Positions 1 to 63,922 are shown, counted from the whole stretch's first letter. The stretch: DNA of 63,922 nt, filler included, from an uncultured bacterium (GCA_964448115.1; 4 parts of 4 records of this genome joined end to end with filler, not necessarily neighbours in it); one strand, 5' to 3'. Translations and numbers: made by a program. Notes: generated by a model from the sequence alone, not told the origin.

Positions 1-722
1 ATCAGCGGCAGGATTACAAAAGCATGGATCAATAATCCAATAATGACCGTGGCAGCATATCTACCGAGTTTCGATAATTCATTGTAGAACTCCTCTCCTC
101 CCCCAAGGCTGCCCAGCTTGGCTGAGATAAGCCCGAAGATGCCGATGGGTGCGAAAATCATAATAAGATGCACGATCTTCATTATAGCCTCGTTAAGCGC
201 ATCGAATAGCTCGATCACCATCTTGCCTTTCTCACCCATTGTGGTCAGAACCGCCCCGAATAGAAGCGAAAAGAAGATGACCGGTAATACATCGGTTCTA
301 GCAGCCGCATCGATGATATTCTCTGGTACCAGCCCCATGATCACATCTATAAAACTAAAATCCATCCCCGCGAATCTGTCCGGCAGCTCCATGGAACCTT
401 TTACCCCGGAGCCTGGCTTTATAATATTTACCAGGATCAATCCAAGGGTAACCGAGATGCTTGTGGTAGCCAGGTAATATGCTATGGTCGTAGTGCCGGT
501 TTTACCCAGCTTCCTTATGTCTCCAAGGTTGCTCACCCCGACGATCAGCGAGGTGACGATCAACGGGATCACGATCATCTTGAGCGCGTTGAGAAATAAA
601 TCGCCGAGAAAAGAGAATATAAGCACTCTCTCCCCAAAGAACCATCCCCCCATAATGCCGAGCAGAATGCCAGATAGTATGTATACAAGGAATCTTTTTT
701 GCGACCTGTTATGCTGTTCCAT
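1..722 (-). CDS. Dicarboxylate/amino acid:cation symporter (DAACS/GltP family), 3' end runs off the window
   Basis: Not in the ORF track. Manual minus-strand translation from ATG 722 gives MEQHNRSQKRFLVYILSGILLG...FLGDLFLNALKMIVIPLIVTSLIVGVSNLGDIRKLGKTG..., the typical DAACS N-terminal motif (FLxxLKMIVIPL). Confidence 0.88.
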   Translation of the reverse strand, partial: MEQHNRSQKRFLVYILSGILLGIMGGWFFGERVLIFSFLGDLFLNALKMIVIPLIVTSLIVGVSNLGDIRKLGKTGTTTIAYYLATTSISVTLGLILVNIIKPGSGVKGSMELPDRFAGMDFSFIDVIMGLVPENIIDAAARTDVLPVIFFSLLFGAVLTTMGEKGKMVIELFDALNEAIMKIVHLIMIFAPIGIFGLISAKLGSLGGGEEFYNELSKLGRYAATVIIGLLIHAFVILPL

Positions 723-865
723 GGGCTGCTTGGTGTCAGCTTTTGAAGCCTTGAGACATTATTTATCGGCTCAGGTTTTACAAGTAACTATATTTAACTT
801 GGATTGTCAATTTTAAGGAAATGTAAAGCGAGCAAGCCGTGTTATAATTCTACAACGAGGTCAAG

Positions 866-2140
866 ATGCTGGATCTGATTTTGAACATAGTCAATGAACT
901 CTGGGGGATGCTCCAGGAGATGTCCCCCTACCTGCTACTGGGCTTTTTCATCGCCGGTCTATTGGAGGTTCTACTCCCGGGGGATCTCGTGCACCGTCAT
1001 CTTGGTAGTAGAGGTTTCAGCTCGCTGATCAAGGCTTCCATTTTTGGTGTGCCGCTTCCATTGTGCTCTTGTGGCGTTATCCCGGTGGCAGCCTCCCTGC
1101 GAGCCAGCGGAGCCAGTCGCGGAGCCACCACCTCGTTTCTAATATCCACGCCTCAAACTGGTGTAGATAGTATTGCAGTAACCTATAGCCTTCTTGGTAC
1201 TGTTTTCGCAATATTCAGACCAGTTATAGCGCTTATCAACGGGATCATAGGCGGACTTTTAGTACAGCTCTTGGAGCCAAAGGAAGATCCAATTCAAGAT
1301 CCTTATTCAATCCAGGGGACCTGCAATGGCTCTTGTTCCCTGCCGAACAAGAAAAAGCGAAGCCTGGCAAGGATTTTCAGCTACGGATTTGTAGATCTCC
1401 CCGGCGATATTGCAAAGGCTCTAGTAATAGGAATTATCATCTCTGGGCTCATCGCGGCGATGGTGCCTGATGACTTTTTTGTACCCATATTCGGCACCGG
1501 TCTATTGGCAATGCTAGTTATGATGGCAATGGGGATACCGGTCTATGTATGTGCCACCGCCTCGGTGCCTATTGCAGCATCGCTAATAGACAAGGGGATT
1601 ACCCCCGGCGCAGCCCTGGTATTTCTTATTGTTGGACCAGCTACTAACGCAGCAACTATTTCCACCATCTGGAAGGTGATGGGAAAAAGAACCGCTATGG
1701 TATATCTAGTTTCAATGGCAGTGATGGCTATAGCATCTGGATTGTTGCTTGATTATATCTTCTCTACTGAGTGGGTACCGGCCATGGTTCACAACCACCC
1801 CACAGGATCTGTTTTATTGAAGAATATCTCTGCTGTGCTGCTGCTTCTGTTGATCGGATATGCACTATATAAAACACGAATCGCTAAACTAAAAAACGAG
1901 GGAGATAAAGCAATGAATAAGACGCAGGCTTCTCCGTCAATCAAGCTAAAAATTAACGGCATGACTTGCAGCCATTGCGTGCAGACCGTATCCAATGCGC
2001 TGAAAAGGGTATCTGGAGTAAGGTCGGTGGAGGTAAGCTTAAAGACAGGACAGGCTGATATCTATGGCGATGACCTTAGATTGGAGTCTTTAATACAAGC
2101 CGTAGAAAAGGTCGGATATAGCGCTCGGGCAATGAAATGA
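866..2140 (+). CDS. DUF318/ArsP-type (SO_0444-like) metal permease with C-terminal HMA domain
   Basis: GVPLPLCSCGVIP and YVCATASVPIA motifs, multiple TM helices, C-terminal GMTCSHC heavy-metal-binding motif. Confidence 0.85.
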   Translation: MLDLILNIVNELWGMLQEMSPYLLLGFFIAGLLEVLLPGDLVHRHLGSRGFSSLIKASIFGVPLPLCSCGVIPVAASLRASGASRGATTSFLISTPQTGVDSIAVTYSLLGTVFAIFRPVIALINGIIGGLLVQLLEPKEDPIQDPYSIQGTCNGSCSLPNKKKRSLARIFSYGFVDLPGDIAKALVIGIIISGLIAAMVPDDFFVPIFGTGLLAMLVMMAMGIPVYVCATASVPIAASLIDKGITPGAALVFLIVGPATNAATISTIWKVMGKRTAMVYLVSMAVMAIASGLLLDYIFSTEWVPAMVHNHPTGSVLLKNISAVLLLLLIGYALYKTRIAKLKNEGDKAMNKTQASPSIKLKINGMTCSHCVQTVSNALKRVSGVRSVEVSLKTGQADIYGDDLRLESLIQAVEKVGYSARAMK

Positions 2141-2273
2141 TCTTGTTTGAATTCGAGCTTTGATATATCATATCTCTTGATGGATATCGATATTGAAAGA
2201 GAAGCCCTGTGTATCAAGTTCAGCCTTAATAAATGTGATAACCACTCAAACCATTGAAGAAAGGAAGATGTAA

Positions 2274-2435
2274 ATGATGAGGTATGTTTGCGATATTTGC
2301 GGTTATGTCTATGATCCCGAGGATGGCGACCCTGAGAATGACATTGATTCCGGAACCGGCTTTGAGGATCTACCTGATGATTGGGTATGCCCGGTCTGCG
2401 GCGCCGGCAAGGAGGATTTCTCCCCTGAAGATTAA
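2274..2435 (+). CDS. Rubredoxin (53 aa)
   Basis: Not in the ORF track. Manual translation [53 protein letters not shown] has CxxCG...WxCPxCG; AAGGAAG SD-like site at 2261-2267. Confidence 0.96.
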
Positions 2436-2459
2436 GCAATAACATACGAACACCTGCAA

Positions 2460-4199
2460 TCACTCATAGGTCGAAAGCTCGGCGAGATTCCACATGAAAT
2501 TATAAAGTGGTCTCCAGGTACTCATATCCTCGCTGCAATTAGTTAGCGTCATCAGCAGCTCGGTTGTAGAATATCCACTCATCGAGGTGTTTAACAGCCT
2601 TGAGATCTCATGGGCGGCAGGAATCTCCCCAAATCTTTGACCACAAAAATCGAGGTAATCCGGGCGAAATACGATAATCTTAACCCGATTCGGTCTTGGA
2701 TTTTCCAAGAGAAACCGTAAGATATTAAGGTTTTGAACATCCAATAAAGCCTGAAAAGAGTCCTTTATTGATATGAATGGCGATACATCGCTCTCTTCAG
2801 ATTGAGTTATTGGCAAATAGATAAACCTTTGCCAATGATCATACCTCATGCCATAAAGTTTTTCCACCAGGCTTTCTATAAATCCAGCTTGGGTCGTTCT
2901 GAAATGATCCCGTCTATCGTTGAAGTAGAACAAGTTCATATTTTGCTCGAGGTCAAAAAGCATGAAATCCTTTACCGCTGCTGGAAAAAGAACTAAAAAG
3001 AAATTATCTTCATTCAAGCTCAGCGAATCTTTATAAAGTGTCTCGGCCATATCCCTGTATATTGGAGAGTCTATCCTGAAAGAGGGGACTCTCAGTATAA
3101 GGGCACGGTTAAGCAGGTATGCGATTACCAGTCCAATAACTACAGCCTTTATGATTTTATTAGCCTTTGATCTCTCAGTGATCTGTAATATCGCATCGAG
3201 TGAAAGAACCATGATGATAATCAAGCCAGAACTGGATAAGAATAATCTCTGGGTAAAACCCATCATATTTGCAGACATAGGAAAGTAGGGAATTAGAGAT
3301 GATATTACTATCAGGGCGCCGAGCATTATTCCAGTCCTGTAACCTTCAAGTCGTTTTTTTAATATTATAATAGTTCCAATGGCAATAAAAAACAGAATCA
3401 AAAGAATACACCAATAGTTCGCCCTAACATAATTATCACCATATTTATCTGCATAGAAAAAGCTAAGATTGCTGCTAAGATATACTGCTGTCTTGTATAA
3501 AAATCCCTTGAGGTCAAAATGAATGCTGCCATATTGCCCTGCCGGCGCCGTTGCCCAGAGCCTAAGTATCAGGTAAACAGAGCTAATCAAGATAAGGCTG
3601 AAAAAGTACCGCATATAGAGATCTTTCAAGGAGGCTGCCGAATGTAAAAATATAATGACCGGTATTATTATGGACAAGATTATGGCTAATTCCTTTGATA
3701 AATAGGAAGCCCACAAGAAAATAATGGCAGCGGATAGATATAGTATGCTCCGTTTGCGTATTCCGACCAATGATGCGTATATACAGAGAATGAGAAAAAA
3801 TAGACATAGGTTCTCATAGTTAGCCGCTACTAGAATGACATTAGTATTCAAGATTCCGGTCAGAAACCTTACAACAACTGCCAGCCACCCCAGCCAACCC
3901 TTGCCGCTTAAAAGGTAAACAATCTTGCCCAGATAGACCGCAGAGATGATAAAAAGGATCCCAGCGGTCATTTGATAATAATGTAGCTTACCCCGAAATA
4001 GGTAATGGAGAGTCTGGAAATAGAAGTAGGTAACTGGAATGCGGCTGGCATCCTTAAAAAAACAATGATCATCCAGCCTTGCGTTATCATCAAAAACAGG
4101 CGATAGGATCCAATAGCCGGCAAGAAGCATCAACACGAAAGCCAGGGATAAGATCCTAGGCTGGTCGCAGAAAAAAAGCCTGGCAATGAATGATAACAA
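2460..4199 (-). CDS. Multi-pass membrane protein, probable GT-C fold glycosyltransferase
   Basis: About 10-11 hydrophobic helices, early acidic DD in the first loop (ARLDDH), SKE motif after a TM, soluble C-terminal domain. Family assignment is by pattern only. Confidence 0.55.
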   Translation of the reverse strand: MLSFIARLFFCDQPRILSLAFVLMLLAGYWILSPVFDDNARLDDHCFFKDASRIPVTYFYFQTLHYLFRGKLHYYQMTAGILFIISAVYLGKIVYLLSGKGWLGWLAVVVRFLTGILNTNVILVAANYENLCLFFLILCIYASLVGIRKRSILYLSAAIIFLWASYLSKELAIILSIIIPVIIFLHSAASLKDLYMRYFFSLILISSVYLILRLWATAPAGQYGSIHFDLKGFLYKTAVYLSSNLSFFYADKYGDNYVRANYWCILLILFFIAIGTIIILKKRLEGYRTGIMLGALIVISSLIPYFPMSANMMGFTQRLFLSSSGLIIIMVLSLDAILQITERSKANKIIKAVVIGLVIAYLLNRALILRVPSFRIDSPIYRDMAETLYKDSLSLNEDNFFLVLFPAAVKDFMLFDLEQNMNLFYFNDRRDHFRTTQAGFIESLVEKLYGMRYDHWQRFIYLPITQSEESDVSPFISIKDSFQALLDVQNLNILRFLLENPRPNRVKIIVFRPDYLDFCGQRFGEIPAAHEISRLLNTSMSGYSTTELLMTLTNCSEDMSTWRPLYNFMWNLAELSTYE

Positions 4200-4226
4200 A
4201 GCAGTCTCGCTTTGGTTGAAAGCAGC

Positions 4227-5003
4227 TTATGTTAACTGGTTGATCCTCTGTATGCTGATGGCTCTACCGTTATTCTCGTCTATATCAATGACCACTGCGT
4301 TGATCATGGTCTCTCCCCCAGCAACCTCGAATTTCACCGGCATAGCGGTGATGAACTTCTGGATGAACAGGTGAGGTTTGACCCCGATGACAGACTCACG
4401 GGGACCGGTCATTCCGACATCGCTGATATAGGCGGTATGTCCCTGGATTATTCGTTCATCAGCGGTCTGTACATGGGTATGGGTACAGATAACCGCGCTG
4501 ACCTTGGTGGCAACATGATAGGCGAAGGATAGCTTCTCCGAGGTGGTCTCGGCGTGAAAATCTATCAATATTACAGGCGAATGCCTGCGCAACTGCGTAT
4601 GGTTGCGGTCAAACCAGGCAAAAGGACAATCCAAGGTTGGCATGAATAGGCGACCGGAAAGGTTGACTACTACCATCCGAAACGGCTCGGATAACATCAG
4701 GTATCCCTTTCCCGGAGCTCCCTTGGGATAGTTTGCCGGTCTAATCATCCGGTCACTTTGATCGATGTATTGGTAGATCTCCTTTTGATCCCACACATGA
4801 TTGCCAGAGGTAACGATATCCACGCCACTTTGCAGGAGTTCATTCAACATCTTGGGGGTTATGCCCATCCCATGAGTTGCGTTTTCTCCATTTGCTATGA
4901 TGATATCAGGCTGGTAATGTTCTTGTAACTGGGGGATTGAGGTTTTTATAGCTTTCCTTCCCGGCTTGCCGACTATATCACCATAAAACAGGATCCTTAG
5001 CAA
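4227..5003 (-). CDS. ymdB: YmdB-family (TIGR00282) metallophosphoesterase
   Basis: GDIVGKPG, NGEN, SGNHVWD, DFHAETTSEK, THTHVQTAD motifs; lies directly downstream of rny, the usual synteny. Confidence 0.93.
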   Translation of the reverse strand: MLRILFYGDIVGKPGRKAIKTSIPQLQEHYQPDIIIANGENATHGMGITPKMLNELLQSGVDIVTSGNHVWDQKEIYQYIDQSDRMIRPANYPKGAPGKGYLMLSEPFRMVVVNLSGRLFMPTLDCPFAWFDRNHTQLRRHSPVILIDFHAETTSEKLSFAYHVATKVSAVICTHTHVQTADERIIQGHTAYISDVGMTGPRESVIGVKPHLFIQKFITAMPVKFEVAGGETMINAVVIDIDENNGRAISIQRINQLT

Positions 5004-5079
5004 AGTAGTCTCCTTCCCTTATTCAAAGCTATTACCGTTATTGAAAATATTGTCAATTTAATGTTTTTCTTCTATGTGA

Positions 5080-6651
5080 TCAGCGCGCAAACTCGATAGA
5101 GCGAGTCTCGCGGATGCAGGTAACCTTGATCTCGCCGGGGTATTCCAGCTCCTCCTCCACTTTTTTGGCTACATCCTTGGCGAGGATTGCCATCTCACCG
5201 TCGGAGATCTGGTCCGGCTCTATGATCACTCTAACCTCTCTGCCTGCCTGTATGGCATAAGATTTGATTACCCCCTTGAAGCTATCGGCGAGCGATTCAA
5301 GTTTCTCCAACCTTTTAATATAAGTTTCCAGGATCTCCCTCCTGGCGCCGGGTCTGGCTGCTGAGAGTGCATCGGCAGCCTGCACCAGGATTGCCTCCAC
5401 GCTATGAGGATCCACCTCGCCATGATGGGCAGCAATGGCATGAATTACCTCCTTGCTTTCACCTGCCTTTTTAGCTATCTCGGCTCCCAACCTTGCGTGG
5501 CTCCCGTCCATGGTATGATCGACTGCCTTGCCGAGGTCGTGCAGCAGCCCGGCTCGTTTGGCTATGTTGACATTTGCCCCTAACTCGTGAGCCATCATGC
5601 TTGCCAGATAAGCTACTTCCTTTGAATGAGCCAAGACATTCTGCGCATAGCTTGTGCGGTACTTGAGCCTCCCCAGCAAAGAGAGCTCTTCCTCTTTCAA
5701 GTTATGCACCCCGACATCAAAGGCAGCTTGTTTACCGATCTCCTTGAAGTCCCTATCCATCTCCTTTTTGGTCTTATTGACCATATCCTCGATTCTTCCT
5801 GGATGTATTCGTCCATCTGAGATCAGCTTTTTAAGCACCCTGGCAGCAACCTCACGGCGAATGGGATCGAAGCCGGAGAGTATAACCGCCTCTGGAGTGT
5901 CATCAATGATCAGGTCGATGCCGGTAGCTATCTCCAGGGCGCGTATGTTCCTGCCCTCTCTGCCGATTATTCTGCCCTTCATCTCATCATCCGGGAGATC
6001 GACCACTGAGACTGTGCTTTCGACCACTTGTTCCGAGGCGCATCTCTGTATGGCAGAGACGATTATATCCCTACTTTTGACCTCAGCGGTTTCCTTTGCT
6101 TCCTGAATGATCCGTTTGACCATGGAAGCAGCATCCTTTTTTGCTTCATCGGTCATGTCGTTTATCAGCAATTGCTTTGCCTGCTCCTTGGATAATCCGG
6201 AGATCCTCTCCAGTTCCTTGCGTGCTGATTGTATAAGCTGTTCGAGCTGCTCCTCTCTTTGCTTGTGTTTTTCCTCCAGTCTATCGAGTTCCTTCTTGCG
6301 TTTATGCAAAGAAGCTTCTCTGTTGTCCAACAGGTTGAGTTTCTTGTCCAGGTTCTCCTCTTTTTGTTGCAGCCGTTTCTCGCTCTTATGCAGCCGATGC
6401 CTGGTTTCCTTAGCCTCGCGATCGAACTCGCGACGCTCGTTTATAACCTGCTCCTTTGCCTCGACCAGTGCTTTTTTCTTAAGCTCTTCTGCTTTTTCGC
6501 TAGCCTCTTTAAGGATCTGTTCAGCCTCTTTTTGAGCTTTGCTGAGACTGGTTTTGCCAATTTTTGACAATATGTTTCTATCTAGCAAAAAGCCGATGAT
6601 CCCGCCTATCACCAAGGCTGCGGCTATTAGCAAGTAGCATAGAGTACCCAT
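5080..6651 (-). CDS. rny: Ribonuclease Y
   Basis: N-terminal TM anchor, coiled coil, KH domain ([13 protein letters not shown]), HD domain (GLLHDLGK). Confidence 0.97.
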
Positions 6652-6968
6652 ATTATATAGCCCTCCGAGTTTGCTTGTATTTAAGACAGATTAGAACAGT
6701 ATGATAATAAGAACAGCAGCCGTATCGCCCAAAATAGCGAGCACGAGCGGCCAAAGCCTTTATGCCAAGATTGGTTTTTAAGTCATATTTAATCTTATCA
6801 TGCTGTTCAAACACAGATATGTCCTTTTATCAGGCTCGTGGAAAAAGCTAGGTTTTAATAAATACCTATTGCAGGGATCTGATTGTGATAGAGGTTCGAT
6901 ATGTGGCAAAAGGGATAACGGTCTTTTTCCCCATACTTTCTTGCCATATTTTTGCCATGTTATTTATA

Positions 6969-7151
6969 CCTCCCCGCGAAGGTGCCGTGTGCATGGAATT
7001 TGTTGAACCTGACGAGTCAGGTGGGTGTCCTGCCGACGGCTTTGATCCTCCACTATCAAAAGCAGTACGATCGCCGCAGCCGAACTCAGACTCCCTATTT
7101 TGTTGGTGTTGGCTCAAAAAAAGTCGATACATCACGAACACCGCAGGGAGG
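6969..7151 (-). ncRNA. ssrS: 6S RNA
   Basis: About 183 nt with pairing ends (CCUCCCUGCGG / CGCGGGGAGG) and 6S-like blocks GGUGUUCGUG, UGAGCCAACACC, GGGAG, CACCCACCUG, AGGUUCAA, CACACGGCA; sits upstream of rny on the same strand. Confidence 0.85.
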
Positions 7152-7328
7152 ATTATCGCTACATATTTTATCGTCAAGTAACTTACTATCTCTCTCATAA
7201 TCGATCCCAGGGAATTACCTAATTAATTCCACGAGTCCATTACTTAACAAGTTATATATATTGGAATATTCAGAATTTTTCAACAGAGAAAAGACAACAG
7301 CCGGAGATCAATACTCAAGGGGTATTGT

Positions 7329-9779
7329 TCAGTCGTTTATAAGCATCTCTCTAGGTTGATTGAACAACCTTACTCGGTCGATAATATTCATCAGGCGGTC
7401 AGCTATCCTCTCGATATTAGCTGTAACCTCGTAGAAGATGATGCCAGCATTTACATCGCAGATCTTCTGTCTTGTCCTTTCGATATGCGCCTTATACGCC
7501 TTGTCCTGCATCTGGTTAATCTGGTTTTCCAGTTCTCTAGCCTTAATAATGTACTTTTTATCCATCTCCAATAGCGCCTTTGAGCAAAGCTCGAACATGC
7601 TATCGAGCATCTGCATCAGTGCATCAAGATCCTTTTTTGCCTCTGGCGAGAATTCCAGTTTCATTGTATGGTGTTCCTTAGCGAACTCCATGATATTGAT
7701 CGCCAGGTCGCCTATTCGTTCGGCGTCGTTAACCTGGTGAATGATGGCAGGGATGAGTATCGAGGTATCATCGCGCATTATATACTGTGAAACCTGGCTT
7801 ATGTACTCGGTAATATATCTCTGGTGAGCATCGATGTTGTCCTCCCACCTTTCTATCTCCTCGACATCCTTCTCCTTGAAGTCATATAACAAGCGATAAG
7901 CCTGCATTGCTGTCCAGCGACACTGCTTGGTCATAAACTCGATCTCCTTAAAGGTCATCTCAATAGCGACCCGTGGAGTGTTGATGAAAGCTGGCTCCAG
8001 GAACCTAGGACCGATCTTCTCTTCTTCTCTCTCCTCACCAATGATTGCCCGTGCGATTATTGAAAGTATGAATATATTGGGTAAAAATATGGCAACATTA
8101 CATATATTAAACATGGTATGCATATTTGCGATATGTCGCTCGATATTTACCGGGTTGAGGGCAAAAACATCACCCGGAGTTAAAATATCGATGAACCGAA
8201 GGAATACAGGTATCCCCTTTATCTTCACATAGAAAAGCGCGGTCATCCAGGAGGCGCCTAGCACATTGAAGAATGTGTTACTCATAGCTGTCTGGCGGGC
8301 TATTTTGTTTGATTTTATAGCAGCCAACTGTGCTGTGATCGTGGTCCCGATGTTATCTCCCAAGACCAGAGCCACGGCAGTGTAATAATTTATCAATCCG
8401 GTTCCAGCTAAGGTCATGGTCAGGGCAACCGTTGCCGAGCTGCTCTGAAGAATACAAGTAAGTATAGTTCCGATCAGGATACTCATCAGTACATTGGTTA
8501 TCGGCATGTATCCATCTACCGGCTGGCAGTCGAAGATCTGGAAGAAGTTGATAAAGGTCGGGAAATGCTTAAGTGGCTTCAAGGTGCCTGACATTTTCAT
8601 CATGCCCATGAACAAGAATCCGAATCCTAATAAAACCTGCCCCCAGATGTTCAGACGCCTTTTCTTCAAGAAGATGTTTAGTATTACTCCCAGGATCAAT
8701 GCTGGAAAGATTAGCTTATAAATCTTAAAAGAGACGATCTGTGCGGTGATGGTAGTACCTATGTTGGCACCGAGATCAATACTGATCGCCCTTTCCAGGG
8801 TCAGTAGCCCTGCATTGGCAAAGCCCACTACCATGACCGTGGTTGCACTTGAGGACTGTATTATGGCTGTAACCAGGGCACCCAGTGCGCAGCCGAATAT
8901 ACGCCTTTGAGTTACCCGGTGCAGAATATTGCGCATGCGATCGCCGGCTACCAACTTCAATCCAGATGACATGAAGTAAATACCGAATAGAAATATAGCT
9001 AAGCTACCGGTAAGACCAATGGCAAATGATAAACCGTTTAGGCTCATTACCTTCATCTTGATCATTCGGAAATGAAGATCTCTTCCGGGAGTAAAAACCT
9101 CTACCAGGATGGTTGATTCTCTTGTATCGCTGCCTAATCGCACCTTGACCATAGCCTTGCCATCGTGATCGGTTATCACCGAGCGCTTGGAGAGCTTTAT
9201 CTTGTCCGCCTCGTCGGCTGGGCTGAAATAAACGGTTGCGCCGGGGATAGGAAAACCATGCTTATCCACCATTTTTATGCCGATATCCCTAGGCAGGTAT
9301 TTGCCAGCCTTGCCCTCTTGCCAGTTATTTATAAGCTCGATGCCGGAAAGGATACGAAATACCCTTTGTGTCTTTTTCTCACCAGTAGTCTCAACGATTA
9401 CCGATAACTCGCCGACATAATCGTTGACCTTTATATCTAGCTTGGCTCTACCGCCCTTGTCGGTGATCAGAGGTAATGGTGTTAGGATGGTAGCTGCCAT
9501 TTCTGGCTTCACGCGTGCTATCAGCTCACATCCTGCTATCGGTTTACGCGCTCCCTTGCCACCCAAAAGCCCTGGGATGCGAGCGCTTTGAACCTCGAAG
9601 ACAAGGGAGCGAGGAACCTTGCTATTAGGAAGTACACATTGGTTATCCGTGTTCTCGAGTACCGAGATATAATCTGGAGTTCTCTTGGGTGAGTCAAGAA
9701 AACACCCTGCAAATATTAAACAAAAGATGATTAGTAGAGCCGCAAGCAGCGATCGATAATACCTATTATGCTTCTTCAT
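7329..9779 (-). CDS. Na+/phosphate cotransporter (NptA/YjbB family) with C-terminal PhoU-like domain and extra N-terminal lipoprotein/Ig-like region
   Basis: Two QSSSAT repeats, GANIGTT and GDNIGTT motifs, ERIGD/ERIAD PhoU-like helices; N-terminal lipobox-like FAG-C followed by ~230 aa of beta-rich sequence. Confidence 0.88.
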   Translation of the reverse strand: MKKHNRYYRSLLAALLIIFCLIFAGCFLDSPKRTPDYISVLENTDNQCVLPNSKVPRSLVFEVQSARIPGLLGGKGARKPIAGCELIARVKPEMAATILTPLPLITDKGGRAKLDIKVNDYVGELSVIVETTGEKKTQRVFRILSGIELINNWQEGKAGKYLPRDIGIKMVDKHGFPIPGATVYFSPADEADKIKLSKRSVITDHDGKAMVKVRLGSDTRESTILVEVFTPGRDLHFRMIKMKVMSLNGLSFAIGLTGSLAIFLFGIYFMSSGLKLVAGDRMRNILHRVTQRRIFGCALGALVTAIIQSSSATTVMVVGFANAGLLTLERAISIDLGANIGTTITAQIVSFKIYKLIFPALILGVILNIFLKKRRLNIWGQVLLGFGFLFMGMMKMSGTLKPLKHFPTFINFFQIFDCQPVDGYMPITNVLMSILIGTILTCILQSSSATVALTMTLAGTGLINYYTAVALVLGDNIGTTITAQLAAIKSNKIARQTAMSNTFFNVLGASWMTALFYVKIKGIPVFLRFIDILTPGDVFALNPVNIERHIANMHTMFNICNVAIFLPNIFILSIIARAIIGEEREEEKIGPRFLEPAFINTPRVAIEMTFKEIEFMTKQCRWTAMQAYRLLYDFKEKDVEEIERWEDNIDAHQRYITEYISQVSQYIMRDDTSILIPAIIHQVNDAERIGDLAINIMEFAKEHHTMKLEFSPEAKKDLDALMQMLDSMFELCSKALLEMDKKYIIKARELENQINQMQDKAYKAHIERTRQKICDVNAGIIFYEVTANIERIADRLMNIIDRVRLFNQPREMLIND

Positions 9780-10003
9780 ACCATGTTCTCTAATAATGTC
9801 CTAGCATGATCCAAATTCGTGGCGAATGATAATAGATACCAGATATAAGATCCAGTGATTTATCAGGATTGTTTTAGCGGTTTAGCGCCGAAAGGGGGGT
9901 ATAAAAAATACTTTATTATCAATTAGTTACATGCTAATTGCGCGTATATAAACATCAACTTGGATGATGTTGCATCCTAAATTAGAGATCCGCCAATTTT
10001 GAA

Positions 10004-10264
10004 CTAGGGCAGATCGTCGTATAGGCGCATATCGGAACTGTTGCTGTGCATGTCAACTATACATCCGTAGTATGGATTGGAGATCCTCTCTGGATCCTCT
10101 CTTAAGAAAATATGGATAATATGGATCTTAAATATAGTTGTCAGTTGTTCGATTATGCAATCCCCCTCATCCGCATTATCATTTGCCATAACCATCTGCG
10201 GAACAAGCGGGATGAGCATGGCAAGCAAAAGAGCAATAGCCACCTTTTTTATGTTCATTTTCAT
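10004..10264 (-). CDS. Small secreted protein (86 aa) of unknown function
   Basis: Strong SD (AGGGAGGGG) overlapping the upstream stop; Sec-type signal peptide MKMNIKKVAIALLLAMLIPLVPQMVMA; acidic mature region with 2 Cys. Confidence 0.7.
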   Translation of the reverse strand: MKMNIKKVAIALLLAMLIPLVPQMVMANDNADEGDCIIEQLTTIFKIHIIHIFLREDPERISNPYYGCIVDMHSNSSDMRLYDDLP

Positions 10265-10274
10265 AAACCCCTCC

Positions 10275-11945
10275 CTATATATTTGATTTCAACCCTAGGA
10301 TGAATTTGTTATAGTCGAAGTTGAACAGGTCGATCCCGCGCTCGCTGAGCAGGAAGCTCTCACGCATTTTGTTATTCTCGAAGCGGGATAACACGCCCTG
10401 CAGCAGCTTCTTGGCAGATTCGTAGATCTGTCTGAGGGCATTGTGGTCGTTCTTGGAAAGATAGACCCTCGCAAGCTGCAGGTATATTCTCAGCAGCATT
10501 CTATCGTCCCCGCACTGTTTTGCTGCATTGATTGCAGCCTGTGCGTATTCGATTGCTTGCTCGTATTGCTTAAGCTCGTAGAAATCCTGTGCCAGTTGGG
10601 CTTTGATCTCGGACCTTAGGTATATACTGGAGACGAAGCCAACCGCAGCCTCTGCCTTTTTATGGCATTCCAATGCTCGCTTCGGGTCTTTAAGTGCCCG
10701 ATATGCTCGTCCCATCTCTACCAGGTTGTATATTATGCCCGCCTGGTCATTGCTTCGGCGTTTAAGCTCCATGGAACGCTCGAAGTATCGTAGCGCCTCG
10801 GCTGGTTGTTCAAGCTCGTTTAGGCTATTGCCGATGTTAAACAAACACATTCCAGCTTCTCTATCGATACCCCTTTCCTCGAAGATCTCAAGAGCCTCTC
10901 GACAATACTTGATTGAAGCCCAGTGATCGCCTAAGTCAGCGTGTATATTGCTAAGAGAGACAAGGGAATATGCTTGTCCAAGGCGATCCCCGATCTCCCG
11001 TTCCAGATCCAGCGCCTTGTGGCAATACTGGATTGCCCTATCGTACTCTCCTTTGCGGCGATAACCGATAGACAGGTTATGCAGATCGAGTATGAGGTCC
11101 TGGGTAGTGATCTTATCAGCGCCCAGCTTCACTGCCCTCTCGAAGTAGCTGACTGCCTCATTGTAGTCTCCGAGACGGTTATAGACACACCCGATATTTC
11201 TCATATTGGAGCATACCTCACGGATCAAGCCTTTTCTCTTGGCTATATTTAGCGCCTGGATGAAGAATTCCAAGCCTTCTTTATACTCGCCCAGCTTGAA
11301 GTGTGAGACGCCAAGCTCGCGCAGTATGCTGCATTCCTTGCTTTGGTTACCCAGCATCCGGCAGCAGAAAAGAGCCTGCTTTCGAACCGTGATAGACTCG
11401 CGATGGCTCTGAAAAAGATCGAGTATCTCAGCGGTCTCTATATATAAATCTTGCTTTAACCTCAACATGGTTCGGCTGTTGGGATCGCTAGTCTTCTCCT
11501 GTAGCATCTTGATGAGTCCCAGAGCCTTATAGAGCCTTTTCAGCGTCCCCTCAACACTATTTCTACTGGAGCCGAAGGAGCTTATCGTATTCAAGGTCGC
11601 TACCGCTGCCTTGACAGCCAGCTCACTCAGCCTGACCTTGCTATTGCTGTTTACAGGAGCCCTGCCTTCCTCCAAATTCGTCCTACTTGTTGTCTGTCGC
11701 TTTATGGAGGCATCCTCTAAGCCTTTGTTTATCAGGTGAATCATCCGATTCATCCAATCTTCTGGCACCTCGCTCGGCTCGGCAAAGGCAGTTGGAATCG
11801 ATTGTGAGTATTGGCTCAGCTTGCGATATAGTCGGCGGCAGCGCCTGCAATTTATAAGGTGATGTTTCACGGCAAGGCTATCCTCATGGCTAAGGAAGCC
11901 CTCCTGGAATTCTATCAGCCTGTCTTTGTCTAAATGCCCGTTCAT
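10275..11945 (-). CDS. Soluble zinc-finger anti-sigma (ZAS) domain fused to TPR repeats
   Basis: N-terminal H...HLINCRRC (HxxxCxxC) motif; about 8 ~40-aa TPR-like repeats (NIGCVYNRLGDYNEAVSYFERA etc.); no TM segment. Confidence 0.8.
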   Translation of the reverse strand: MNGHLDKDRLIEFQEGFLSHEDSLAVKHHLINCRRCRRLYRKLSQYSQSIPTAFAEPSEVPEDWMNRMIHLINKGLEDASIKRQTTSRTNLEEGRAPVNSNSKVRLSELAVKAAVATLNTISSFGSSRNSVEGTLKRLYKALGLIKMLQEKTSDPNSRTMLRLKQDLYIETAEILDLFQSHRESITVRKQALFCCRMLGNQSKECSILRELGVSHFKLGEYKEGLEFFIQALNIAKRKGLIREVCSNMRNIGCVYNRLGDYNEAVSYFERAVKLGADKITTQDLILDLHNLSIGYRRKGEYDRAIQYCHKALDLEREIGDRLGQAYSLVSLSNIHADLGDHWASIKYCREALEIFEERGIDREAGMCLFNIGNSLNELEQPAEALRYFERSMELKRRSNDQAGIIYNLVEMGRAYRALKDPKRALECHKKAEAAVGFVSSIYLRSEIKAQLAQDFYELKQYEQAIEYAQAAINAAKQCGDDRMLLRIYLQLARVYLSKNDHNALRQIYESAKKLLQGVLSRFENNKMRESFLLSERGIDLFNFDYNKFILGLKSNI

Positions 11946-11948
11946 TTT

Positions 11949-12578
11949 TCATATAGAGTAAGCCAGGTAATCGATGATCGACTTTAGATCATCGTAAGAT
12001 ATCTCCATCTCGGCAAGGATATCTTTTAGCTCCTGGCATGCTTTTTTATGCAAGTAGTGCACGCTTCCCTTGGGAACATTAAGTTTAGCTGATATGTCAT
12101 CCACGCTTGATCCTTTCAGCTTCTCCTTTAGGATCTGTTTGTTATCCGGGGATAAAAGTGCAAAGGCGTTTTTTACTTTAGTAATAAATTCCTTCATTAT
12201 GGTGAATTTTTCCTGCATCGGCAGCTCAGACATGTCTGTCTCATCATTTTGGGGGACGAAGACTCGGTTATACAGCTTCTGCCTGCGCCGGTAGTCAATG
12301 CACTCGTTATAGCTGAGGGTGGTGATCCAGCTTCGCAGTTTGGTCATATCCTTAACGGTGCCTAGCTTATTATATATCTTTATAACCACCGATTGATAGA
12401 CCTCCTCTGCATCAGCATGGTTCTTGATGCCGCACCGGATCTTGATTACATAGTAGATTATTCCAGAGAAGCGATGAATGAACTCGACCCAAGCCAGCGG
12501 ATCCCGCTGGGAGCAAGCTTCTCCAAGCTCTTTATCGGAAAGTTCGCCATAGGGGGTTTCTTTGATCATCTTTCCCAC
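11949..12578 (-). CDS. ECF-type RNA polymerase sigma factor
   Basis: Region 2 (AWVEFIHRF...DAEEVYQSV...LRSWITTLSYNECID) and region 4 HTH (SVDDISAKLNVPKGSV); stop is 3 nt before the anti-sigma start. Confidence 0.88.
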   Translation of the reverse strand: MGKMIKETPYGELSDKELGEACSQRDPLAWVEFIHRFSGIIYYVIKIRCGIKNHADAEEVYQSVVIKIYNKLGTVKDMTKLRSWITTLSYNECIDYRRRQKLYNRVFVPQNDETDMSELPMQEKFTIMKEFITKVKNAFALLSPDNKQILKEKLKGSSVDDISAKLNVPKGSVHYLHKKACQELKDILAEMEISYDDLKSIIDYLAYSI

Positions 12579-12675
12579 CCCGTAAAGTTTATCTTTCTGT
12601 TTTCATGTTAGAGCCTACACCAAGATAGACGATCCTCTTTTCTGTCATGCTATAAGCCCTAACCTTACTAACTGT

Positions 12676-12704
12676 AATATAATCCATTCTACAGCCTGAT
12701 GCAA
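12676..12704 (-). promoter_or_regulatory. Candidate sigma70 promoter for the ECF operon
   Basis: TTGCAT-N17-TATATT on the minus strand, ~100 nt upstream of the sigma gene. Confidence 0.4.
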
Positions 12705-12714
12705 ATGATCATGC

Positions 12715-13785
12715 CTACCCATTGAACATCAGTTGTTTTTCAAGCCAGGAGGCATTGTCAGCGTAATCCAAGGCAGTTTTCCCGCTTATCAAGCCCTGTT
12801 TATAGAGCGTAATCAGATGCTTATCAAAGCTTTGATTGCCCGCCTGTAGGCTGTCGTTGTGTATATACTCCTGTAGCTCATTGAGCTTGTGTTCATCGGT
12901 TATAATATGTTCTACATCCTTGTTTTTCACAAACAGCTCGAAGATGAATATCTTTTGCGACTTATCTTTTCCCCGCACGGTTTTTTGTGCCATGATACAG
13001 CGCAGGGTCTTGGTCAGTTGATTGCGGATCCATCTTTTTAGATGGGGTGGTGTAACCTCGTGAATCCAGCTTAGGGTTTGGATGGTGCTATTGGTCAACA
13101 TGGTGGCCATGACCATCTTTCCAGCCTCGGCGAGCTTCACCGCCTTGTGGAAATCCTCGATGTTATCCAGGTCGCTAATGAATATGATATCCGGATTGAT
13201 CGATAGCACGCTATCGAGTCCATCGCTGATGCTTTTTATGTCAGTGCCCACCTCTCTTTGCATTATGGAGCTATTCTGGTCATCTTGCAGGTAGCGGATC
13301 GGGTTCTCCAGGGTCATTATGCTGCGAGCAAGATGCTTATTCATGTAGTTTATTATCGCTGCCGTTGTGTAATGCAGACCCCCGTCAGCTTGCCCGGCAA
13401 AGATTATCATTCCCGAGGTATCCTGCAGGAATCGCTTCAAGCCTGCCGGTATATCTATCATCTTCAGGTCAGGTATCTCACGGCTGATCACCTTCATGGA
13501 GATAGCCAGGGTGCCTCTTTGCTTGAAAATGTGGACGCGATACCGCTTGAAGCCAGGTATGGAATAGGAAAAAGAGCTTTGAAAGAACCCCTCGTAATGA
13601 TGTTCCCCCTTGCCCCCGGTAAGCGCATTTGCCATGGCTAATATATCGGATGTTTCCAATCTTCTATAATCAACCCGTTTGAGTTTGCCGGTATTGGTGC
13701 GCACAAATGGTGCTGTACCAGTCTTGAAAAGGATCTCGCTAATGTTTGGCTTGCTCAATGCCTCGAGGAATTTCTCAAGGTTCAT
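12715..13785 (-). CDS. PilT/PilU-like protein with degenerate ATPase motifs
   Basis: PilT-like features (RYRVHIFKQRG, TLENPIRY, QREVGTD, QSFDKHL) but Walker A reads GQADGGLHYT and the His box reads GKMVMATMLTNS. Confidence 0.8.
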   Translation of the reverse strand: MNLEKFLEALSKPNISEILFKTGTAPFVRTNTGKLKRVDYRRLETSDILAMANALTGGKGEHHYEGFFQSSFSYSIPGFKRYRVHIFKQRGTLAISMKVISREIPDLKMIDIPAGLKRFLQDTSGMIIFAGQADGGLHYTTAAIINYMNKHLARSIMTLENPIRYLQDDQNSSIMQREVGTDIKSISDGLDSVLSINPDIIFISDLDNIEDFHKAVKLAEAGKMVMATMLTNSTIQTLSWIHEVTPPHLKRWIRNQLTKTLRCIMAQKTVRGKDKSQKIFIFELFVKNKDVEHIITDEHKLNELQEYIHNDSLQAGNQSFDKHLITLYKQGLISGKTALDYADNASWLEKQLMFNG

Positions 13786-13806
13786 CGTCTCCTCCGCATA
13801 TTGGGA

Positions 13807-15522
13807 TCATTTTACATTGAGATAGGGCCACCTGGGGCTTCTTTGAGCAACATTATCAAGTGCGATTATGCTTAGCAGCAGAACTTGCTTATTTATCGGC
13901 GCTGAAAGCTCCGCGGCAGGGAATACGAAGACCCAATTCTGCGCATCAGCCAGGCTCAGATCTACGCCCAAATAAGAATCCCCTAAATATAGCATCGCCC
14001 GCGAGATGCCGACTTGATTTATGTCATCCACCATGGCTAGCATCTCGAAGATGCCTCCACTAGTTGAGCCAAGGCGGGATGACATGTAACCAGCAAGCAT
14101 AACTCTCGGCTGTTGAATCGGCGTCTCGGTGGGCGTAGGAGTAATGGTCGGTGTCTGGGTCGGAATAGGGGTAATTGTCGGCGTGGCGGTGAGAATCCCA
14201 GTGTTGAACTCGTAAGCTCCGATATCAAAACCATGCCCCTGCGGGCGTGATAAGCCATCATAATCCTCGCCTGGCGCTCCCTGCGAGGTGGCGGCATCTA
14301 CTGCTATACTGGTCTCGAAAAGGTGAAAGTCCTGCATGGCTAGGTTGAGATACAATTCTCCAGCCGGATCCCTTGTGATCAATGAATTCACATCCTGCCC
14401 GGAATCCGCGCTCCATTTACCGTTTTCGATATCGTCCAGGGAATACTCCGGGTCGAAGCCCCAGCTTATCGCCCTTGAAGCGTTTTCATTATGAAAAACA
14501 TTGTAATCGCCGACATACAATCCAGAATCCGGCGCGTTGCCCAGCGGGCTATAGTAGCATAGACCGATATTAGCTCCATTGCTCAAGATGCAGTTGTACA
14601 TGCGCAGGTTCTGAGCGCTCTCCACCAGTATGTTATAGCTATTACCACCAACAAATGTACAGTTGACGAGTTCAGTAGTGGTGGTTATGCCCATATAGTC
14701 GAGTTCTACATTGGAGTTCTCGCTTCCATATCCAATGCAATTCTCCAGTCGAATATTATTGCCCCAAAGTTTGAATCCGCTGTTGCGGCAGCTATGGGCA
14801 AGGCATCTTCTCAGGGTAGTATAATCAGCCTTCACATCGAAGCCATCATAAACATTATAAGAAACGCAGCGCTCGATGATAAAATGATCTCCGTCTCCAA
14901 AGGCGAATCCATCCACATTTTGTCCCACCTGTCCATTGTAAGCCTGGCAGCCGATGATGCGCCCGTCATAACAGACATCTCCTCCCTCGGATGAGGCATC
15001 GATGCCATAGCCTGCGAAGTTATACAAGGTGCAGTCCCTTATCGTGAAATCATGGGCACCATTATTGCACGATATGCCATAAGGGGAGTCATGCACCAGG
15101 CAGCGCTCTATGATGAAGCCCTCGATACTTGGGCAATCAATGCCAAGCGAGCTCCAGTTCCTGACCTCGAAGCCAATGAACTGGTAATAGGAGTCGAGGA
15201 TAACGCCGGTGCTGTTTAATCCATCAGATTCTATGACCGGTCTTGAGTCGCCATAGGCAATGAATGAGATAGGCGCGCCTGATGCTCCTGGCGTGGTCAT
15301 ATTCACGCTTTCTTCATATATCCCAGCCTTGACATAGACCACATCGCCGGGGATCACGATGCTAGCAGCATGAGATATGGTCTTGAAGGGAAGCTCCTCA
15401 GTACCAGGGTTACCATCATCAGCAGCCGGATCATTTGTGGCAACATAATAGGTGGCAGCAAAGCCGGGGCTAATCAAGAAGGTAACCAGAAGAATGATAA
15501 GTGGTCTGTGTATGTATCTCAT
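13807..15522 (-). CDS. Secreted right-handed beta-helix (pectin-lyase-like) protein with Thr/Pro linker and conserved C-terminal domain
   Basis: Signal peptide; ATYYVA...GNPGTEELPFKTI (DUF1565-like start); parallel beta-helix repeats; DIGAYE; TPT linker; PRVMLAGY...WPYLNVK. Confidence 0.8.
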   Translation of the reverse strand: MRYIHRPLIILLVTFLISPGFAATYYVATNDPAADDGNPGTEELPFKTISHAASIVIPGDVVYVKAGIYEESVNMTTPGASGAPISFIAYGDSRPVIESDGLNSTGVILDSYYQFIGFEVRNWSSLGIDCPSIEGFIIERCLVHDSPYGISCNNGAHDFTIRDCTLYNFAGYGIDASSEGGDVCYDGRIIGCQAYNGQVGQNVDGFAFGDGDHFIIERCVSYNVYDGFDVKADYTTLRRCLAHSCRNSGFKLWGNNIRLENCIGYGSENSNVELDYMGITTTTELVNCTFVGGNSYNILVESAQNLRMYNCILSNGANIGLCYYSPLGNAPDSGLYVGDYNVFHNENASRAISWGFDPEYSLDDIENGKWSADSGQDVNSLITRDPAGELYLNLAMQDFHLFETSIAVDAATSQGAPGEDYDGLSRPQGHGFDIGAYEFNTGILTATPTITPIPTQTPTITPTPTETPIQQPRVMLAGYMSSRLGSTSGGIFEMLAMVDDINQVGISRAMLYLGDSYLGVDLSLADAQNWVFVFPAAELSAPINKQVLLLSIIALDNVAQRSPRWPYLNVK

Positions 15523-15773
15523 ATTCTAAATTATTTACCAGCGGGTTCCAATGAGCCTATGTTCTTTTCAGCACTTATTATATGTTTGTGCGCGAAACTT
15601 ACAAGTGAAGTTATCATAAAAGCGATATTAGGTTCACATTTATAGATGAATTCAAATACATTAAACTTTTAATATTATTAAATAGTATATAGATTACTGA
15701 TATTTTAATTCAGTTAATTATAGCTATTATAAGATATAATATTATTTTTATGTAGATAATCGATTTTAAAAAA

Positions 15774-15789
15774 TGTTCCACATGGAACA
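15774..15789. promoter_or_regulatory. parS-like palindrome
   Basis: TGTTCCACATGGAACA, one mismatch from the parS variant TGTTCCACGTGGAACA; the inverted repeat extends to AAATGTTCCA-CA-TGGAACATTT in an AT-rich intergenic region. Confidence 0.65.
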
Positions 15790-16002
15790 TTTCACGCAGT
15801 TAAGGGATCGGCGATTTTTGGGTCTGGCTTAATTTGTATATTGGGATGCGCCTTTGTATATTGGAGCTAAGCCTTGGAATGCCGCCGGCTTGCAGGCAAC
15901 TTAATACTATCTGCCTTGCGTCCTTGCCAGGAGCATATAATGGTAAAAGGAATTTACTATTCTGGGAACAAAATGACCTTCTCAGCTATTATAATTCAAG
16001 GA

Positions 16003-16506
16003 ATGAAAAGACTGAATATAAAAAAGACAGCCTTTCAAGCCATATTCATCTTATGCTTTACCGTGATTCTTAGTTTAGGCTATAACACCCTATCCAAGTC
16101 AGGCATCCCACTGGTGAAGAAAAGAATAGTAAAAGATCCTCTCAACAATAGGCAAACAGAGGTAACCAACAACCACAGCATAACCTTGGCGGAAGCAAAG
16201 CAAGCCTTTGATACGCAGGGAGCCATATTCCTCGATGCTCGACCGCATGAAGAGTATCTGGGTGGACACATTCAGGGTGCCTTATCATTGCCGGAGGAGG
16301 AATTCGAGGCATATTTCCCAGCAGTACAAGACTTTTTTTCGATGGAGACAAATATCATAACTTATTGCAGCGGAAGCGATTGTCTATCCAGCGTACATCT
16401 TGCCGAGATGCTTATCGATATGGGTTACAAGAATGTCGATGTATTCTTCGGTGGATGGCAAAAGTGGCTCGAGGCTGGATATCCAACATCCAAGGGACAA
16501 TTATGA
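16003..16506 (+). CDS. Membrane-anchored rhodanese-like domain protein
   Basis: N-terminal TM, FLDARP..EY..GHIQGA, YCSGSDC active-site loop, GGWQKW. Start codon uncertain (15940, 15973 or 16003). Confidence 0.85.
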   Translation: MKRLNIKKTAFQAIFILCFTVILSLGYNTLSKSGIPLVKKRIVKDPLNNRQTEVTNNHSITLAEAKQAFDTQGAIFLDARPHEEYLGGHIQGALSLPEEEFEAYFPAVQDFFSMETNIITYCSGSDCLSSVHLAEMLIDMGYKNVDVFFGGWQKWLEAGYPTSKGQL

Positions 16507-17018
16507 GTAAAGTCGGATCTATCGATAATAGGCAACCTTTGACCTTGCTTGACTGGCTTGTATTCATAGCGCGCCTGGTGCTGGGAGTAGTATTTATATA
16601 TGCTAGCTATGATAAAATCTTGGAGCCGGCTGCCTTTGCCCGAAATGTTGAGAACTACCGTTTTTTGCCATACCAGTTGGTCAACATCTTTGCCATTATT
16701 CTGCCCTGGCTTGAGCTTATCTGTGGGATTCTGCTCATCTTGGGAGTATATGTTGAAGCCGCAGCGGGCATAATTGGTATCCTGTTGGTGATGTTCATCA
16801 TAGCCATAAGCCATGCCCTTTTAAGGGGCATCGATATCTCCTGCGGATGCTTCAAGACCGGGCAGGGTAAAAAGATTGGGACCGATCTGCTTGTTCGTGA
16901 TATTGTTCTATTGGCTTTCTGTGTTGGCATCACTTTATGCGACCGAGCTGTACTTGGCGTAGAGCATCTTTTCAGAAGGCGTAAAAACAGGCACTACTCA
17001 CCCGAAGGTAGTGATTGA
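16503..17018 (+). CDS. MauE/DoxX-family membrane protein
   Basis: ARLVLGVVFIYASYDKI, LPWLELICG, GIDISCGCF motifs; ATGA overlap with the rhodanese stop. Confidence 0.85.
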   Translation: MSKVGSIDNRQPLTLLDWLVFIARLVLGVVFIYASYDKILEPAAFARNVENYRFLPYQLVNIFAIILPWLELICGILLILGVYVEAAAGIIGILLVMFIIAISHALLRGIDISCGCFKTGQGKKIGTDLLVRDIVLLAFCVGITLCDRAVLGVEHLFRRRKNRHYSPEGSD

Positions 17019-17155
17019 GCAAATAATCCCCCTTATTAACCTCAATTAGGATACAGGAAGATAGGTTCGATGGCGGTGAGGATTAGAAATATCCTGGGCA
17101 GGCATTTTTACATCTTGCTAACTATTAGTTATTATTTGTATAGAACATTGTTGAG

Positions 17156-18595
17156 GTGATGGCAATGCCTGGCAATAGATGGTTGCTTATATGTATAGTG
17201 TTGATATCTTGCGGTTGTTGTTGGGCGGCTACCGATCCTGGTACGCAGGGACCTTTTTTTGATGTTAGCTATGTGGATGTGCAGGTCGGTTCAGGTCTTA
17301 ACCGCATGAATGTGCGCATCTACTATCCAGGCAACGGTGAAACAGTTGAGCCATCCGGCGCACCATACCCGGTGGTTGTTTACTCACACGGCTATCAACT
17401 TGATGCCGACACATTGTTTCAGCATGGCGAGCATCTTGCTGGCTGGGGCTACATTTGCATGGTGGTCAATACGCCCTGGTGGACTACCAGCCATGAGCGT
17501 ATAGCCAACCAGATCAGCATTAACCTTGATTATATTATTGCTCGTAACTCGGATCATCGCAGCCGATTTCATAACATGATAGATACTGGTAAACTGGCAG
17601 CCAGCGGTCATAGCGCAGGGGGCAAATGCAGCATACTCGCTGCCTTCAATGATAATCGCATAAAGGCGTGTGCCACCTTGGACCCGGTCGATGATGGACC
17701 GTTCCAGGTCTCGGTAGCCCCAGAGTTGATTAGCCAGATGCATATCCCCATGCTCTTCATGGGGACCGATATTGCGGATACCTCGTGTAATCCGACCGAG
17801 AGCAACTACGAGCGCTTTTACGAGTCTGCCAATGCCCCCAAGGAGAAGGTGGTGGTGATCGGCGGTGATCACTGCCATTTCTGCGATTATGTGCATGCAC
17901 TATGTATTTGTCCAGAGGGGGAGGACTGGTCTCAGCAGCACTACTTGGCGCGTAAATATGTTACAGCATGGTATAACTACTTCCTGAAGGGGAACCAAGA
18001 ATACTATACTTATCTATTCGGCTTTGAGGCTAATCAAGATGTCTTGAGAGGTTGGACAACTTATGAATACATGCTTTACACGCCAACTCCCACCATAAGT
18101 GCTACCCCCACCAGCACCCCGGTTTTTCTAACACCAACTCCCACAGCCACAGTGCCTTCGCCCACTTTATCCTCCACGCCGACAAGTACGCCAACGCAGA
18201 TAACTCCCACCGACTCGCCCACTCCAACCAGGACAATGACTCTTTCTCCTTCACCAACGGCAACGGCAACAAGAGTGCCCGGCGCAATGATTTCTCTAGC
18301 CGGTTACTTTGATACCAGGCTCACTTCACAAGCCGGCGGAACACTGAATATCATAGCCCTGGTTACTGATAGAGCCTTTGACACGGTTAGTATTTTTATC
18401 GACAATAGTCCAAGCGGGATCTTTCTGTACGATACGGGAGAAAGCGGCGACTTCGAGCCAGGAGACTTGATTTATGGCTTAATCATGCAGCTTGCCCCTG
18501 GGGCGATTAAAGGCAGATATCTATTGGAAATAAGGGCTAATGACCCGGTGAATGTTCGATACCAGACCTTTCCTGCCCTGGTGGTTCGGGAATGA
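17156..18595 (+). CDS. Secreted alpha/beta hydrolase (chlorophyllase/cutinase-like) with Thr/Pro linker and conserved C-terminal domain
   Basis: Signal peptide; HG oxyanion motif; GHSAGG nucleophile elbow; LDPVD; GGDHCHF; TPT linker; AMISLAGY...FPALVVRE. Confidence 0.82.
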   Translation: MMAMPGNRWLLICIVLISCGCCWAATDPGTQGPFFDVSYVDVQVGSGLNRMNVRIYYPGNGETVEPSGAPYPVVVYSHGYQLDADTLFQHGEHLAGWGYICMVVNTPWWTTSHERIANQISINLDYIIARNSDHRSRFHNMIDTGKLAASGHSAGGKCSILAAFNDNRIKACATLDPVDDGPFQVSVAPELISQMHIPMLFMGTDIADTSCNPTESNYERFYESANAPKEKVVVIGGDHCHFCDYVHALCICPEGEDWSQQHYLARKYVTAWYNYFLKGNQEYYTYLFGFEANQDVLRGWTTYEYMLYTPTPTISATPTSTPVFLTPTPTATVPSPTLSSTPTSTPTQITPTDSPTPTRTMTLSPSPTATATRVPGAMISLAGYFDTRLTSQAGGTLNIIALVTDRAFDTVSIFIDNSPSGIFLYDTGESGDFEPGDLIYGLIMQLAPGAIKGRYLLEIRANDPVNVRYQTFPALVVRE

Positions 18596-20442
18596 GGGGC
18601 ATACAAAGCCATCGAACTGCCATTATTATATTTTTATGGTTGCTTCTTTTTCACTTGATTGCCAACACAGTTTGGCTAAGTGTTGATAACCAGACACCAA
18701 AGACGGACATCGAGTTTCATGTTCAAAGCGCTTTCCATTTTTACGATCATATCTTCGATTCCCCCTGCAAAGGGATAATTCCGCCTAACGCATCCTATCC
18801 CTACTTGACTTATGTACTGCCGGTTCCGCTGCTTGCATTGATTGGAAGGACAGTTGATGCGGTTATTCTTGGCTCATATTTCTGGTTGGCATGTTACCTT
18901 GTTTTCTCTTACCTAATCGCAAGCAGGCTTGCTGGCAGGGGTGCTGGATTGCTTGCAGCCTTTATCATCGGCACATATCCGATCATCTTCGGCATGTCTA
19001 GGCAGATCTGGCCGGACTATTCTCTTGGAGCAATGGTCGTGTTTGCGGTATGGGCGCTGCTTGCCAGCGAGCATCTGAAAAACAGGCGAATAAGCATTAT
19101 TCTTGGCATTGCAACTGGTCTTGCCATGTTATGCAAGATCACCTGGTTCGTATTTATAGAGCCTTTAATCATATTTACTCTTATCGCCGGGCTGTTCAAG
19201 CATCCTGAAGCTAGGCGGAGGATGATCATCAACCTGCTAATAGTGCATATCATCGCCATAGCCATCGGCGCTACCTGGTATGCCTCTCACCTACAGCCAG
19301 CGCTGGATTATGCTCGGTTGTGGAGCAGCGTCCCAAAGGATATCGAGCCGAGACAGGTATTCTCCTTAAAGGGATTCTTGTATTACCTAAGATTGCTCAT
19401 CAATACGCAGATCAGCTTCCTGTACTTTGTATTTTTCATCATTGCCGGGGGAGTTCTTATGTATAAATCTGCCAAACATCGACTCAATCTTGGTTTGGAT
19501 CTCCTGCTCATTGCGCTGTGGATCATCGTGCCATACTTATATCATTTCATGTTCGTAAAGAAGGTTACCCGCTACACGGTGCCTTATCTACCCGCTTTTG
19601 CAATAATAACCGCTGTTGGACTGATGGCAATAAAAAAAAAGACGCTCAGAAGGGCTGTGATTGCTTTGCTGATAGCGCTTGGTTGGTTTCAGTATCTCGC
19701 CTACAGCTTCGATCTCGGCAAGATTTCCAACATGACCATAAATCTTACACAAGCTGGTATTGTAGCTTATCACCCGCCTTATTACCTTTGGCTCGATGCC
19801 AGATATACGCCCACCGATAATAAGCAGGACAACCAGAGGCTGAAAAATCTTATAAAAGATATATCCACGGACTGGCAGGGGGATGAGCCGGCTGAGGTAA
19901 GGGTCATATTCAACAACTCGGCAGCAAATGCAATTACCTTCAACTACTACAAAGCCGAGATGTGCATCCGCAACCTGGATATCAATCCCTACGAGTGCTT
20001 CCCGGAGCCTGTATTTCCCGTGCTCCCCAGGGCGGATTACCTGCTATTGAGCAATGTTGATGGCTATGATGATCCAGGGGGCTATGTAGTCGGTCCCCCG
20101 ATGGAGGCGCTAGCGATGATCCGCGGGGCGGGCAAGGAGGTCTTTGATCGTCATTTTATGCTTATAAAGTCAGTATCCCTCAAAAATGGGATTGAGATTT
20201 ACTTGTACAAGAATCAGCGACACACACCTTTTGAAAACTCAAGAGATAAGTGCATTTATTTTTTAATAGCCAATTTCAATTTCTCCAGCGCATCACCACC
20301 GGCTATCTTGGTGGTTCGACAACCCTCAAACCTTAAGCAATTTTACTCCCAAAGAATGCAAAGTGTTATAGAAAATTTTTTGTTTGGTGCTGAAGTAAAT
20401 CAGCACATCCAGTTGAGAGAAAATCTCATTGGGATTTTTTAA
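18592..20442 (+). CDS. GT-C fold (GT39/ArnT-like) membrane glycosyltransferase
   Basis: About 11 TM helices, YPYLTY, GLLAAFIIGTYP, MLCKIT, RYTVPYLP motifs. Confidence 0.75.
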   Translation: MRGIQSHRTAIIIFLWLLLFHLIANTVWLSVDNQTPKTDIEFHVQSAFHFYDHIFDSPCKGIIPPNASYPYLTYVLPVPLLALIGRTVDAVILGSYFWLACYLVFSYLIASRLAGRGAGLLAAFIIGTYPIIFGMSRQIWPDYSLGAMVVFAVWALLASEHLKNRRISIILGIATGLAMLCKITWFVFIEPLIIFTLIAGLFKHPEARRRMIINLLIVHIIAIAIGATWYASHLQPALDYARLWSSVPKDIEPRQVFSLKGFLYYLRLLINTQISFLYFVFFIIAGGVLMYKSAKHRLNLGLDLLLIALWIIVPYLYHFMFVKKVTRYTVPYLPAFAIITAVGLMAIKKKTLRRAVIALLIALGWFQYLAYSFDLGKISNMTINLTQAGIVAYHPPYYLWLDARYTPTDNKQDNQRLKNLIKDISTDWQGDEPAEVRVIFNNSAANAITFNYYKAEMCIRNLDINPYECFPEPVFPVLPRADYLLLSNVDGYDDPGGYVVGPPMEALAMIRGAGKEVFDRHFMLIKSVSLKNGIEIYLYKNQRHTPFENSRDKCIYFLIANFNFSSASPPAILVVRQPSNLKQFYSQRMQSVIENFLFGAEVNQHIQLRENLIGIF

Positions 20443-20546
20443 TATAAAATGCTATATAATTCCTTGTTGTGAATATATAATGGTTATTTTACTGCTTTTT
20501 ACTCAACTTTTAATGGAGTTATATATTAGCCAAAAGGAGTCTGAGC

Positions 20547-22500
20547 GTGATTAGACAATGTTCGCTAATGGTTTTTATACTCTTTATACTTGTTATTCAT
20601 TGCAGTCATATCCGGGCTGCAACCATAACCGTGGGGCATGGTGGCGGTTATGACTACTCTAGCATTACAGATGCGCTTGATGCAGCTAGCTTCGGGGATA
20701 CAATACTGGTTGCCGATGGCAATTACACGATTAGCACTGGCGAGACTTTCCCGCTCAATATGAAAGAAGGTGTAGTGCTCAAGCGGGAAAACGATGGCAT
20801 CCTTCCTAGGATCGGCGCCTGGGGTTCAGGCAAGCGCGTCTTTCTTTGTGAGATGCTCTCTGTCGGCTCTGGTAGCAAAGTCGAGGGCTTTTATGTCACC
20901 GGCGGAGATGCTAGCGATGTTTCTGATAACTACCAGGGGGGTGGAGGTTTTTATATTTACTACTCCGAGCTGACCATCCAAGGTTGCGTAATCACCGGCA
21001 ATAAGGGGCGCTGGGGTGGAGGTATCAAGTTCGAGTCCAGCCCATCCAGCTTCATCATCGACTCGACCATCAGCGGCAATAAGGCGACCGATTACTACGG
21101 CGGAGCCATGCACATAAGCGGCTCATCACCTATCATCTCCAACTGCAATATGAACCGCAATATAGCCAAAGTCAGCGGCGCAATCCACTGCGTCAACAAC
21201 TGTTATCCCATCCTGCTCGACTGCAACATAACCCACAACTCAGGAGGGCAGGCAGCCGGCGGAATAAAGTTCTTCCTTCACTCCAGCGGCTATATGAGCA
21301 ACTGTAACATCAGTTGGAACAACTCTGATGGCGGTGGTGGGATCCTGATCGATAACGCCAAGCCGGAGATCGATAACTGTACAATTATAGGCAACAACGC
21401 TAAGGATGGCGGAGGGATCTATTTTTACAATACGACCTCAACCCTGGTGAGAAATTGTCTAATAGCAGATAATCAGGCAACAGTCTATTACGGCGGCGGG
21501 GTTTACAGTCGCTCCTCATCCCCGATCTTGTCCAACTGTACTATTACCGGTAACCAGGGTGATTATGGCGCCGGGATATCCTGTTATGGTGATCGTAATA
21601 TGACCGCGATAAACTGCGTTATCAATGATAATGTCGGGATCTATGGCGGAGGTATATTCTGCATGTCCTCCCCACCGGAGATAATAAATTGTGTGATAAC
21701 CAATAATACAGCCAGCTACGGGGGAGCGCTCTACTTGACAAGCAGTTCCGCACCTACGCTTACCAACTCGATTCTATGGAACAACTCCCCACAAGAGATC
21801 TATGTGGCCTCTGGAAGCCCCACTGTTACCTATTGCGATGTCGAGGGCGGATATGCAGGGACCGGGAATATGGACGAAAATCCATTGTTTGTAAGCTCGA
21901 ACGAAGATTTCCACCTGACCGGCAGCTCCCCTTGCATAGATGTCGGCACCGATGCTGGAGTCTATTATGATTTCGATAACGAGCCGCGCCCGGACTCGGT
22001 AAGCGGGTTGCAGGATATCGGTGCAGATGAGTATTATGGAGTCCCTGAAGCGACCATAACACCCTCACAAACTCCAACTCTAACCCCTACCCGAACACCG
22101 ACGGTAACAAAGACAGCAACCCCGACTTCAGAAATCACCGGGACTCCAACAATCACCCCCACTGCAACCCAAACCATTACCCCTACTATTACCGCGACCA
22201 GCACATTGATCCCCACCGCAACAGCCACCGCGACCCAGACATCGCTGCCCACATCAACGCCAACGATGACAACAACCACAACCGCAACCGACCTGCCTAG
22301 TAAAACCCCGACACCTACCCCGACAAGCACTACGACTGCGTTTTTAACCTCAACCCCGACCAGTACGGCGACTCAGACCCCTACCAGCTATCCAACCAAC
22401 ACGCCGACTATCACCGTGCATCCCAGTCTTACGCCTAGTTTCACACAAACCCCTACTTCCACACCGGTAGCTAAACCTGTCATCTTGATAGGCGGATATA
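20547..22500 (+). CDS. Secreted parallel beta-helix repeat protein with long Thr/Pro linker; C-terminal domain cut by the contig end
   Basis: Signal peptide, DYSSITDAL, many N...GGGI repeats, DIGADE, ~150-aa T/P/S tract, then KPVILIGGY before the Ns. Confidence 0.8.
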
Positions 22501-22600
22501 NNNNNNNNNNNNNNNNNNNNNNNNNNNNNNNNNNNNNNNNNNNNTTAATTAATTAANNNNNNNNNNNNNNNNNNNNNNNNNNNNNNNNNNNNNNNNNNNN
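22501..22600. other. Artificial contig-joining spacer
   Basis: N44-TTAATTAATTAA-N44, a linker with stops in all frames. Confidence 0.97.
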
Positions 22601-24667
22601 CCAGTATAATGCTTTCTCAATATCACAATTATTATGAATTTTCTTTAAAACCTTACCCTTCATTTTCGTATCTAAAGTATCTCTAATATTTTTCTTTCGA
22701 TCAGCCTTGAACTCTGTAGAATGAATGATTTTCAGGTTCTTGTTTTTATAATGTTGATAAAGAATTTTAAAATCATTTAATATTCCCTTTACATCTAAAA
22801 CAGAGTCTTTTATAGTTTTAGATATTATATCATCTTTCCTCAACTTTTTTAGGAGGTAATTATCTATAATTTCTTTTGTTGCTCCAATGTTAAGCTCAAA
22901 TAGAGATTTCTTTCCTTGGTCAATATCATTATCCAGTAGTTTACTTGTTTCATTCACCGTATCTTTCCTGTTTTCTTCAAATAATTCAATTTGAAATGTA
23001 ATTGCATCAAGCCAAACCTTCAGATATTGCTCTAGTTCTTTATAAATTTTTATGATAGCATAAGAATTAATTTCAACCATATCCGCCTGGAGATATTTAT
23101 TGATGAAACTATCTGGATTACCAATACCATTAACATCTATAATATCATTCAATTTTCTAATCCTTTTTCGCTTCCAACCTTTTAGATCTGTGATCTGATT
23201 CTTAATTTTTTCTAGCCTCTGAGGCATTTTTTCATTTTCCTGGACTGATGCGATATCATCCTCTATATCTTCTCTATTTGCTTTTATCTCAGTGATCAAA
23301 TCCTCCAACCAGATCTTGCAAAACCCAAACAGACCTTTTTCTAAAAATACTTCTGTTCTATATTTATCAATCTCTTTTTTTGTATCATCAATGATTTTGT
23401 TACTTTGTTGTGTTATATTTTCTGAAATTTTTGACAATCCATTTTTATAAATATCCATGATGCTCTGTATTTCTTTACCAGCTATATCTGGATCACAGTC
23501 AACATTAAATTTTGTGATAGCTTTACTTAAATCTTCCTTAAGTTTATCCCATGTTTGCTTAAAACTATCATTTAATTGATCCGCATTTTTTTCTTGTAGT
23601 TTATTATCACTCATAAACTTAAATACATGTTGCTTATAAAAATCATCTTTTGTATTAATATTTAGAAGGCTGAAATTTTCTGATTGGCTTAGGTAATCCA
23701 GCCCTTCAGAACATAGCTTGGTTATACAATATTTTTCTACTCTATCTATAGGGAAAACCAATCTGGAGGTACCAAAGCAATAATAATGATTTCTTCTGAC
23801 ATCCGCATTAGCATCCAGCCACCTCTCGAAACATGCTTGATCTTGTGATTGTTCAATTAAGTTTGCTACACAATGGCTGATAAAATCTACATAATCTGTG
23901 TAGGCATTAAGATTCTTATTATTTTGATTATATTTTTGGATTAAATAAAATGAATTATACGGAGATACCACATTATTTAATATTATATTATTAGAAATAT
24001 TACTCTTATATTCAATAATATACCTTTTACTAGTAGTCTTATTCCAATAATCCAACTCGGTTAGAGCAGCTATATTATTGGCTCTGCATTTTAATAATTT
24101 GTTATGAGAAAGGAAATCATCAATAACGGTAGTATCCATAAAAACCCCATAAACCTTAATATCATCATACCTATATCTTATATAATAAGCCAAATCAAGA
24201 AAAATACCCCCTCCAGTTCCATTAGAAAGACATCCACAAAGATATATTTGAAGTCTTTGAGCAATATTTTGATCTCTAGCTAAATTACGAAGATCTCTTA
24301 CAGCTACATCCAATTTATCATCAAATAGACGAATAAGATTAGCATTGGCACATAATCTACCAAAAATCCTTATTGCGCCGGTTCCTCCGCTTAGGTCATC
24401 CACCATCAATCCATTATACCACCAATTTAGGAAATCATTATCATTTTTACGGCTGTTAATATATTTATTGGCTGGAAAATTGCTTCCTAGACTGATATTC
24501 TCGTCAGCATCCAGTGAACCCTCGATCTGGATCGCGCTTTCAATCCCAAAAAATTTGACCATGCTGGTATCGATACTTTGTCTTCTCTCTATGTGTTTCT
24601 TCACCTTGCTGGCGATCTTGCAGCCAGTTCCCCCTATACCAATGACTATTGTTCCAGGTGTCGGCAT
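22601..24667 (-). CDS. Tubulin/FtsZ-like GTPase (Tubulin_2/FtsZl1 type) with long helical C-terminal extension; 3' truncated
   Basis: VIGIGGTGCK, GGTGAIRIFGRL, CLSNGTGGGIFLD (tubulin signature-like), ANNIAALTELD; AGGAGG SD. Confidence 0.85.
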
Positions 24668-24684
24668 CTTATACCTCCTGTTGG

Positions 24685-27045
24685 TTATAGTTTGTAAGTG
24701 ATTTTTAGGTCATTATACTCGATAATATTATCGAAGTCAAGCCTTTTTTGCCTGCCAATATTATAATTTATTCCCCCTATGGATACCGCGCTATTAGCGA
24801 CTGTAAAGACTAATCTTTTGTCTCGCGTAGGCTTTACATAACCTATTATTTTATCCAGATTATCAAAACTTATATCAGCAGTTCTCCCTCCGACGCTCAA
24901 GCCCTTGGGTCTGATCCCTCGTTTTAGCCTGCAAGCAATAGTATTATAGGAAATCAGCGACTTGATATCGTTGTTTTCCTTATCTATCAGGTAATGATTC
25001 TTAAAGGGAGGAAGTATCATAAAGGTGTAGATTAAAAACAATACTATTATTATAATCAATGCGATAACTAACCAAACCCATAAAGGGACCGGCTTGAATA
25101 CCTTGAACTGTACTGGTAGTGCTATCGCTCCTTTGGGATACTTACCGCCTGCAATTCCAAGGCGATCTCCCTTGACATCAAGCTCATTATTTTCGCTGGA
25201 CAGAATGAATCGATACTGGTGCTCTCCCTTGCTCACCCCTTTATCCAGGGTAAGCTTCTGCTGGATCTCTACCATGCCTGCTTCGCATTCCGCTTTTATT
25301 TGCCATGAGTTATCACCCAACTTGGTTAGGCAGGGATTATCAAGAAGCTCAACCCTTGCACCTTTGGGGAATTCCTTGCCTGTATCAAGATCGATACGAA
25401 GCCTGGAGCGAGCATCCTGGGCAGCCTGATTGAATGTGAAGCTGAGCTTCGAGGTTCTGCTATAAGGAAGATCGTCCACCGAGATATCTCCAAAGATTAT
25501 TGGAATTGTTGTCCCCTCCGAAGGCTTTATCTCAACGCTCTTGACCTGGATTTCGTAAATAAAGGGAATATAATACCTCTCCTGTTGGTTGACTATTTCC
25601 TTGAAGATATTTCCTTCCAGCGTCATTTTCTTTGTTCCTGTCAACCCGAATTCAATATTTCCCTTGTATTCTCCTCCGGGTACAGCGAGCGGCGGATCAA
25701 TACCGATGACAAAGGAGGTCAACTCAGGGGTAATGACAAGCTCCTTTTGTCGTGGAGTTTCAGGGGTCTGGCTAAGGTAAACATGCTGACCGGTAACAAG
25801 CGGAAACCGGAGCCTCTTGTCCATCTTGATGGAGGCTTTCAGCTCGAAACCATCTTCAAGCGCAGTGGCGTTTGGTTCAAGTCTTATCTCCTGCACCTGG
25901 TTCTCGTCGTCGAACAAGAGCGCAGAGGTCTGGTCATCAAGAGCGGTTGTTAGAACAATTATCGGATTCTCCTTATAATCAAAGGAAAATTTGATATTTG
26001 GCGGATTGAATTTGACCTCGCAACCAGGGCACTCCCCGACAAACTTAAAGGTGAGAATCCCATGGTGCGAACCTTGCTCAAGCGATCGTAGAGGATCGAC
26101 CTGCACAGCAAGCTTAATCTTGAAATCCTCTACAGAGTAATCAATATCACGCAGATCAATATGCCTAGGCTCCACGGTGCAGACTGCATATCTAGAGATC
26201 GAAGACTCCAACGATAAAGTAATTTTACCTTTAAGATCCCTCAATTGATTAGTGCCTTGAATCAAGAGCGGATATCCGATTCTTCCAATTGTATCTCCCG
26301 GTTTAACATGGTCGAACATATTTCCAAACGGGATCTCTACGAAGGGACACAGGAATAATCTGATCTCATAAAAAATAGCTTTCTTGGGATCAGGCACATT
26401 AACTCGCTCGATATTGGGTTCCTCTTCGATGAATTGCTCCATCAGCCTGTTCGGTTTTGAGTGGGGTCCTAAGGTTATTATCCGGATAAAAACATCCTTA
26501 TCAGCGCTATGAAATAGTCTTTTCACCTTATCCAAGGTGGTTACATGGGGAGGCGTATTATCGTCTCCATCAGTGAAGAAATAGATTACCTGATAATGCT
26601 CTCCATCTGGAAGATTTCTCTCAATCCGCGCGCACCAGTTTAATGCAGCCTCTAGGGCGTTATAGATCCATGTATTCGCACCTGTTGCATCCAAATCCTG
26701 GATGAAAGACCCGGCATTTTCACGGTCGATACTGCTGATATCAATCAGTTCTTTTGTCTTCTGAACACCAGTATCAAAGGTCATTAGATATAAATTTACA
26801 CCATTTCGGATGGCTTGCTTGTTGCCGATATATTTATCGAGCAGGCATTGCTTGACCTCCTGCCAGATATCTCTCTGCGGGTAATAATTGCCACCAATTC
26901 TTCCTTTCATACTGCCAGAGGTATCGATGACGATAACGATATCCTCGTAGTATCTATCATCAAACTTCTTAGCATAGGCTGAGGTGAACAAAAGAAATAC
27001 CAGACATACAGCGATCATTATTTTTACAAAGCCCGTTTTAACCAT
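24685..27045 (-). CDS. Secreted/membrane-anchored vWA domain protein with Ig-like stalk, TM helix and cytoplasmic beta (possibly FHA-like) tail
   Basis: Likely start ATG 27045 (GAGGAGAGGGG SD, signal peptide); MIDAS DTSGS...T...FTDG; TM WVWLVIALIIIIVLFLIYTF. Confidence 0.82.
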   Translation of the reverse strand: MVKTGFVKIMIAVCLVFLLFTSAYAKKFDDRYYEDIVIVIDTSGSMKGRIGGNYYPQRDIWQEVKQCLLDKYIGNKQAIRNGVNLYLMTFDTGVQKTKELIDISSIDRENAGSFIQDLDATGANTWIYNALEAALNWCARIERNLPDGEHYQVIYFFTDGDDNTPPHVTTLDKVKRLFHSADKDVFIRIITLGPHSKPNRLMEQFIEEEPNIERVNVPDPKKAIFYEIRLFLCPFVEIPFGNMFDHVKPGDTIGRIGYPLLIQGTNQLRDLKGKITLSLESSISRYAVCTVEPRHIDLRDIDYSVEDFKIKLAVQVDPLRSLEQGSHHGILTFKFVGECPGCEVKFNPPNIKFSFDYKENPIIVLTTALDDQTSALLFDDENQVQEIRLEPNATALEDGFELKASIKMDKRLRFPLVTGQHVYLSQTPETPRQKELVITPELTSFVIGIDPPLAVPGGEYKGNIEFGLTGTKKMTLEGNIFKEIVNQQERYYIPFIYEIQVKSVEIKPSEGTTIPIIFGDISVDDLPYSRTSKLSFTFNQAAQDARSRLRIDLDTGKEFPKGARVELLDNPCLTKLGDNSWQIKAECEAGMVEIQQKLTLDKGVSKGEHQYRFILSSENNELDVKGDRLGIAGGKYPKGAIALPVQFKVFKPVPLWVWLVIALIIIIVLFLIYTFMILPPFKNHYLIDKENNDIKSLISYNTIACRLKRGIRPKGLSVGGRTADISFDNLDKIIGYVKPTRDKRLVFTVANSAVSIGGINYNIGRQKRLDFDNIIEYNDLKITYKL

Positions 27046-27070
27046 ACCCCTCTCCTCAATCATAATATGA

Positions 27071-27256
27071 TCACTTTGCATAGCCAGTTCCCTTGCATAC
27101 TGGACAATAGACGACATCATCATGCCCCTCGCCATTACAGGCTGCACAAGGCGTAGGAGGCTCCGGAACATCAACATAGCCATCGCCGCCGCACGCCTGG
27201 CAGGTGCGTCCGTAAAACTTGCCTGTTCCATCACAGGATTTACACTTTACTAACAT
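27071..27256 (-). CDS. Stand-alone DnaJ-type zinc-finger protein (61 aa)
   Basis: Four CxxCxGxG motifs: CKSCDGTG, CQACGGDG, CAACNGEG, CPVCKGTG. Confidence 0.85.
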   Translation of the reverse strand: MLVKCKSCDGTGKFYGRTCQACGGDGYVDVPEPPTPCAACNGEGHDDVVYCPVCKGTGYAK

Positions 27257-27283
27257 ATCGAGACCTTCAAGAGTGTTTATACT

Positions 27284-28039
27284 TTAATCGTTTCCTATTA
27301 TACCTGGCTTCTTCAGCATTTCAAGCAAATTCAGCAGATGCTGCTTGAGTTTGCTTAGCTCCTCAGAGCCTTTTATCGCTTCCAGATCTCTTAGCAATTG
27401 TTCCAACAAGAGCTGGGCTTCCTGCTTGGATATTATTGATGACGGATCTTCTTTATAAGACTCCAAAGAGTTGATAAGTCGCTCATACCGTTTCTTTATC
27501 TCATCATCAATCTTCTCCAGCTCAGGTAAGATGCGCCCTAAACACGATTTCACATCGTCAATTCTTTGTCTTAGTTGCTCGGAAAACTGCTTGAATTCCT
27601 CAGAATCGACTAGATCTTTGTATGCCTTAGCCGCCTTTTGAATCAGCACCTCTGCCTTGGACTCAACACCTTGAATTCTATCTCCCTTGGCAATGGGTGG
27701 TGCCTTTAGATCTATTACATAAGCCCCCAGGCGCTTCTTACCCATCATCCCAGGATCATCCTCTATGATGAAACAGGTATCACTAGTAAGTATTTCTCGA
27801 TACTTCGGGTATATCTTTACCCTGGCAGCGAACTTGTTATAGCTTATCAGTTCGACTTTGATTACCTCGCCGATGCGCGTGTTGCTTGCATAAACCCCAT
27901 CACCTTCGGTAAGACCTTTACTATCCTTGAATATCACTGTAAAGGTCAATGCGTCAAGATGCTGTGGAAGAAATATAATACCAAGAACAATAGCAATCGA
28001 AACAACGGCTGTCAGGATCACGATTACAGCCTTGCTCAT
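27284..28039 (-). CDS. MlaD/MCE domain protein with C-terminal coiled coil
   Basis: N-terminal TM; FKDSKGLTEGDGVYASNTRIGEV is an MCE-type motif; helical C-terminal half. Confidence 0.78.
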   Translation of the reverse strand: MSKAVIVILTAVVSIAIVLGIIFLPQHLDALTFTVIFKDSKGLTEGDGVYASNTRIGEVIKVELISYNKFAARVKIYPKYREILTSDTCFIIEDDPGMMGKKRLGAYVIDLKAPPIAKGDRIQGVESKAEVLIQKAAKAYKDLVDSEEFKQFSEQLRQRIDDVKSCLGRILPELEKIDDEIKKRYERLINSLESYKEDPSSIISKQEAQLLLEQLLRDLEAIKGSEELSKLKQHLLNLLEMLKKPGIIGND

Positions 28040-28207
28040 CCATCTCTTCCTTTATCCAAGTTCAACCTCTTGTCCTCATCAATATTCATAGTTATAAATA
28101 GGCATGTTACCTTTTTTATATTATTTATAAAAAGAAAAGCAGATGTCAATAGGGAAATAACATCTTTCAATTTTATCATTACATCGCTTTCCTTGAGGGA
28201 TAAGATT

Positions 28208-28297
28208 GAGATTGCTTCGCTTAGCTCGCAATGACAAGGCATGGAACTTCTTGGACATTGTGAGACAGACTCCGCTGGGAGAGGGTTAGGGTGAGGG
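28208..28297. repeat. Two REP-like short palindromic repeat remnants
   Basis: GAGATTGCTTCGCTTAGCTCGCAATGAC (28208-28235) and GGGAGAGGGTTAGGGTGAGGG (28277-28297) resemble widespread REP-type intergenic repeats. Confidence 0.5.
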
Positions 28298-28429
28298 TCT
28301 TTAAACTGTAAAGTGGACAGTATCAGATTTCAGACTTTGGCCTCTATAGCATTAAAAATCTTAAATGGTATAATTAGGTTGTCTTTTTTGTCTTTATTAG
28401 TGGCAGTTGAATAAAGGAGCTATGGAACT

Positions 28430-29398
28430 ATGAGAAGCAGATCGATAATTAGCCTTTTACTTTTGGGGCTGCTGCTAATATTGCCAGCAGGCTGCGAGAA
28501 GAAGAATGCCAAAGGTAAGGTTAGCAAAGGCAAGGTCGCTCCTGCCGAGCTTATCGCTCCTCAGTCCATAATTGGCGGGTACGGCATGGAGCCGGGACAG
28601 TTCAACGAGCCTAGAGACATCGATGTTGACTCCAAGGGCAATCTATACATCGCTGATTTCAGGAACTACTGCGTCCAGGTGCTGGATCCCAATGGCAAAC
28701 CTATCCGTAAGTTCGGCACCAAAGGAGCCAGGCAGGGGCAGTTCAACGACCTTTGTGGCATAGCCGTTGCAGACGACGGAAAGATCTTCGTGGCTGACAC
28801 CTGGAACCACCGAATCCAAGTCTTCGATAATAACGGAACATTTTTAAGCATGCTTCCTGGCTCTTTTGTAGCGCCAAGGGGCGTGGATATCGACTCCCAG
28901 GGGGATATCTATGTGGCTGATAGCGGCAACAACCAGATAAAGATATTCAGCCCCGGTTACCAGTTGCTCCATGCCTGGGGGGAGCTTGGAAAAGGTCCCG
29001 GTCAGTTCAGCGAGCCGGTCGGCATCATAGTAAGGGGCGAAACCATCTATGTAGCCGACAATGACAATCGCCGGATGCAGATGTTCGACCTGAAGGGCAA
29101 ATTCAAACAACAGTTGCAAATAGATGGCTGGACCGCGAAAGGACCTCGTGAGCCGTACTTCGATTTAGATGATCAGGGAAATATGTTTGTAAGCGATCCC
29201 CCAGGCGACAGGGTGTTTATGATCTCCAAGCTCGGCAAGGTGCTCAGGGTCTTCGGTGGCGCCGGCGGGGAGCCGGGCAGGATGCACATGCCGACAGGCG
29301 TGGCAGTCGATCCCAAGCGTGGCTGGGTTTATATAACCGATACCTGGAACCACCGCATTCAGAAGTTCTCGCTGCAAAGCATCGCTAACAGGAAGTAG
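28430..29398 (+). CDS. NHL-repeat beta-propeller lipoprotein
   Basis: Lipobox-like LPAG-C; repeated GQFxxPxG/DI...YxADxxNxRIQ units. Confidence 0.9.
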   Translation: MRSRSIISLLLLGLLLILPAGCEKKNAKGKVSKGKVAPAELIAPQSIIGGYGMEPGQFNEPRDIDVDSKGNLYIADFRNYCVQVLDPNGKPIRKFGTKGARQGQFNDLCGIAVADDGKIFVADTWNHRIQVFDNNGTFLSMLPGSFVAPRGVDIDSQGDIYVADSGNNQIKIFSPGYQLLHAWGELGKGPGQFSEPVGIIVRGETIYVADNDNRRMQMFDLKGKFKQQLQIDGWTAKGPREPYFDLDDQGNMFVSDPPGDRVFMISKLGKVLRVFGGAGGEPGRMHMPTGVAVDPKRGWVYITDTWNHRIQKFSLQSIANRK

Positions 29399-29404
29399 CT
29401 GCTT

Positions 29405-30613
29405 TTGCCACATAAAAACGACAATAAGCTTATACTTATGCTCGCCCCTGAGCCTTACTTCGAGCCGAGGGGGACTCCGTTCTCCATATACTATCGTTGC
29501 AAGGCACTGACCGAGCTTGGTTACCAGGTGGATCTGTTGACTTACCCGATTGGCGAGGATCGAACCATGCCCGGTCTGCGCATAATCCGCACACCCAGGA
29601 TCCCTGGAATAAACAACATCGATATCGGATTATCAATAAAGAAGCTGATCCTCGATTCGGTTATGCTCGTAAGGCTTATTCCTTTGCTATTAACATATAG
29701 ATATCTATGCGTTCACACCCACGAGGAATTCTGCTTTGTTGGAGCCGTGCTGCAAAGGCTGCTTTGCATCCCTCACATCTATGACATGCACTCCAGCCTC
29801 CCCCAGCATCTATCCGAGAACTACCAGGTTACCTCAAGCCGTTTGATCGTATCGTTCGCTAAGTGGCTGGAGAGATTGGCAGTCAGATCGAGCAGGGGCG
29901 TTATAACTATCTGCCATGACCTGAAGGATCTTGCCGAGTCGATAGTTAAAACAAGCAGAAAACCTGCGGTTGTCGAGATGATCGAGAATGTCGCCACAAT
30001 GGATGCTGCCGTGTGTCCCGATGCTGAGCCGAAGAGACGCTTTTTCGCAAGCCTCGGCTTACCCGATAACAAGGCGATTATAACCTATACCGGCAATCTG
30101 GAGGCTAACCAGGGCATCGAGCTGCTCATTGATGCAATAAACATATTGAAAAATAAAAGGGATGACTTCAGGTGCTTGATTGTTGGAGGTAAACCAAGAC
30201 AGGTCGATAAATTCAAGGCTTATGCAAAGGAAGGCTCCATCCAGGATTTGGTTAGATTTACAGGACAAAAGCCCATCGAGGAGATCCCGATGTTTCTAGC
30301 TTGTTCTGATATATTAGTATCGCCACGCTGTGCTGGCACCAATGTTCCCCTGAAGATCTATACATACATGCAGTCGGGTAAGGCTATATTGGCTACCGAT
30401 ATCTACTCCCATACCCAGGTGCTAAACGACCAGAATGCCCTGCTGGTAAAGCCAACAGCTCATGACTTAGCTAGGGGAATGGAGATGCTTTTGGATGATC
30501 TAAAACTTCGAGAGAAGCTCGCCAGGCAAGCTATGCATGATGCACAAGAAAAGTACTCTTATACAGCATACAAGGCTCGCCTTGCCACTTTCTATGAGTC
30601 AATCCTTGGCTAA
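29405..30613 (+). CDS. GT4 family glycosyltransferase
   Basis: YTGNLEANQG, DILVSPR..GTNVPLKIYTYMQSGKAILAT. Confidence 0.88.
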   Translation: MPHKNDNKLILMLAPEPYFEPRGTPFSIYYRCKALTELGYQVDLLTYPIGEDRTMPGLRIIRTPRIPGINNIDIGLSIKKLILDSVMLVRLIPLLLTYRYLCVHTHEEFCFVGAVLQRLLCIPHIYDMHSSLPQHLSENYQVTSSRLIVSFAKWLERLAVRSSRGVITICHDLKDLAESIVKTSRKPAVVEMIENVATMDAAVCPDAEPKRRFFASLGLPDNKAIITYTGNLEANQGIELLIDAINILKNKRDDFRCLIVGGKPRQVDKFKAYAKEGSIQDLVRFTGQKPIEEIPMFLACSDILVSPRCAGTNVPLKIYTYMQSGKAILATDIYSHTQVLNDQNALLVKPTAHDLARGMEMLLDDLKLREKLARQAMHDAQEKYSYTAYKARLATFYESILG

Positions 30614-30695
30614 AGACTATTTTTATGTCTCAATAGGTTACAAATTCCAGTTGTCAAACTCAGAAGCTATTTGCCGGCTAGACGCCTGAAGACTT

Positions 30696-33128
30696 TCAAT
30701 ATATCGCCAGATATGGCCAGGGGATGCTGCTATGTTCATCGTAATCGACCGCTATTAGGCTGAAGAGATGATAATCCGGCTCAAGCCCTGGCTCTACCTT
30801 GAGCTTAATGCTCCAGATGCCGTCATTAGGGTACTCATCGCCAAAGCCACCGCCATCGGACAGGTATATGCCAGTAGGTAAGCCAAGGTAGTATAGTTGC
30901 ACCTGGCGGATATTTCCGGCGCCCTGGGGATCGCGGACATGAGCCTTGATGAACAGGTCCCCGCCAGTCTTGGAGTTTATCAGGGATGTGCTGAAACCTG
31001 CCTGGGTAATCACGGGTGCATCTGGATGGGGGGCATCAACCTGGGGCAGCTCATCGACTGCCTCCGGAAAGGTAGATTGCGGAGGATCTGCCAGGTACAG
31101 GTAGCTGATATCAGGATAGATTCTAAGGTATGGCCAGGGATCGCTACTGGCTCCGCTGTTATCCACTGCCACAAGCTGAAGCAGATGAGTGCCTTTTTCT
31201 ATCGGTTCTTTTATGCGGATCTCCAATGTGAAGATACCGTCATCCTCGGTTGCATCGCCGTTTGTTCCATCATCCCTCAGGTACAATCCGGTCTTTTGTC
31301 CCTGGTAGTAAAGCATTACCTGGTTGATATCTGCATAGCCATCGTAATCCCAGGCTCTCGCTACCATGCGAAACAAGCCACCATTCTGGTCGAGATAGGT
31401 ATCATCATACCCGGCTGAGAGGATCATCGGTGGCGCATTACTCCTCTGGGTCCGTATCAGCACCGCTGGCTTAAGTGTCCATAATTGGAGCACGCTGTCG
31501 AAAAGCGGATAGGGTTCACTCGGCTCAAAGAGAGCATAGAGTATCGGCTGCCCCACCGGGCACGCATAAATAGGCATACAGGCAACCGAATGCGATATGC
31601 CAAGAAAGTATATGTACATGTACTGTTGAGCCATTAAGTATAGAAACTCGGCTGGATTAAGGGTCGCGGTCGCACATTCGATGACTCCAGGCACGATGGT
31701 CAGGTTTTCGTTAAAGATATCTCTGACAGTTGATAATAGCGCGCTTCCAGAAAAGGTCTCACAATGAGAAGATGGCAGACCCGGGTAGCCGGTCTCAATC
31801 GGTCCCAGCAGCGGTTTACAAAGCACTTCCGCTGGCAGATGATTGTACTGTGTGTAATATCTAAGCGACTCGCCGAGCAGCCAGAATGCCTCCGCTAAGG
31901 AAAAATATCGTTGCTTTCCGATGTCGACATAGGAGGGTGGGCGATAGGTGCCATAGCCATAAGCTGGATTCATATAGGATGCCTGCAAGCTGAGATAAGC
32001 AGCAATGCGAACAACCTGATCCTGTGATATCACCTGGTTGCGCGTATCCTTTACGATGGTATAAAGATCCTTAGCGGTTACGAGGCGACAGTTGCGGTTG
32101 CCTGCCAGAAAGTTGTTTATCAAATCCACCAGGCTTGACCGATATCCCTCGATGTATTGCAGCATATCCCGTTTTGTTTTCACAAAAGGATGTTCAAGAT
32201 GCGTATAGTTGATATCCGGCGGTCTGCATCCCCACTGATGATTGTTATAAGACCAATCCCAGGGGTCGATATTAAGATATATGTTGTGGTCTATGACCCG
32301 GTGATTGACCAGGTGGCCGACATCCCGATCCAGAGCTTCAATTACTCCTATGCAGGAATGCTTTGCATCCGGGTAAAAATGAAGCAGATCCATGTACCAA
32401 AAAAGCCCCGATGAGCCGGTGAGCATGGCAAAGAAACTGAATATATCCTCCTTGGCATACCTGGCAAAGTAACCCTGGTTATGTCCGAATTCCACGGCAT
32501 CTGGATCGACCGTGGGCAGGGATCTTATTCCCAGCCCGGCAAAGGCAGCCTCTATGGAGCAGGATCTGACCGAGGTTATCTCTTTCCCGAAAAGATCTCC
32601 CAATAGGACAGCCCCGCCATACCGCGAGTAGTCTGAATGTCCGCTTAAGGGGTCAATATGGTGGCTGTAGCGCTCCTGCACTCTTTGATATGCTTGATCA
32701 TACTGGAGTCCCAGGGTAACCGTGCCGCACTCTTTTGCAGATGTACTGTAATAATCGGCGATGACCGGGTATGGTCCATGGCTTGCTTCGCCGAGGTAGC
32801 CAAGCCTTATGTTATCAGTATAGTTTAGATCCCACCTTCCCCATCCCTCGATGATGCTGTTCTGCAGCGCTTCTGCCCAAAGCCCGTCTGAGAAGAACTG
32901 CCCTTTAATACCTGTTTGATCCCATATCTCAAGCACTGCCTGTGAGGCTGCCAGGCTGTAGTCGAACATCAGGTGATGATTGAACTCACCGCTGATCCAA
33001 ATATATACCGGTTGGCTACCTGGGGCGGCTAAGCCGCTGGAGATGATAAGAAATGTTGCTAGACAAACCGATGCACTCCATAATCCAATTGGCGCAAGAA
33101 GGGATCGCCTACCGGGTCCTTTACCCAT
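30696..33128 (-). CDS. Secreted protein of unknown function with two tandem copies of the conserved C-terminal domain
   Basis: Signal peptide; PPMILSAGY...LRDDGTNGDATEDDGIF...WPYLRIY and PVITQAGF...LSDGGGFGDEYPNDGIW...WPYLAIY. Confidence 0.75.
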   Translation of the reverse strand: MGKGPGRRSLLAPIGLWSASVCLATFLIISSGLAAPGSQPVYIWISGEFNHHLMFDYSLAASQAVLEIWDQTGIKGQFFSDGLWAEALQNSIIEGWGRWDLNYTDNIRLGYLGEASHGPYPVIADYYSTSAKECGTVTLGLQYDQAYQRVQERYSHHIDPLSGHSDYSRYGGAVLLGDLFGKEITSVRSCSIEAAFAGLGIRSLPTVDPDAVEFGHNQGYFARYAKEDIFSFFAMLTGSSGLFWYMDLLHFYPDAKHSCIGVIEALDRDVGHLVNHRVIDHNIYLNIDPWDWSYNNHQWGCRPPDINYTHLEHPFVKTKRDMLQYIEGYRSSLVDLINNFLAGNRNCRLVTAKDLYTIVKDTRNQVISQDQVVRIAAYLSLQASYMNPAYGYGTYRPPSYVDIGKQRYFSLAEAFWLLGESLRYYTQYNHLPAEVLCKPLLGPIETGYPGLPSSHCETFSGSALLSTVRDIFNENLTIVPGVIECATATLNPAEFLYLMAQQYMYIYFLGISHSVACMPIYACPVGQPILYALFEPSEPYPLFDSVLQLWTLKPAVLIRTQRSNAPPMILSAGYDDTYLDQNGGLFRMVARAWDYDGYADINQVMLYYQGQKTGLYLRDDGTNGDATEDDGIFTLEIRIKEPIEKGTHLLQLVAVDNSGASSDPWPYLRIYPDISYLYLADPPQSTFPEAVDELPQVDAPHPDAPVITQAGFSTSLINSKTGGDLFIKAHVRDPQGAGNIRQVQLYYLGLPTGIYLSDGGGFGDEYPNDGIWSIKLKVEPGLEPDYHLFSLIAVDYDEHSSIPWPYLAIY

Positions 33129-33134
33129 AGCGCT

Positions 33135-36100
33135 CTAAGGCTCGATGATTAAGGCAGGCCAGGTGCCCTCGTTGTAGTTCTTGTCCATGGCAACGATGTC
33201 GATGAGGTAAAGCCCCGCACCTATCGGGCCTGAAAGATTTAAGGTCAAGCCAAAAGCTCCATCATAGGCATCTCCGTCAGCATGACTCCCATCATCGTGC
33301 ATGTACAGCCCAAGATCGACCCCCCCGGCATATAAGCTGACCTTGTAGATGTTATTGTAGCCCTGGGGATCGGAAACATAAGCAACAATGCTCAGATCCC
33401 CGCCACTTTCGGCATCGATGTAGGTATCAAACCATCCTGCCCACCATATCTGCGGGCTTTGGGAGTCCTTGCTGCCTTTTTTAGTCGGCGCTGTTGCCTT
33501 GCGCATCAAGGTTTCAAGGCTCATCTGCGCCTGCTCATGCAAGAGCAGTAGCTCCTTTGCCAACATCTCTCGCTCAATGGGCGCCCCGGTGGAGTAAGTT
33601 TCAGAAGCTATGACATTAAGATAGGGGAATACAAAGCTCTGGTTACCCTCGGTATCGGTGGCTACATACTCCAAGAGATATGTTCCCGCTGGGATGCCGG
33701 AGTCAGGTGGTATGGGTAAATCAGGGAATCCGTAGAGCGCGCCATTGGGATCGCCATAGAGGGGATCGATAACCTGTAGGGTCGCGCCGGTGGGCGAAAG
33801 GTTCATCAGGATCTCCACCCGGCTAATGGTCTCGGCTCCCTGGGGATCGCTCACATAAAGCCAGGGACCAAAGACTCCGCCTTGTGCTGCGCTAATCTGT
33901 TTGCCCATGTAGCCACCTGCCCAGATCACCGGCTTCACCGGCTGCGGGGTAACCTTTTCCCATGAGCTGGAGGTGCTAATATTGCCGACATCGTCGAATG
34001 CCTTTACGAAGAAGGTATATTCCTTATAGTTCTCCAATCCTGTTTTTGTATAGCTTGTTGTGTTGCGATCCAGCTCTACCCACCAGTTGAAGTCGCTCTC
34101 GCTCTGTGGGTTCTGTATCCCGGTGCCATACAATTTATACCCGGCGAGATCCGGCTCGCTGTTTGCCTTCCACGAGAGAATAGCCTTTCTATCTCCTGGG
34201 TCGGCTTTGAAGTTTGCCGGATATCTGGGCGCGGTTACATCGATAGGTGTGAATGTCCACGAGTAATCGTCTTCGGGGGAGCCACCGACCCTGCCATCGC
34301 CATTGCCGTCAAGCCCGTTGCCAGCCTGGTCCAGCACCCCGGAGTCTCCGCCAGTTATAGTAACCCGCACCTGGATATTCTTTTCCATGCGCGTCTCCGG
34401 GATGAAGTAGATGCGAATCCGATCCTGTGATAAAAAGTAAGCGCCGTTTATGGTTCTAGTCTCCCCTTGAATGACGCTCAGCGTATTTGCATTCAAGGTC
34501 GCCTCGTCCATTGGCTCGCTGAAGGTTGCCTGGATGGACTTGTCAACATCTATCTTGAAGGTTCCATTATTGGATGGAAATATGCTGGAGACGACCGGGG
34601 GCGTGAAATCACGGGATGAAAGCCAGACATCGATTCCCTCAGCTCCGCTGACTCCATGCGCAGCAGCGATATCCGGCAAGCCATCATGGGTGAAATCGGT
34701 GGTGAATACGGAATGGTAATCACCAGTGCCAACCGGCGAGATCAAGCCGCCCCAGTTGGTTAAGCCTTCTGCGGTTAGCGTTCCCTTGAAGACCTTAACA
34801 CCGCCTCCGTTATCAGCCACCACCATATCTGGCACTCCATCGTTGTTGAAATCGGCAATATCCACGCCGCGACTCTGTCCGGATGCGATATATTGTCCGG
34901 GCATCTCGCAGCCACCATCCTGGTGGGCATAGCTAGTGCCGGTCATATACATGGTGTAAATAAAGTGCCCGTTTTCACCGCAGGCAATATCCGGTTTGCC
35001 ATCAAGATTGAAGTCGGCTGCCTTTACTCCATAGATATTATTATACCCTTCAGAGCCGAATATATAATTGATATACCGTCCGGGAGCCTGGCTGACATTA
35101 TAATTCAGATGTTGTGCATCTCCAGTAACCTGTCCCCACCAGATATGCAAGCCGGTGCCGGTATGTCCTCCTACTATCAGGTCCAAAGCGCCATCAAGGT
35201 TTATATCAACCGCGTCAAGACCCCATGAGGGTATAGCCTCTATGGAGCTAGGACCGATGTTATCACCCCAGGTACCGCTACCCTCGTTCAACCACAGGTG
35301 CACACCCAAGACTTCCTCGCTAGCAGCTATATCGATCAAGCCATCCCTGTTGAAATCCCTGGCGATGACAGTCCTGAAGGAGCCTTCGTTTATCGGGTTC
35401 TGCCAGTTCGTATAGCTGCCGTCGGTGTTGTTTTTGAATACATGAACCCCGCTATTTTTATGTCCAGCAATGATATCTTCCCAGCCATCGTTATTTATAT
35501 CAGCAGCGACTACTGAATAGTATTCCTGGTAGCTGCTTGCTGAATAGTAATTCTGCCAATCTCCGCTTCCGTTTCCAGTCCATATCTGTATCCCGGGAGC
35601 ATTGGACTTGAACTGGGCACCGATGACATCCTTATCCCCATCATGGTTCTGATCCGAAGCGGTAACCCCGAAGTAGTCTCCCGTGCCCACCGGCTTTGAT
35701 ATCCAAGATGTAAATGGATACCTGTCGTTGCCGTCTCCAACCCAGACCTGTATTCCGCCACCGTTCTTGGCTCCTACAACATCAGGATTTCCGTCCCGGT
35801 TAAGATCAATATTTGCGCTGACGCCCAGGTAGTTTCCCTCGGCTACCGGGCTTGTTTCCTCCACCCAGCCGAAGACCCCGTTACCGGTCCAGACCCTTAT
35901 GCCGATATTCTGGGAGGCAGCAAACAGATCCGGCTTGCCATCATTGTTGATATCAGAGACCATTATATCCTGGAAGATCTCGGCAGATAGTGGACCTTTT
36001 GCAGTGGTGAAGTTGAAATGATCTCCTGGCTGGAAGGGATCATCCTGCTCCCCGCGGGCGATGATGAAGCCGACCTCGTTGCCATCTGAGTGATAGTACT

Positions 36101-38216
36101 CGTTCACCTTGACCAGGTTACCCTGTTTTCCGCTCACCGTCCCCACCGCCTCGAAGATCGCATAGGTGCTAGAGGTTCCGCCTTGAATGCAGGTAACCTC
36201 CCAGTCCTCAACCTTAGTATTTTGATTGTTCACCTCCACGGTTGACATGCTGCCATGTCCCTGGTTTCCGCTATAGGCTTGGGGCACCGAGGCACTTGCT
36301 ATCTGGTACCACTGAATGTCATCCTTTTCCTCGCTAAGTTGTCCATACCAGATGTAGATGCCTCCAGTGGTCTTTGTTACTGCGATATCAAGCACCCCAT
36401 CCAGGTTGAAGTCATCAATGGCAAGCCCGGTAAAGGTCCCGCTGTCGGTGGGACCCATATCGCCGTACCATCCGAAAACGCCGTTGCCTAGAAAGACTTG
36501 TACCCCCTTGTTTTGACCGCAGGCAACCAGGTCGAGACGCCCATCGAAGTTGAGGTCTTTAAGCATAATATTCAGATATTTTCCAGAGCTTGCCGAGGAA
36601 GGCGGAGTCTGAGATTGTACCTGGATTACATCACCCTGGGGACCTCTGTTCTTTAGGATGGATAAACCGCCGGAGTCCTTTGCACTGACTATATCTATCC
36701 ATCCGTCCTTATTGATGTCGCCCACATCGATGCGATTATGCCATCCGGAGGCTATCTTCAATTCAGGAGAGAAGTTGTAATGCTTTGTGGAGAAGATGAA
36801 TTTGCTTCCCTTGCAGTAATACTGGAATTGAGGCTCCCTTTTTTGTTCATCCATTCCAAGGAAGTTATCCTCGGCGAGCTGGTTATCCTGGCTCGAATAG
36901 GGATCGACCCGGAAGGTAAATTCTCCTCGATTCGAGATGTATTCGACAGATTTTATCCCCCCGCCAACGGGATCATAGCAGTTTACGCTACGGATATGGG
37001 TGCCAGATTCTTGACCGCTTGGACTCCAATACCAGTCAGCATCTCCAGCTTTCACAAGCTCCACGAAGACCGGTTCATGCTTAGAGGTCGTCCAATGTAT
37101 ATCAGGATATCCAGTGATGCCCATGGTCATTACCGGATATTCGCCCCGGAAACAATCGCCAGGGATGAAAGCCTTATTACTTGCATAAAAGGTAGGTGTT
37201 GTGTAATCGCCCTCTACTCGACACCAGACCCGAAGCCCATATTTACCGGCGCCTATTATATCCAGCGAGCCATCCTTGTTCAGATCAGCAACCTTCACAT
37301 CATAATAGATATCCGTTGTTTGGGGCCCCTCTGGGGTATGGAATTTATAAGAATCGCCGACTTGTACTGCTGCATTTTTATACACCGGGATGAATGATAG
37401 TATATTTGTCCATTCACCCTTCTTGCCATAAAAAGCTTCCCACATCCTAGGACCCATGCCTGTTGTCGCATTCACCAAAGTACCGCTTTTACTGCCAGTA
37501 CAGGTAAATCGTGCCAACTGGATCCTAAAGACTATGTAATCCCCTTGATTGTATGAATTTGCAGCCGAGGAGAGCTTGAAATAGAATTTGCCATTGGCAG
37601 CATCATAGTATGCTCCCGCTCCGGTATAATCATCCATTCTACCGCCAACATTAGACTCCACTATCCATGTATTGCTGGAGGATTTGGTGAGCTTGATTAT
37701 CTCGTCTTGGCTAGTACAGTTCTTTTCAAAAGCGCCGTAATCCTGCATTACGCCAGTGATGTCATGTGGTGCGCCATCGGCATAGAAATATCCGATGTCA
37801 GTGATTTGAGTGGGTGAGACGCAGGTAACCGTCCATTCCTCTATCTCGTAGTTATAGCCGCTTCTCGGATAGGTCAATTCTCCACGATAGGTGCCAAAGA
37901 TGTTATAAGGCTTGGAGGCGCTGTCTCCAGTCGTTGCGCCAGGTTGGGTGATGCTCCATACCCATTTGCCACCGCTGTAATAGACCTCACCGAACCAGAT
38001 AGGCAAACCGCTATAGGCGGAAGCCTCCGCATCCGGGTTACCATTGGCAGCTATGAGATCAGGGATGCCATCCTTATTGAGATCAGCAACGCAAACCCTA
38101 TTAAACACTCCTACAGCAACAGGGGAGATCTGGCTCGTCCAGTTGATCTCACCCCAAGCGTATAAGGAACAAAGCAATAGTATGGCTATCGTAACCTTGA
38201 TTGCATAAGGCTTCAT
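33135..38216 (-). CDS. Large secreted FG-GAP/VCBS repeat protein with Ig-like (SbsA/Big_5) and FN3 domains and two copies of the C-terminal domain
   Basis: Many DxNxDGxxD repeats; FSEPMD..TL...LDQAGNGLDG; LSWKANSEPDLAGYKLY; KPVIWAGGY...FPYLNV; SPQIWWAGW...WPALIIEP. Confidence 0.85.
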   Translation of the reverse strand: MKPYAIKVTIAILLLCSLYAWGEINWTSQISPVAVGVFNRVCVADLNKDGIPDLIAANGNPDAEASAYSGLPIWFGEVYYSGGKWVWSITQPGATTGDSASKPYNIFGTYRGELTYPRSGYNYEIEEWTVTCVSPTQITDIGYFYADGAPHDITGVMQDYGAFEKNCTSQDEIIKLTKSSSNTWIVESNVGGRMDDYTGAGAYYDAANGKFYFKLSSAANSYNQGDYIVFRIQLARFTCTGSKSGTLVNATTGMGPRMWEAFYGKKGEWTNILSFIPVYKNAAVQVGDSYKFHTPEGPQTTDIYYDVKVADLNKDGSLDIIGAGKYGLRVWCRVEGDYTTPTFYASNKAFIPGDCFRGEYPVMTMGITGYPDIHWTTSKHEPVFVELVKAGDADWYWSPSGQESGTHIRSVNCYDPVGGGIKSVEYISNRGEFTFRVDPYSSQDNQLAEDNFLGMDEQKREPQFQYYCKGSKFIFSTKHYNFSPELKIASGWHNRIDVGDINKDGWIDIVSAKDSGGLSILKNRGPQGDVIQVQSQTPPSSASSGKYLNIMLKDLNFDGRLDLVACGQNKGVQVFLGNGVFGWYGDMGPTDSGTFTGLAIDDFNLDGVLDIAVTKTTGGIYIWYGQLSEEKDDIQWYQIASASVPQAYSGNQGHGSMSTVEVNNQNTKVEDWEVTCIQGGTSSTYAIFEAVGTVSGKQGNLVKVNEYYHSDGNEVGFIIARGEQDDPFQPGDHFNFTTAKGPLSAEIFQDIMVSDINNDGKPDLFAASQNIGIRVWTGNGVFGWVEETSPVAEGNYLGVSANIDLNRDGNPDVVGAKNGGGIQVWVGDGNDRYPFTSWISKPVGTGDYFGVTASDQNHDGDKDVIGAQFKSNAPGIQIWTGNGSGDWQNYYSASSYQEYYSVVAADINNDGWEDIIAGHKNSGVHVFKNNTDGSYTNWQNPINEGSFRTVIARDFNRDGLIDIAASEEVLGVHLWLNEGSGTWGDNIGPSSIEAIPSWGLDAVDINLDGALDLIVGGHTGTGLHIWWGQVTGDAQHLNYNVSQAPGRYINYIFGSEGYNNIYGVKAADFNLDGKPDIACGENGHFIYTMYMTGTSYAHQDGGCEMPGQYIASGQSRGVDIADFNNDGVPDMVVADNGGGVKVFKGTLTAEGLTNWGGLISPVGTGDYHSVFTTDFTHDGLPDIAAAHGVSGAEGIDVWLSSRDFTPPVVSSIFPSNNGTFKIDVDKSIQATFSEPMDEATLNANTLSVIQGETRTINGAYFLSQDRIRIYFIPETRMEKNIQVRVTITGGDSGVLDQAGNGLDGNGDGRVGGSPEDDYSWTFTPIDVTAPRYPANFKADPGDRKAILSWKANSEPDLAGYKLYGTGIQNPQSESDFNWWVELDRNTTSYTKTGLENYKEYTFFVKAFDDVGNISTSSSWEKVTPQPVKPVIWAGGYMGKQISAAQGGVFGPWLYVSDPQGAETISRVEILMNLSPTGATLQVIDPLYGDPNGALYGFPDLPIPPDSGIPAGTYLLEYVATDTEGNQSFVFPYLNVIASETYSTGAPIEREMLAKELLLLHEQAQMSLETLMRKATAPTKKGSKDSQSPQIWWAGWFDTYIDAESGGDLSIVAYVSDPQGYNNIYKVSLYAGGVDLGLYMHDDGSHADGDAYDGAFGLTLNLSGPIGAGLYLIDIVAMDKNYNEGTWPALIIEP

Positions 38217-38408
38217 CTTACCCCCTCAACAGGTTATGTGGATTGTTTTTTTGTTCATAATAGCCTTAAATATGCCGAATTTAACTGGGGAATATTATAT
38301 TAGGCTTGCATTATGGTGTCAATTCATTCAAGGACTGATGGTGTTTACTTGATTTTATCAATGGACCGGCTGTGATATCTTTGAAGAAAAGGTGATCTCG
38401 ATAATTTT

Positions 38409-41042
38409 ATGGAGTCAAGTAAGCCTGGACATCGCAGCCATAACCTGGGATGGATCCTCATCGGAAAAGCGTTCGTTTTTTTATTTTTATGGTGTATCTA
38501 CTTGATATCGTTATCTCCCGGCATATTCTTCGGGGACTCGCCGGAGCTTTGCGCCGCAACATATTGTCTAGGGATTCCCCATCCACCCGGCTACCACAGC
38601 TATTTGCAATTTCTTCGTCCGTTGACATTTATGCCGCTGGGTGATTTTGCCTATAGATGCAATCTTCTCTCGGCTCTATGTAGCGCGCTTTGCGCGGTCG
38701 TGGTGTATCTTTGCTCGTTCAGGCTTACCGGACGCTTAACACCTGCAATAATAGCTGGTATCTCCTTCGGGCTGGGTAGAGTTGTATTCTCGCAGGCTAT
38801 AATCACCGAGGTCTATGGATTGACCGCCCTACTATCAGCTCTGTTTCTGCTTGCCTTGATCTATATTTTCGATGGTCGTGGATCGAATAAACAGAGCCGT
38901 GAGCGTGAGCGAGCGGTTTCTTATAATATGCCACTCCCTAATGGTCGTGGCTCGGAGAAATCGAGCTGTAGCGGTGTAATAAGCTCAAGGGTTATAGCGC
39001 TGGCTGCTTTTATCCTAGGCATCGGCATCGGGGTACATAACACATTTTTCTTGTACATTGCCATTTTCATTACCCTGCTTGTTTTTCTTTGTATCAAGGT
39101 TAAACGATGGTTGCATATGGTGAGTGGAGCGGTCTTTTTTGCGCTCGGCGCATCAGCGGCTATCTATATTCCAATGCGCAGCCTTTCCTCTCCAGCAATA
39201 AACTGGGCAGATGTCCATGATCTCAATGGACTGCTGCACCATCTATTCAGGCTCGATTACACCGAGCTTATGCCCCAGACTATAACCATCGCCTCGCTAA
39301 TCGGTGCAAGTAGAGGCTTATTCGAGATAATCAATGGCGAGTATGGCATCATGGGGCTTTTTTTGATCGCAGCCGGCATCGTGGCTGGCTTATTACTAAA
39401 GCAATCAAGGCGCGGATTAGCCCTAGTTGCCCTTTTTTTCCTATTCAACACTGCGAGCTTCCTGATGCTGCTCAACTTCCCCCCTAATGCAGGGTATCTA
39501 TATTTGGTAAGGGTATTTTTCATCCCCGCATTTATCAGCCTGAGCATTATGATCGGCTTCGCATTTTATGCCTTGCAAGCTGCACGCAAAGAAAGCAAAG
39601 GAATAAAGGGGATCACGCAAAGACGCAAAGACGCAATGGAGAAATTTGGGTCATCCGAGTTACGAACAGCCGATATCCGAGCCACGACCGTCAGGAAGTG
39701 GTCATATTTTGTCCACTCACCCACGCGCCCTGCTCAGGTTTTATTATGTGCCCTGCTCATAACTGCCTGGTGTTTGTGGCTCGCAGCGGCGCGAACAAAC
39801 GAATCATTGGCTGACTTTTATCTTACCAGCGACTACGGTAGGGCGATCCTGGACACCATCACTTACCAGGGCATCTACATCAACTCCGGCGACAACCAGC
39901 TATTCCCAACCACATACATGAAGCTGGTGGAGCGGTATCGCCATGATGTTATCATCTTCGAACAGACCGGGCATTTCTTCAGGGCAGAGCTGATAGAGCT
40001 AGCCAAAAGGCTCGGTATGAGAAATCCGACCGACTGGAAGGAACTGGAAAAAAGATTGTTGGCAAGTGATAGGCACCGGGTCTTTTATTCGCTCATGTTC
40101 GATGAGCCAGGCAAGAGATACTACCCTTATGGATTAACCTCGATACCAGATTGCTCCAATCTGGAGCTACTTGAGCTAATGCCTGATCCTTGGCAACTAT
40201 ACACCTTGCGTAACCTGCAACATGCTCCAGGTGATTACATGGCAAACGAGATCAGGGCAAAGATCGCGCTGCATCGAGCAGCCGCTTGTCGATATGAAAA
40301 CGATAATGAGTGCTATGAAAAGCAGCTTGCCAACGCTGAAAGGCTGGGAGGGGAGAACAAGTATATACTGTTTTACCTGGGCAATTTCGCCCTGCAGGAG
40401 GGGGATTATCGCCAAGCCAGGGATCATCTTGAGAGGGCATTGGAGTTAGATCCTCTGATTAAAGGAGCTCGCAGCCAGTTGGGGCTGGTTTATGGAAAGC
40501 TCGGAATGGATGGGTTGGCGATCGATGCTTACAAGCAAGCCTTGGAACATGGCGAGCGCAGCGCCGAGGTGCACTTCAACCTGGCAAATGCCTTGAGGCG
40601 CTTCGGGAGGCTAGAGGAGGCTGAAAAGCAATATCTTGAGGCTCTGCGATTGGATAAGATGCTAATCGATGCCTACAACAACCTGGGTAACCTCTATGAG
40701 ACGCAGCGCCGCTACCAGGAGGCGATGGAAATATACATGCAAGCGCTCAAGATGCAGCCCGAATCAGCCATGCTGTATAACAACCTCAGCATAGTGCTCA
40801 GCTACCTGGGGGAGTATGATACCGCGCATCAAGTGTTACTAAAGGCGCTGAGCATAAAGGAAGATCTTTGGGCAGCTTACTGCAATCTGGGCGGAATCTA
40901 TCTGAATCACACCAAGGAACTGGAGAAAGCCATCTATTGCTACAAGATGTGCTTGAAATGCGAGGATCTAACCATCGAACAAAGGAAAAAGGTTGAGGGC
41001 ATCTTGGAAAACATTGCCCCGGCGAACAAGTCAGACTTATAG
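38409..41042 (+). CDS. DUF2723/TMEM260-like GT-C membrane protein with C-terminal TPR repeats
   Basis: GDSPEL...LGIPHPPGY, QAIITEVYGL, INWAD, GDNQLFP motifs; about 6 TPRs at the C-terminus. Confidence 0.85.
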   Translation: MESSKPGHRSHNLGWILIGKAFVFLFLWCIYLISLSPGIFFGDSPELCAATYCLGIPHPPGYHSYLQFLRPLTFMPLGDFAYRCNLLSALCSALCAVVVYLCSFRLTGRLTPAIIAGISFGLGRVVFSQAIITEVYGLTALLSALFLLALIYIFDGRGSNKQSRERERAVSYNMPLPNGRGSEKSSCSGVISSRVIALAAFILGIGIGVHNTFFLYIAIFITLLVFLCIKVKRWLHMVSGAVFFALGASAAIYIPMRSLSSPAINWADVHDLNGLLHHLFRLDYTELMPQTITIASLIGASRGLFEIINGEYGIMGLFLIAAGIVAGLLLKQSRRGLALVALFFLFNTASFLMLLNFPPNAGYLYLVRVFFIPAFISLSIMIGFAFYALQAARKESKGIKGITQRRKDAMEKFGSSELRTADIRATTVRKWSYFVHSPTRPAQVLLCALLITAWCLWLAAARTNESLADFYLTSDYGRAILDTITYQGIYINSGDNQLFPTTYMKLVERYRHDVIIFEQTGHFFRAELIELAKRLGMRNPTDWKELEKRLLASDRHRVFYSLMFDEPGKRYYPYGLTSIPDCSNLELLELMPDPWQLYTLRNLQHAPGDYMANEIRAKIALHRAAACRYENDNECYEKQLANAERLGGENKYILFYLGNFALQEGDYRQARDHLERALELDPLIKGARSQLGLVYGKLGMDGLAIDAYKQALEHGERSAEVHFNLANALRRFGRLEEAEKQYLEALRLDKMLIDAYNNLGNLYETQRRYQEAMEIYMQALKMQPESAMLYNNLSIVLSYLGEYDTAHQVLLKALSIKEDLWAAYCNLGGIYLNHTKELEKAIYCYKMCLKCEDLTIEQRKKVEGILENIAPANKSDL
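38870..38955. repeat. REP-like inverted repeat pair inside a CDS
   Basis: GAGCCGTGAGCGTGAGCGAGCGG (38894-38916) and CCACTCCCTAATGGTCGTGGCTCGG (38931-38955); related copies at 39677-39701 and intergenic 59940-59964. Confidence 0.7.
39585..39725. repeat. Composite repeat insert inside a CDS
   Basis: CACGCAAAGACGCAAAGACGCAA tandem plus CCGAGCCACGACCGTCAGGAAGTGG (22/25 identical to the reverse complement of 38931-38955). Confidence 0.65.
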
Positions 41043-41057
41043 CTGTTTAATCAAGCA

Positions 41058-42158
41058 ATGGAAGCATCAGGGTATCTGCAATCGCTGGTTGACCAGCGGG
41101 TAATTCCCGGCGCAGTATATTTATATTGGAGGCAAGATGATGATTGCCATACAAGAGCAGTTGGCTTTATGTCCAGGGAACCTGGCGCAAAGCCGATGCA
41201 GATAGATGCCCTCTTTGACCTAGCCTCGCTCACCAAACCAGCGGTTACGGCAACTGCAATTCTCACCCTTTCCGATGCCGGCAAGTTGGACATACGAAAA
41301 CCGGTGTCCGATTACCTTCCGGTGTTCAGGAAATCAGCATATAGGGATGTAAGCATCCAGGAGTTTGCGCTTCATACAAGCGGCTTGCCTGCCTGGCTTC
41401 CGGTTTATAGCCTGTGCAGTAATGCGCAGGATGTCCTTGCAGCTATCGCCTCCATGAAGCCAGCCTATCGACAAGGGAGCGAGGTTCGCTATAGCTGCCT
41501 CGGATACATAGTGCTAGGGAAACTAGTGGAGACGATAAGCGGACAGGATCTCTACGGTTACGCAAGGGAGAACATCTTCGAGCCTTGTGGTATGAATGAT
41601 GCCTGCTTCAATCCGCCCTTTATGCTCAAAGCCAAAATCCCTCCTACGGAGAAGGGAAATGCTTATGAACAACAATTGTGTAGGGATCTTGGATACGAGC
41701 CGCTGTTGCGAGAAGGGCTGATCCACGGAGAGGTACACGATACCAACGCCTGGTTCCTGGGCGGCATAAGCGGGAATGCAGGGCTGTTCGGAAGCGCTGA
41801 TGATCTTAGGAGATTCGGCATGATGCTCCTAAACAATGGAAGGGGGCTGAGCAGTCGGGTCTTGTCCGAGAACTCGGTGCGGTTGATGATGGCTAACCTG
41901 ACCACGAGGCTGAACGAGCATCGTAGCTTGGGCTGGATGCTAGCCAGCACTAAAGGAAGTAGCGCCGGGTCTCGGATGTCCCAAAGCGCCTTCGGGCACA
42001 CCGGCTTTACTGGAACATCGCTCTGGATAGATCCTGAGAAAGAGATTATTTGTGTTCTGCTCACTAACCGTATCCATCCCAGGGTCGATGCGAACCTCGA
42101 CATGACTGGTATCCGCGCCAGGTTTCATGATATGCTTTTAATGGAACTAGACCAATGA
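41058..42158 (+). CDS. Serine hydrolase, beta-lactamase class C-related
   Basis: FDLASLTK (SxxK), YSCLGY, GEVHD.NA, FGHTGFTGT. Confidence 0.9.
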   Translation: MEASGYLQSLVDQRVIPGAVYLYWRQDDDCHTRAVGFMSREPGAKPMQIDALFDLASLTKPAVTATAILTLSDAGKLDIRKPVSDYLPVFRKSAYRDVSIQEFALHTSGLPAWLPVYSLCSNAQDVLAAIASMKPAYRQGSEVRYSCLGYIVLGKLVETISGQDLYGYARENIFEPCGMNDACFNPPFMLKAKIPPTEKGNAYEQQLCRDLGYEPLLREGLIHGEVHDTNAWFLGGISGNAGLFGSADDLRRFGMMLLNNGRGLSSRVLSENSVRLMMANLTTRLNEHRSLGWMLASTKGSSAGSRMSQSAFGHTGFTGTSLWIDPEKEIICVLLTNRIHPRVDANLDMTGIRARFHDMLLMELDQ

Positions 42159-44644
42159 TGCGCATCTTACAGGGTATATTGCTGAGCCTTATCCTTTTAT
42201 TTTTGATCTGCGTGTTGGGAGGTCTCGGCGCGGGGATCTATATTGTCCAGAGGTACAGCGCGGATCTCCCTGATGTGGATAAGCTAAAGGAATACAAGCC
42301 TTCGCTGGTGAGCAAGGTATATTCCCGCGATGGTGTTCTCTTGAGCGAGTTCTACCTGGAGAAGCGCTTCTTAATTCCCATATCATCGGTTCCGCAGGAT
42401 CTAATAAACGCCACCATAGCCATCGAGGATAGCGATTTTTACCAGCACGGCGGCATCAACCTACGCGGCATCATGCGAGCTATGATAGCTAATATCAAGG
42501 CAGGGCGGATTGTTGAGGGAGGCAGCACCATTACCCAACAGCTCGCCAGAAGCCTATTCCTTAAGCACGAGGTCTATATCAAACGACAAAAGGGGAAAGG
42601 GGAAGTAAAAACCGTTTATGCGAGGAAATATTCTCGCAAGATCAAGGAGATACTCCTTGCCTTGCAGATGGAGCGCAAGCTGGGCAAGAAAGAGATCCTA
42701 CAGATGTACTTCAACGAGATCTACTACGGGCACGGCGCTTATGGCGTGGAGGCTGCTGCCATGCACTACTTCGGTAAGCATGCTTATGAGCTGGATACGC
42801 TAGAATGCATAGCCATTGCCGCACTCCCCAAGTCCCCTAATGGATACTCACCCTTCAGAAACCCGCATAGAAACAAAAAAAGAAGGTCGCTGATCATCGA
42901 CAGGATGGAGAAGCTAGGATACCTAAGTGCAGAAAAGGCAGCCGAGCTGAAGCATGGACAGCTCAAGTTAGCCAAGCCATCGGATCGCATAAACATGGCA
43001 CCTTATTTCGTAGAGTACATCAGAAGATGGCTGGAGGATTACTTCGGCAGCGCAGCGGTCCACACCGGCGGATTAAAGGTGCATACATCGCTCGATTCAA
43101 AGCTGCAAGCAAAGGCTGAACAAGCGCTGGAGAAGGGGCTGCGCGAGTTGGACAAACGACAGGGATTCCGGGGGGCTATGGACCTTAACCTGGTAGCGCT
43201 GATGAAGCATGAAAATACCTATACCAAAGGCTCAATTATTACTACCAAGATAACAAGAGTGGAGAACGATAAGATAATCACCCAGGTCAGGGATGCTGAG
43301 GGAATAATTGATGCCAAGGGATACGAATGGACAAAAGAAAAGAGCCTGGTCGGTATCCTTAAACCAGGGGATTGGTGCCAGGCAAGGATACTCGAAACGC
43401 CTGCTGATGATAATCCCTATTACTTGCTTTCATTGGAGCAGGAACCGCTGGTGGAAGGATCGCTGCTTTGCATGGATGTGCATAATGGTGAGATCCTCGC
43501 CTGGGTGGGTGGACGCAGCTTCGACCGCAGCCAGTTTGACCGCGTCTATCAGGCAAAACGACAGCCGGGAAGCTCGTTCAAGCTTTTCATCTATACGGCA
43601 GCCCTAGATACGAAATATACGCCCGCAACCATAATCTACGACTCGCCGATAATCGAGGAAATAATAAAAGATGAGGAGGAACCAGAAAAGCAGCAAAAAC
43701 TGGAAGATAAGCTAAAGGAGATTGAAAAAAGCCCCCAGGAGGAATCCGAGCCGAAGGCTAAAGAGCTGTGGAAACCGGCTAATTACAGCGAGAAGTTCTA
43801 TGGACCGACCACACTACGAGAGGGCTTGGTCAAATCACGCAACCTGGTTACAATCAAGCTACTTAACATGATAGGCGTAAAGCTGGCAGTGCGATACGCC
43901 AAGATGTTCGGCATCGAAGGTGAGCTGCGCGAGGACCTATCACTTGCGCTCGGCTCATCCGGAGTCAGCCTCTATGAGATGACCAGAGCCTATAGCACGA
44001 TACCTGCGATGGGCGTGCAGGCTGAGCCGATGCCAATACGCTACATCAAGGATCATCAGGGGAATCTCATCTACGAGCGCATTCCAGTAACACGCAAGGT
44101 GATCCCTGATACCACTGCTTACCTCATGGCGGATATCTTATGCGATGTGGTCGATGAGGGCACTGCCTGGCGAGCCAGGGCGCTGCACAAGCTGGTCGGA
44201 GGCAAGACGGGCACTACAAACGAGTACAAGGACGCATGGTTCATCGGATTCTCACCAGATATCTGTACTGGAGTCTGGGTCGGCTTCGATGAGCCTAAGC
44301 CGTTGGGAGATAAGGAGACCGGCTCCAGGGCAGCTTTGCCTATATGGGTCGATTTCATGGCTGCTGCCCTAAAGGACAAAGATCCCAAGCCATTCGAACC
44401 ACCTGACCAGGGCATTGATATCATCGGCATCGATCCCAGGTCTGGACTTATCTCGACTGACAGATGCTCTGAGGTGGTTAACGAGATATTCATCGAGGGC
44501 AAGAAGCCGGTCGCACCATGCAACCTGCACGGCTTCAAGGAGGATCAGCTAGTGATGATGGACCTCGGCTTGGGTGATGATAGTTCCTCTAAAGAAGAGG
44601 CAACGGAGCTTATCAGTCAACATCCCTACGATCTGCCCGATTGA
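42155..44644 (+). CDS. mrcA: Class A penicillin-binding protein (PBP1A family)
   Basis: EDSDFYQH, GGSTITQQLA, RKIKE transglycosylase motifs; RQPGSSFK, SRN, KTGTTN transpeptidase motifs. Confidence 0.92.
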   Translation: MMRILQGILLSLILLFLICVLGGLGAGIYIVQRYSADLPDVDKLKEYKPSLVSKVYSRDGVLLSEFYLEKRFLIPISSVPQDLINATIAIEDSDFYQHGGINLRGIMRAMIANIKAGRIVEGGSTITQQLARSLFLKHEVYIKRQKGKGEVKTVYARKYSRKIKEILLALQMERKLGKKEILQMYFNEIYYGHGAYGVEAAAMHYFGKHAYELDTLECIAIAALPKSPNGYSPFRNPHRNKKRRSLIIDRMEKLGYLSAEKAAELKHGQLKLAKPSDRINMAPYFVEYIRRWLEDYFGSAAVHTGGLKVHTSLDSKLQAKAEQALEKGLRELDKRQGFRGAMDLNLVALMKHENTYTKGSIITTKITRVENDKIITQVRDAEGIIDAKGYEWTKEKSLVGILKPGDWCQARILETPADDNPYYLLSLEQEPLVEGSLLCMDVHNGEILAWVGGRSFDRSQFDRVYQAKRQPGSSFKLFIYTAALDTKYTPATIIYDSPIIEEIIKDEEEPEKQQKLEDKLKEIEKSPQEESEPKAKELWKPANYSEKFYGPTTLREGLVKSRNLVTIKLLNMIGVKLAVRYAKMFGIEGELREDLSLALGSSGVSLYEMTRAYSTIPAMGVQAEPMPIRYIKDHQGNLIYERIPVTRKVIPDTTAYLMADILCDVVDEGTAWRARALHKLVGGKTGTTNEYKDAWFIGFSPDICTGVWVGFDEPKPLGDKETGSRAALPIWVDFMAAALKDKDPKPFEPPDQGIDIIGIDPRSGLISTDRCSEVVNEIFIEGKKPVAPCNLHGFKEDQLVMMDLGLGDDSSSKEEATELISQHPYDLPD

Positions 44645-44925
44645 CCTAGATACGCCTATTATATCCTGTATCGCTGCTGCAATGCCCCCCTTTTGTCATG
44701 CCAGCCCAGGCGGAAATGACAGAGCAGCTCTGAAGGATTGATTTAATTCGCATTGTGATGCTGTTAGAAATCGCCTCCTAAATGCACTAGTTATGCAAAA
44801 TAACTAAATTTTCTTCTTCATATAACCAATCCCAATTGAACTAATCGTAACTTTTTTTTTTCACAATGTTGACTTCTTGCCTTAAATATGATAAGTAGAT
44901 ATACGAATCATATTAGGAGGGATCC

Positions 44926-45081
44926 ATGAACCCTAAATTAAGCCCGAAAATCCTTGAAAAAAGGATAAAAGCTAAGCTGAAACAGATCGCTGAAGTGGAT
45001 AAGCCACTCATCGCTGCTTCGCTGGTAAAAATCAAAAGAAGATTCCCTCGATTGAAAATCTGCCTTCTTTTAGACTCGCTT
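44926..45081 (+). mobile_element. Possible IS/transposase remnant at a contig end
   Basis: AGGAGG SD; ORF ends in RRFPRLKICLLLDSL, which resembles a DDE transposase segment; truncated by the gap. From recollection only. Confidence 0.3.
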
Positions 45082-45181
45082 NNNNNNNNNNNNNNNNNNN
45101 NNNNNNNNNNNNNNNNNNNNNNNNNTTAATTAATTAANNNNNNNNNNNNNNNNNNNNNNNNNNNNNNNNNNNNNNNNNNNN
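45082..45181. other. Artificial contig-joining spacer
   Basis: N44-TTAATTAATTAA-N44. Confidence 0.97.
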
Positions 45182-45199
45182 ATTGTATGGCAAAAAGCG

Positions 45200-45600
45200 T
45201 TTTTTAACCACCAAGGCACAAAGGCACTAAGGGGAAGTGATACCGTGATATGGTGATAGCGTGATATCGTTGCAGGAGTGTTGTTTAAGGGGGCAACTTC
45301 CTTATCCGAGCATTGATTGTAAGCAAGCGGTCAAGTAATGGTGTTGCAGGGATTATACACCCTGTCTCCCCCAGGGGCGAGCCACCCCTCTTCTATCATT
45401 CCCGCCCCGCACTTGATGCGGCGCAGGAATGACAGTTGGAGGGGGGATGATGGATGCCTGCATGCGCGAGAATGACAAGGGCTGGATGCCCGCCGAAGTT
45501 TACCTGGCACTTGGTGCGGCGCGGGAATGACAAAAGGGGGGGGGGTAATAAACTCCTAAACGAGAAACAAGAAACTAAAAACAAGGAACAAAAGACGAGA
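45200..45600. repeat. Cluster of short REP-like and tandem repeats
   Basis: TTTTTTAACCACCAAGGCACAAAGG (24/25 to the reverse complement of 53125-53149); (GTGATANN)x4 at 45237-45268; three ...GAATGACA-ending palindromic units at 45396-45532; degenerate AAACNAG heptamers at 45558-45599. Confidence 0.65.
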
Positions 45601-45630
45601 AGCTTTCCATCGTCTATATTGCTTCTACAT

Positions 45631-45855
45631 TCAGGAGGAATGGATCGCCTGGATAGTCAAAGGGAATTTTGCCTTGAACTCTTCGAGTATTGCCTTTACA
45701 TCATCCTCGAATCGAGGCGAAATCGAGATACGAAGGATGCCCTGATCAGCATCGATTGTGGAGACAAGAGCTATGCCCTCATAACTCTCAATAATATGAA
45801 CGATATAGGCGATCTTGTCCCTACTTACCTTTATAAACAGGCTTTGGGTATCCAT
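45631..45855 (-). CDS. DUF4911-like small protein
   Basis: IAYIVHIIESYEGIALVSTID pattern; downstream of grpE on the same strand. Confidence 0.65.
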   Translation of the reverse strand: MDTQSLFIKVSRDKIAYIVHIIESYEGIALVSTIDADQGILRISISPRFEDDVKAILEEFKAKFPLTIQAIHSS

Positions 45856-45874
45856 ACAAATACGATCTATCGGG

Positions 45875-46474
45875 CTATCGGGAGACGATGACCATGGCAG
45901 GTCTGAGAAGCTGATCTTTGTACAGGTATCCCTTTGATAGCTCCTCGACTATTGTATTAGGCTCGATATCATCCCTGTGCAAGGTCGCTACCGCCTCGGC
46001 GTATTCAGGATCGAACTGCTCTCCGACAAGGTCCAGTACCTTGATCTGTTCGCTTTCCAGGATGCTGAGGAACTCTTTATATATCAGCTCGAGTCCTTGG
46101 ATTATCGTCTGCGGAGCGCCCGATTCTCTAGCGGACTTGATTCCGTTTATTATTACATCTCCAATGGGCAAGAATTCTCTAAAGCACTCTGCTTTGGTTC
46201 TTTGTTTACACTGCTCGATATCATTATAGTGTCGTTTCTTATAATTATCGAATTCTGCCATAAGGCGCTGGTAACGATCCTTTAACTCTTCAGCCTCCTT
46301 AACCTTTTGGAGAAGCTCAAGATATTCGGCAGTGGTGATGGCTGTAGGCAACCCTTGCTTCGTTGGATCGTCCGATGATTCAGCATTATCATCGGCTGTT
46401 AGCGCGGAGTTACTCCCATCTTCGTTCTCGATATCATCAATAGTTATCTTTATGTCATCATTCGATTCGCTCAT
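45875..46474 (-). CDS. grpE: Nucleotide exchange factor GrpE
   Basis: RLMAEFDNYKKR, GEQFDP, KGYLYKDQLLRPAMVIV. Confidence 0.95.
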   Translation of the reverse strand: MSESNDDIKITIDDIENEDGSNSALTADDNAESSDDPTKQGLPTAITTAEYLELLQKVKEAEELKDRYQRLMAEFDNYKKRHYNDIEQCKQRTKAECFREFLPIGDVIINGIKSARESGAPQTIIQGLELIYKEFLSILESEQIKVLDLVGEQFDPEYAEAVATLHRDDIEPNTIVEELSKGYLYKDQLLRPAMVIVSR

Positions 46475-46566
46475 AGTTTCCTATATTAACATTTATAATA
46501 GTTGGAAAGTTTCATTGTCTGGGATTAAATTGCGCGACAAATAGACTTTCGATGGTTTGCAATTGT

Positions 46567-46962
46567 CTATTTTTCCGAGGTTTCTTGCTTGTTCTTGGCG
46601 TAAGTGAGATACTCGATGATGACCTGCTCCAATGTTTTTTCAGATAAAAGATTGTGCACCATCTTATTGATGTATGTATCCTCGTACCTGCCGGCTTTGA
46701 CTCGGTTTATTACAAAGGTATGCTGGCATTCCATCAATGCCTCAATGACAGCGTCCTTCTGTGGCAGATCGGATATATCTCCATGCGGTGTAACCATGCT
46801 GTTGTGCACCCTGCCAGACAGGTAGATGAAGGTCTGTACGCTTGGATAGTTACTCAATTTGCTCGGTTGGGTTACAACGATATACCGCTTCAGTTCTTTG
46901 CCATCATCATACTCGACCTCGGTCATGAACCTTTCAAGTTGCTTTCTATCCCCTAGTGCCAT
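46567..46962 (-). CDS. Hypothetical protein (131 aa)
   Basis: Natural-looking composition, same strand as grpE; no motif recognised. Confidence 0.6.
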   Translation of the reverse strand: MALGDRKQLERFMTEVEYDDGKELKRYIVVTQPSKLSNYPSVQTFIYLSGRVHNSMVTPHGDISDLPQKDAVIEALMECQHTFVINRVKAGRYEDTYINKMVHNLLSEKTLEQVIIEYLTYAKNKQETSEK

Positions 46963-47085
46963 TTCGCTTTAAGCCCTTTCTTCCCATGGTACACTTAACT
47001 AAAGAAAAATCAAGTCTAAGGAAGTGCTATTTTTATTATTAAACTAATTCTGAAGATGGGATGATGTCTCTTTGTTGAAGAGAAG

Positions 47086-47115
47086 TTGACATTAGGCATT
47101 CGATCCGCTTAAGCT
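47086..47115 (+). promoter_or_regulatory. Candidate sigma70 promoter
   Basis: TTGACA-N18-TAAGCT upstream of the epimerase gene. Confidence 0.4.
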
Positions 47116-47154
47116 AATAAGGTTATATTTTGAAGATGCAAATCTAAATAACAG

Positions 47155-48186
47155 GTGAAAGTGCTCATAACAGGCGGGGCGGGGTTCATCGGATGCAACA
47201 CCGCCCAAAGATTCATCCAAGATGGACACCAGGTGATCATCATCGATGATCTCTCCAGGCGGGGAAGTAACATAAACCTAAAGTGGCTTCACCGCCAAGG
47301 CAGCCTCGAATTTCACCAGCTCGATATCGCCGATTACCAGTCGCTGGAGCCTGCGCTAAAGCGATATGACAGATTGGATGCAATAATCCATCTAGCAGCG
47401 CAGCCAGCGGTTACCACCTCCCTTGATAACCCGCGCCGGGACTTTTTAACCAATGCCCTGGGCACATTCAACATGCTGGAGATTACCAGGCAGCGCTACG
47501 CAGAGGCAATTTTCATCTATTCATCGACCAACAAGGTCTATGGTGCCCTGGAAGGGCTTTGCCTACAGGAGGGTGATAAACGCTACCAGGCTCCTGGGCT
47601 GCCTGCTGGGGTCGCGGAATCGGCGCAGCTCGACTTCCACTCCCCCTACGGATGCAGCAAGGGAGCAGGCGACCAGTATGTGCGCGATTACCACCGAATC
47701 TTTAATTTGCGCACCGTGGTCTTCAGGCAGTCTTGTATCTACGGCTATCGGCAGTTCGGCGTGGAGGATCAGGGCTGGGTTGCCTGGTTCGCTATCGCAG
47801 CCCTGCTGGGAAAGCCAATCACCCTCTACGGCAACGGCAAGCAGGTTCGAGACATTCTATTCATCGACGATCTGGTCGAGCTATACATAATGGCTATTGA
47901 GCGGATCGACCGCATAAGCGGCGAGATTTTCAACATCGGTGGCGGAGCCGAGAATGCCCTATCGCTGATCGAGTTCCTTGAGCTGCTCGAAGCAAAGGTA
48001 GGGACTAAACTAAAGCTTGGCTACCAAGGGTGGCGCCCCGGCGACCAGCCCCTTTTTATCTCAGATAACTCCAAGGCGAACGATGCAATCGGCTGGAAGC
48101 CAAGGACCAACTATAGCAAAGGCATCGAGAAGCTCATTCGCTGGATAAAGGAAAATCTCAACACCATCAGGGGCTTTTACGAGTAA
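47155..48186 (+). CDS. NAD-dependent epimerase/dehydratase (CDP-paratose 2-epimerase-like)
   Basis: TGGAGFIG, SSTNKVYG, SPYGCSK (YxxxK), RQSCIYG, EDQGWVAWF. Confidence 0.9.
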   Translation: MKVLITGGAGFIGCNTAQRFIQDGHQVIIIDDLSRRGSNINLKWLHRQGSLEFHQLDIADYQSLEPALKRYDRLDAIIHLAAQPAVTTSLDNPRRDFLTNALGTFNMLEITRQRYAEAIFIYSSTNKVYGALEGLCLQEGDKRYQAPGLPAGVAESAQLDFHSPYGCSKGAGDQYVRDYHRIFNLRTVVFRQSCIYGYRQFGVEDQGWVAWFAIAALLGKPITLYGNGKQVRDILFIDDLVELYIMAIERIDRISGEIFNIGGGAENALSLIEFLELLEAKVGTKLKLGYQGWRPGDQPLFISDNSKANDAIGWKPRTNYSKGIEKLIRWIKENLNTIRGFYE

Positions 48187-49304
48187 TGACTCCCTTCGAG
48201 GTCAAGGCAGACTGTCGCTACTACATCGGGGAGAAGCCGTGCAAGTTCAAGCGCCTCTGCTACGGTTGCGAGCACTATGCAAAGCCGGATGCCAGGATAT
48301 TAATCATCAAGCTCGGCGCTTTGGGGGATGTCCTGAGGACGACCAGCATCCTGCACGGCTTGAAACGAAAGTTCCCCGAATGCCACATAACATGGTTAAC
48401 CGAGTCTCCCTCGCTCCAGTTGCTTAGCAATATCCCCCAGATAGACAGGCTGCTTTCCTTTAATTACGCAGACTGCCTGGCGCTCGAGGTCATGGAGTTC
48501 GATTACCTGTACAACTTTGACAAGGTTCCCGCAGCCACCTCCTTGGCGGTCAAGGTCAAGGCGAGACATAAGCTCGGCTTCAGCATCGATGCCAACGGAG
48601 CGCTAGGGGTCTTCAACCAGGCTAGCCTTTATGCGCTGAGACTAGGACTCGATGATGAGCTGAAGTTCAGGCATAACACCGAGACCTACCAGGAGACCAC
48701 CTTCAAGCAGGCTCAGCTTGAATATAAAAACGATGGATATATCTTCAACCTGACCGAAGATGAAAGGCAGGTTTCGGTTGAGCTTCGCAAAGAGCTGAAG
48801 CCTCCCTTGATCGGATTGAACACCGGCGCCGGGGATATCTTTGCAACCAAACGCTGGACAGCGGAGGGATTCATCAGGCTCGCCGAGCTGATTCATCACA
48901 AAGGCTTGGGCAGTATCCTAGTCCTGGGCGGTCCCAGCGAGGTGGAGAGGAACAGCTTTATTACCGCCGAGCTAAGCAAGAAAGGTATCCCGCACTATGA
49001 TGCTGGCTGCCACAATCCCATCCGCCGTTTTGCGAGCATTATAAATGCCTGCGATGTTATCGTTACTGCGGATAGCATTGCGATGCATCTCGGATTGGCT
49101 CTGGGGCGCAAGGTGGTGGTCTTTTTCGGACCTACTTGCGCACAGGAGGTCGAGATGTACGGCAGGGGTATCAAGATCGTTAAGCAAAGGGACTGTGCGC
49201 CATGCTATAAATCAGTCTGCCCGGAGCCGCCCTCATGCATCGAGGAGATGACACCCGATGAGGTGCTAGCCGGGATAGAAAAGCTACTAGCCAAGATGGA
49301 ATAA
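48186..49304 (+). CDS. GT9 family (heptosyltransferase-like) glycosyltransferase
   Basis: IIKLGALGDVLRT, KRW, DSIAMH, FFGPT, CAPC motifs. Confidence 0.9.
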   Translation: MTPFEVKADCRYYIGEKPCKFKRLCYGCEHYAKPDARILIIKLGALGDVLRTTSILHGLKRKFPECHITWLTESPSLQLLSNIPQIDRLLSFNYADCLALEVMEFDYLYNFDKVPAATSLAVKVKARHKLGFSIDANGALGVFNQASLYALRLGLDDELKFRHNTETYQETTFKQAQLEYKNDGYIFNLTEDERQVSVELRKELKPPLIGLNTGAGDIFATKRWTAEGFIRLAELIHHKGLGSILVLGGPSEVERNSFITAELSKKGIPHYDAGCHNPIRRFASIINACDVIVTADSIAMHLGLALGRKVVVFFGPTCAQEVEMYGRGIKIVKQRDCAPCYKSVCPEPPSCIEEMTPDEVLAGIEKLLAKME

Positions 49305-49331
49305 CTAAGAGTGGATTAGCCTTATACCATT

Positions 49332-50192
49332 GTGGAAGGAGATAAGAGGTTGTACAAGATCATCCGAAAAGAACAGCTTAGCGGAAACAACTCACTACTC
49401 GAGGTACGAGCAGAACTGGTGGCCAACAAGGCTAAGGCAGGGCAGTTCGTTATCATCAGACCCGACGAGATCGGGGAAAGGATACCGATATCCCTGGCTG
49501 GCATCCATCCGGAAAAGGGGACTTTAACCATGGTGATCCAAAAGGTCGGTGTAACCTCAGCCAAGGTCTGTGCCAAAGGGGAGGGAGAATATCTGCACGA
49601 TCTGGTCGGTCCTCTTGGAAAGCCAACCCATATAGATAAGTTCGGCAATGTCTTTCTCGTGGGTGGTGGCATCGGCATTGCGCCTTTATACCCGGTAGCC
49701 AAGGCGATGAAGGAGGCTTCAAACAAGGTCAATATCATCATCGGCGCCAGGGATGAGAGCCTGCTCATCTACGAGAAGGAATTGGCTGAGGTGAGCGATG
49801 GGGTCTTTATCACCACCGACAACGGCAGCAAGGGAAGAAAGGGCTTTGTAACCGATGAGCTTAAAGCGCATATCGAGGCAGGGGAAAAGATAGAGCTTGT
49901 AATCGCGATTGGCCCGGTAATAATGATGCGAGCAGTGAGCGAGCTAACCAAGCCGCATGGCATAAAGACCATCGTCAGCCTGAACCCTATCATGGTCGAT
50001 GGCACCGGCATGTGCGGAGCCTGTCGGGTTACCGTGGGGGGGAAGGTCAACTTCGCCTGCGTTGATGGACCCGAATTCGACGCCCACCTGGTCGATTTCG
50101 ATGAGCTTATACTGCGCAACCAGTACTACCTCGAAGAGGAGAGATACTCCTATGACCTTTTCAAGAGACATCATAGCGGAGGTTGCTGCTAA
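49332..50192 (+). CDS. nfnA: NfnA/SudB-type FAD/2Fe-2S subunit of NADH-dependent ferredoxin:NADP+ oxidoreductase
   Basis: GQFVIIR..GERIP, GGGIGIAP, DGTGMCGACR..CVDGPEF; adjacent to a GltD-like large subunit. Confidence 0.88.
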   Translation: MEGDKRLYKIIRKEQLSGNNSLLEVRAELVANKAKAGQFVIIRPDEIGERIPISLAGIHPEKGTLTMVIQKVGVTSAKVCAKGEGEYLHDLVGPLGKPTHIDKFGNVFLVGGGIGIAPLYPVAKAMKEASNKVNIIIGARDESLLIYEKELAEVSDGVFITTDNGSKGRKGFVTDELKAHIEAGEKIELVIAIGPVIMMRAVSELTKPHGIKTIVSLNPIMVDGTGMCGACRVTVGGKVNFACVDGPEFDAHLVDFDELILRNQYYLEEERYSYDLFKRHHSGGCC

Positions 50193-50194
50193 CC

Positions 50195-51649
50195 ATGGCT
50201 GAGACAAGCAAGGACAAGAAGAAGAAAAAAGAAAAGATCAAGATAATCCCCAAGAAGTACCCTAGCCCGGAACAAGATCCCAAGCAGCGGATAAACAACT
50301 TCAGCGAGGTAGCTCTGGGGCTGGATGAACAGACAGCCATAAAAGAGGCGCAACGCTGCCTATTCTGCAAGAAAGCGCCATGTATCCCCGGCTGCCCGGT
50401 CGAGATAGATATACCCGGCTTCCTTAAGCTTATAATCGAGGGTAAGTTTGTGGAGGCTGCGCGCAAGATCAAGGAGAAAAACGCACTGCCAGCGATATGC
50501 GGAAGGGTATGTCCCCAGGAGACGCAGTGCGAGGTGGTCTGCGCATTGGCACATAAATTCGAGCCGGTGGCTATCGGCAGGCTGGAACGATTCGTCGCCG
50601 ATTATGAGCGAAAGATAAGCGCAGTCGAGATGCCTCAAAAAGCCCCTGCAACCGGAATGAAGGTGGCTGTGGTGGGAGCCGGACCCGCTGGCTTGACCGT
50701 GGCTGCTGACCTTGTGCAACTGGGGCACCAGGTTACTATCTTCGAGTCGCTGCACCTGCCCGGGGGGGTCCTCGTGTATGGCATCCCTGAATTCAGGCTA
50801 CCCAAGGAGATAGTCAAGGCTGAGGTCGATTACCTGCAAAGGCTCGGCGTAAAGATCGTTACCAACTTCATCGTGGGCAAGACAGCCAGCATAGATGAGC
50901 TTTTTGGTCAGGGCTACGATGCGATATTCTTGGGGTGTGGAGCCGGACTCCCCTACTTCATGGGTATCGAAGGCGAGAATGCGAGCGGGGTCTATTCTGC
51001 AAACGAGTTTCTGACCCGCGTCAACCTGATGAGAGCCTACGAGTTCCCCAAGTCCGACACGCCCATAAAAAAGACTAAGGTATATGTAACCGTCGGCGGG
51101 GGCAATACGGCAATGGATGCAGCCAGGGTATCACTACGCTTGGGCGCTGAAAGATCGATCCTGGTCTATCGGCGCTCGGAAAAGGAGATGCCAGCAAGGA
51201 TCGAGGAGATCGAACACGCCAAGGAAGAAGGGGTCGAATTCCATCTGCTCAGAAACCCCAAGCGCATCATCACTGACGAGAAGAACCGGGTAAAGGCGAT
51301 GGAGATAATCAAGATGGAACTCGGAGAACCTGATGAATCGGGGAGAAGGAGACCTGTACCCATTGAAGGCTCTGAGTATATCATCGACTGCGATGTGGTG
51401 ATAGTTGCCATCGGACAAGAGCCGAATCCGCTGATCACCAAGGCAACCCCGGGACTGAAGCTTGGTAGAAAGAACACGGTCGTGATCGACAAGGAGACCG
51501 GACAGACCAGCATCCCCGGCGTATTTGCCGGCGGAGACATAGTTACCGGAGGCGCCACGGTCATTTTGGCAATGGGACAGGCAAGAGTAGCCGGCAGGGC
51601 GATGCACCAATACCTGATGAAGAAAAAAGGGGAGCGGGAGAGGTGCTAG
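50195..51649 (+). CDS. nfnB: NfnB/SudA-type (GltD-like) large subunit
   Basis: RCLFC..PC..GCP, CGRVCPQETQC, GAGPAG, GGGNTAMD, GGDIVTG; no GltB gene nearby; GGAGG SD before ATG 50195. Confidence 0.88.
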   Translation: MAETSKDKKKKKEKIKIIPKKYPSPEQDPKQRINNFSEVALGLDEQTAIKEAQRCLFCKKAPCIPGCPVEIDIPGFLKLIIEGKFVEAARKIKEKNALPAICGRVCPQETQCEVVCALAHKFEPVAIGRLERFVADYERKISAVEMPQKAPATGMKVAVVGAGPAGLTVAADLVQLGHQVTIFESLHLPGGVLVYGIPEFRLPKEIVKAEVDYLQRLGVKIVTNFIVGKTASIDELFGQGYDAIFLGCGAGLPYFMGIEGENASGVYSANEFLTRVNLMRAYEFPKSDTPIKKTKVYVTVGGGNTAMDAARVSLRLGAERSILVYRRSEKEMPARIEEIEHAKEEGVEFHLLRNPKRIITDEKNRVKAMEIIKMELGEPDESGRRRPVPIEGSEYIIDCDVVIVAIGQEPNPLITKATPGLKLGRKNTVVIDKETGQTSIPGVFAGGDIVTGGATVILAMGQARVAGRAMHQYLMKKKGERERC

Positions 51650-51656
51650 CCACAGC

Positions 51657-52589
51657 CTACTGCGAAGGTGATGGTGTTGATACCGACTTGGGCGTAGGGC
51701 TAGGGGTTGGAGTGCAAGTAGGCTCCCATATATCTATAATTCGTGTAGTCGAACCATCAATTGTATAACCGAGCTGCGCCCGGTAGTGCTCCAATCTATT
51801 GTAATAAATGCTTACATTCCACTCATCAGCGCAGTACTCTTCCTCGATGTTCAGTAGATAGGGACCTTTCCACTCTGGCTCCCCGCAGCTACCGTAGGTC
51901 GGGGTGGCGGTCGGTCCTGGGGCTGGCGTCGGCGGAAAACGAAGATCTTTGTAGTCATTACAGTCGTAATTCACCCTCTCTGGAAAGGCTAGCATGTCTG
52001 AATAATAGAACCTTAGTGCCTTCTCCAATCGCTCAATCTTTTGCAGGGTTTTCTGTAGCTTCTCTCTGTCGGTGGGGCGCCTGCTCACCAGGATGTAAAT
52101 GTCATCGCCTGCGCTACCAAGAACCCAGTTGTCGCCAATGCTTCCGCTCATGTCCTGCGCCTGGTTGGCGCCGTATGACAAAATGAAGGCATCGAAGTCG
52201 GTGGCGCCATTTATGGTCGGAGCACGGTCATAAATATACGGGTTACCCCAGGCATCGCTTATAAGATCATACTTGGAGAAGGAGGATAGGTAGGGTCCGT
52301 TCCAGTGTTCCCAGCCCTCTGGATTGGATAAAAGATAACCCAATTCAATACCCCCGGGATCATCTTGTACATCTGGCGGAAAGGCGTTGATATCCTCGTA
52401 AAAAGCGAGTAATGCTTCCTTTATATTATCCAGCTCGTTTTGGGTCGCCTGGTTACGGGATCTCTCCAGCTCCTGCCATCCCAATGGGACGATGACGCCT
52501 ACAAGCGCCATGAGCACAGCCAGCACGACGATGACCTCGAGCAGGGTCATACCCTTAAATGCTCGAGGCTGGTTGCTAATGCTATTCAT
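51657..52589 (-). CDS. Type II secretion GspG-like pseudopilin/type IV pilin with duplicated domain and Pro/Thr tracts
   Basis: Prepilin site G/MTLLEVIVVLAVL; WNGPYL...DAWGNPYIY and a second WKGPYL...DEWN; likely start ATG 52589. Confidence 0.8.
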   Translation of the reverse strand: MNSISNQPRAFKGMTLLEVIVVLAVLMALVGVIVPLGWQELERSRNQATQNELDNIKEALLAFYEDINAFPPDVQDDPGGIELGYLLSNPEGWEHWNGPYLSSFSKYDLISDAWGNPYIYDRAPTINGATDFDAFILSYGANQAQDMSGSIGDNWVLGSAGDDIYILVSRRPTDREKLQKTLQKIERLEKALRFYYSDMLAFPERVNYDCNDYKDLRFPPTPAPGPTATPTYGSCGEPEWKGPYLLNIEEEYCADEWNVSIYYNRLEHYRAQLGYTIDGSTTRIIDIWEPTCTPTPSPTPKSVSTPSPSQ

Positions 52590-52590
52590 T

Positions 52591-53112
52591 TCAGAATCCC
52601 TCCAGTATGAGGCTGACCAGGCTCTCGGCAAAGTCCTTTGCAACCTCCTCCCAGCCCTGCCTCTCCATCATGGCTCGGTCATCGATGTTCTCGGCAGCCT
52701 GGTAGTCGCGGTTCATAATAAAGCCTTGCTGCTCGAATTGAACCTGTTTCTTCACCAGGTCATACAACTGTATATCAGCCCTGATTTGAATGCGGTATTC
52801 GTTGACGCTGCCGTCAGAGCGATAGCTTATCGGCACCAGAGTATATTCGGTTATTACGCCCTTGAGTACTCCATCTGCCTTATCGAGATCCACCACTTCC
52901 ATGCCCTTATAGCTGTTCAGCCGCTCCACGACCTTATAGGTGATGATCGTCTCCAGGTCATATTGGGTGGTGCGGTTCTCAAAGACAGGGACATTTATCC
53001 TGCGCAGGTGTTCAGGTAGAAACACCCCCCTGCCTACCAGGGTGTATCCGCATCCCTGTAGGCAGCTCATCATGGTGATGCAGAGTATTAAGAACCTGGC
53101 TATAACTGGCAT
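52591..53112 (-). CDS. lptE: LptE-family lipoprotein
   Basis: Lipobox LQG-CGY, INVPVFENRT, ADGVLKGVI; likely start ATG 53112. Confidence 0.75.
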   Translation of the reverse strand: MPVIARFLILCITMMSCLQGCGYTLVGRGVFLPEHLRRINVPVFENRTTQYDLETIITYKVVERLNSYKGMEVVDLDKADGVLKGVITEYTLVPISYRSDGSVNEYRIQIRADIQLYDLVKKQVQFEQQGFIMNRDYQAAENIDDRAMMERQGWEEVAKDFAESLVSLILEGF

Positions 53113-53171
53113 GAACCCTTTATTCCTTGGTGCCTTGGTGGTTAAAAAACCCTCAAGCCTCAAGCCTTTCC

Positions 53172-53762
53172 CTACAGCGAGGCGATGGCGATGACTAAAG
53201 CAATTATTGCAAAGACGCTTACCAGGATGGCGCCTAGTACCATTATCCCTATTGGCATCAGGAACACGGAGATAGCCTTGCCGGTGTTCAGGCGATAGAC
53301 CTCCCTGATACCGACTATCATCAGCCCCAGCACCCAGAAAGTTACCAGCAGCTTGATGAGCATCATCAGTCCTTTTCCGATCGCTCCCAGCGCTTGCAAT
53401 CCAAGCGCCAGCGGGGGAAAGAATATCATCGGCAACATGCTAAGGCAGAGGACACCGAACAGGGTGCCACCGCTTCCACCACCACCAAAGGCGGTTGCAA
53501 AATAATGGAAGAAGACAGCCATCAAAAAGATGGTGATCAAGTACCCCAATAGCTGGGAGAGGTAGCCTACGATGAACAGCCCTGCATTGGCTTTGAATGG
53601 ATACGAAGCGCCGATCGACTTGCTTACTACCTGGGTGAAGGCGATGATAAGTAATGTAATCAGAGCCAGCGCCATGGGTCTCTCCTCCGATGCTCTGCGC
53701 ATGGCGTATCCGGGACGAGCCAGGATGTTATAATATGTTGCCAGCATTCCCATGTTCTTCAC
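53172..53762 (-). CDS. Yip1-domain membrane protein
   Basis: Five TM helices, FGGGGS loop, W...L...GIREVYRL..GKA. Confidence 0.75.
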   Translation of the reverse strand: MKNMGMLATYYNILARPGYAMRRASEERPMALALITLLIIAFTQVVSKSIGASYPFKANAGLFIVGYLSQLLGYLITIFLMAVFFHYFATAFGGGGSGGTLFGVLCLSMLPMIFFPPLALGLQALGAIGKGLMMLIKLLVTFWVLGLMIVGIREVYRLNTGKAISVFLMPIGIMVLGAILVSVFAIIALVIAIASL

Positions 53763-53766
53763 CCTC

Positions 53767-54771
53767 CTATTTTAGATATCCTGGGTACAGGTAGGTTACC
53801 GGCAGGTAGCTGCTCGTGTTGTTGGTGCCGAATAAAAAATCCGAGGCGGTTGCAGGCTTTTTAGAGGTGCTTATATTGAAGAATTCAAAGAATGTCTCCA
53901 GGTCGGAGAGCTTATCCTCGACTATATAAGGTTCTCCCTCCAAGCCAGCCATTTGATATGCAGCCTTTACCGCATCCTTGAAGGAGCCAAGCTCATCGAC
54001 CAGATTGTATTCCATAGCCTCGGCGCCGGTCATTATCCTTCCATCAGCAAAAGCCCGAAGCTCTTCTTTGGGAATGCCCCTTCCCTCGGCTACTGCGTTT
54101 AAGAACTGGTCATACACGCTATCTACCGTCTCTTGAAGCAGCGTTCTTTCCTCCTCGGTCATCTCCCGCCAGGGATTGAGCACATCCTTGTATTTACCGC
54201 TTTTTATGACATTCATTCCCACTCCGATCTTCTCGCCCAGACCGGTGAGGTCTAATCCGCCGATGAATACGCCGATGGAGCCGGTTATAGTGCCCGGATT
54301 GGCGAATATCTTGTCCGCCTTGCAGGAGATATAGTATCCCCCCGAGGCAGCCATATCCCCCATTGAGACCACGACCTTTTTCCCATCTTCCCTTGCCTTG
54401 ACCACCTGTTCGAGTATCTCCTGCGATGCGCCGACGGTGCCGCCGGGGCTGTTCACCCGCAGCACGATAGCCTTGACCTTGTCATTCTTGCGTAGTTTCT
54501 CGAATCTTTTGATAACATAGTCAGCACCGCCGATGGGAAGATCAAAGATATTGCGTTCTGTCTCGGTCTGTATTGGCCCGTAAACTTTAACTATGCCTAC
54601 GCCATCCTTCTTCGCCACCATCCCGGAGAATATGCCGGAGAGCTTCTTATCAACATCGGCAGCGGTCGATTCTTTTGCAGATGGTGCCTTGAAGATGTAC
54701 ACCACGCCGGCAACGGTGCCGATGGTTACCAGGATCAGCAGCACAGCCATTATCGCCTTTTCACTTGTCAT
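53767..54771 (-). CDS. sppA: Signal peptide peptidase SppA (36K type, S49)
   Basis: LRVNSPGG, MAASGGYY, TGSIGV, KSGKYKD. Confidence 0.93.
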   Translation of the reverse strand: MTSEKAIMAVLLILVTIGTVAGVVYIFKAPSAKESTAADVDKKLSGIFSGMVAKKDGVGIVKVYGPIQTETERNIFDLPIGGADYVIKRFEKLRKNDKVKAIVLRVNSPGGTVGASQEILEQVVKAREDGKKVVVSMGDMAASGGYYISCKADKIFANPGTITGSIGVFIGGLDLTGLGEKIGVGMNVIKSGKYKDVLNPWREMTEEERTLLQETVDSVYDQFLNAVAEGRGIPKEELRAFADGRIMTGAEAMEYNLVDELGSFKDAVKAAYQMAGLEGEPYIVEDKLSDLETFFEFFNISTSKKPATASDFLFGTNNTSSYLPVTYLYPGYLK

Positions 54772-54943
54772 TCATGTACTCCTTACCAAGAAATTCTCGT
54801 TTAGCATAACTATTTAATTATACCGCTATAACATTGAAATTCAAATAAGCCGAAGCGATGGGGTTTTGCCCCTTTGTTGATTTATGATTTCAGCTATATT
54901 AAATAAAATCTAGCATGTATAAACCGGGAAAGGATCTAGCATT

Positions 54944-57900
54944 ATGAGACGGTTTCTCCACATTCTAACCTTATGGTTGGTCTGCGCAACGGCTTTACTA
55001 GCATATTGCTCCAATAGCGATGGCGAAAAGCTGCTGATCAGGCTGTATTTCGATGATTACAAGCAAGAGGCTCCGCTGGTTGCTGCTGAGGGTTTCGATA
55101 TCGCCGGCGTCAATCTAAGGCAACAGACGATGGATATTGTCATATACAGCGATGAGCTTTTTCGTCTCCAACTAATGGGCATAAAATACGAGCTTATCTA
55201 CACCGAGAAGGAAATAACCGTAGATCCTGACTTCAAGACCCCGGCAGAGGTTGCACAGATACTAAGTGACTACGAGGCTGATTATCCAGATATAGCAAAG
55301 GTCTATTCCATAGGAACCACTCTGGAGGGGAGAAATATCTGGGCGATGAAGATCTCCGATAATGTGGATCAGGATGAGGACGAGTTTGCGATCAACTTTA
55401 ACGGTTGTCATCATGCCAGGGAGGATATGTCAATCGAGGTGCCGCTCGATATCATCGAGTATCTCCTGACCGGATACGGCAGCGATCCCCAGGCGACCAA
55501 GTGGGTGAACAAGTACGAGTTCTGGATAATCCCCATGGTCAATCCGGATGGTAACAATTATATGTGGACCTCGGATAGCATGTGGCGCAAGAACCGGCGA
55601 CCGGGCAGCACCTGTTATGGAGTGGACAACAATCGCAACTATCCCTACAATTGGGGCGGCTGTGGCGGTTCCAGCGGAAATGAATGTGCCGATGATTACC
55701 GGGGTCCATCTGCAGGTTCCGAGCTGGAAACTCAGGCGATGGTCGCGCTGGCAAACAATCAGCGCTTCGTAACATCTATTTCATACCACTCCTACAGCGA
55801 GCTTGTCCTTTACCCTTATAGCTGCTCTGGCGAGTACACCGCGGATCACGATGCCATAAGCCAGATCGGTATAACCATGGCAAACCTGATCCAAGGGGAC
55901 AGCGGGGGGCATTATACGCCGGGCACACCTTGGGAGATCCTATATGCGGTCGATGGTGGCGATATCGACTGGTATTACAATGAGCTTGGGGATTTCCCGT
56001 TTGTGGTTGAGCTAAATTCCAGTTCCCAGGGATTTCACCCAGATTACTCCTGGCGGGATCCGACCTGCCAGCGCAATCGACCAGGCTGGCAGTACCTAAT
56101 AAATCGACTAGAAGGACCTGGTATCTACGGTCATGTACGCAACGCCTGTACCGGCGAGCCTCTGGAGGCGACTATTTCGATCAGCGAGATCGACTTTTCC
56201 TACAACGAGAAGCCGCGGCGCAGCCATCCGCAGCACGGAAGCTACCTCTGGATGCTGCTGCCCGGCACCTATCATGTAAACTTCACCAAGGTCGGCTTCT
56301 CTCCCTTGACCCTTGAGGTTTCTGTTGGCAACGATGCCCTCGAGGTCGATGGAATGCTCACCCCGCTAGGCGCCAACGGATTAATGGTCTATTCGAGCAC
56401 GGTACTTGATGGCGAGGAAGGTGATGGGGACCAGACGGTTGATCCCGGCGAGTCCTTCAAGCTTAGGATCTCTGCCGTTGCCACCGGTGGCGATCTTACT
56501 GGTATCTCCGCCATTATCGATAGTGTTGACCCCTATCTAACTATAAATGATGATACTGCCTCGTTTCCTGATATACCCGGCGGTCAGTCGGCTGCCTCTA
56601 TTGAGCCGCACTTTGCAATGAGCGTCTCTGAGCAATGCCCGGAGGGACATTATGTGGATCTCAATATCACCTTTTATGCTGATCAGGATCTTTGTATCAA
56701 CAAGGATAAGCTGAGCCTTAAGGTGAGCGAATATGCATATAGCTGCCCCATATACGAGGAGACGCTGGATATCGATCCGGGGTGGAGCATATCAAATAGC
56801 GGCTCCGGCGGCTGGGAGTTTGGCATTCCGCAGGGCAAAGTATCCGGTCCTACTGGTGGAAACACCGGTTTTTATGTCTATGGCACCAATCTAAATGGTA
56901 ATTATGGAGATAATGTTAACCATAAACTGACCGCTGGTCCCTTTGATTGCAGCCTGATTCAGGACACCGAGTTGATATTCTACCGCTGGCTGGGCAACGA
57001 GAACGGCTACGATACCGCTTATGTCGAGGTCAGCCCTGATGGGTTCAACTGGACCGTGGTCTGGGGCGGATACGCGCAGGATACGAGTTGGAAGCGTATG
57101 CAGTATGATATATCACCGGTCGCAGACGGCGTTTCCACTGTCTTCGTGCGCTTCAGGCTCACCTCAGATACCAGCGTTACCGACTGCGGATTCTATGTGG
57201 ATGATCTATCCATTTGCGGCAACACGGTGAGCATCCCCAATTTCCGCCTTGACTCGATCACCTACGATGACCGAGCCGGCGCCTGTTTTGATGGCGATGG
57301 ATACCTCGACCTCGGCGAGGAGGCTGACTTGAATGTAACCATCAAGAACATCGGTAACACCAAGGCGACCGGGACCATCGTGCGCATCTATCCATCAAGC
57401 GAGCACATCTTCATACCATCGAATGAGTACCCGCTGGGCGAGATCGCATCTTATGGGGGAAGCGGCACGGCGAAATACCGACTCATCGCCCTTGATGATA
57501 CTGAGTGCATGGAGACGGTGGATCTCAACATCGTGATAACCTCCTCGGAGACGAGCAGCTCTGCTGTTTATTCAATGATGGTAGATCTCGACATAGAGGA
57601 GGATACAGGCGACCATTCCAATGGCTTCGAGGTGGAGCCACAGGATTGGCTTACCAGCGGATGGGAGCATAGCAGCGAAGAGAATCATACTCCAATGGGC
57701 ACCAAGAGCATGCATACGATCTATGTTCGCAACGCCTGCTCGCGGCTTACCTCGCCGGCTTTCAGATTATCGCCCACCGGCAGCTCGAAGCTTAGGTTCT
57801 GGAGCAAGTATGATATTGAAAATAAATACGATGGCGGTATCGTACAGGTTTTGGTTGAAGGCTCGAATAGTTGGCAGACGCTTAGTCTTACCCCCAGCTA

Positions 57901-58675
57901 TCCTGGCAGCACCAACAGCACGACATCCTCCTGCATCGGACAAAACCAGCCGTGCTTCACCGGCACCGACAATACCTGGACCGAGTATGTGGCTGATCTT
58001 GGCTCCTATCAGGGCGAAACGGTGCGTATAGGCTTTTTATTCGGCTCCGACAGCGCGGTTGAGGAGACCGGCTGGTACATAGATGATGTAACCATCTCGG
58101 ATGTGATCACCGAGACGACTATCTGCGATCAATATCCCTGTGGCGGTGCGACCTTGACGCCGACAGCAACTCCCACAGAGACCGGCATCATCACCCCGAC
58201 TCCGACGGCGACTCCCACAAATACTGTTACCATGAGCATTACCCCCACGGCGACCGCTACCTACAGCAGCACGGTTACAGTTACGGCTACTCCGAGCGTT
58301 ACTGCAAGCGCGACCCCGACCCCCAGCGCCACGGCTACCCAACCCGAAATTGATGCCTATATCAGCGTCGGTGGCTACATGGCCACGCGGTTGGAGAGCC
58401 GAGCCGGCGGGCAACTGGTGCTTATGACAATGATCAGCGGGGCAGATGCATCATCGGTTGAGTTGGTTGAATTGTACTACCAGGGAATGCCTACTGGAGT
58501 CCTTTTGGGGCATGATTGTGCTCCCTATGTCTTCGAGGATGAGAATATCTATTGTCTTAGCCTTTATATCGAGCCGGGGACTGCGCCAGCCCTGAAGGCT
58601 TTGTTGGAGGTAATTCCCCATCTGTCGCAAGGCATGGATGGCACCGGCTGGCCTAATCTTGTTTCCAGCAAATAA
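54944..58675 (+). CDS. Secreted M14 zinc carboxypeptidase (carboxypeptidase T-like) with accessory beta-sandwich domains, Thr/Pro linker and conserved C-terminal domain
   Basis: HHARE, NPDG, WRKN, GVDNNRNY, SYHSYS; jelly-roll-like domains (GFYVDD, GWYIDD); AYISVGGY...WPNLVSSK. Confidence 0.9.
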   Translation: MRRFLHILTLWLVCATALLAYCSNSDGEKLLIRLYFDDYKQEAPLVAAEGFDIAGVNLRQQTMDIVIYSDELFRLQLMGIKYELIYTEKEITVDPDFKTPAEVAQILSDYEADYPDIAKVYSIGTTLEGRNIWAMKISDNVDQDEDEFAINFNGCHHAREDMSIEVPLDIIEYLLTGYGSDPQATKWVNKYEFWIIPMVNPDGNNYMWTSDSMWRKNRRPGSTCYGVDNNRNYPYNWGGCGGSSGNECADDYRGPSAGSELETQAMVALANNQRFVTSISYHSYSELVLYPYSCSGEYTADHDAISQIGITMANLIQGDSGGHYTPGTPWEILYAVDGGDIDWYYNELGDFPFVVELNSSSQGFHPDYSWRDPTCQRNRPGWQYLINRLEGPGIYGHVRNACTGEPLEATISISEIDFSYNEKPRRSHPQHGSYLWMLLPGTYHVNFTKVGFSPLTLEVSVGNDALEVDGMLTPLGANGLMVYSSTVLDGEEGDGDQTVDPGESFKLRISAVATGGDLTGISAIIDSVDPYLTINDDTASFPDIPGGQSAASIEPHFAMSVSEQCPEGHYVDLNITFYADQDLCINKDKLSLKVSEYAYSCPIYEETLDIDPGWSISNSGSGGWEFGIPQGKVSGPTGGNTGFYVYGTNLNGNYGDNVNHKLTAGPFDCSLIQDTELIFYRWLGNENGYDTAYVEVSPDGFNWTVVWGGYAQDTSWKRMQYDISPVADGVSTVFVRFRLTSDTSVTDCGFYVDDLSICGNTVSIPNFRLDSITYDDRAGACFDGDGYLDLGEEADLNVTIKNIGNTKATGTIVRIYPSSEHIFIPSNEYPLGEIASYGGSGTAKYRLIALDDTECMETVDLNIVITSSETSSSAVYSMMVDLDIEEDTGDHSNGFEVEPQDWLTSGWEHSSEENHTPMGTKSMHTIYVRNACSRLTSPAFRLSPTGSSKLRFWSKYDIENKYDGGIVQVLVEGSNSWQTLSLTPSYPGSTNSTTSSCIGQNQPCFTGTDNTWTEYVADLGSYQGETVRIGFLFGSDSAVEETGWYIDDVTISDVITETTICDQYPCGGATLTPTATPTETGIITPTPTATPTNTVTMSITPTATATYSSTVTVTATPSVTASATPTPSATATQPEIDAYISVGGYMATRLESRAGGQLVLMTMISGADASSVELVELYYQGMPTGVLLGHDCAPYVFEDENIYCLSLYIEPGTAPALKALLEVIPHLSQGMDGTGWPNLVSSK

Positions 58676-58785
58676 GGATATTGCATTTTTATTGTGCTTG
58701 CTATAATGTTAGGATAAACGATGAAGAGATCAACTAGCCTTGGAATATGTTCACTAAGGCGATGAAACGAGTGAAGGAGCTTTTA

Positions 58786-59814
58786 ATGAGATTGAATGTA
58801 TTGAGCATTTTAACGGCGATGGCTTTGATTATGTTTGCCGTTTGTTCCTGTGGACCCTCCGATAAGGGAGAACAAGCATTCATTCCTCCCAAGACCGATG
58901 TCTATGGGGCGGCAACAGATAAGCCTGTAGCCTCGGTGGAGGGAACAATCATCACCCGCAATCAATTGGATCAGCTAGTCAATTCCACCATACAAAGATT
59001 CCAGATGTCCGGGGGACAGGTAAATCCGCAGGAGATAGCCGGGCTTCGCCGCATGATACTCGATGAGATAATAAATACAGAGATTCTGTACATCCAAGCC
59101 CAGAAGAAGGGATTAGTCGCAGCCCCCCAGGAAGTAGAAGAGAAGATAAACGAAGTGGCATCCAGGTTTCCATCCCAGGAGGAGTTCGTCACCCTGCTGT
59201 CTCGACAGGGAAAGACGCTCGAACAATACAAGGCAGAGCTGAGCAAGCGACTAACCATCGAGAAATTCATCGAGAATGAGCTGGTCAAGGAGGTCACGGT
59301 TACCCAAGAAGAGATCAAGAAGTACTACAACGACTACAATGCCCAGTTCGCTGCCCCGGAGCGTGTCAAGGCAAGCCATATACTCTTCAAGTTCGATGAG
59401 GGCGCTGACCAGGCATCCAAAGACAAGCTCAGGAAAGAAGCCGAAGCGGTGCTAAAGCGAGCCAAGAATGGCGAGGACTTCGCTGCACTGGCAGAGCAAT
59501 TCTCTGATGATATCACCGCCAAGGAAGGGGGAGATCTCGGATTCTTCTCCAGGGGGCTGATGGTGCCTCCATTCGAGGATGCAGCATTCGGGCTTGAGAT
59601 CGGACAGATAAGCGACCTAGTGGAGACTAAATTCGGCTACCACATCATAAAGGTTACCGACAAGAAGGATGCAGGAAAACTGCCCCTGGAGGATGTCAAA
59701 GAGCGTATCGAGGACTATCTAATCATGCAGAAGAAACGAGAGGCGGTGAAGAATTTCTGCGACAAGGTTCGTCCACAGATGGATATCACCGTTTACGAGG
59801 AGAACCTGGCGTAA
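58786..59814 (+). CDS. PpiC/parvulin-type peptidyl-prolyl isomerase lipoprotein (PrsA/SurA-like)
   Basis: Lipobox-like CS-C, SurA-type N-domain, ASHIL, GGDLGFF, FGYHIIKV; AAGGAG SD before ATG 58786; extended -10 TGCTATAAT at 58699-58707. Confidence 0.9.
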   Translation: MRLNVLSILTAMALIMFAVCSCGPSDKGEQAFIPPKTDVYGAATDKPVASVEGTIITRNQLDQLVNSTIQRFQMSGGQVNPQEIAGLRRMILDEIINTEILYIQAQKKGLVAAPQEVEEKINEVASRFPSQEEFVTLLSRQGKTLEQYKAELSKRLTIEKFIENELVKEVTVTQEEIKKYYNDYNAQFAAPERVKASHILFKFDEGADQASKDKLRKEAEAVLKRAKNGEDFAALAEQFSDDITAKEGGDLGFFSRGLMVPPFEDAAFGLEIGQISDLVETKFGYHIIKVTDKKDAGKLPLEDVKERIEDYLIMQKKREAVKNFCDKVRPQMDITVYEENLA

Positions 59815-60182
59815 TAGCTTGAGGCAAGGGGTGAGAGTTTCTTCCCCGACAGAGTCGGGACCACTTCGGGGACAAGAATGTCTTTGGTCTTTAGGGGCTT
59901 GTCGGTTGAAAAATCACAAGGGCACAAAGATAACAAAATCCGAGCCATGACCATATGCAAGCGGTAATCCTTTCATAGCAGCCACAAAAAGGCGAATCCG
60001 CAAAACGCCCTTCAAAAGATATAATTATTCTATCCAAACAATGCCATCTAGCTTTTTTATAAAGTTAATTGCCACAATAGGGCTTATGAACCACCCCTTC
60101 AAGCCAATATCCATAGGGGTTATATTCGAGGATCCAAGTGCCACTGCCATTTTTAAAAGCTCGATCTTGCAAATAAAGGCTT

Positions 60183-60282
60183 NNNNNNNNNNNNNNNNNN
60201 NNNNNNNNNNNNNNNNNNNNNNNNNNTTAATTAATTAANNNNNNNNNNNNNNNNNNNNNNNNNNNNNNNNNNNNNNNNNNNN
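60183..60282. other. Artificial contig-joining spacer
   Basis: N44-TTAATTAATTAA-N44. Confidence 0.97.
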
Positions 60283-60283
60283 A

Positions 60284-60324
60284 GCCGGAGTTTACCCCGC
60301 ACTTGATGCGGAGCGGGAATGACA
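60284..60324. repeat. REP-like repeat copy
   Basis: 36/41 identical to 45492-45532. Confidence 0.7.
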
Positions 60325-60452
60325 TGGGGGTGCCCGTTGGCGAAACAAATCTTATGTCAAGAGCAGCCCCCATCCCGACCTATTCGGGAGGCATGAAAAT
60401 TATGACCTGCGAAATTGCGCTATCTTTCCAGGGAAGTAATTTAAAATTGCTC

Positions 60453-61526
60453 CTACTCCACTACCAGATACGGCCACGGGTGGCTTCGGTTGCCGAATAG
60501 GTCCTCGGATATGAGTTCTAAAAGAATGCGCTGCTTGTATAAGCCGCTTGGAACCTCTGCCTCCGGGAAGTAGTATAACTTTCTGTCCGCATCGAGTACG
60601 CTCAAATCAATGCCCAGGTAAATTTCGTTCTGGTACAGACTCACGCGCACCAGGGTAAAATCACCCATGGCAGCATAAGCGATCATGGTAAAGATGCCTC
60701 CGGACTCGGAATTGATCCGGGTATCATCGTATCCGGCAGCTAATATCTTGGGGAGACGAGGTGCGTAGGTTGCAGTCGGCGTAAATGTAGGCTCTGGTGT
60801 TGGCGTATTTGATGGTTCTTCAGTAGGAGTACTGGTTGGAGTACTAGTTAAGGATGGCACAATGGTCGATGTCGGTGTAGGGGGTGGTGTGTCGGTTGCT
60901 TCGGGAGTATCGGTTATAGTCGGCGTGTTCGTGGGAGTGGGAGTATAGGTCGGTGTATTCGTGATAGTCGGTGTCGAAGTGGGTAGTGAATCTCCAACCA
61001 CCGAGTTGATGAACATGTGCAGCGCCATTGGAGCGAAGCCGTAATTGGTGTAAAGGATCTCCCATTGCTGATAATTGGGGTCGTTGGCAGTTCCGTTGAT
61101 CACTACATTATGTGGTATGTATCCCTGGGAATATGCATTGAAAGCCACACGGCTGAAATCCTCAAGCACCGGAAAGGTTAGACCATGCTGGTTTATAAAG
61201 TTTATGGTCTGAGCGTGGTTTTCCAGGCTCATACCCATCACCATCACTGGCACGCCATTGCTATTACCGCCATTCTGCTGATAGTACTGCCAGAAATCTG
61301 TCTCCAAGTGTGGAGCCTCCACACCACAGGAACTTCACCAATAAGCAAAAAAATTAAGCAGGATTACATGACCGGAGAATTGATACAAGGAGTAACTCTC
61401 TCCCCAGGGATCGCTTAGCTGCCAGTTGGGTGCTATGTCCCCAGCCTGTAAGGTAGCATGAACCGAGCTGCCCCCAAATAGTATCAGAATGATGTTTGCT
61501 AGTACTATTACTTGTCTTGGGTGCAA
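60453..61526 (-). CDS. Secreted redoxin (AhpC/TSA/TlpA-like) selenoprotein, UxxC, with Thr/Pro linker and conserved C-terminal domain (357 aa)
   Basis: The two track ORFs are in one frame, separated by TGA at 61335-61337; read-through gives [24 protein letters not shown]-like hairpin follows; TTG start with AAGGGG SD. Confidence 0.87.
61308..61324 (-). promoter_or_regulatory. Bacterial SECIS-like hairpin
   Basis: GUGUGGA-GGC-UCCACAC: perfect 7-bp stem with a G-containing loop, beginning at the 11th nt after the UGA. Confidence 0.7.
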
Positions 61527-61658
61527 TGTCTTATCCCCTTTTATTCTTTTAGGCTGCTATTTCTCTATCAAATATAAGGATTTCAATCAAGCTGGTAATC
61601 GTTTACCTTTAAACATCAATTAGTTATATTTTATTCCCCAAGGGATAGGTAATCCTGG

Positions 61659-61687
61659 TTGACAAGATCCTTTGAAAAGCCTAATAT
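61659..61687 (+). promoter_or_regulatory. Candidate sigma70 promoter
   Basis: TTGACA-N17-TAATAT immediately before the GT2 gene; would imply a near-leaderless start at ATG 61697. Confidence 0.5.
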
Positions 61688-61690
61688 TCA

Positions 61691-62617
61691 ATGCTAATGA
61701 CTCAACGGGCAAATAAAATCAAGGTGAGTATTGTACTTCCCACCTACAACGAGGCTGCTGCACTGCCTTCTGTGTTGAATGACCTACAAAAGGTCATGGA
61801 TAGCAGCAGCTATGATTATGAGATAATTGTCGTAGATGACGGCTCCACTGATAATTCCGCCCAGATAGCTAAAGATCTCTGCGTCAGGGTTATCCGACAT
61901 GCTCGTAATCGTGGCACTGGTCGCAGCCGAAAAACAGGCATCAGATACGCTAAGGGCGATATTGTCGTTATGACTGATGCAGATGGAACATATCCAGTAG
62001 ATCGAATTCCGGATATGCTTGCCTATTTTCCCTCTTATGATATGGTAATCGGTGCTCGCGACAAGGAGGCTGGAACAGTAAAAGCGCTCAGAAGGCTGGT
62101 AAAAGCGCTGATATTGACTTTGGCAAACTTTATAACCGGAGAAAAAATACCAGACCTGAACTCAGGCTTAAGAGCCTTCAAGAAGGATGTCGCACTTAAG
62201 TTCTTCAATATACTTCCCGATACGCACTCATGGGTATCGACCATAACCATAGCATTTCTAGCCAATGAGTATCGAGTCAAATTTGTCCCCATTGATTATT
62301 TCCCTCGCATAGGCAGATCTACCTTCCATCCATTCGTGGATTCATGGAACTATCTAAGCCTGGTGATCCGCACCATCATGTACTTCAATCCATTGAAGAT
62401 CTTTCTGCCAACCAGCCTTTTTATATTCTTATTCGGCATAATAAAGCTGATATACGACTGGCGGGTGGTTTCAGACATCAAAGAATCCGATATAATGATA
62501 GTCATTATCGGTGTGCTGGTCGGGATGATGGGCTTTTTAGGCGATCTGATAGTAAAGGAGCATAAATCGAGATACATAAATACTAGCAGCTCGGAGGATT
62601 ACGGTGAGGAAATCTAG
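61691..62617 (+). CDS. GT2 glycosyltransferase (polyprenol-phosphate sugar synthase/DPM1-like) with two C-terminal TMs
   Basis: IVLPTYNE, VVDDGSTD, TDADGTYP, DLNSGLRAF. Confidence 0.9.
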   Translation: MLMTQRANKIKVSIVLPTYNEAAALPSVLNDLQKVMDSSSYDYEIIVVDDGSTDNSAQIAKDLCVRVIRHARNRGTGRSRKTGIRYAKGDIVVMTDADGTYPVDRIPDMLAYFPSYDMVIGARDKEAGTVKALRRLVKALILTLANFITGEKIPDLNSGLRAFKKDVALKFFNILPDTHSWVSTITIAFLANEYRVKFVPIDYFPRIGRSTFHPFVDSWNYLSLVIRTIMYFNPLKIFLPTSLFIFLFGIIKLIYDWRVVSDIKESDIMIVIIGVLVGMMGFLGDLIVKEHKSRYINTSSSEDYGEEI

Positions 62618-62683
62618 GGCTATTTTTATAGATTCGATATAATATGTATTATATACTACAAATTATAAATAAAGGTTAACATA

Positions 62684-63868
62684 ATGGACAAAATCAGGGT
62701 AGATGCAGTTATTTTCGGTGGCGGTGGTGTAGGCTTATGGATATTAAGTGAACTTGTTGAAAAAGGTTACCATGCAATCTTACTTGAGAAAGATAAACTT
62801 GGAGAGGGGCAAACCATTTCATCTCAGGGCATAATCCATGGCGGTCTCAAATATTCTCTTGGCGGAAGGATAACTACCTCAGCAAAAGAGATTAGAGACA
62901 TGCCATTAGTATGGAACCAATGCCTAGCTGGAGAAAGAATGCCTAATCTAACAAAAGTAAAGATACTTTCTGAATACTGTTACTATTGGCAAGCCCCCAC
63001 CATTACCTCAAAGATTTCGCAGATGGTTGCGAAATCAGCCTTAAAAGCATCCCCCATCAGTGTAAGCAAAGAACAAAGACCTATATTTTTAAGATCCTGC
63101 CCTGGCGAATTATTCAAGACTAAAGAGCGGGTAATAAATACTGCTTCCTTTATTGAGAACTTATTCCATACATATAAGGATTGGATTCTTCATTATGATC
63201 CATCTTATCTCGAAGTTATTAAAAAGCCGAAAACAGAAATAAGCATATCTAATAAGCTAATAATTATTCCCCAATATGTAATATTTGCCGCTGGAAAGGG
63301 AAACAATGAGCTGAGGAAACAATTTGGAATAAAAGCTGATAAAATGCAGCTTAGACCTCTTCATATGGTGATGGTCAAAGGGAAACTACCCATGCTTTTC
63401 GGACATTGTATCGAGGGGAATTCGACCAGGATAACGGTAACCTCTATGAATTACGATGATTTTACTGTATGGCAGGTGGGTGGCAATCTCGCCGAGAAAG
63501 GGGTTAGGATGGAGCAAGATGAATTGATCGAAAAAGCCTATGAGGAGTTAGCATTGCTATTGCCAGATATTGACTTTTCATCAAGTGAGTTCTCCTCTTA
63601 CATGGTAGATAGGGCAGAGAATAAAACATTAAGCGGTGGCAGACCAGCCAGACCTTATGTAGTTCAGAAAGATAATATTATAACTGTCTGGCCCATAAAG
63701 TTGGCGTTTTTCCCCCTTTCAGCTTACCTTACATCCGACTTAATTGATAAACCGAGCACTGATATAATCAACAAGGAACAAATTATTAATCTTTTAAATC
63801 AACATGAGAAACCTAGCATTGCTAAATTTCCATGGGAAACCAACAGGATCTGGAGAAAGGTAAAATGA
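62684..63868 (+). CDS. FAD-dependent oxidoreductase
   Basis: VIFGGGGVG dinucleotide fold, QTISSQGIIHGGLKY, RPLHMV, DRAE. Confidence 0.85.
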   Translation: MDKIRVDAVIFGGGGVGLWILSELVEKGYHAILLEKDKLGEGQTISSQGIIHGGLKYSLGGRITTSAKEIRDMPLVWNQCLAGERMPNLTKVKILSEYCYYWQAPTITSKISQMVAKSALKASPISVSKEQRPIFLRSCPGELFKTKERVINTASFIENLFHTYKDWILHYDPSYLEVIKKPKTEISISNKLIIIPQYVIFAAGKGNNELRKQFGIKADKMQLRPLHMVMVKGKLPMLFGHCIEGNSTRITVTSMNYDDFTVWQVGGNLAEKGVRMEQDELIEKAYEELALLLPDIDFSSSEFSSYMVDRAENKTLSGGRPARPYVVQKDNIITVWPIKLAFFPLSAYLTSDLIDKPSTDIINKEQIINLLNQHEKPSIAKFPWETNRIWRKVK

Positions 63869-63922
63869 CCAAACCTAACATATCACCTATCGGCTATGGA
63901 GCTTTCAAAATAGGGCGAAATC
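63865..63922 (+). CDS. Probable aldo/keto reductase, 5' fragment
   Basis: ATGA overlap with the upstream stop; MTKPNISPIGYGAFKIGRN matches an AKR-type start (SxxGxG). Confidence 0.55.
   Translation, partial: MTKPNISPIGYGAFKIGRN

Follow-up and report, generated by a model that had tools for sequence, protein, structure and literature searches.

A domain of about 105 residues marks approximately 5.6% of the genes of the bacterial genome studied here and recurs in two other phyla; none of the three shows type IX secretion. The domain is found on exported proteins of the Sec type, in most cases at the very C terminus behind flexible Thr/Pro linkers, and has no detectable link to the type IX system. 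Modeling and sequence comparison suggest that this tail is an acidic Ig-like sandwich and an offshoot of the choice-of-anchor-X domain. Our leading hypothesis, held tentatively because it is somewhat more apt to be wrong than right, is that it serves as a noncovalent docking module that pairs with its own copies. Each of the sorting tags LPXTG, PEP-CTERM, the type IX C-terminal domain (CTD), dockerin and SLH has opened the way to a machinery of its own and to surface-display tools.

The window, that is, the whole stretch of 63,922 nucleotides that was analyzed, joins four contigs, with runs of N at 22501-22600, 45082-45181 and 60183-60282. A first-pass annotation had located nine copies of the domain on these contigs, and all nine are present, as eight full copies and one nine-residue stub distributed over seven proteins (Table 1). 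The full copies form a 111-column alignment, with 23-41% identity to the first copy and invariant positions at G8, GG19-20, G50, L85, P102 and L104. When a profile of these eight copies was searched against the genome, the window copies were recovered at E values of 1e-32 to 1e-38, far past chance.

Table 1. Domain-bearing proteins (carriers A to G) and domain copies in the window
Feature	Position	Strand	Description	Evidence
Carrier A	13807..15522	-	Signal peptide, right-handed beta-helix, Thr/Pro linker, one terminal copy	Copy E 2e-33
Copy	13810-14109	-	Carrier A, terminal	
Carrier B	17156..18595	+	Signal peptide, PETase-like alpha/beta hydrolase, Thr/Pro linker, one terminal copy	Copy E 1e-32
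Copy	18281-18592	+	Carrier B, terminal	
Carrier C	20547..22500	+	Signal peptide, beta-helix, long Thr/Pro linker, first 9 residues of copy; truncated by contig end	Sequence, families, copy boundaries
Stub	22473-22499	+	Carrier C, KPVILIGGY, 9 residues, cut by gap	
Carrier D	30696..33128	-	Signal peptide, passenger without Pfam family, tandem unit (residues 566-810) with 32-residue linker	Profile match, structure models
First tandem copy	31116-31433	-	Carrier D	
Terminal tandem copy	30699-31019	-	Carrier D	
Carrier E	33135..38216	-	Signal peptide, FG-GAP repeats, Big_5, fn3, tandem unit	Profile matches
First tandem copy	33609-33935	-	Carrier E	
Terminal tandem copy	33138-33458	-	Carrier E	
Carrier F	54944..58675	+	Signal peptide, M14 carboxypeptidase, MAM-like domains, Thr/Pro linker, one terminal copy	Copy E 3e-35
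Copy	58352-58672	+	Carrier F, terminal	
Carrier G	60453..61526	-	Thioredoxin-like redoxin with in-frame TGA, signal peptide from TTG start if the TGA is read through, Thr/Pro linker, one terminal copy	Profile matches, sequence
Copy	60456-60755	-	Carrier G, terminal	

The passengers are as unrelated as the first-pass annotation had claimed: two beta-helix proteins, a PETase-like hydrolase, an M14 peptidase, an FG-GAP protein, a redoxin with a weak AhpC/TSA match (E 0.0036) and one protein without a recognizable family. The Thr/Pro linker that it described ahead of the domain is likewise seen in five of the seven sequences. Carriers in the window end in the beta-strand WPYLxV followed by zero to two residues, and the sequences of the seven contain no membrane helix or basic tail past the domain. 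Both the proposed proximity of the terminal copy to the stop codon and the proposed distinction from LPXTG and PEP-CTERM types are thus borne out. The claim that all seven proteins have signal peptides stands for six. Carrier G has one only if translation begins at a TTG (61526) and continues through an in-frame TGA (61335-61337), which lies inside a W-[TGA]-S-S-C motif.

A profile search of the whole source genome found 202 copies on 164 reading frames, which account for 12% of coded residues. A copy ends within seven residues of the stop codon in 144 of the 164 carriers. Of 154 carriers with an intact 5' end, 148 have a hydrophobic N terminus, versus 762 of 1645 background frames, and a stretch of at least 50% Thr/Pro/Ser precedes 88 of 199 copies. 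The passengers are very diverse, as judged by Pfam; BLAST clustering, which lumped passengers into a single cluster of 92 because of the repeats and linkers that they share, was uninformative, and Pfam was used instead. The tag-like behavior originally proposed therefore describes most carriers, but not the 20 (12%) with non-terminal copies. Frequent occurrence at such positions had been named in advance as evidence against a tag, and these 20 carriers count in part as such evidence. In five of these proteins, the copy directly follows the signal peptide and is itself followed by linker and passenger, and this argues against a strict C-terminal secretion signal. PKD or other domains lie downstream of the domain in some carriers. 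Two or more copies are present in 36 carriers (22%), and the other 128 have a single copy. The copies are strongly acidic (median pI 4.16, median net charge -8). The source organism is diderm, with three BamA paralogs, and its genome encodes six secretins.

The domain had been described as unrecognized, and this holds insofar as it has no convincing Pfam family. At E ≤ 10, the eight copies matched nothing except DUF4625 (PF15418; E 0.039, one of eight copies), which is also a language-model neighbor at 0.85, below the threshold for a lead. FlgD_ig (PF13860) was absent from the Pfam matches of carriers and copies, and the nearest ESM Atlas clusters (score 0.94), which are leads only, are nameless. 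However, the central loop (DDGxxGDxxAGDGxY) matches the choice-of-anchor-X model NF041940, which has 37 positions and a curated cut-off of 25 bits, in 22 of 48 copies at E ≤ 1. In the window, the first copy of carrier D exceeds this cut-off (30.9 bits), the terminal copy of carrier E scores 19.8 bits, and the six other full copies have no match. Genome-wide, 74 of the 202 copies match at E ≤ 0.01, with about 50 over the cut-off. An hhalign comparison with nine choice-of-anchor-X regions from nine other genomes gave a probability of 97.5% (E 5e-12) over 76 columns (17-97 of 107), with the termini outside the match. We therefore regard strands B to F as homologous to the choice-of-anchor-X domain.

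This parent domain was found in 21 of 61 genomes. Its members in other phyla differ in occurring as one to eight copies per genome, inside long frames, and lack the first strand (PxIxxAGYxDT) and the last strand (SxxWPYLxV) that are peculiar to the subfamily described here and are the best-conserved parts of its domain. The NF041940 model spans only the loop plus a single strand (matches usually take in positions 1-25 of 37) and so covers only the middle of a larger domain. As a result, about one copy in four receives a name from annotation pipelines, which overlook the tag-like subfamily. Choice-of-anchor X presumably received its name for preceding one of several C-terminal sorting signals. 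In contrast, nothing follows our domain in the 144 carriers that it ends, which suggests that it stands in place of an anchor rather than before one. Judged by title and abstract opening, none of the choice-of-anchor papers listed deals with family X or with the domain described here.

Only 632 of 1.84 billion cluster representatives belong to the family, which makes it very rare. The source genome is the sole representative of its phylum in the genome set compared. The proposal of a lineage-specific tag was not upheld, because two genomes of other phyla (G022 and G041) are rich in the domain, with 25 and 38 matches. Among the best 150 library matches, 149 fit the profile and 121 of these are terminal. 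In three other genomes, the copy ends zero to one residue before the stop codon at all six distinct loci examined.

The domain appears to be an Ig/FN3-like sandwich, as its AlphaFold model is a confident, all-beta structure of seven strands. Foldseek identified no structural relative at E ≤ 0.001, and its best neighbors had E values of about 0.01 and TM scores of 0.43-0.49. With VIA-align, the best Z score was 7.6, with many ties, and 417 chains reached Z ≥ 5. The best structural neighbors are FN3-like or X modules and Ig-like dimerization domains, namely CbhA X1 (3pdd/3pe9), the C-terminal domain of sulfite oxidase (1sox) and SoxYZ (2oxg), with VIA-align Z scores of 6.9-7.1; these scores tie with hundreds of unrelated Ig/FN3 domains. 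No sequence relative was found in the PDB at E ≤ 1, and no type IX CTD chain is among the structural matches listed.

A model of the tandem unit of carrier D reached a pLDDT of 91.0 (90.2-91.0 across all five models) and a pTM of 0.88, with a poorly defined linker. Such a pTM for two domains of about 105 residues suggests a fixed mutual arrangement, and we predict that the copies of two-copy proteins pack together in this manner. The compact model has no global match among solved two-domain chains (TM ≤ 0.28). The linker between copies contains a conserved Trp; among the 32 tandem units listed, its length is 22-52 residues in 29 and 69, 70 and 2144 residues in the other three. The tandem unit is old rather than the product of recent duplication, because only 2 of 197 copies find their best match in their own sister. 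Of 30 second copies, 23 resemble second copies elsewhere, and on a FastTree tree of the 197 copies, the first and second labels switch 15 times, versus 18-29 times in 200 shuffles.

No gene family of at least three members is enriched within 1.5 kb of carriers (best p 0.008, uncorrected), and no cognate machinery, candidate translocon or neighboring partner gene was found near carriers in the source genome. We considered a two-copy protein with a C-terminal membrane helix as a general anchor and rejected it, as neither G022 nor G041 contains an ortholog. Linkage to the expanded, TMEM260/PMT-like GT-C glycosyltransferases was also rejected: the typical distance from the 22 paralogs to a carrier is several kilobases, with only three within 200 bases. 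Two of these paralogs adjoin carriers in the window, and 3 of the 22 have no carrier on the same contig.

Taken together, the non-terminal copies, the tandem copies and the confidently packed tandem model speak for a module that docks or pairs rather than for a secretion signal that is cleaved off. Under the docking hypothesis, single-copy carriers would pair between molecules as tandem copies do in the single-chain model. Through such pairing, exported enzymes and adhesins could be kept together or retained at the envelope of the outer-membrane-bearing cell, and the acidic loop (DDGxxGDxxxGDGxY) may bind calcium. If the domain does pair or dock, it would explain how an uncultured lineage organizes a very large exoproteome, including peptidases, beta-helix enzymes, propellers and FG-GAP proteins, and would be of use in protein assembly as a small acidic module that folds well. 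Counting against docking are the preponderance of single-copy carriers, the lack of a conserved domain-bearing anchor and of gene families enriched beside carriers, and the generic nature of the fold matches. Most of these data could be explained as well by an envelope-glycan ligand, or by the absence of any docking role.

The first of these alternatives, which we consider unlikely, is that the domain binds an envelope ligand, either a surface glycan (LPS, capsule or exopolysaccharide) or peptidoglycan, possibly via calcium. Carriers would then be retained as they are by SLH, LysM or CBM modules, with two copies raising avidity. The tag-like layout, the placement at either end and the occurrence of copies in multiples all have precedents in known binding modules, and conserved aromatic residues (Y9, W101 and Y103) flank the sandwich. 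Also, FN3-like and X modules from glycoside hydrolases, together with a CBM, are among the closest folds, and the number of GT-C paralogs points to an elaborate glycan biology. The case for calcium involves the Asp/Gly-rich acidic loop, which we take to resemble calcium-binding loops. However, carriers and copies have no profile match to CBM, SLH or LysM, and among the 24 rows displayed of the 48-copy alignment, the loop is shortened or missing in many copies, including those of carriers A and G.

Less probable still is that the domain has no sorting role and is a sturdy, soluble, Ig-like end-cap or spacer spread by domain shuffling, as are PKD, FN3 and Big domains. A generic sandwich fold, the internal position of the widespread parent domain in other phyla and the domains that follow the tail in some carriers would all be natural for such a spacer. 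A neutral spacer is not expected, however, to show an extreme last-residue bias conserved across phyla, to be best conserved in its subfamily-specific first and last strands, or to occur on so large a fraction of genes.

The domain could instead be the recognition and attachment tag of an as yet undescribed outer-membrane export route, either an analogue of the type IX CTD or the tag of a secretin system. It shares four hallmarks with that CTD (Por_Secre_tail, TIGR04183/PF18962): an Ig-like sandwich of about 100 residues, a location at the extreme C terminus that is kept in other phyla, diverse and unrelated signal-peptide cargo, and carriers that number in the tens to hundreds in each genome. 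Large enzymes must cross the outer membrane to reach polymers, and the secretins of the genome are compatible with such a route. However, the CTD has no sequence or profile similarity to our domain. TIGR04183 has no match in the whole source genome (G000) and 39 in a control genome (G060), and the hhalign probability for our profile against 15 CTDs of the control was 0.4%. PorV (NF033710) and SprA (TIGR04189) have no match in G000, G022, G041 or G053, and the CTD profile likewise found none in the three domain-rich genomes (G000, G022 and G041); all three were detected in the control (PorV 157.7 bits; SprA 738.7 bits, summed). Because the source genome is 94% complete, the absence of type IX secretion from it is likely, not proven. 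Together with tandem and N-terminal or internal copies, which are unusual for a terminal export signal, and the lack of a candidate translocon or partner gene, these results make an export tag improbable. Equally doubtful is the broadest form of this idea, in which AGY...WPYL would be the cargo tag of a novel export-and-attachment system that arose independently from a choice-of-anchor-X Ig domain and serves roughly one in eighteen genes, across three or more phyla without type IX secretion.

Dockerin-cohesin and SLH systems provide a further comparison. Dockerin (PF00404) and SLH (PF00395) modules are helical, whereas our domain is all-beta in its model and has no profile match to them. Nor was a cohesin-like scaffold or a pathway for a pyruvylated polymer encountered in the course of the analysis. 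The layout is nevertheless the same, with a passenger, a Thr/Pro linker and a small terminal module on many secreted enzymes, and these systems likewise tolerate multiple copies and placement at either end.

The first-pass annotation described nine copies of an approximately 100-residue domain in seven secreted proteins (carriers A to G) of the source genome, G000 (assembly of 3.98 Mb in 86 contigs, 94% complete). The four contigs concerned are C58, C59, C63 and C82, separated in the window by N runs. Copies were located by translating seven open frames and then using motif boundary positions. Eight copies are complete (100 to 109 residues); the ninth is a 9-residue start, KPVILIGGY, the rest of which is cut by the contig end at position 22500. 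In the eight-copy alignment, identity to the first copy is 23 to 41%, and G8, GG19-20, G50, L85, P102 and L104 are invariant. A profile of these eight refound every copy in G000, with E-values of 1e-32 to 1e-38. The proposal of unrelated passengers agrees with our Pfam scan, which yielded the same families. Judged from the sequence, a Thr/Pro linker precedes the domain in five of the seven carriers, and in none of the seven is the domain followed by a membrane helix or a basic tail, both as first described.

Carriers and other loci. Positions without a prefix are those of the window.
Feature	Position	Strand	Description
Carrier A			Passenger Beta_helix
Carrier B			Passenger PETase-like hydrolase
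Carrier C			Passenger Beta_helix
Carrier D			Passenger with no family
Carrier E			Passenger FG-GAP, Big_5, fn3
Carrier F			Passenger Peptidase_M14 and MAM-like domains
Carrier G	60453-61526	-	Thioredoxin-like redoxin; passenger AhpC/TSA (weak match)
Carrier G start	61526	-	TTG
Carrier G in-frame TGA	61335-61337	-	Motif W-TGA-S-S-C
T2SSE-type ATPase	12715-13785	-	Directly downstream of carrier A
GT-C glycosyltransferase	18592-20442	+	Adjoins a window carrier
GT-C glycosyltransferase	38409-41042	+	Adjoins a window carrier
Tubulin-like protein	22601-24667	-	PF13809 Tubulin_2, E 3e-36; adjoins the next gene
VWA-domain protein	24685-27234	-	849 residues
T2SSG-type pseudopilin	51657-52643	-	On the third window contig
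Membrane-anchored carrier (L081)	G000:C1:74029-76482	-	814 residues
253-residue protein and PorV-like barrel gene of G060	G060:C23:4404-4865 (L092) and 6556-7197		Choice-of-anchor-X type domain at the protein's end

Signal peptides had been assigned to all carriers, but that of carrier G depends on reading its frame through an in-frame TGA. This TGA is the first position of its W-x-S-S-C redox motif, a GC-rich hairpin lies about 13 bases 3' of it, the TTG-started frame carries a hydrophobic leader, and G000 encodes a tRNA-SeC. On this basis, carrier G is probably an exported selenoprotein, of a kind that gene callers would likely truncate.

All stop-to-stop frames of G000 were then searched with the profile rebuilt to include first-round matches, giving 202 copies in 164 frames (one copy in 128, two in 35 and four in 1). 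Given about 2885 genes by a greedy count, carriers represent about 5.6% of genes, and they account for 12.3% of coded residues. When carriers cut at the 5' end are left out, 148 of 154 have a hydrophobic N-terminus (a 12-residue window with mean hydropathy of at least 1.8) versus 762 of 1645 other frames that are 300 residues or longer; the test is a rough one, and membrane proteins are part of the background. The domain is acidic (median pI 4.16, median net charge -8, net negative in 98.5% of copies), and the 40 residues preceding it are at least 50% Thr, Pro or Ser for 88 of 199 copies, compared with 16% in the proteome.

The expected terminal position is usual: the last copy lies within 7 residues of the stop in 144 of the 164 carriers, and within 2 in 138. 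The other 20 carriers continue for more than 7 residues. Five non-terminal carriers have the order signal peptide, copy, Thr/Pro linker and passenger, and in others PKD-like or other modules come after the last copy. The sole membrane-anchored carrier seen, L081, consists of a signal peptide, a DMFA2_C-like domain, two tandem copies and, at its C-terminus, a membrane helix plus basic tail. Five of the 20 finish with a second short motif, PP..PSNPxPx[DN]GATxVxPN. Among all six-frame open reading frames of G000, this motif occurs exactly six times, at the ends of frames on contigs C1, C16, C25, C29, C53 and C61, each followed by a genuine stop (TAG, TAA or TGA), and the domain is upstream in five of the six. 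The motif resembles the first strand, on its own, of an Ig domain of the Big_5 type.

G000 is the only genome of its phylum among 199,900 species genomes, and the domain had been suggested to be lineage-specific. This suggestion fails, since among 60 sampled genomes of other phyla, the profile matched 25 times in G022 (best E 6e-37) and 38 times in G041 (best E 4e-32). Matches in G053 number four and are weaker, those in G036 and G060 are marginal, and the other 55 genomes have none. The copy ends 0 or 1 residue before the stop at all six distinct loci examined in G022, G041 and G053. From a library of 1.84 billion cluster representatives, the eight-copy profile retrieved no more than 632 (E<=0.001). 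Of the best 150, 28 belong to G000, the remaining 122 share no more than 46% identity with any G000 frame, and 149 match the domain profile. A copy lies within 7 residues of the C-terminus in 121 of the 149, and 145 have two copies, although ranking by score favors two-copy proteins.

The terminal copy of carrier D, modeled by AlphaFold2 with an alignment of 48 G000 copies, gave a seven-strand all-beta structure (pLDDT 95.1, pTM 0.86). Foldseek found no match in the PDB at E<=0.001; its best rows (TM 0.43 to 0.49, E near 0.01) were the sulfite oxidase Ig-like dimerization domain and SoxYZ, and lower rows reached TM 0.53. Comparison with 48,161 representatives by VIA-align gave a best Z of 7.6 and 417 chains with Z>=5, including FN3-like modules of glycoside hydrolases, Ig receptors and titin. 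PDB sequences searched with a profile gave nothing at E<=1. The predicted fold is therefore an Ig/FN3-type sandwich of a generic kind, to which no solved structure is specifically related.

In tandem units, two copies are joined by a linker, which is 22 to 52 residues long in 29 of the 32 units listed (69, 70 and 2144 in the others). An alignment of 32 units, 22 of them from G000 and 10 from library proteins, shows a conserved Trp in the linker. In this alignment, second copies have an acidic loop in which D193, G195, D199 and D204 are at least 90% conserved, and this loop is shortened in many first copies; a cruder motif count over all copies found it in 21 of 30 second and 14 of 30 first copies. 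Of 30 second copies, 23 are similar to other second copies. Just 2 of 197 copies have their sister copy, from the same protein, as best match. On a FastTree phylogeny of all copies, first/second labels change 15 times, whereas in 200 shuffles they change 23.1 times on average and at least 18 times. It follows that the tandem unit is old and its halves partly differentiated. The AlphaFold2 model of the carrier D unit has pLDDT 91.0 (90.2 to 91.0 over five models) and pTM 0.88. Because this pTM is high for two 105-residue domains, we infer a confident mutual arrangement of the copies; linker residues 110-135 score only 53 to 60. No solved two-domain chain matches the arrangement globally (TM<=0.28).

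The tag-like distribution of the domain indicates that, once exported by Sec, the carriers have some step in common. We tentatively propose that the domain is a non-covalent docking module: the two copies of tandem proteins would pair in cis, and the 128 single-copy carriers would likely pair in trans with other copies. Three features are easier to reconcile with binding or docking than with a terminal export signal that is cleaved off: copies are often duplicated, N-terminal and internal positions are tolerated, and two copies are predicted to pair compactly. The proposal is weakened by two negatives: no partner gene family was found near carriers in G000, and no conserved anchor emerged, as orthologs of L081 were sought in the domain-rich G022 and G041 and not found. 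As an alternative, which we regard as somewhat less likely, the domain would bind an envelope glycan or a different ligand. That the domain has no sorting role appears unlikely in view of its tag-like distribution. The cell has an outer membrane, and G000 encodes three full paralogs of the BamA family as well as six secretins, but a tag for a novel outer-membrane export route is quite improbable, given the duplicated and non-terminal copies.

Apart from docking, glycosylation of the linker or domain is worth considering, because IPT domains, which are Ig-like, are reported to be O-mannosylated by TMEM260 in humans (PMC10214176; bioRxiv 10.64898/2026.09.21.753134). G000 encodes 22 GT-C glycosyltransferase paralogs (PMT_2 or TMEM260-like, many with TPR tails), 20 of them in addition to the two beside window carriers. 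Such enzymes may O-glycosylate Thr/Pro linkers or Ig-like domains. Linkage of GT-C to carrier genes was not significant across the 22 paralogs. Matches to PF11028 are most numerous in G000 (17), followed by G022 (7), G058 (4), and G041 and G013 (3 each); each of the remaining 56 of 61 genomes has 0 to 2.

The domain differs from the C-terminal domain (CTD) of type IX secretion (T9SS). Profiles TIGR04183 (CTD), NF033710 (PorV) and TIGR04189 (SprA) have zero matches in the 94% complete G000, and none in G022, G041 or G053. All three match in G060, a positive control of another phylum from the same set of sampled genomes (39 CTDs, PorV-like 157.7 bits, SprA 738.7 bits summed), and hhalign of the domain to 15 of its CTDs gave a probability of 0.4%. 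In G060, the gene for the 253-residue protein, to which the domain profile aligns over positions 24-98, and a PorV-like barrel gene are about 1.7 kb apart.

The domain had been called unrecognised, and there is indeed no convincing Pfam match. Pfam left the domain region unmatched in the seven window carriers, and no family covered it in any of the 63 proteins scanned from the 150 best library matches (the first by identifier with 400 to 1300 residues, together at most 50,000 residues). The eight copies alone gave only DUF4625 at E<=10 (one copy, E 0.039). However, the NCBIfam model choice_anch_X (NF041940, 37 positions) covers the central loop, with 30.9 bits for the first copy of carrier D and 19.8 bits for the terminal copy of carrier E. 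It matches 22 of 48 aligned G000 copies at E<=1 and, at E<=0.01, 74 places in G000, about 50 of them above the 25-bit cut-off and mostly over model positions 1-25. Among 61 genomes sampled across other phyla, 21 contain matches to the model, usually 1 to 8 copies. Classical members from other phyla align to the full-length profile only at about positions 45-97. When the 48-copy alignment was compared, profile to profile, with nine choice_anch_X regions, columns 17-97 of 107 aligned with a probability of 97.5% (E 5e-12); these regions, from nine other genomes, were picked through the choice_anch_X motif itself, and two matched the domain profile more widely. This homology makes the domain a subfamily of the Ig-like domain bearing the choice-of-anchor-X loop. 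Relative to that domain, it has a first strand (PxIxxAGYxDT) and a last strand (SxxWPYLxV) of its own, and these are its best-conserved parts.
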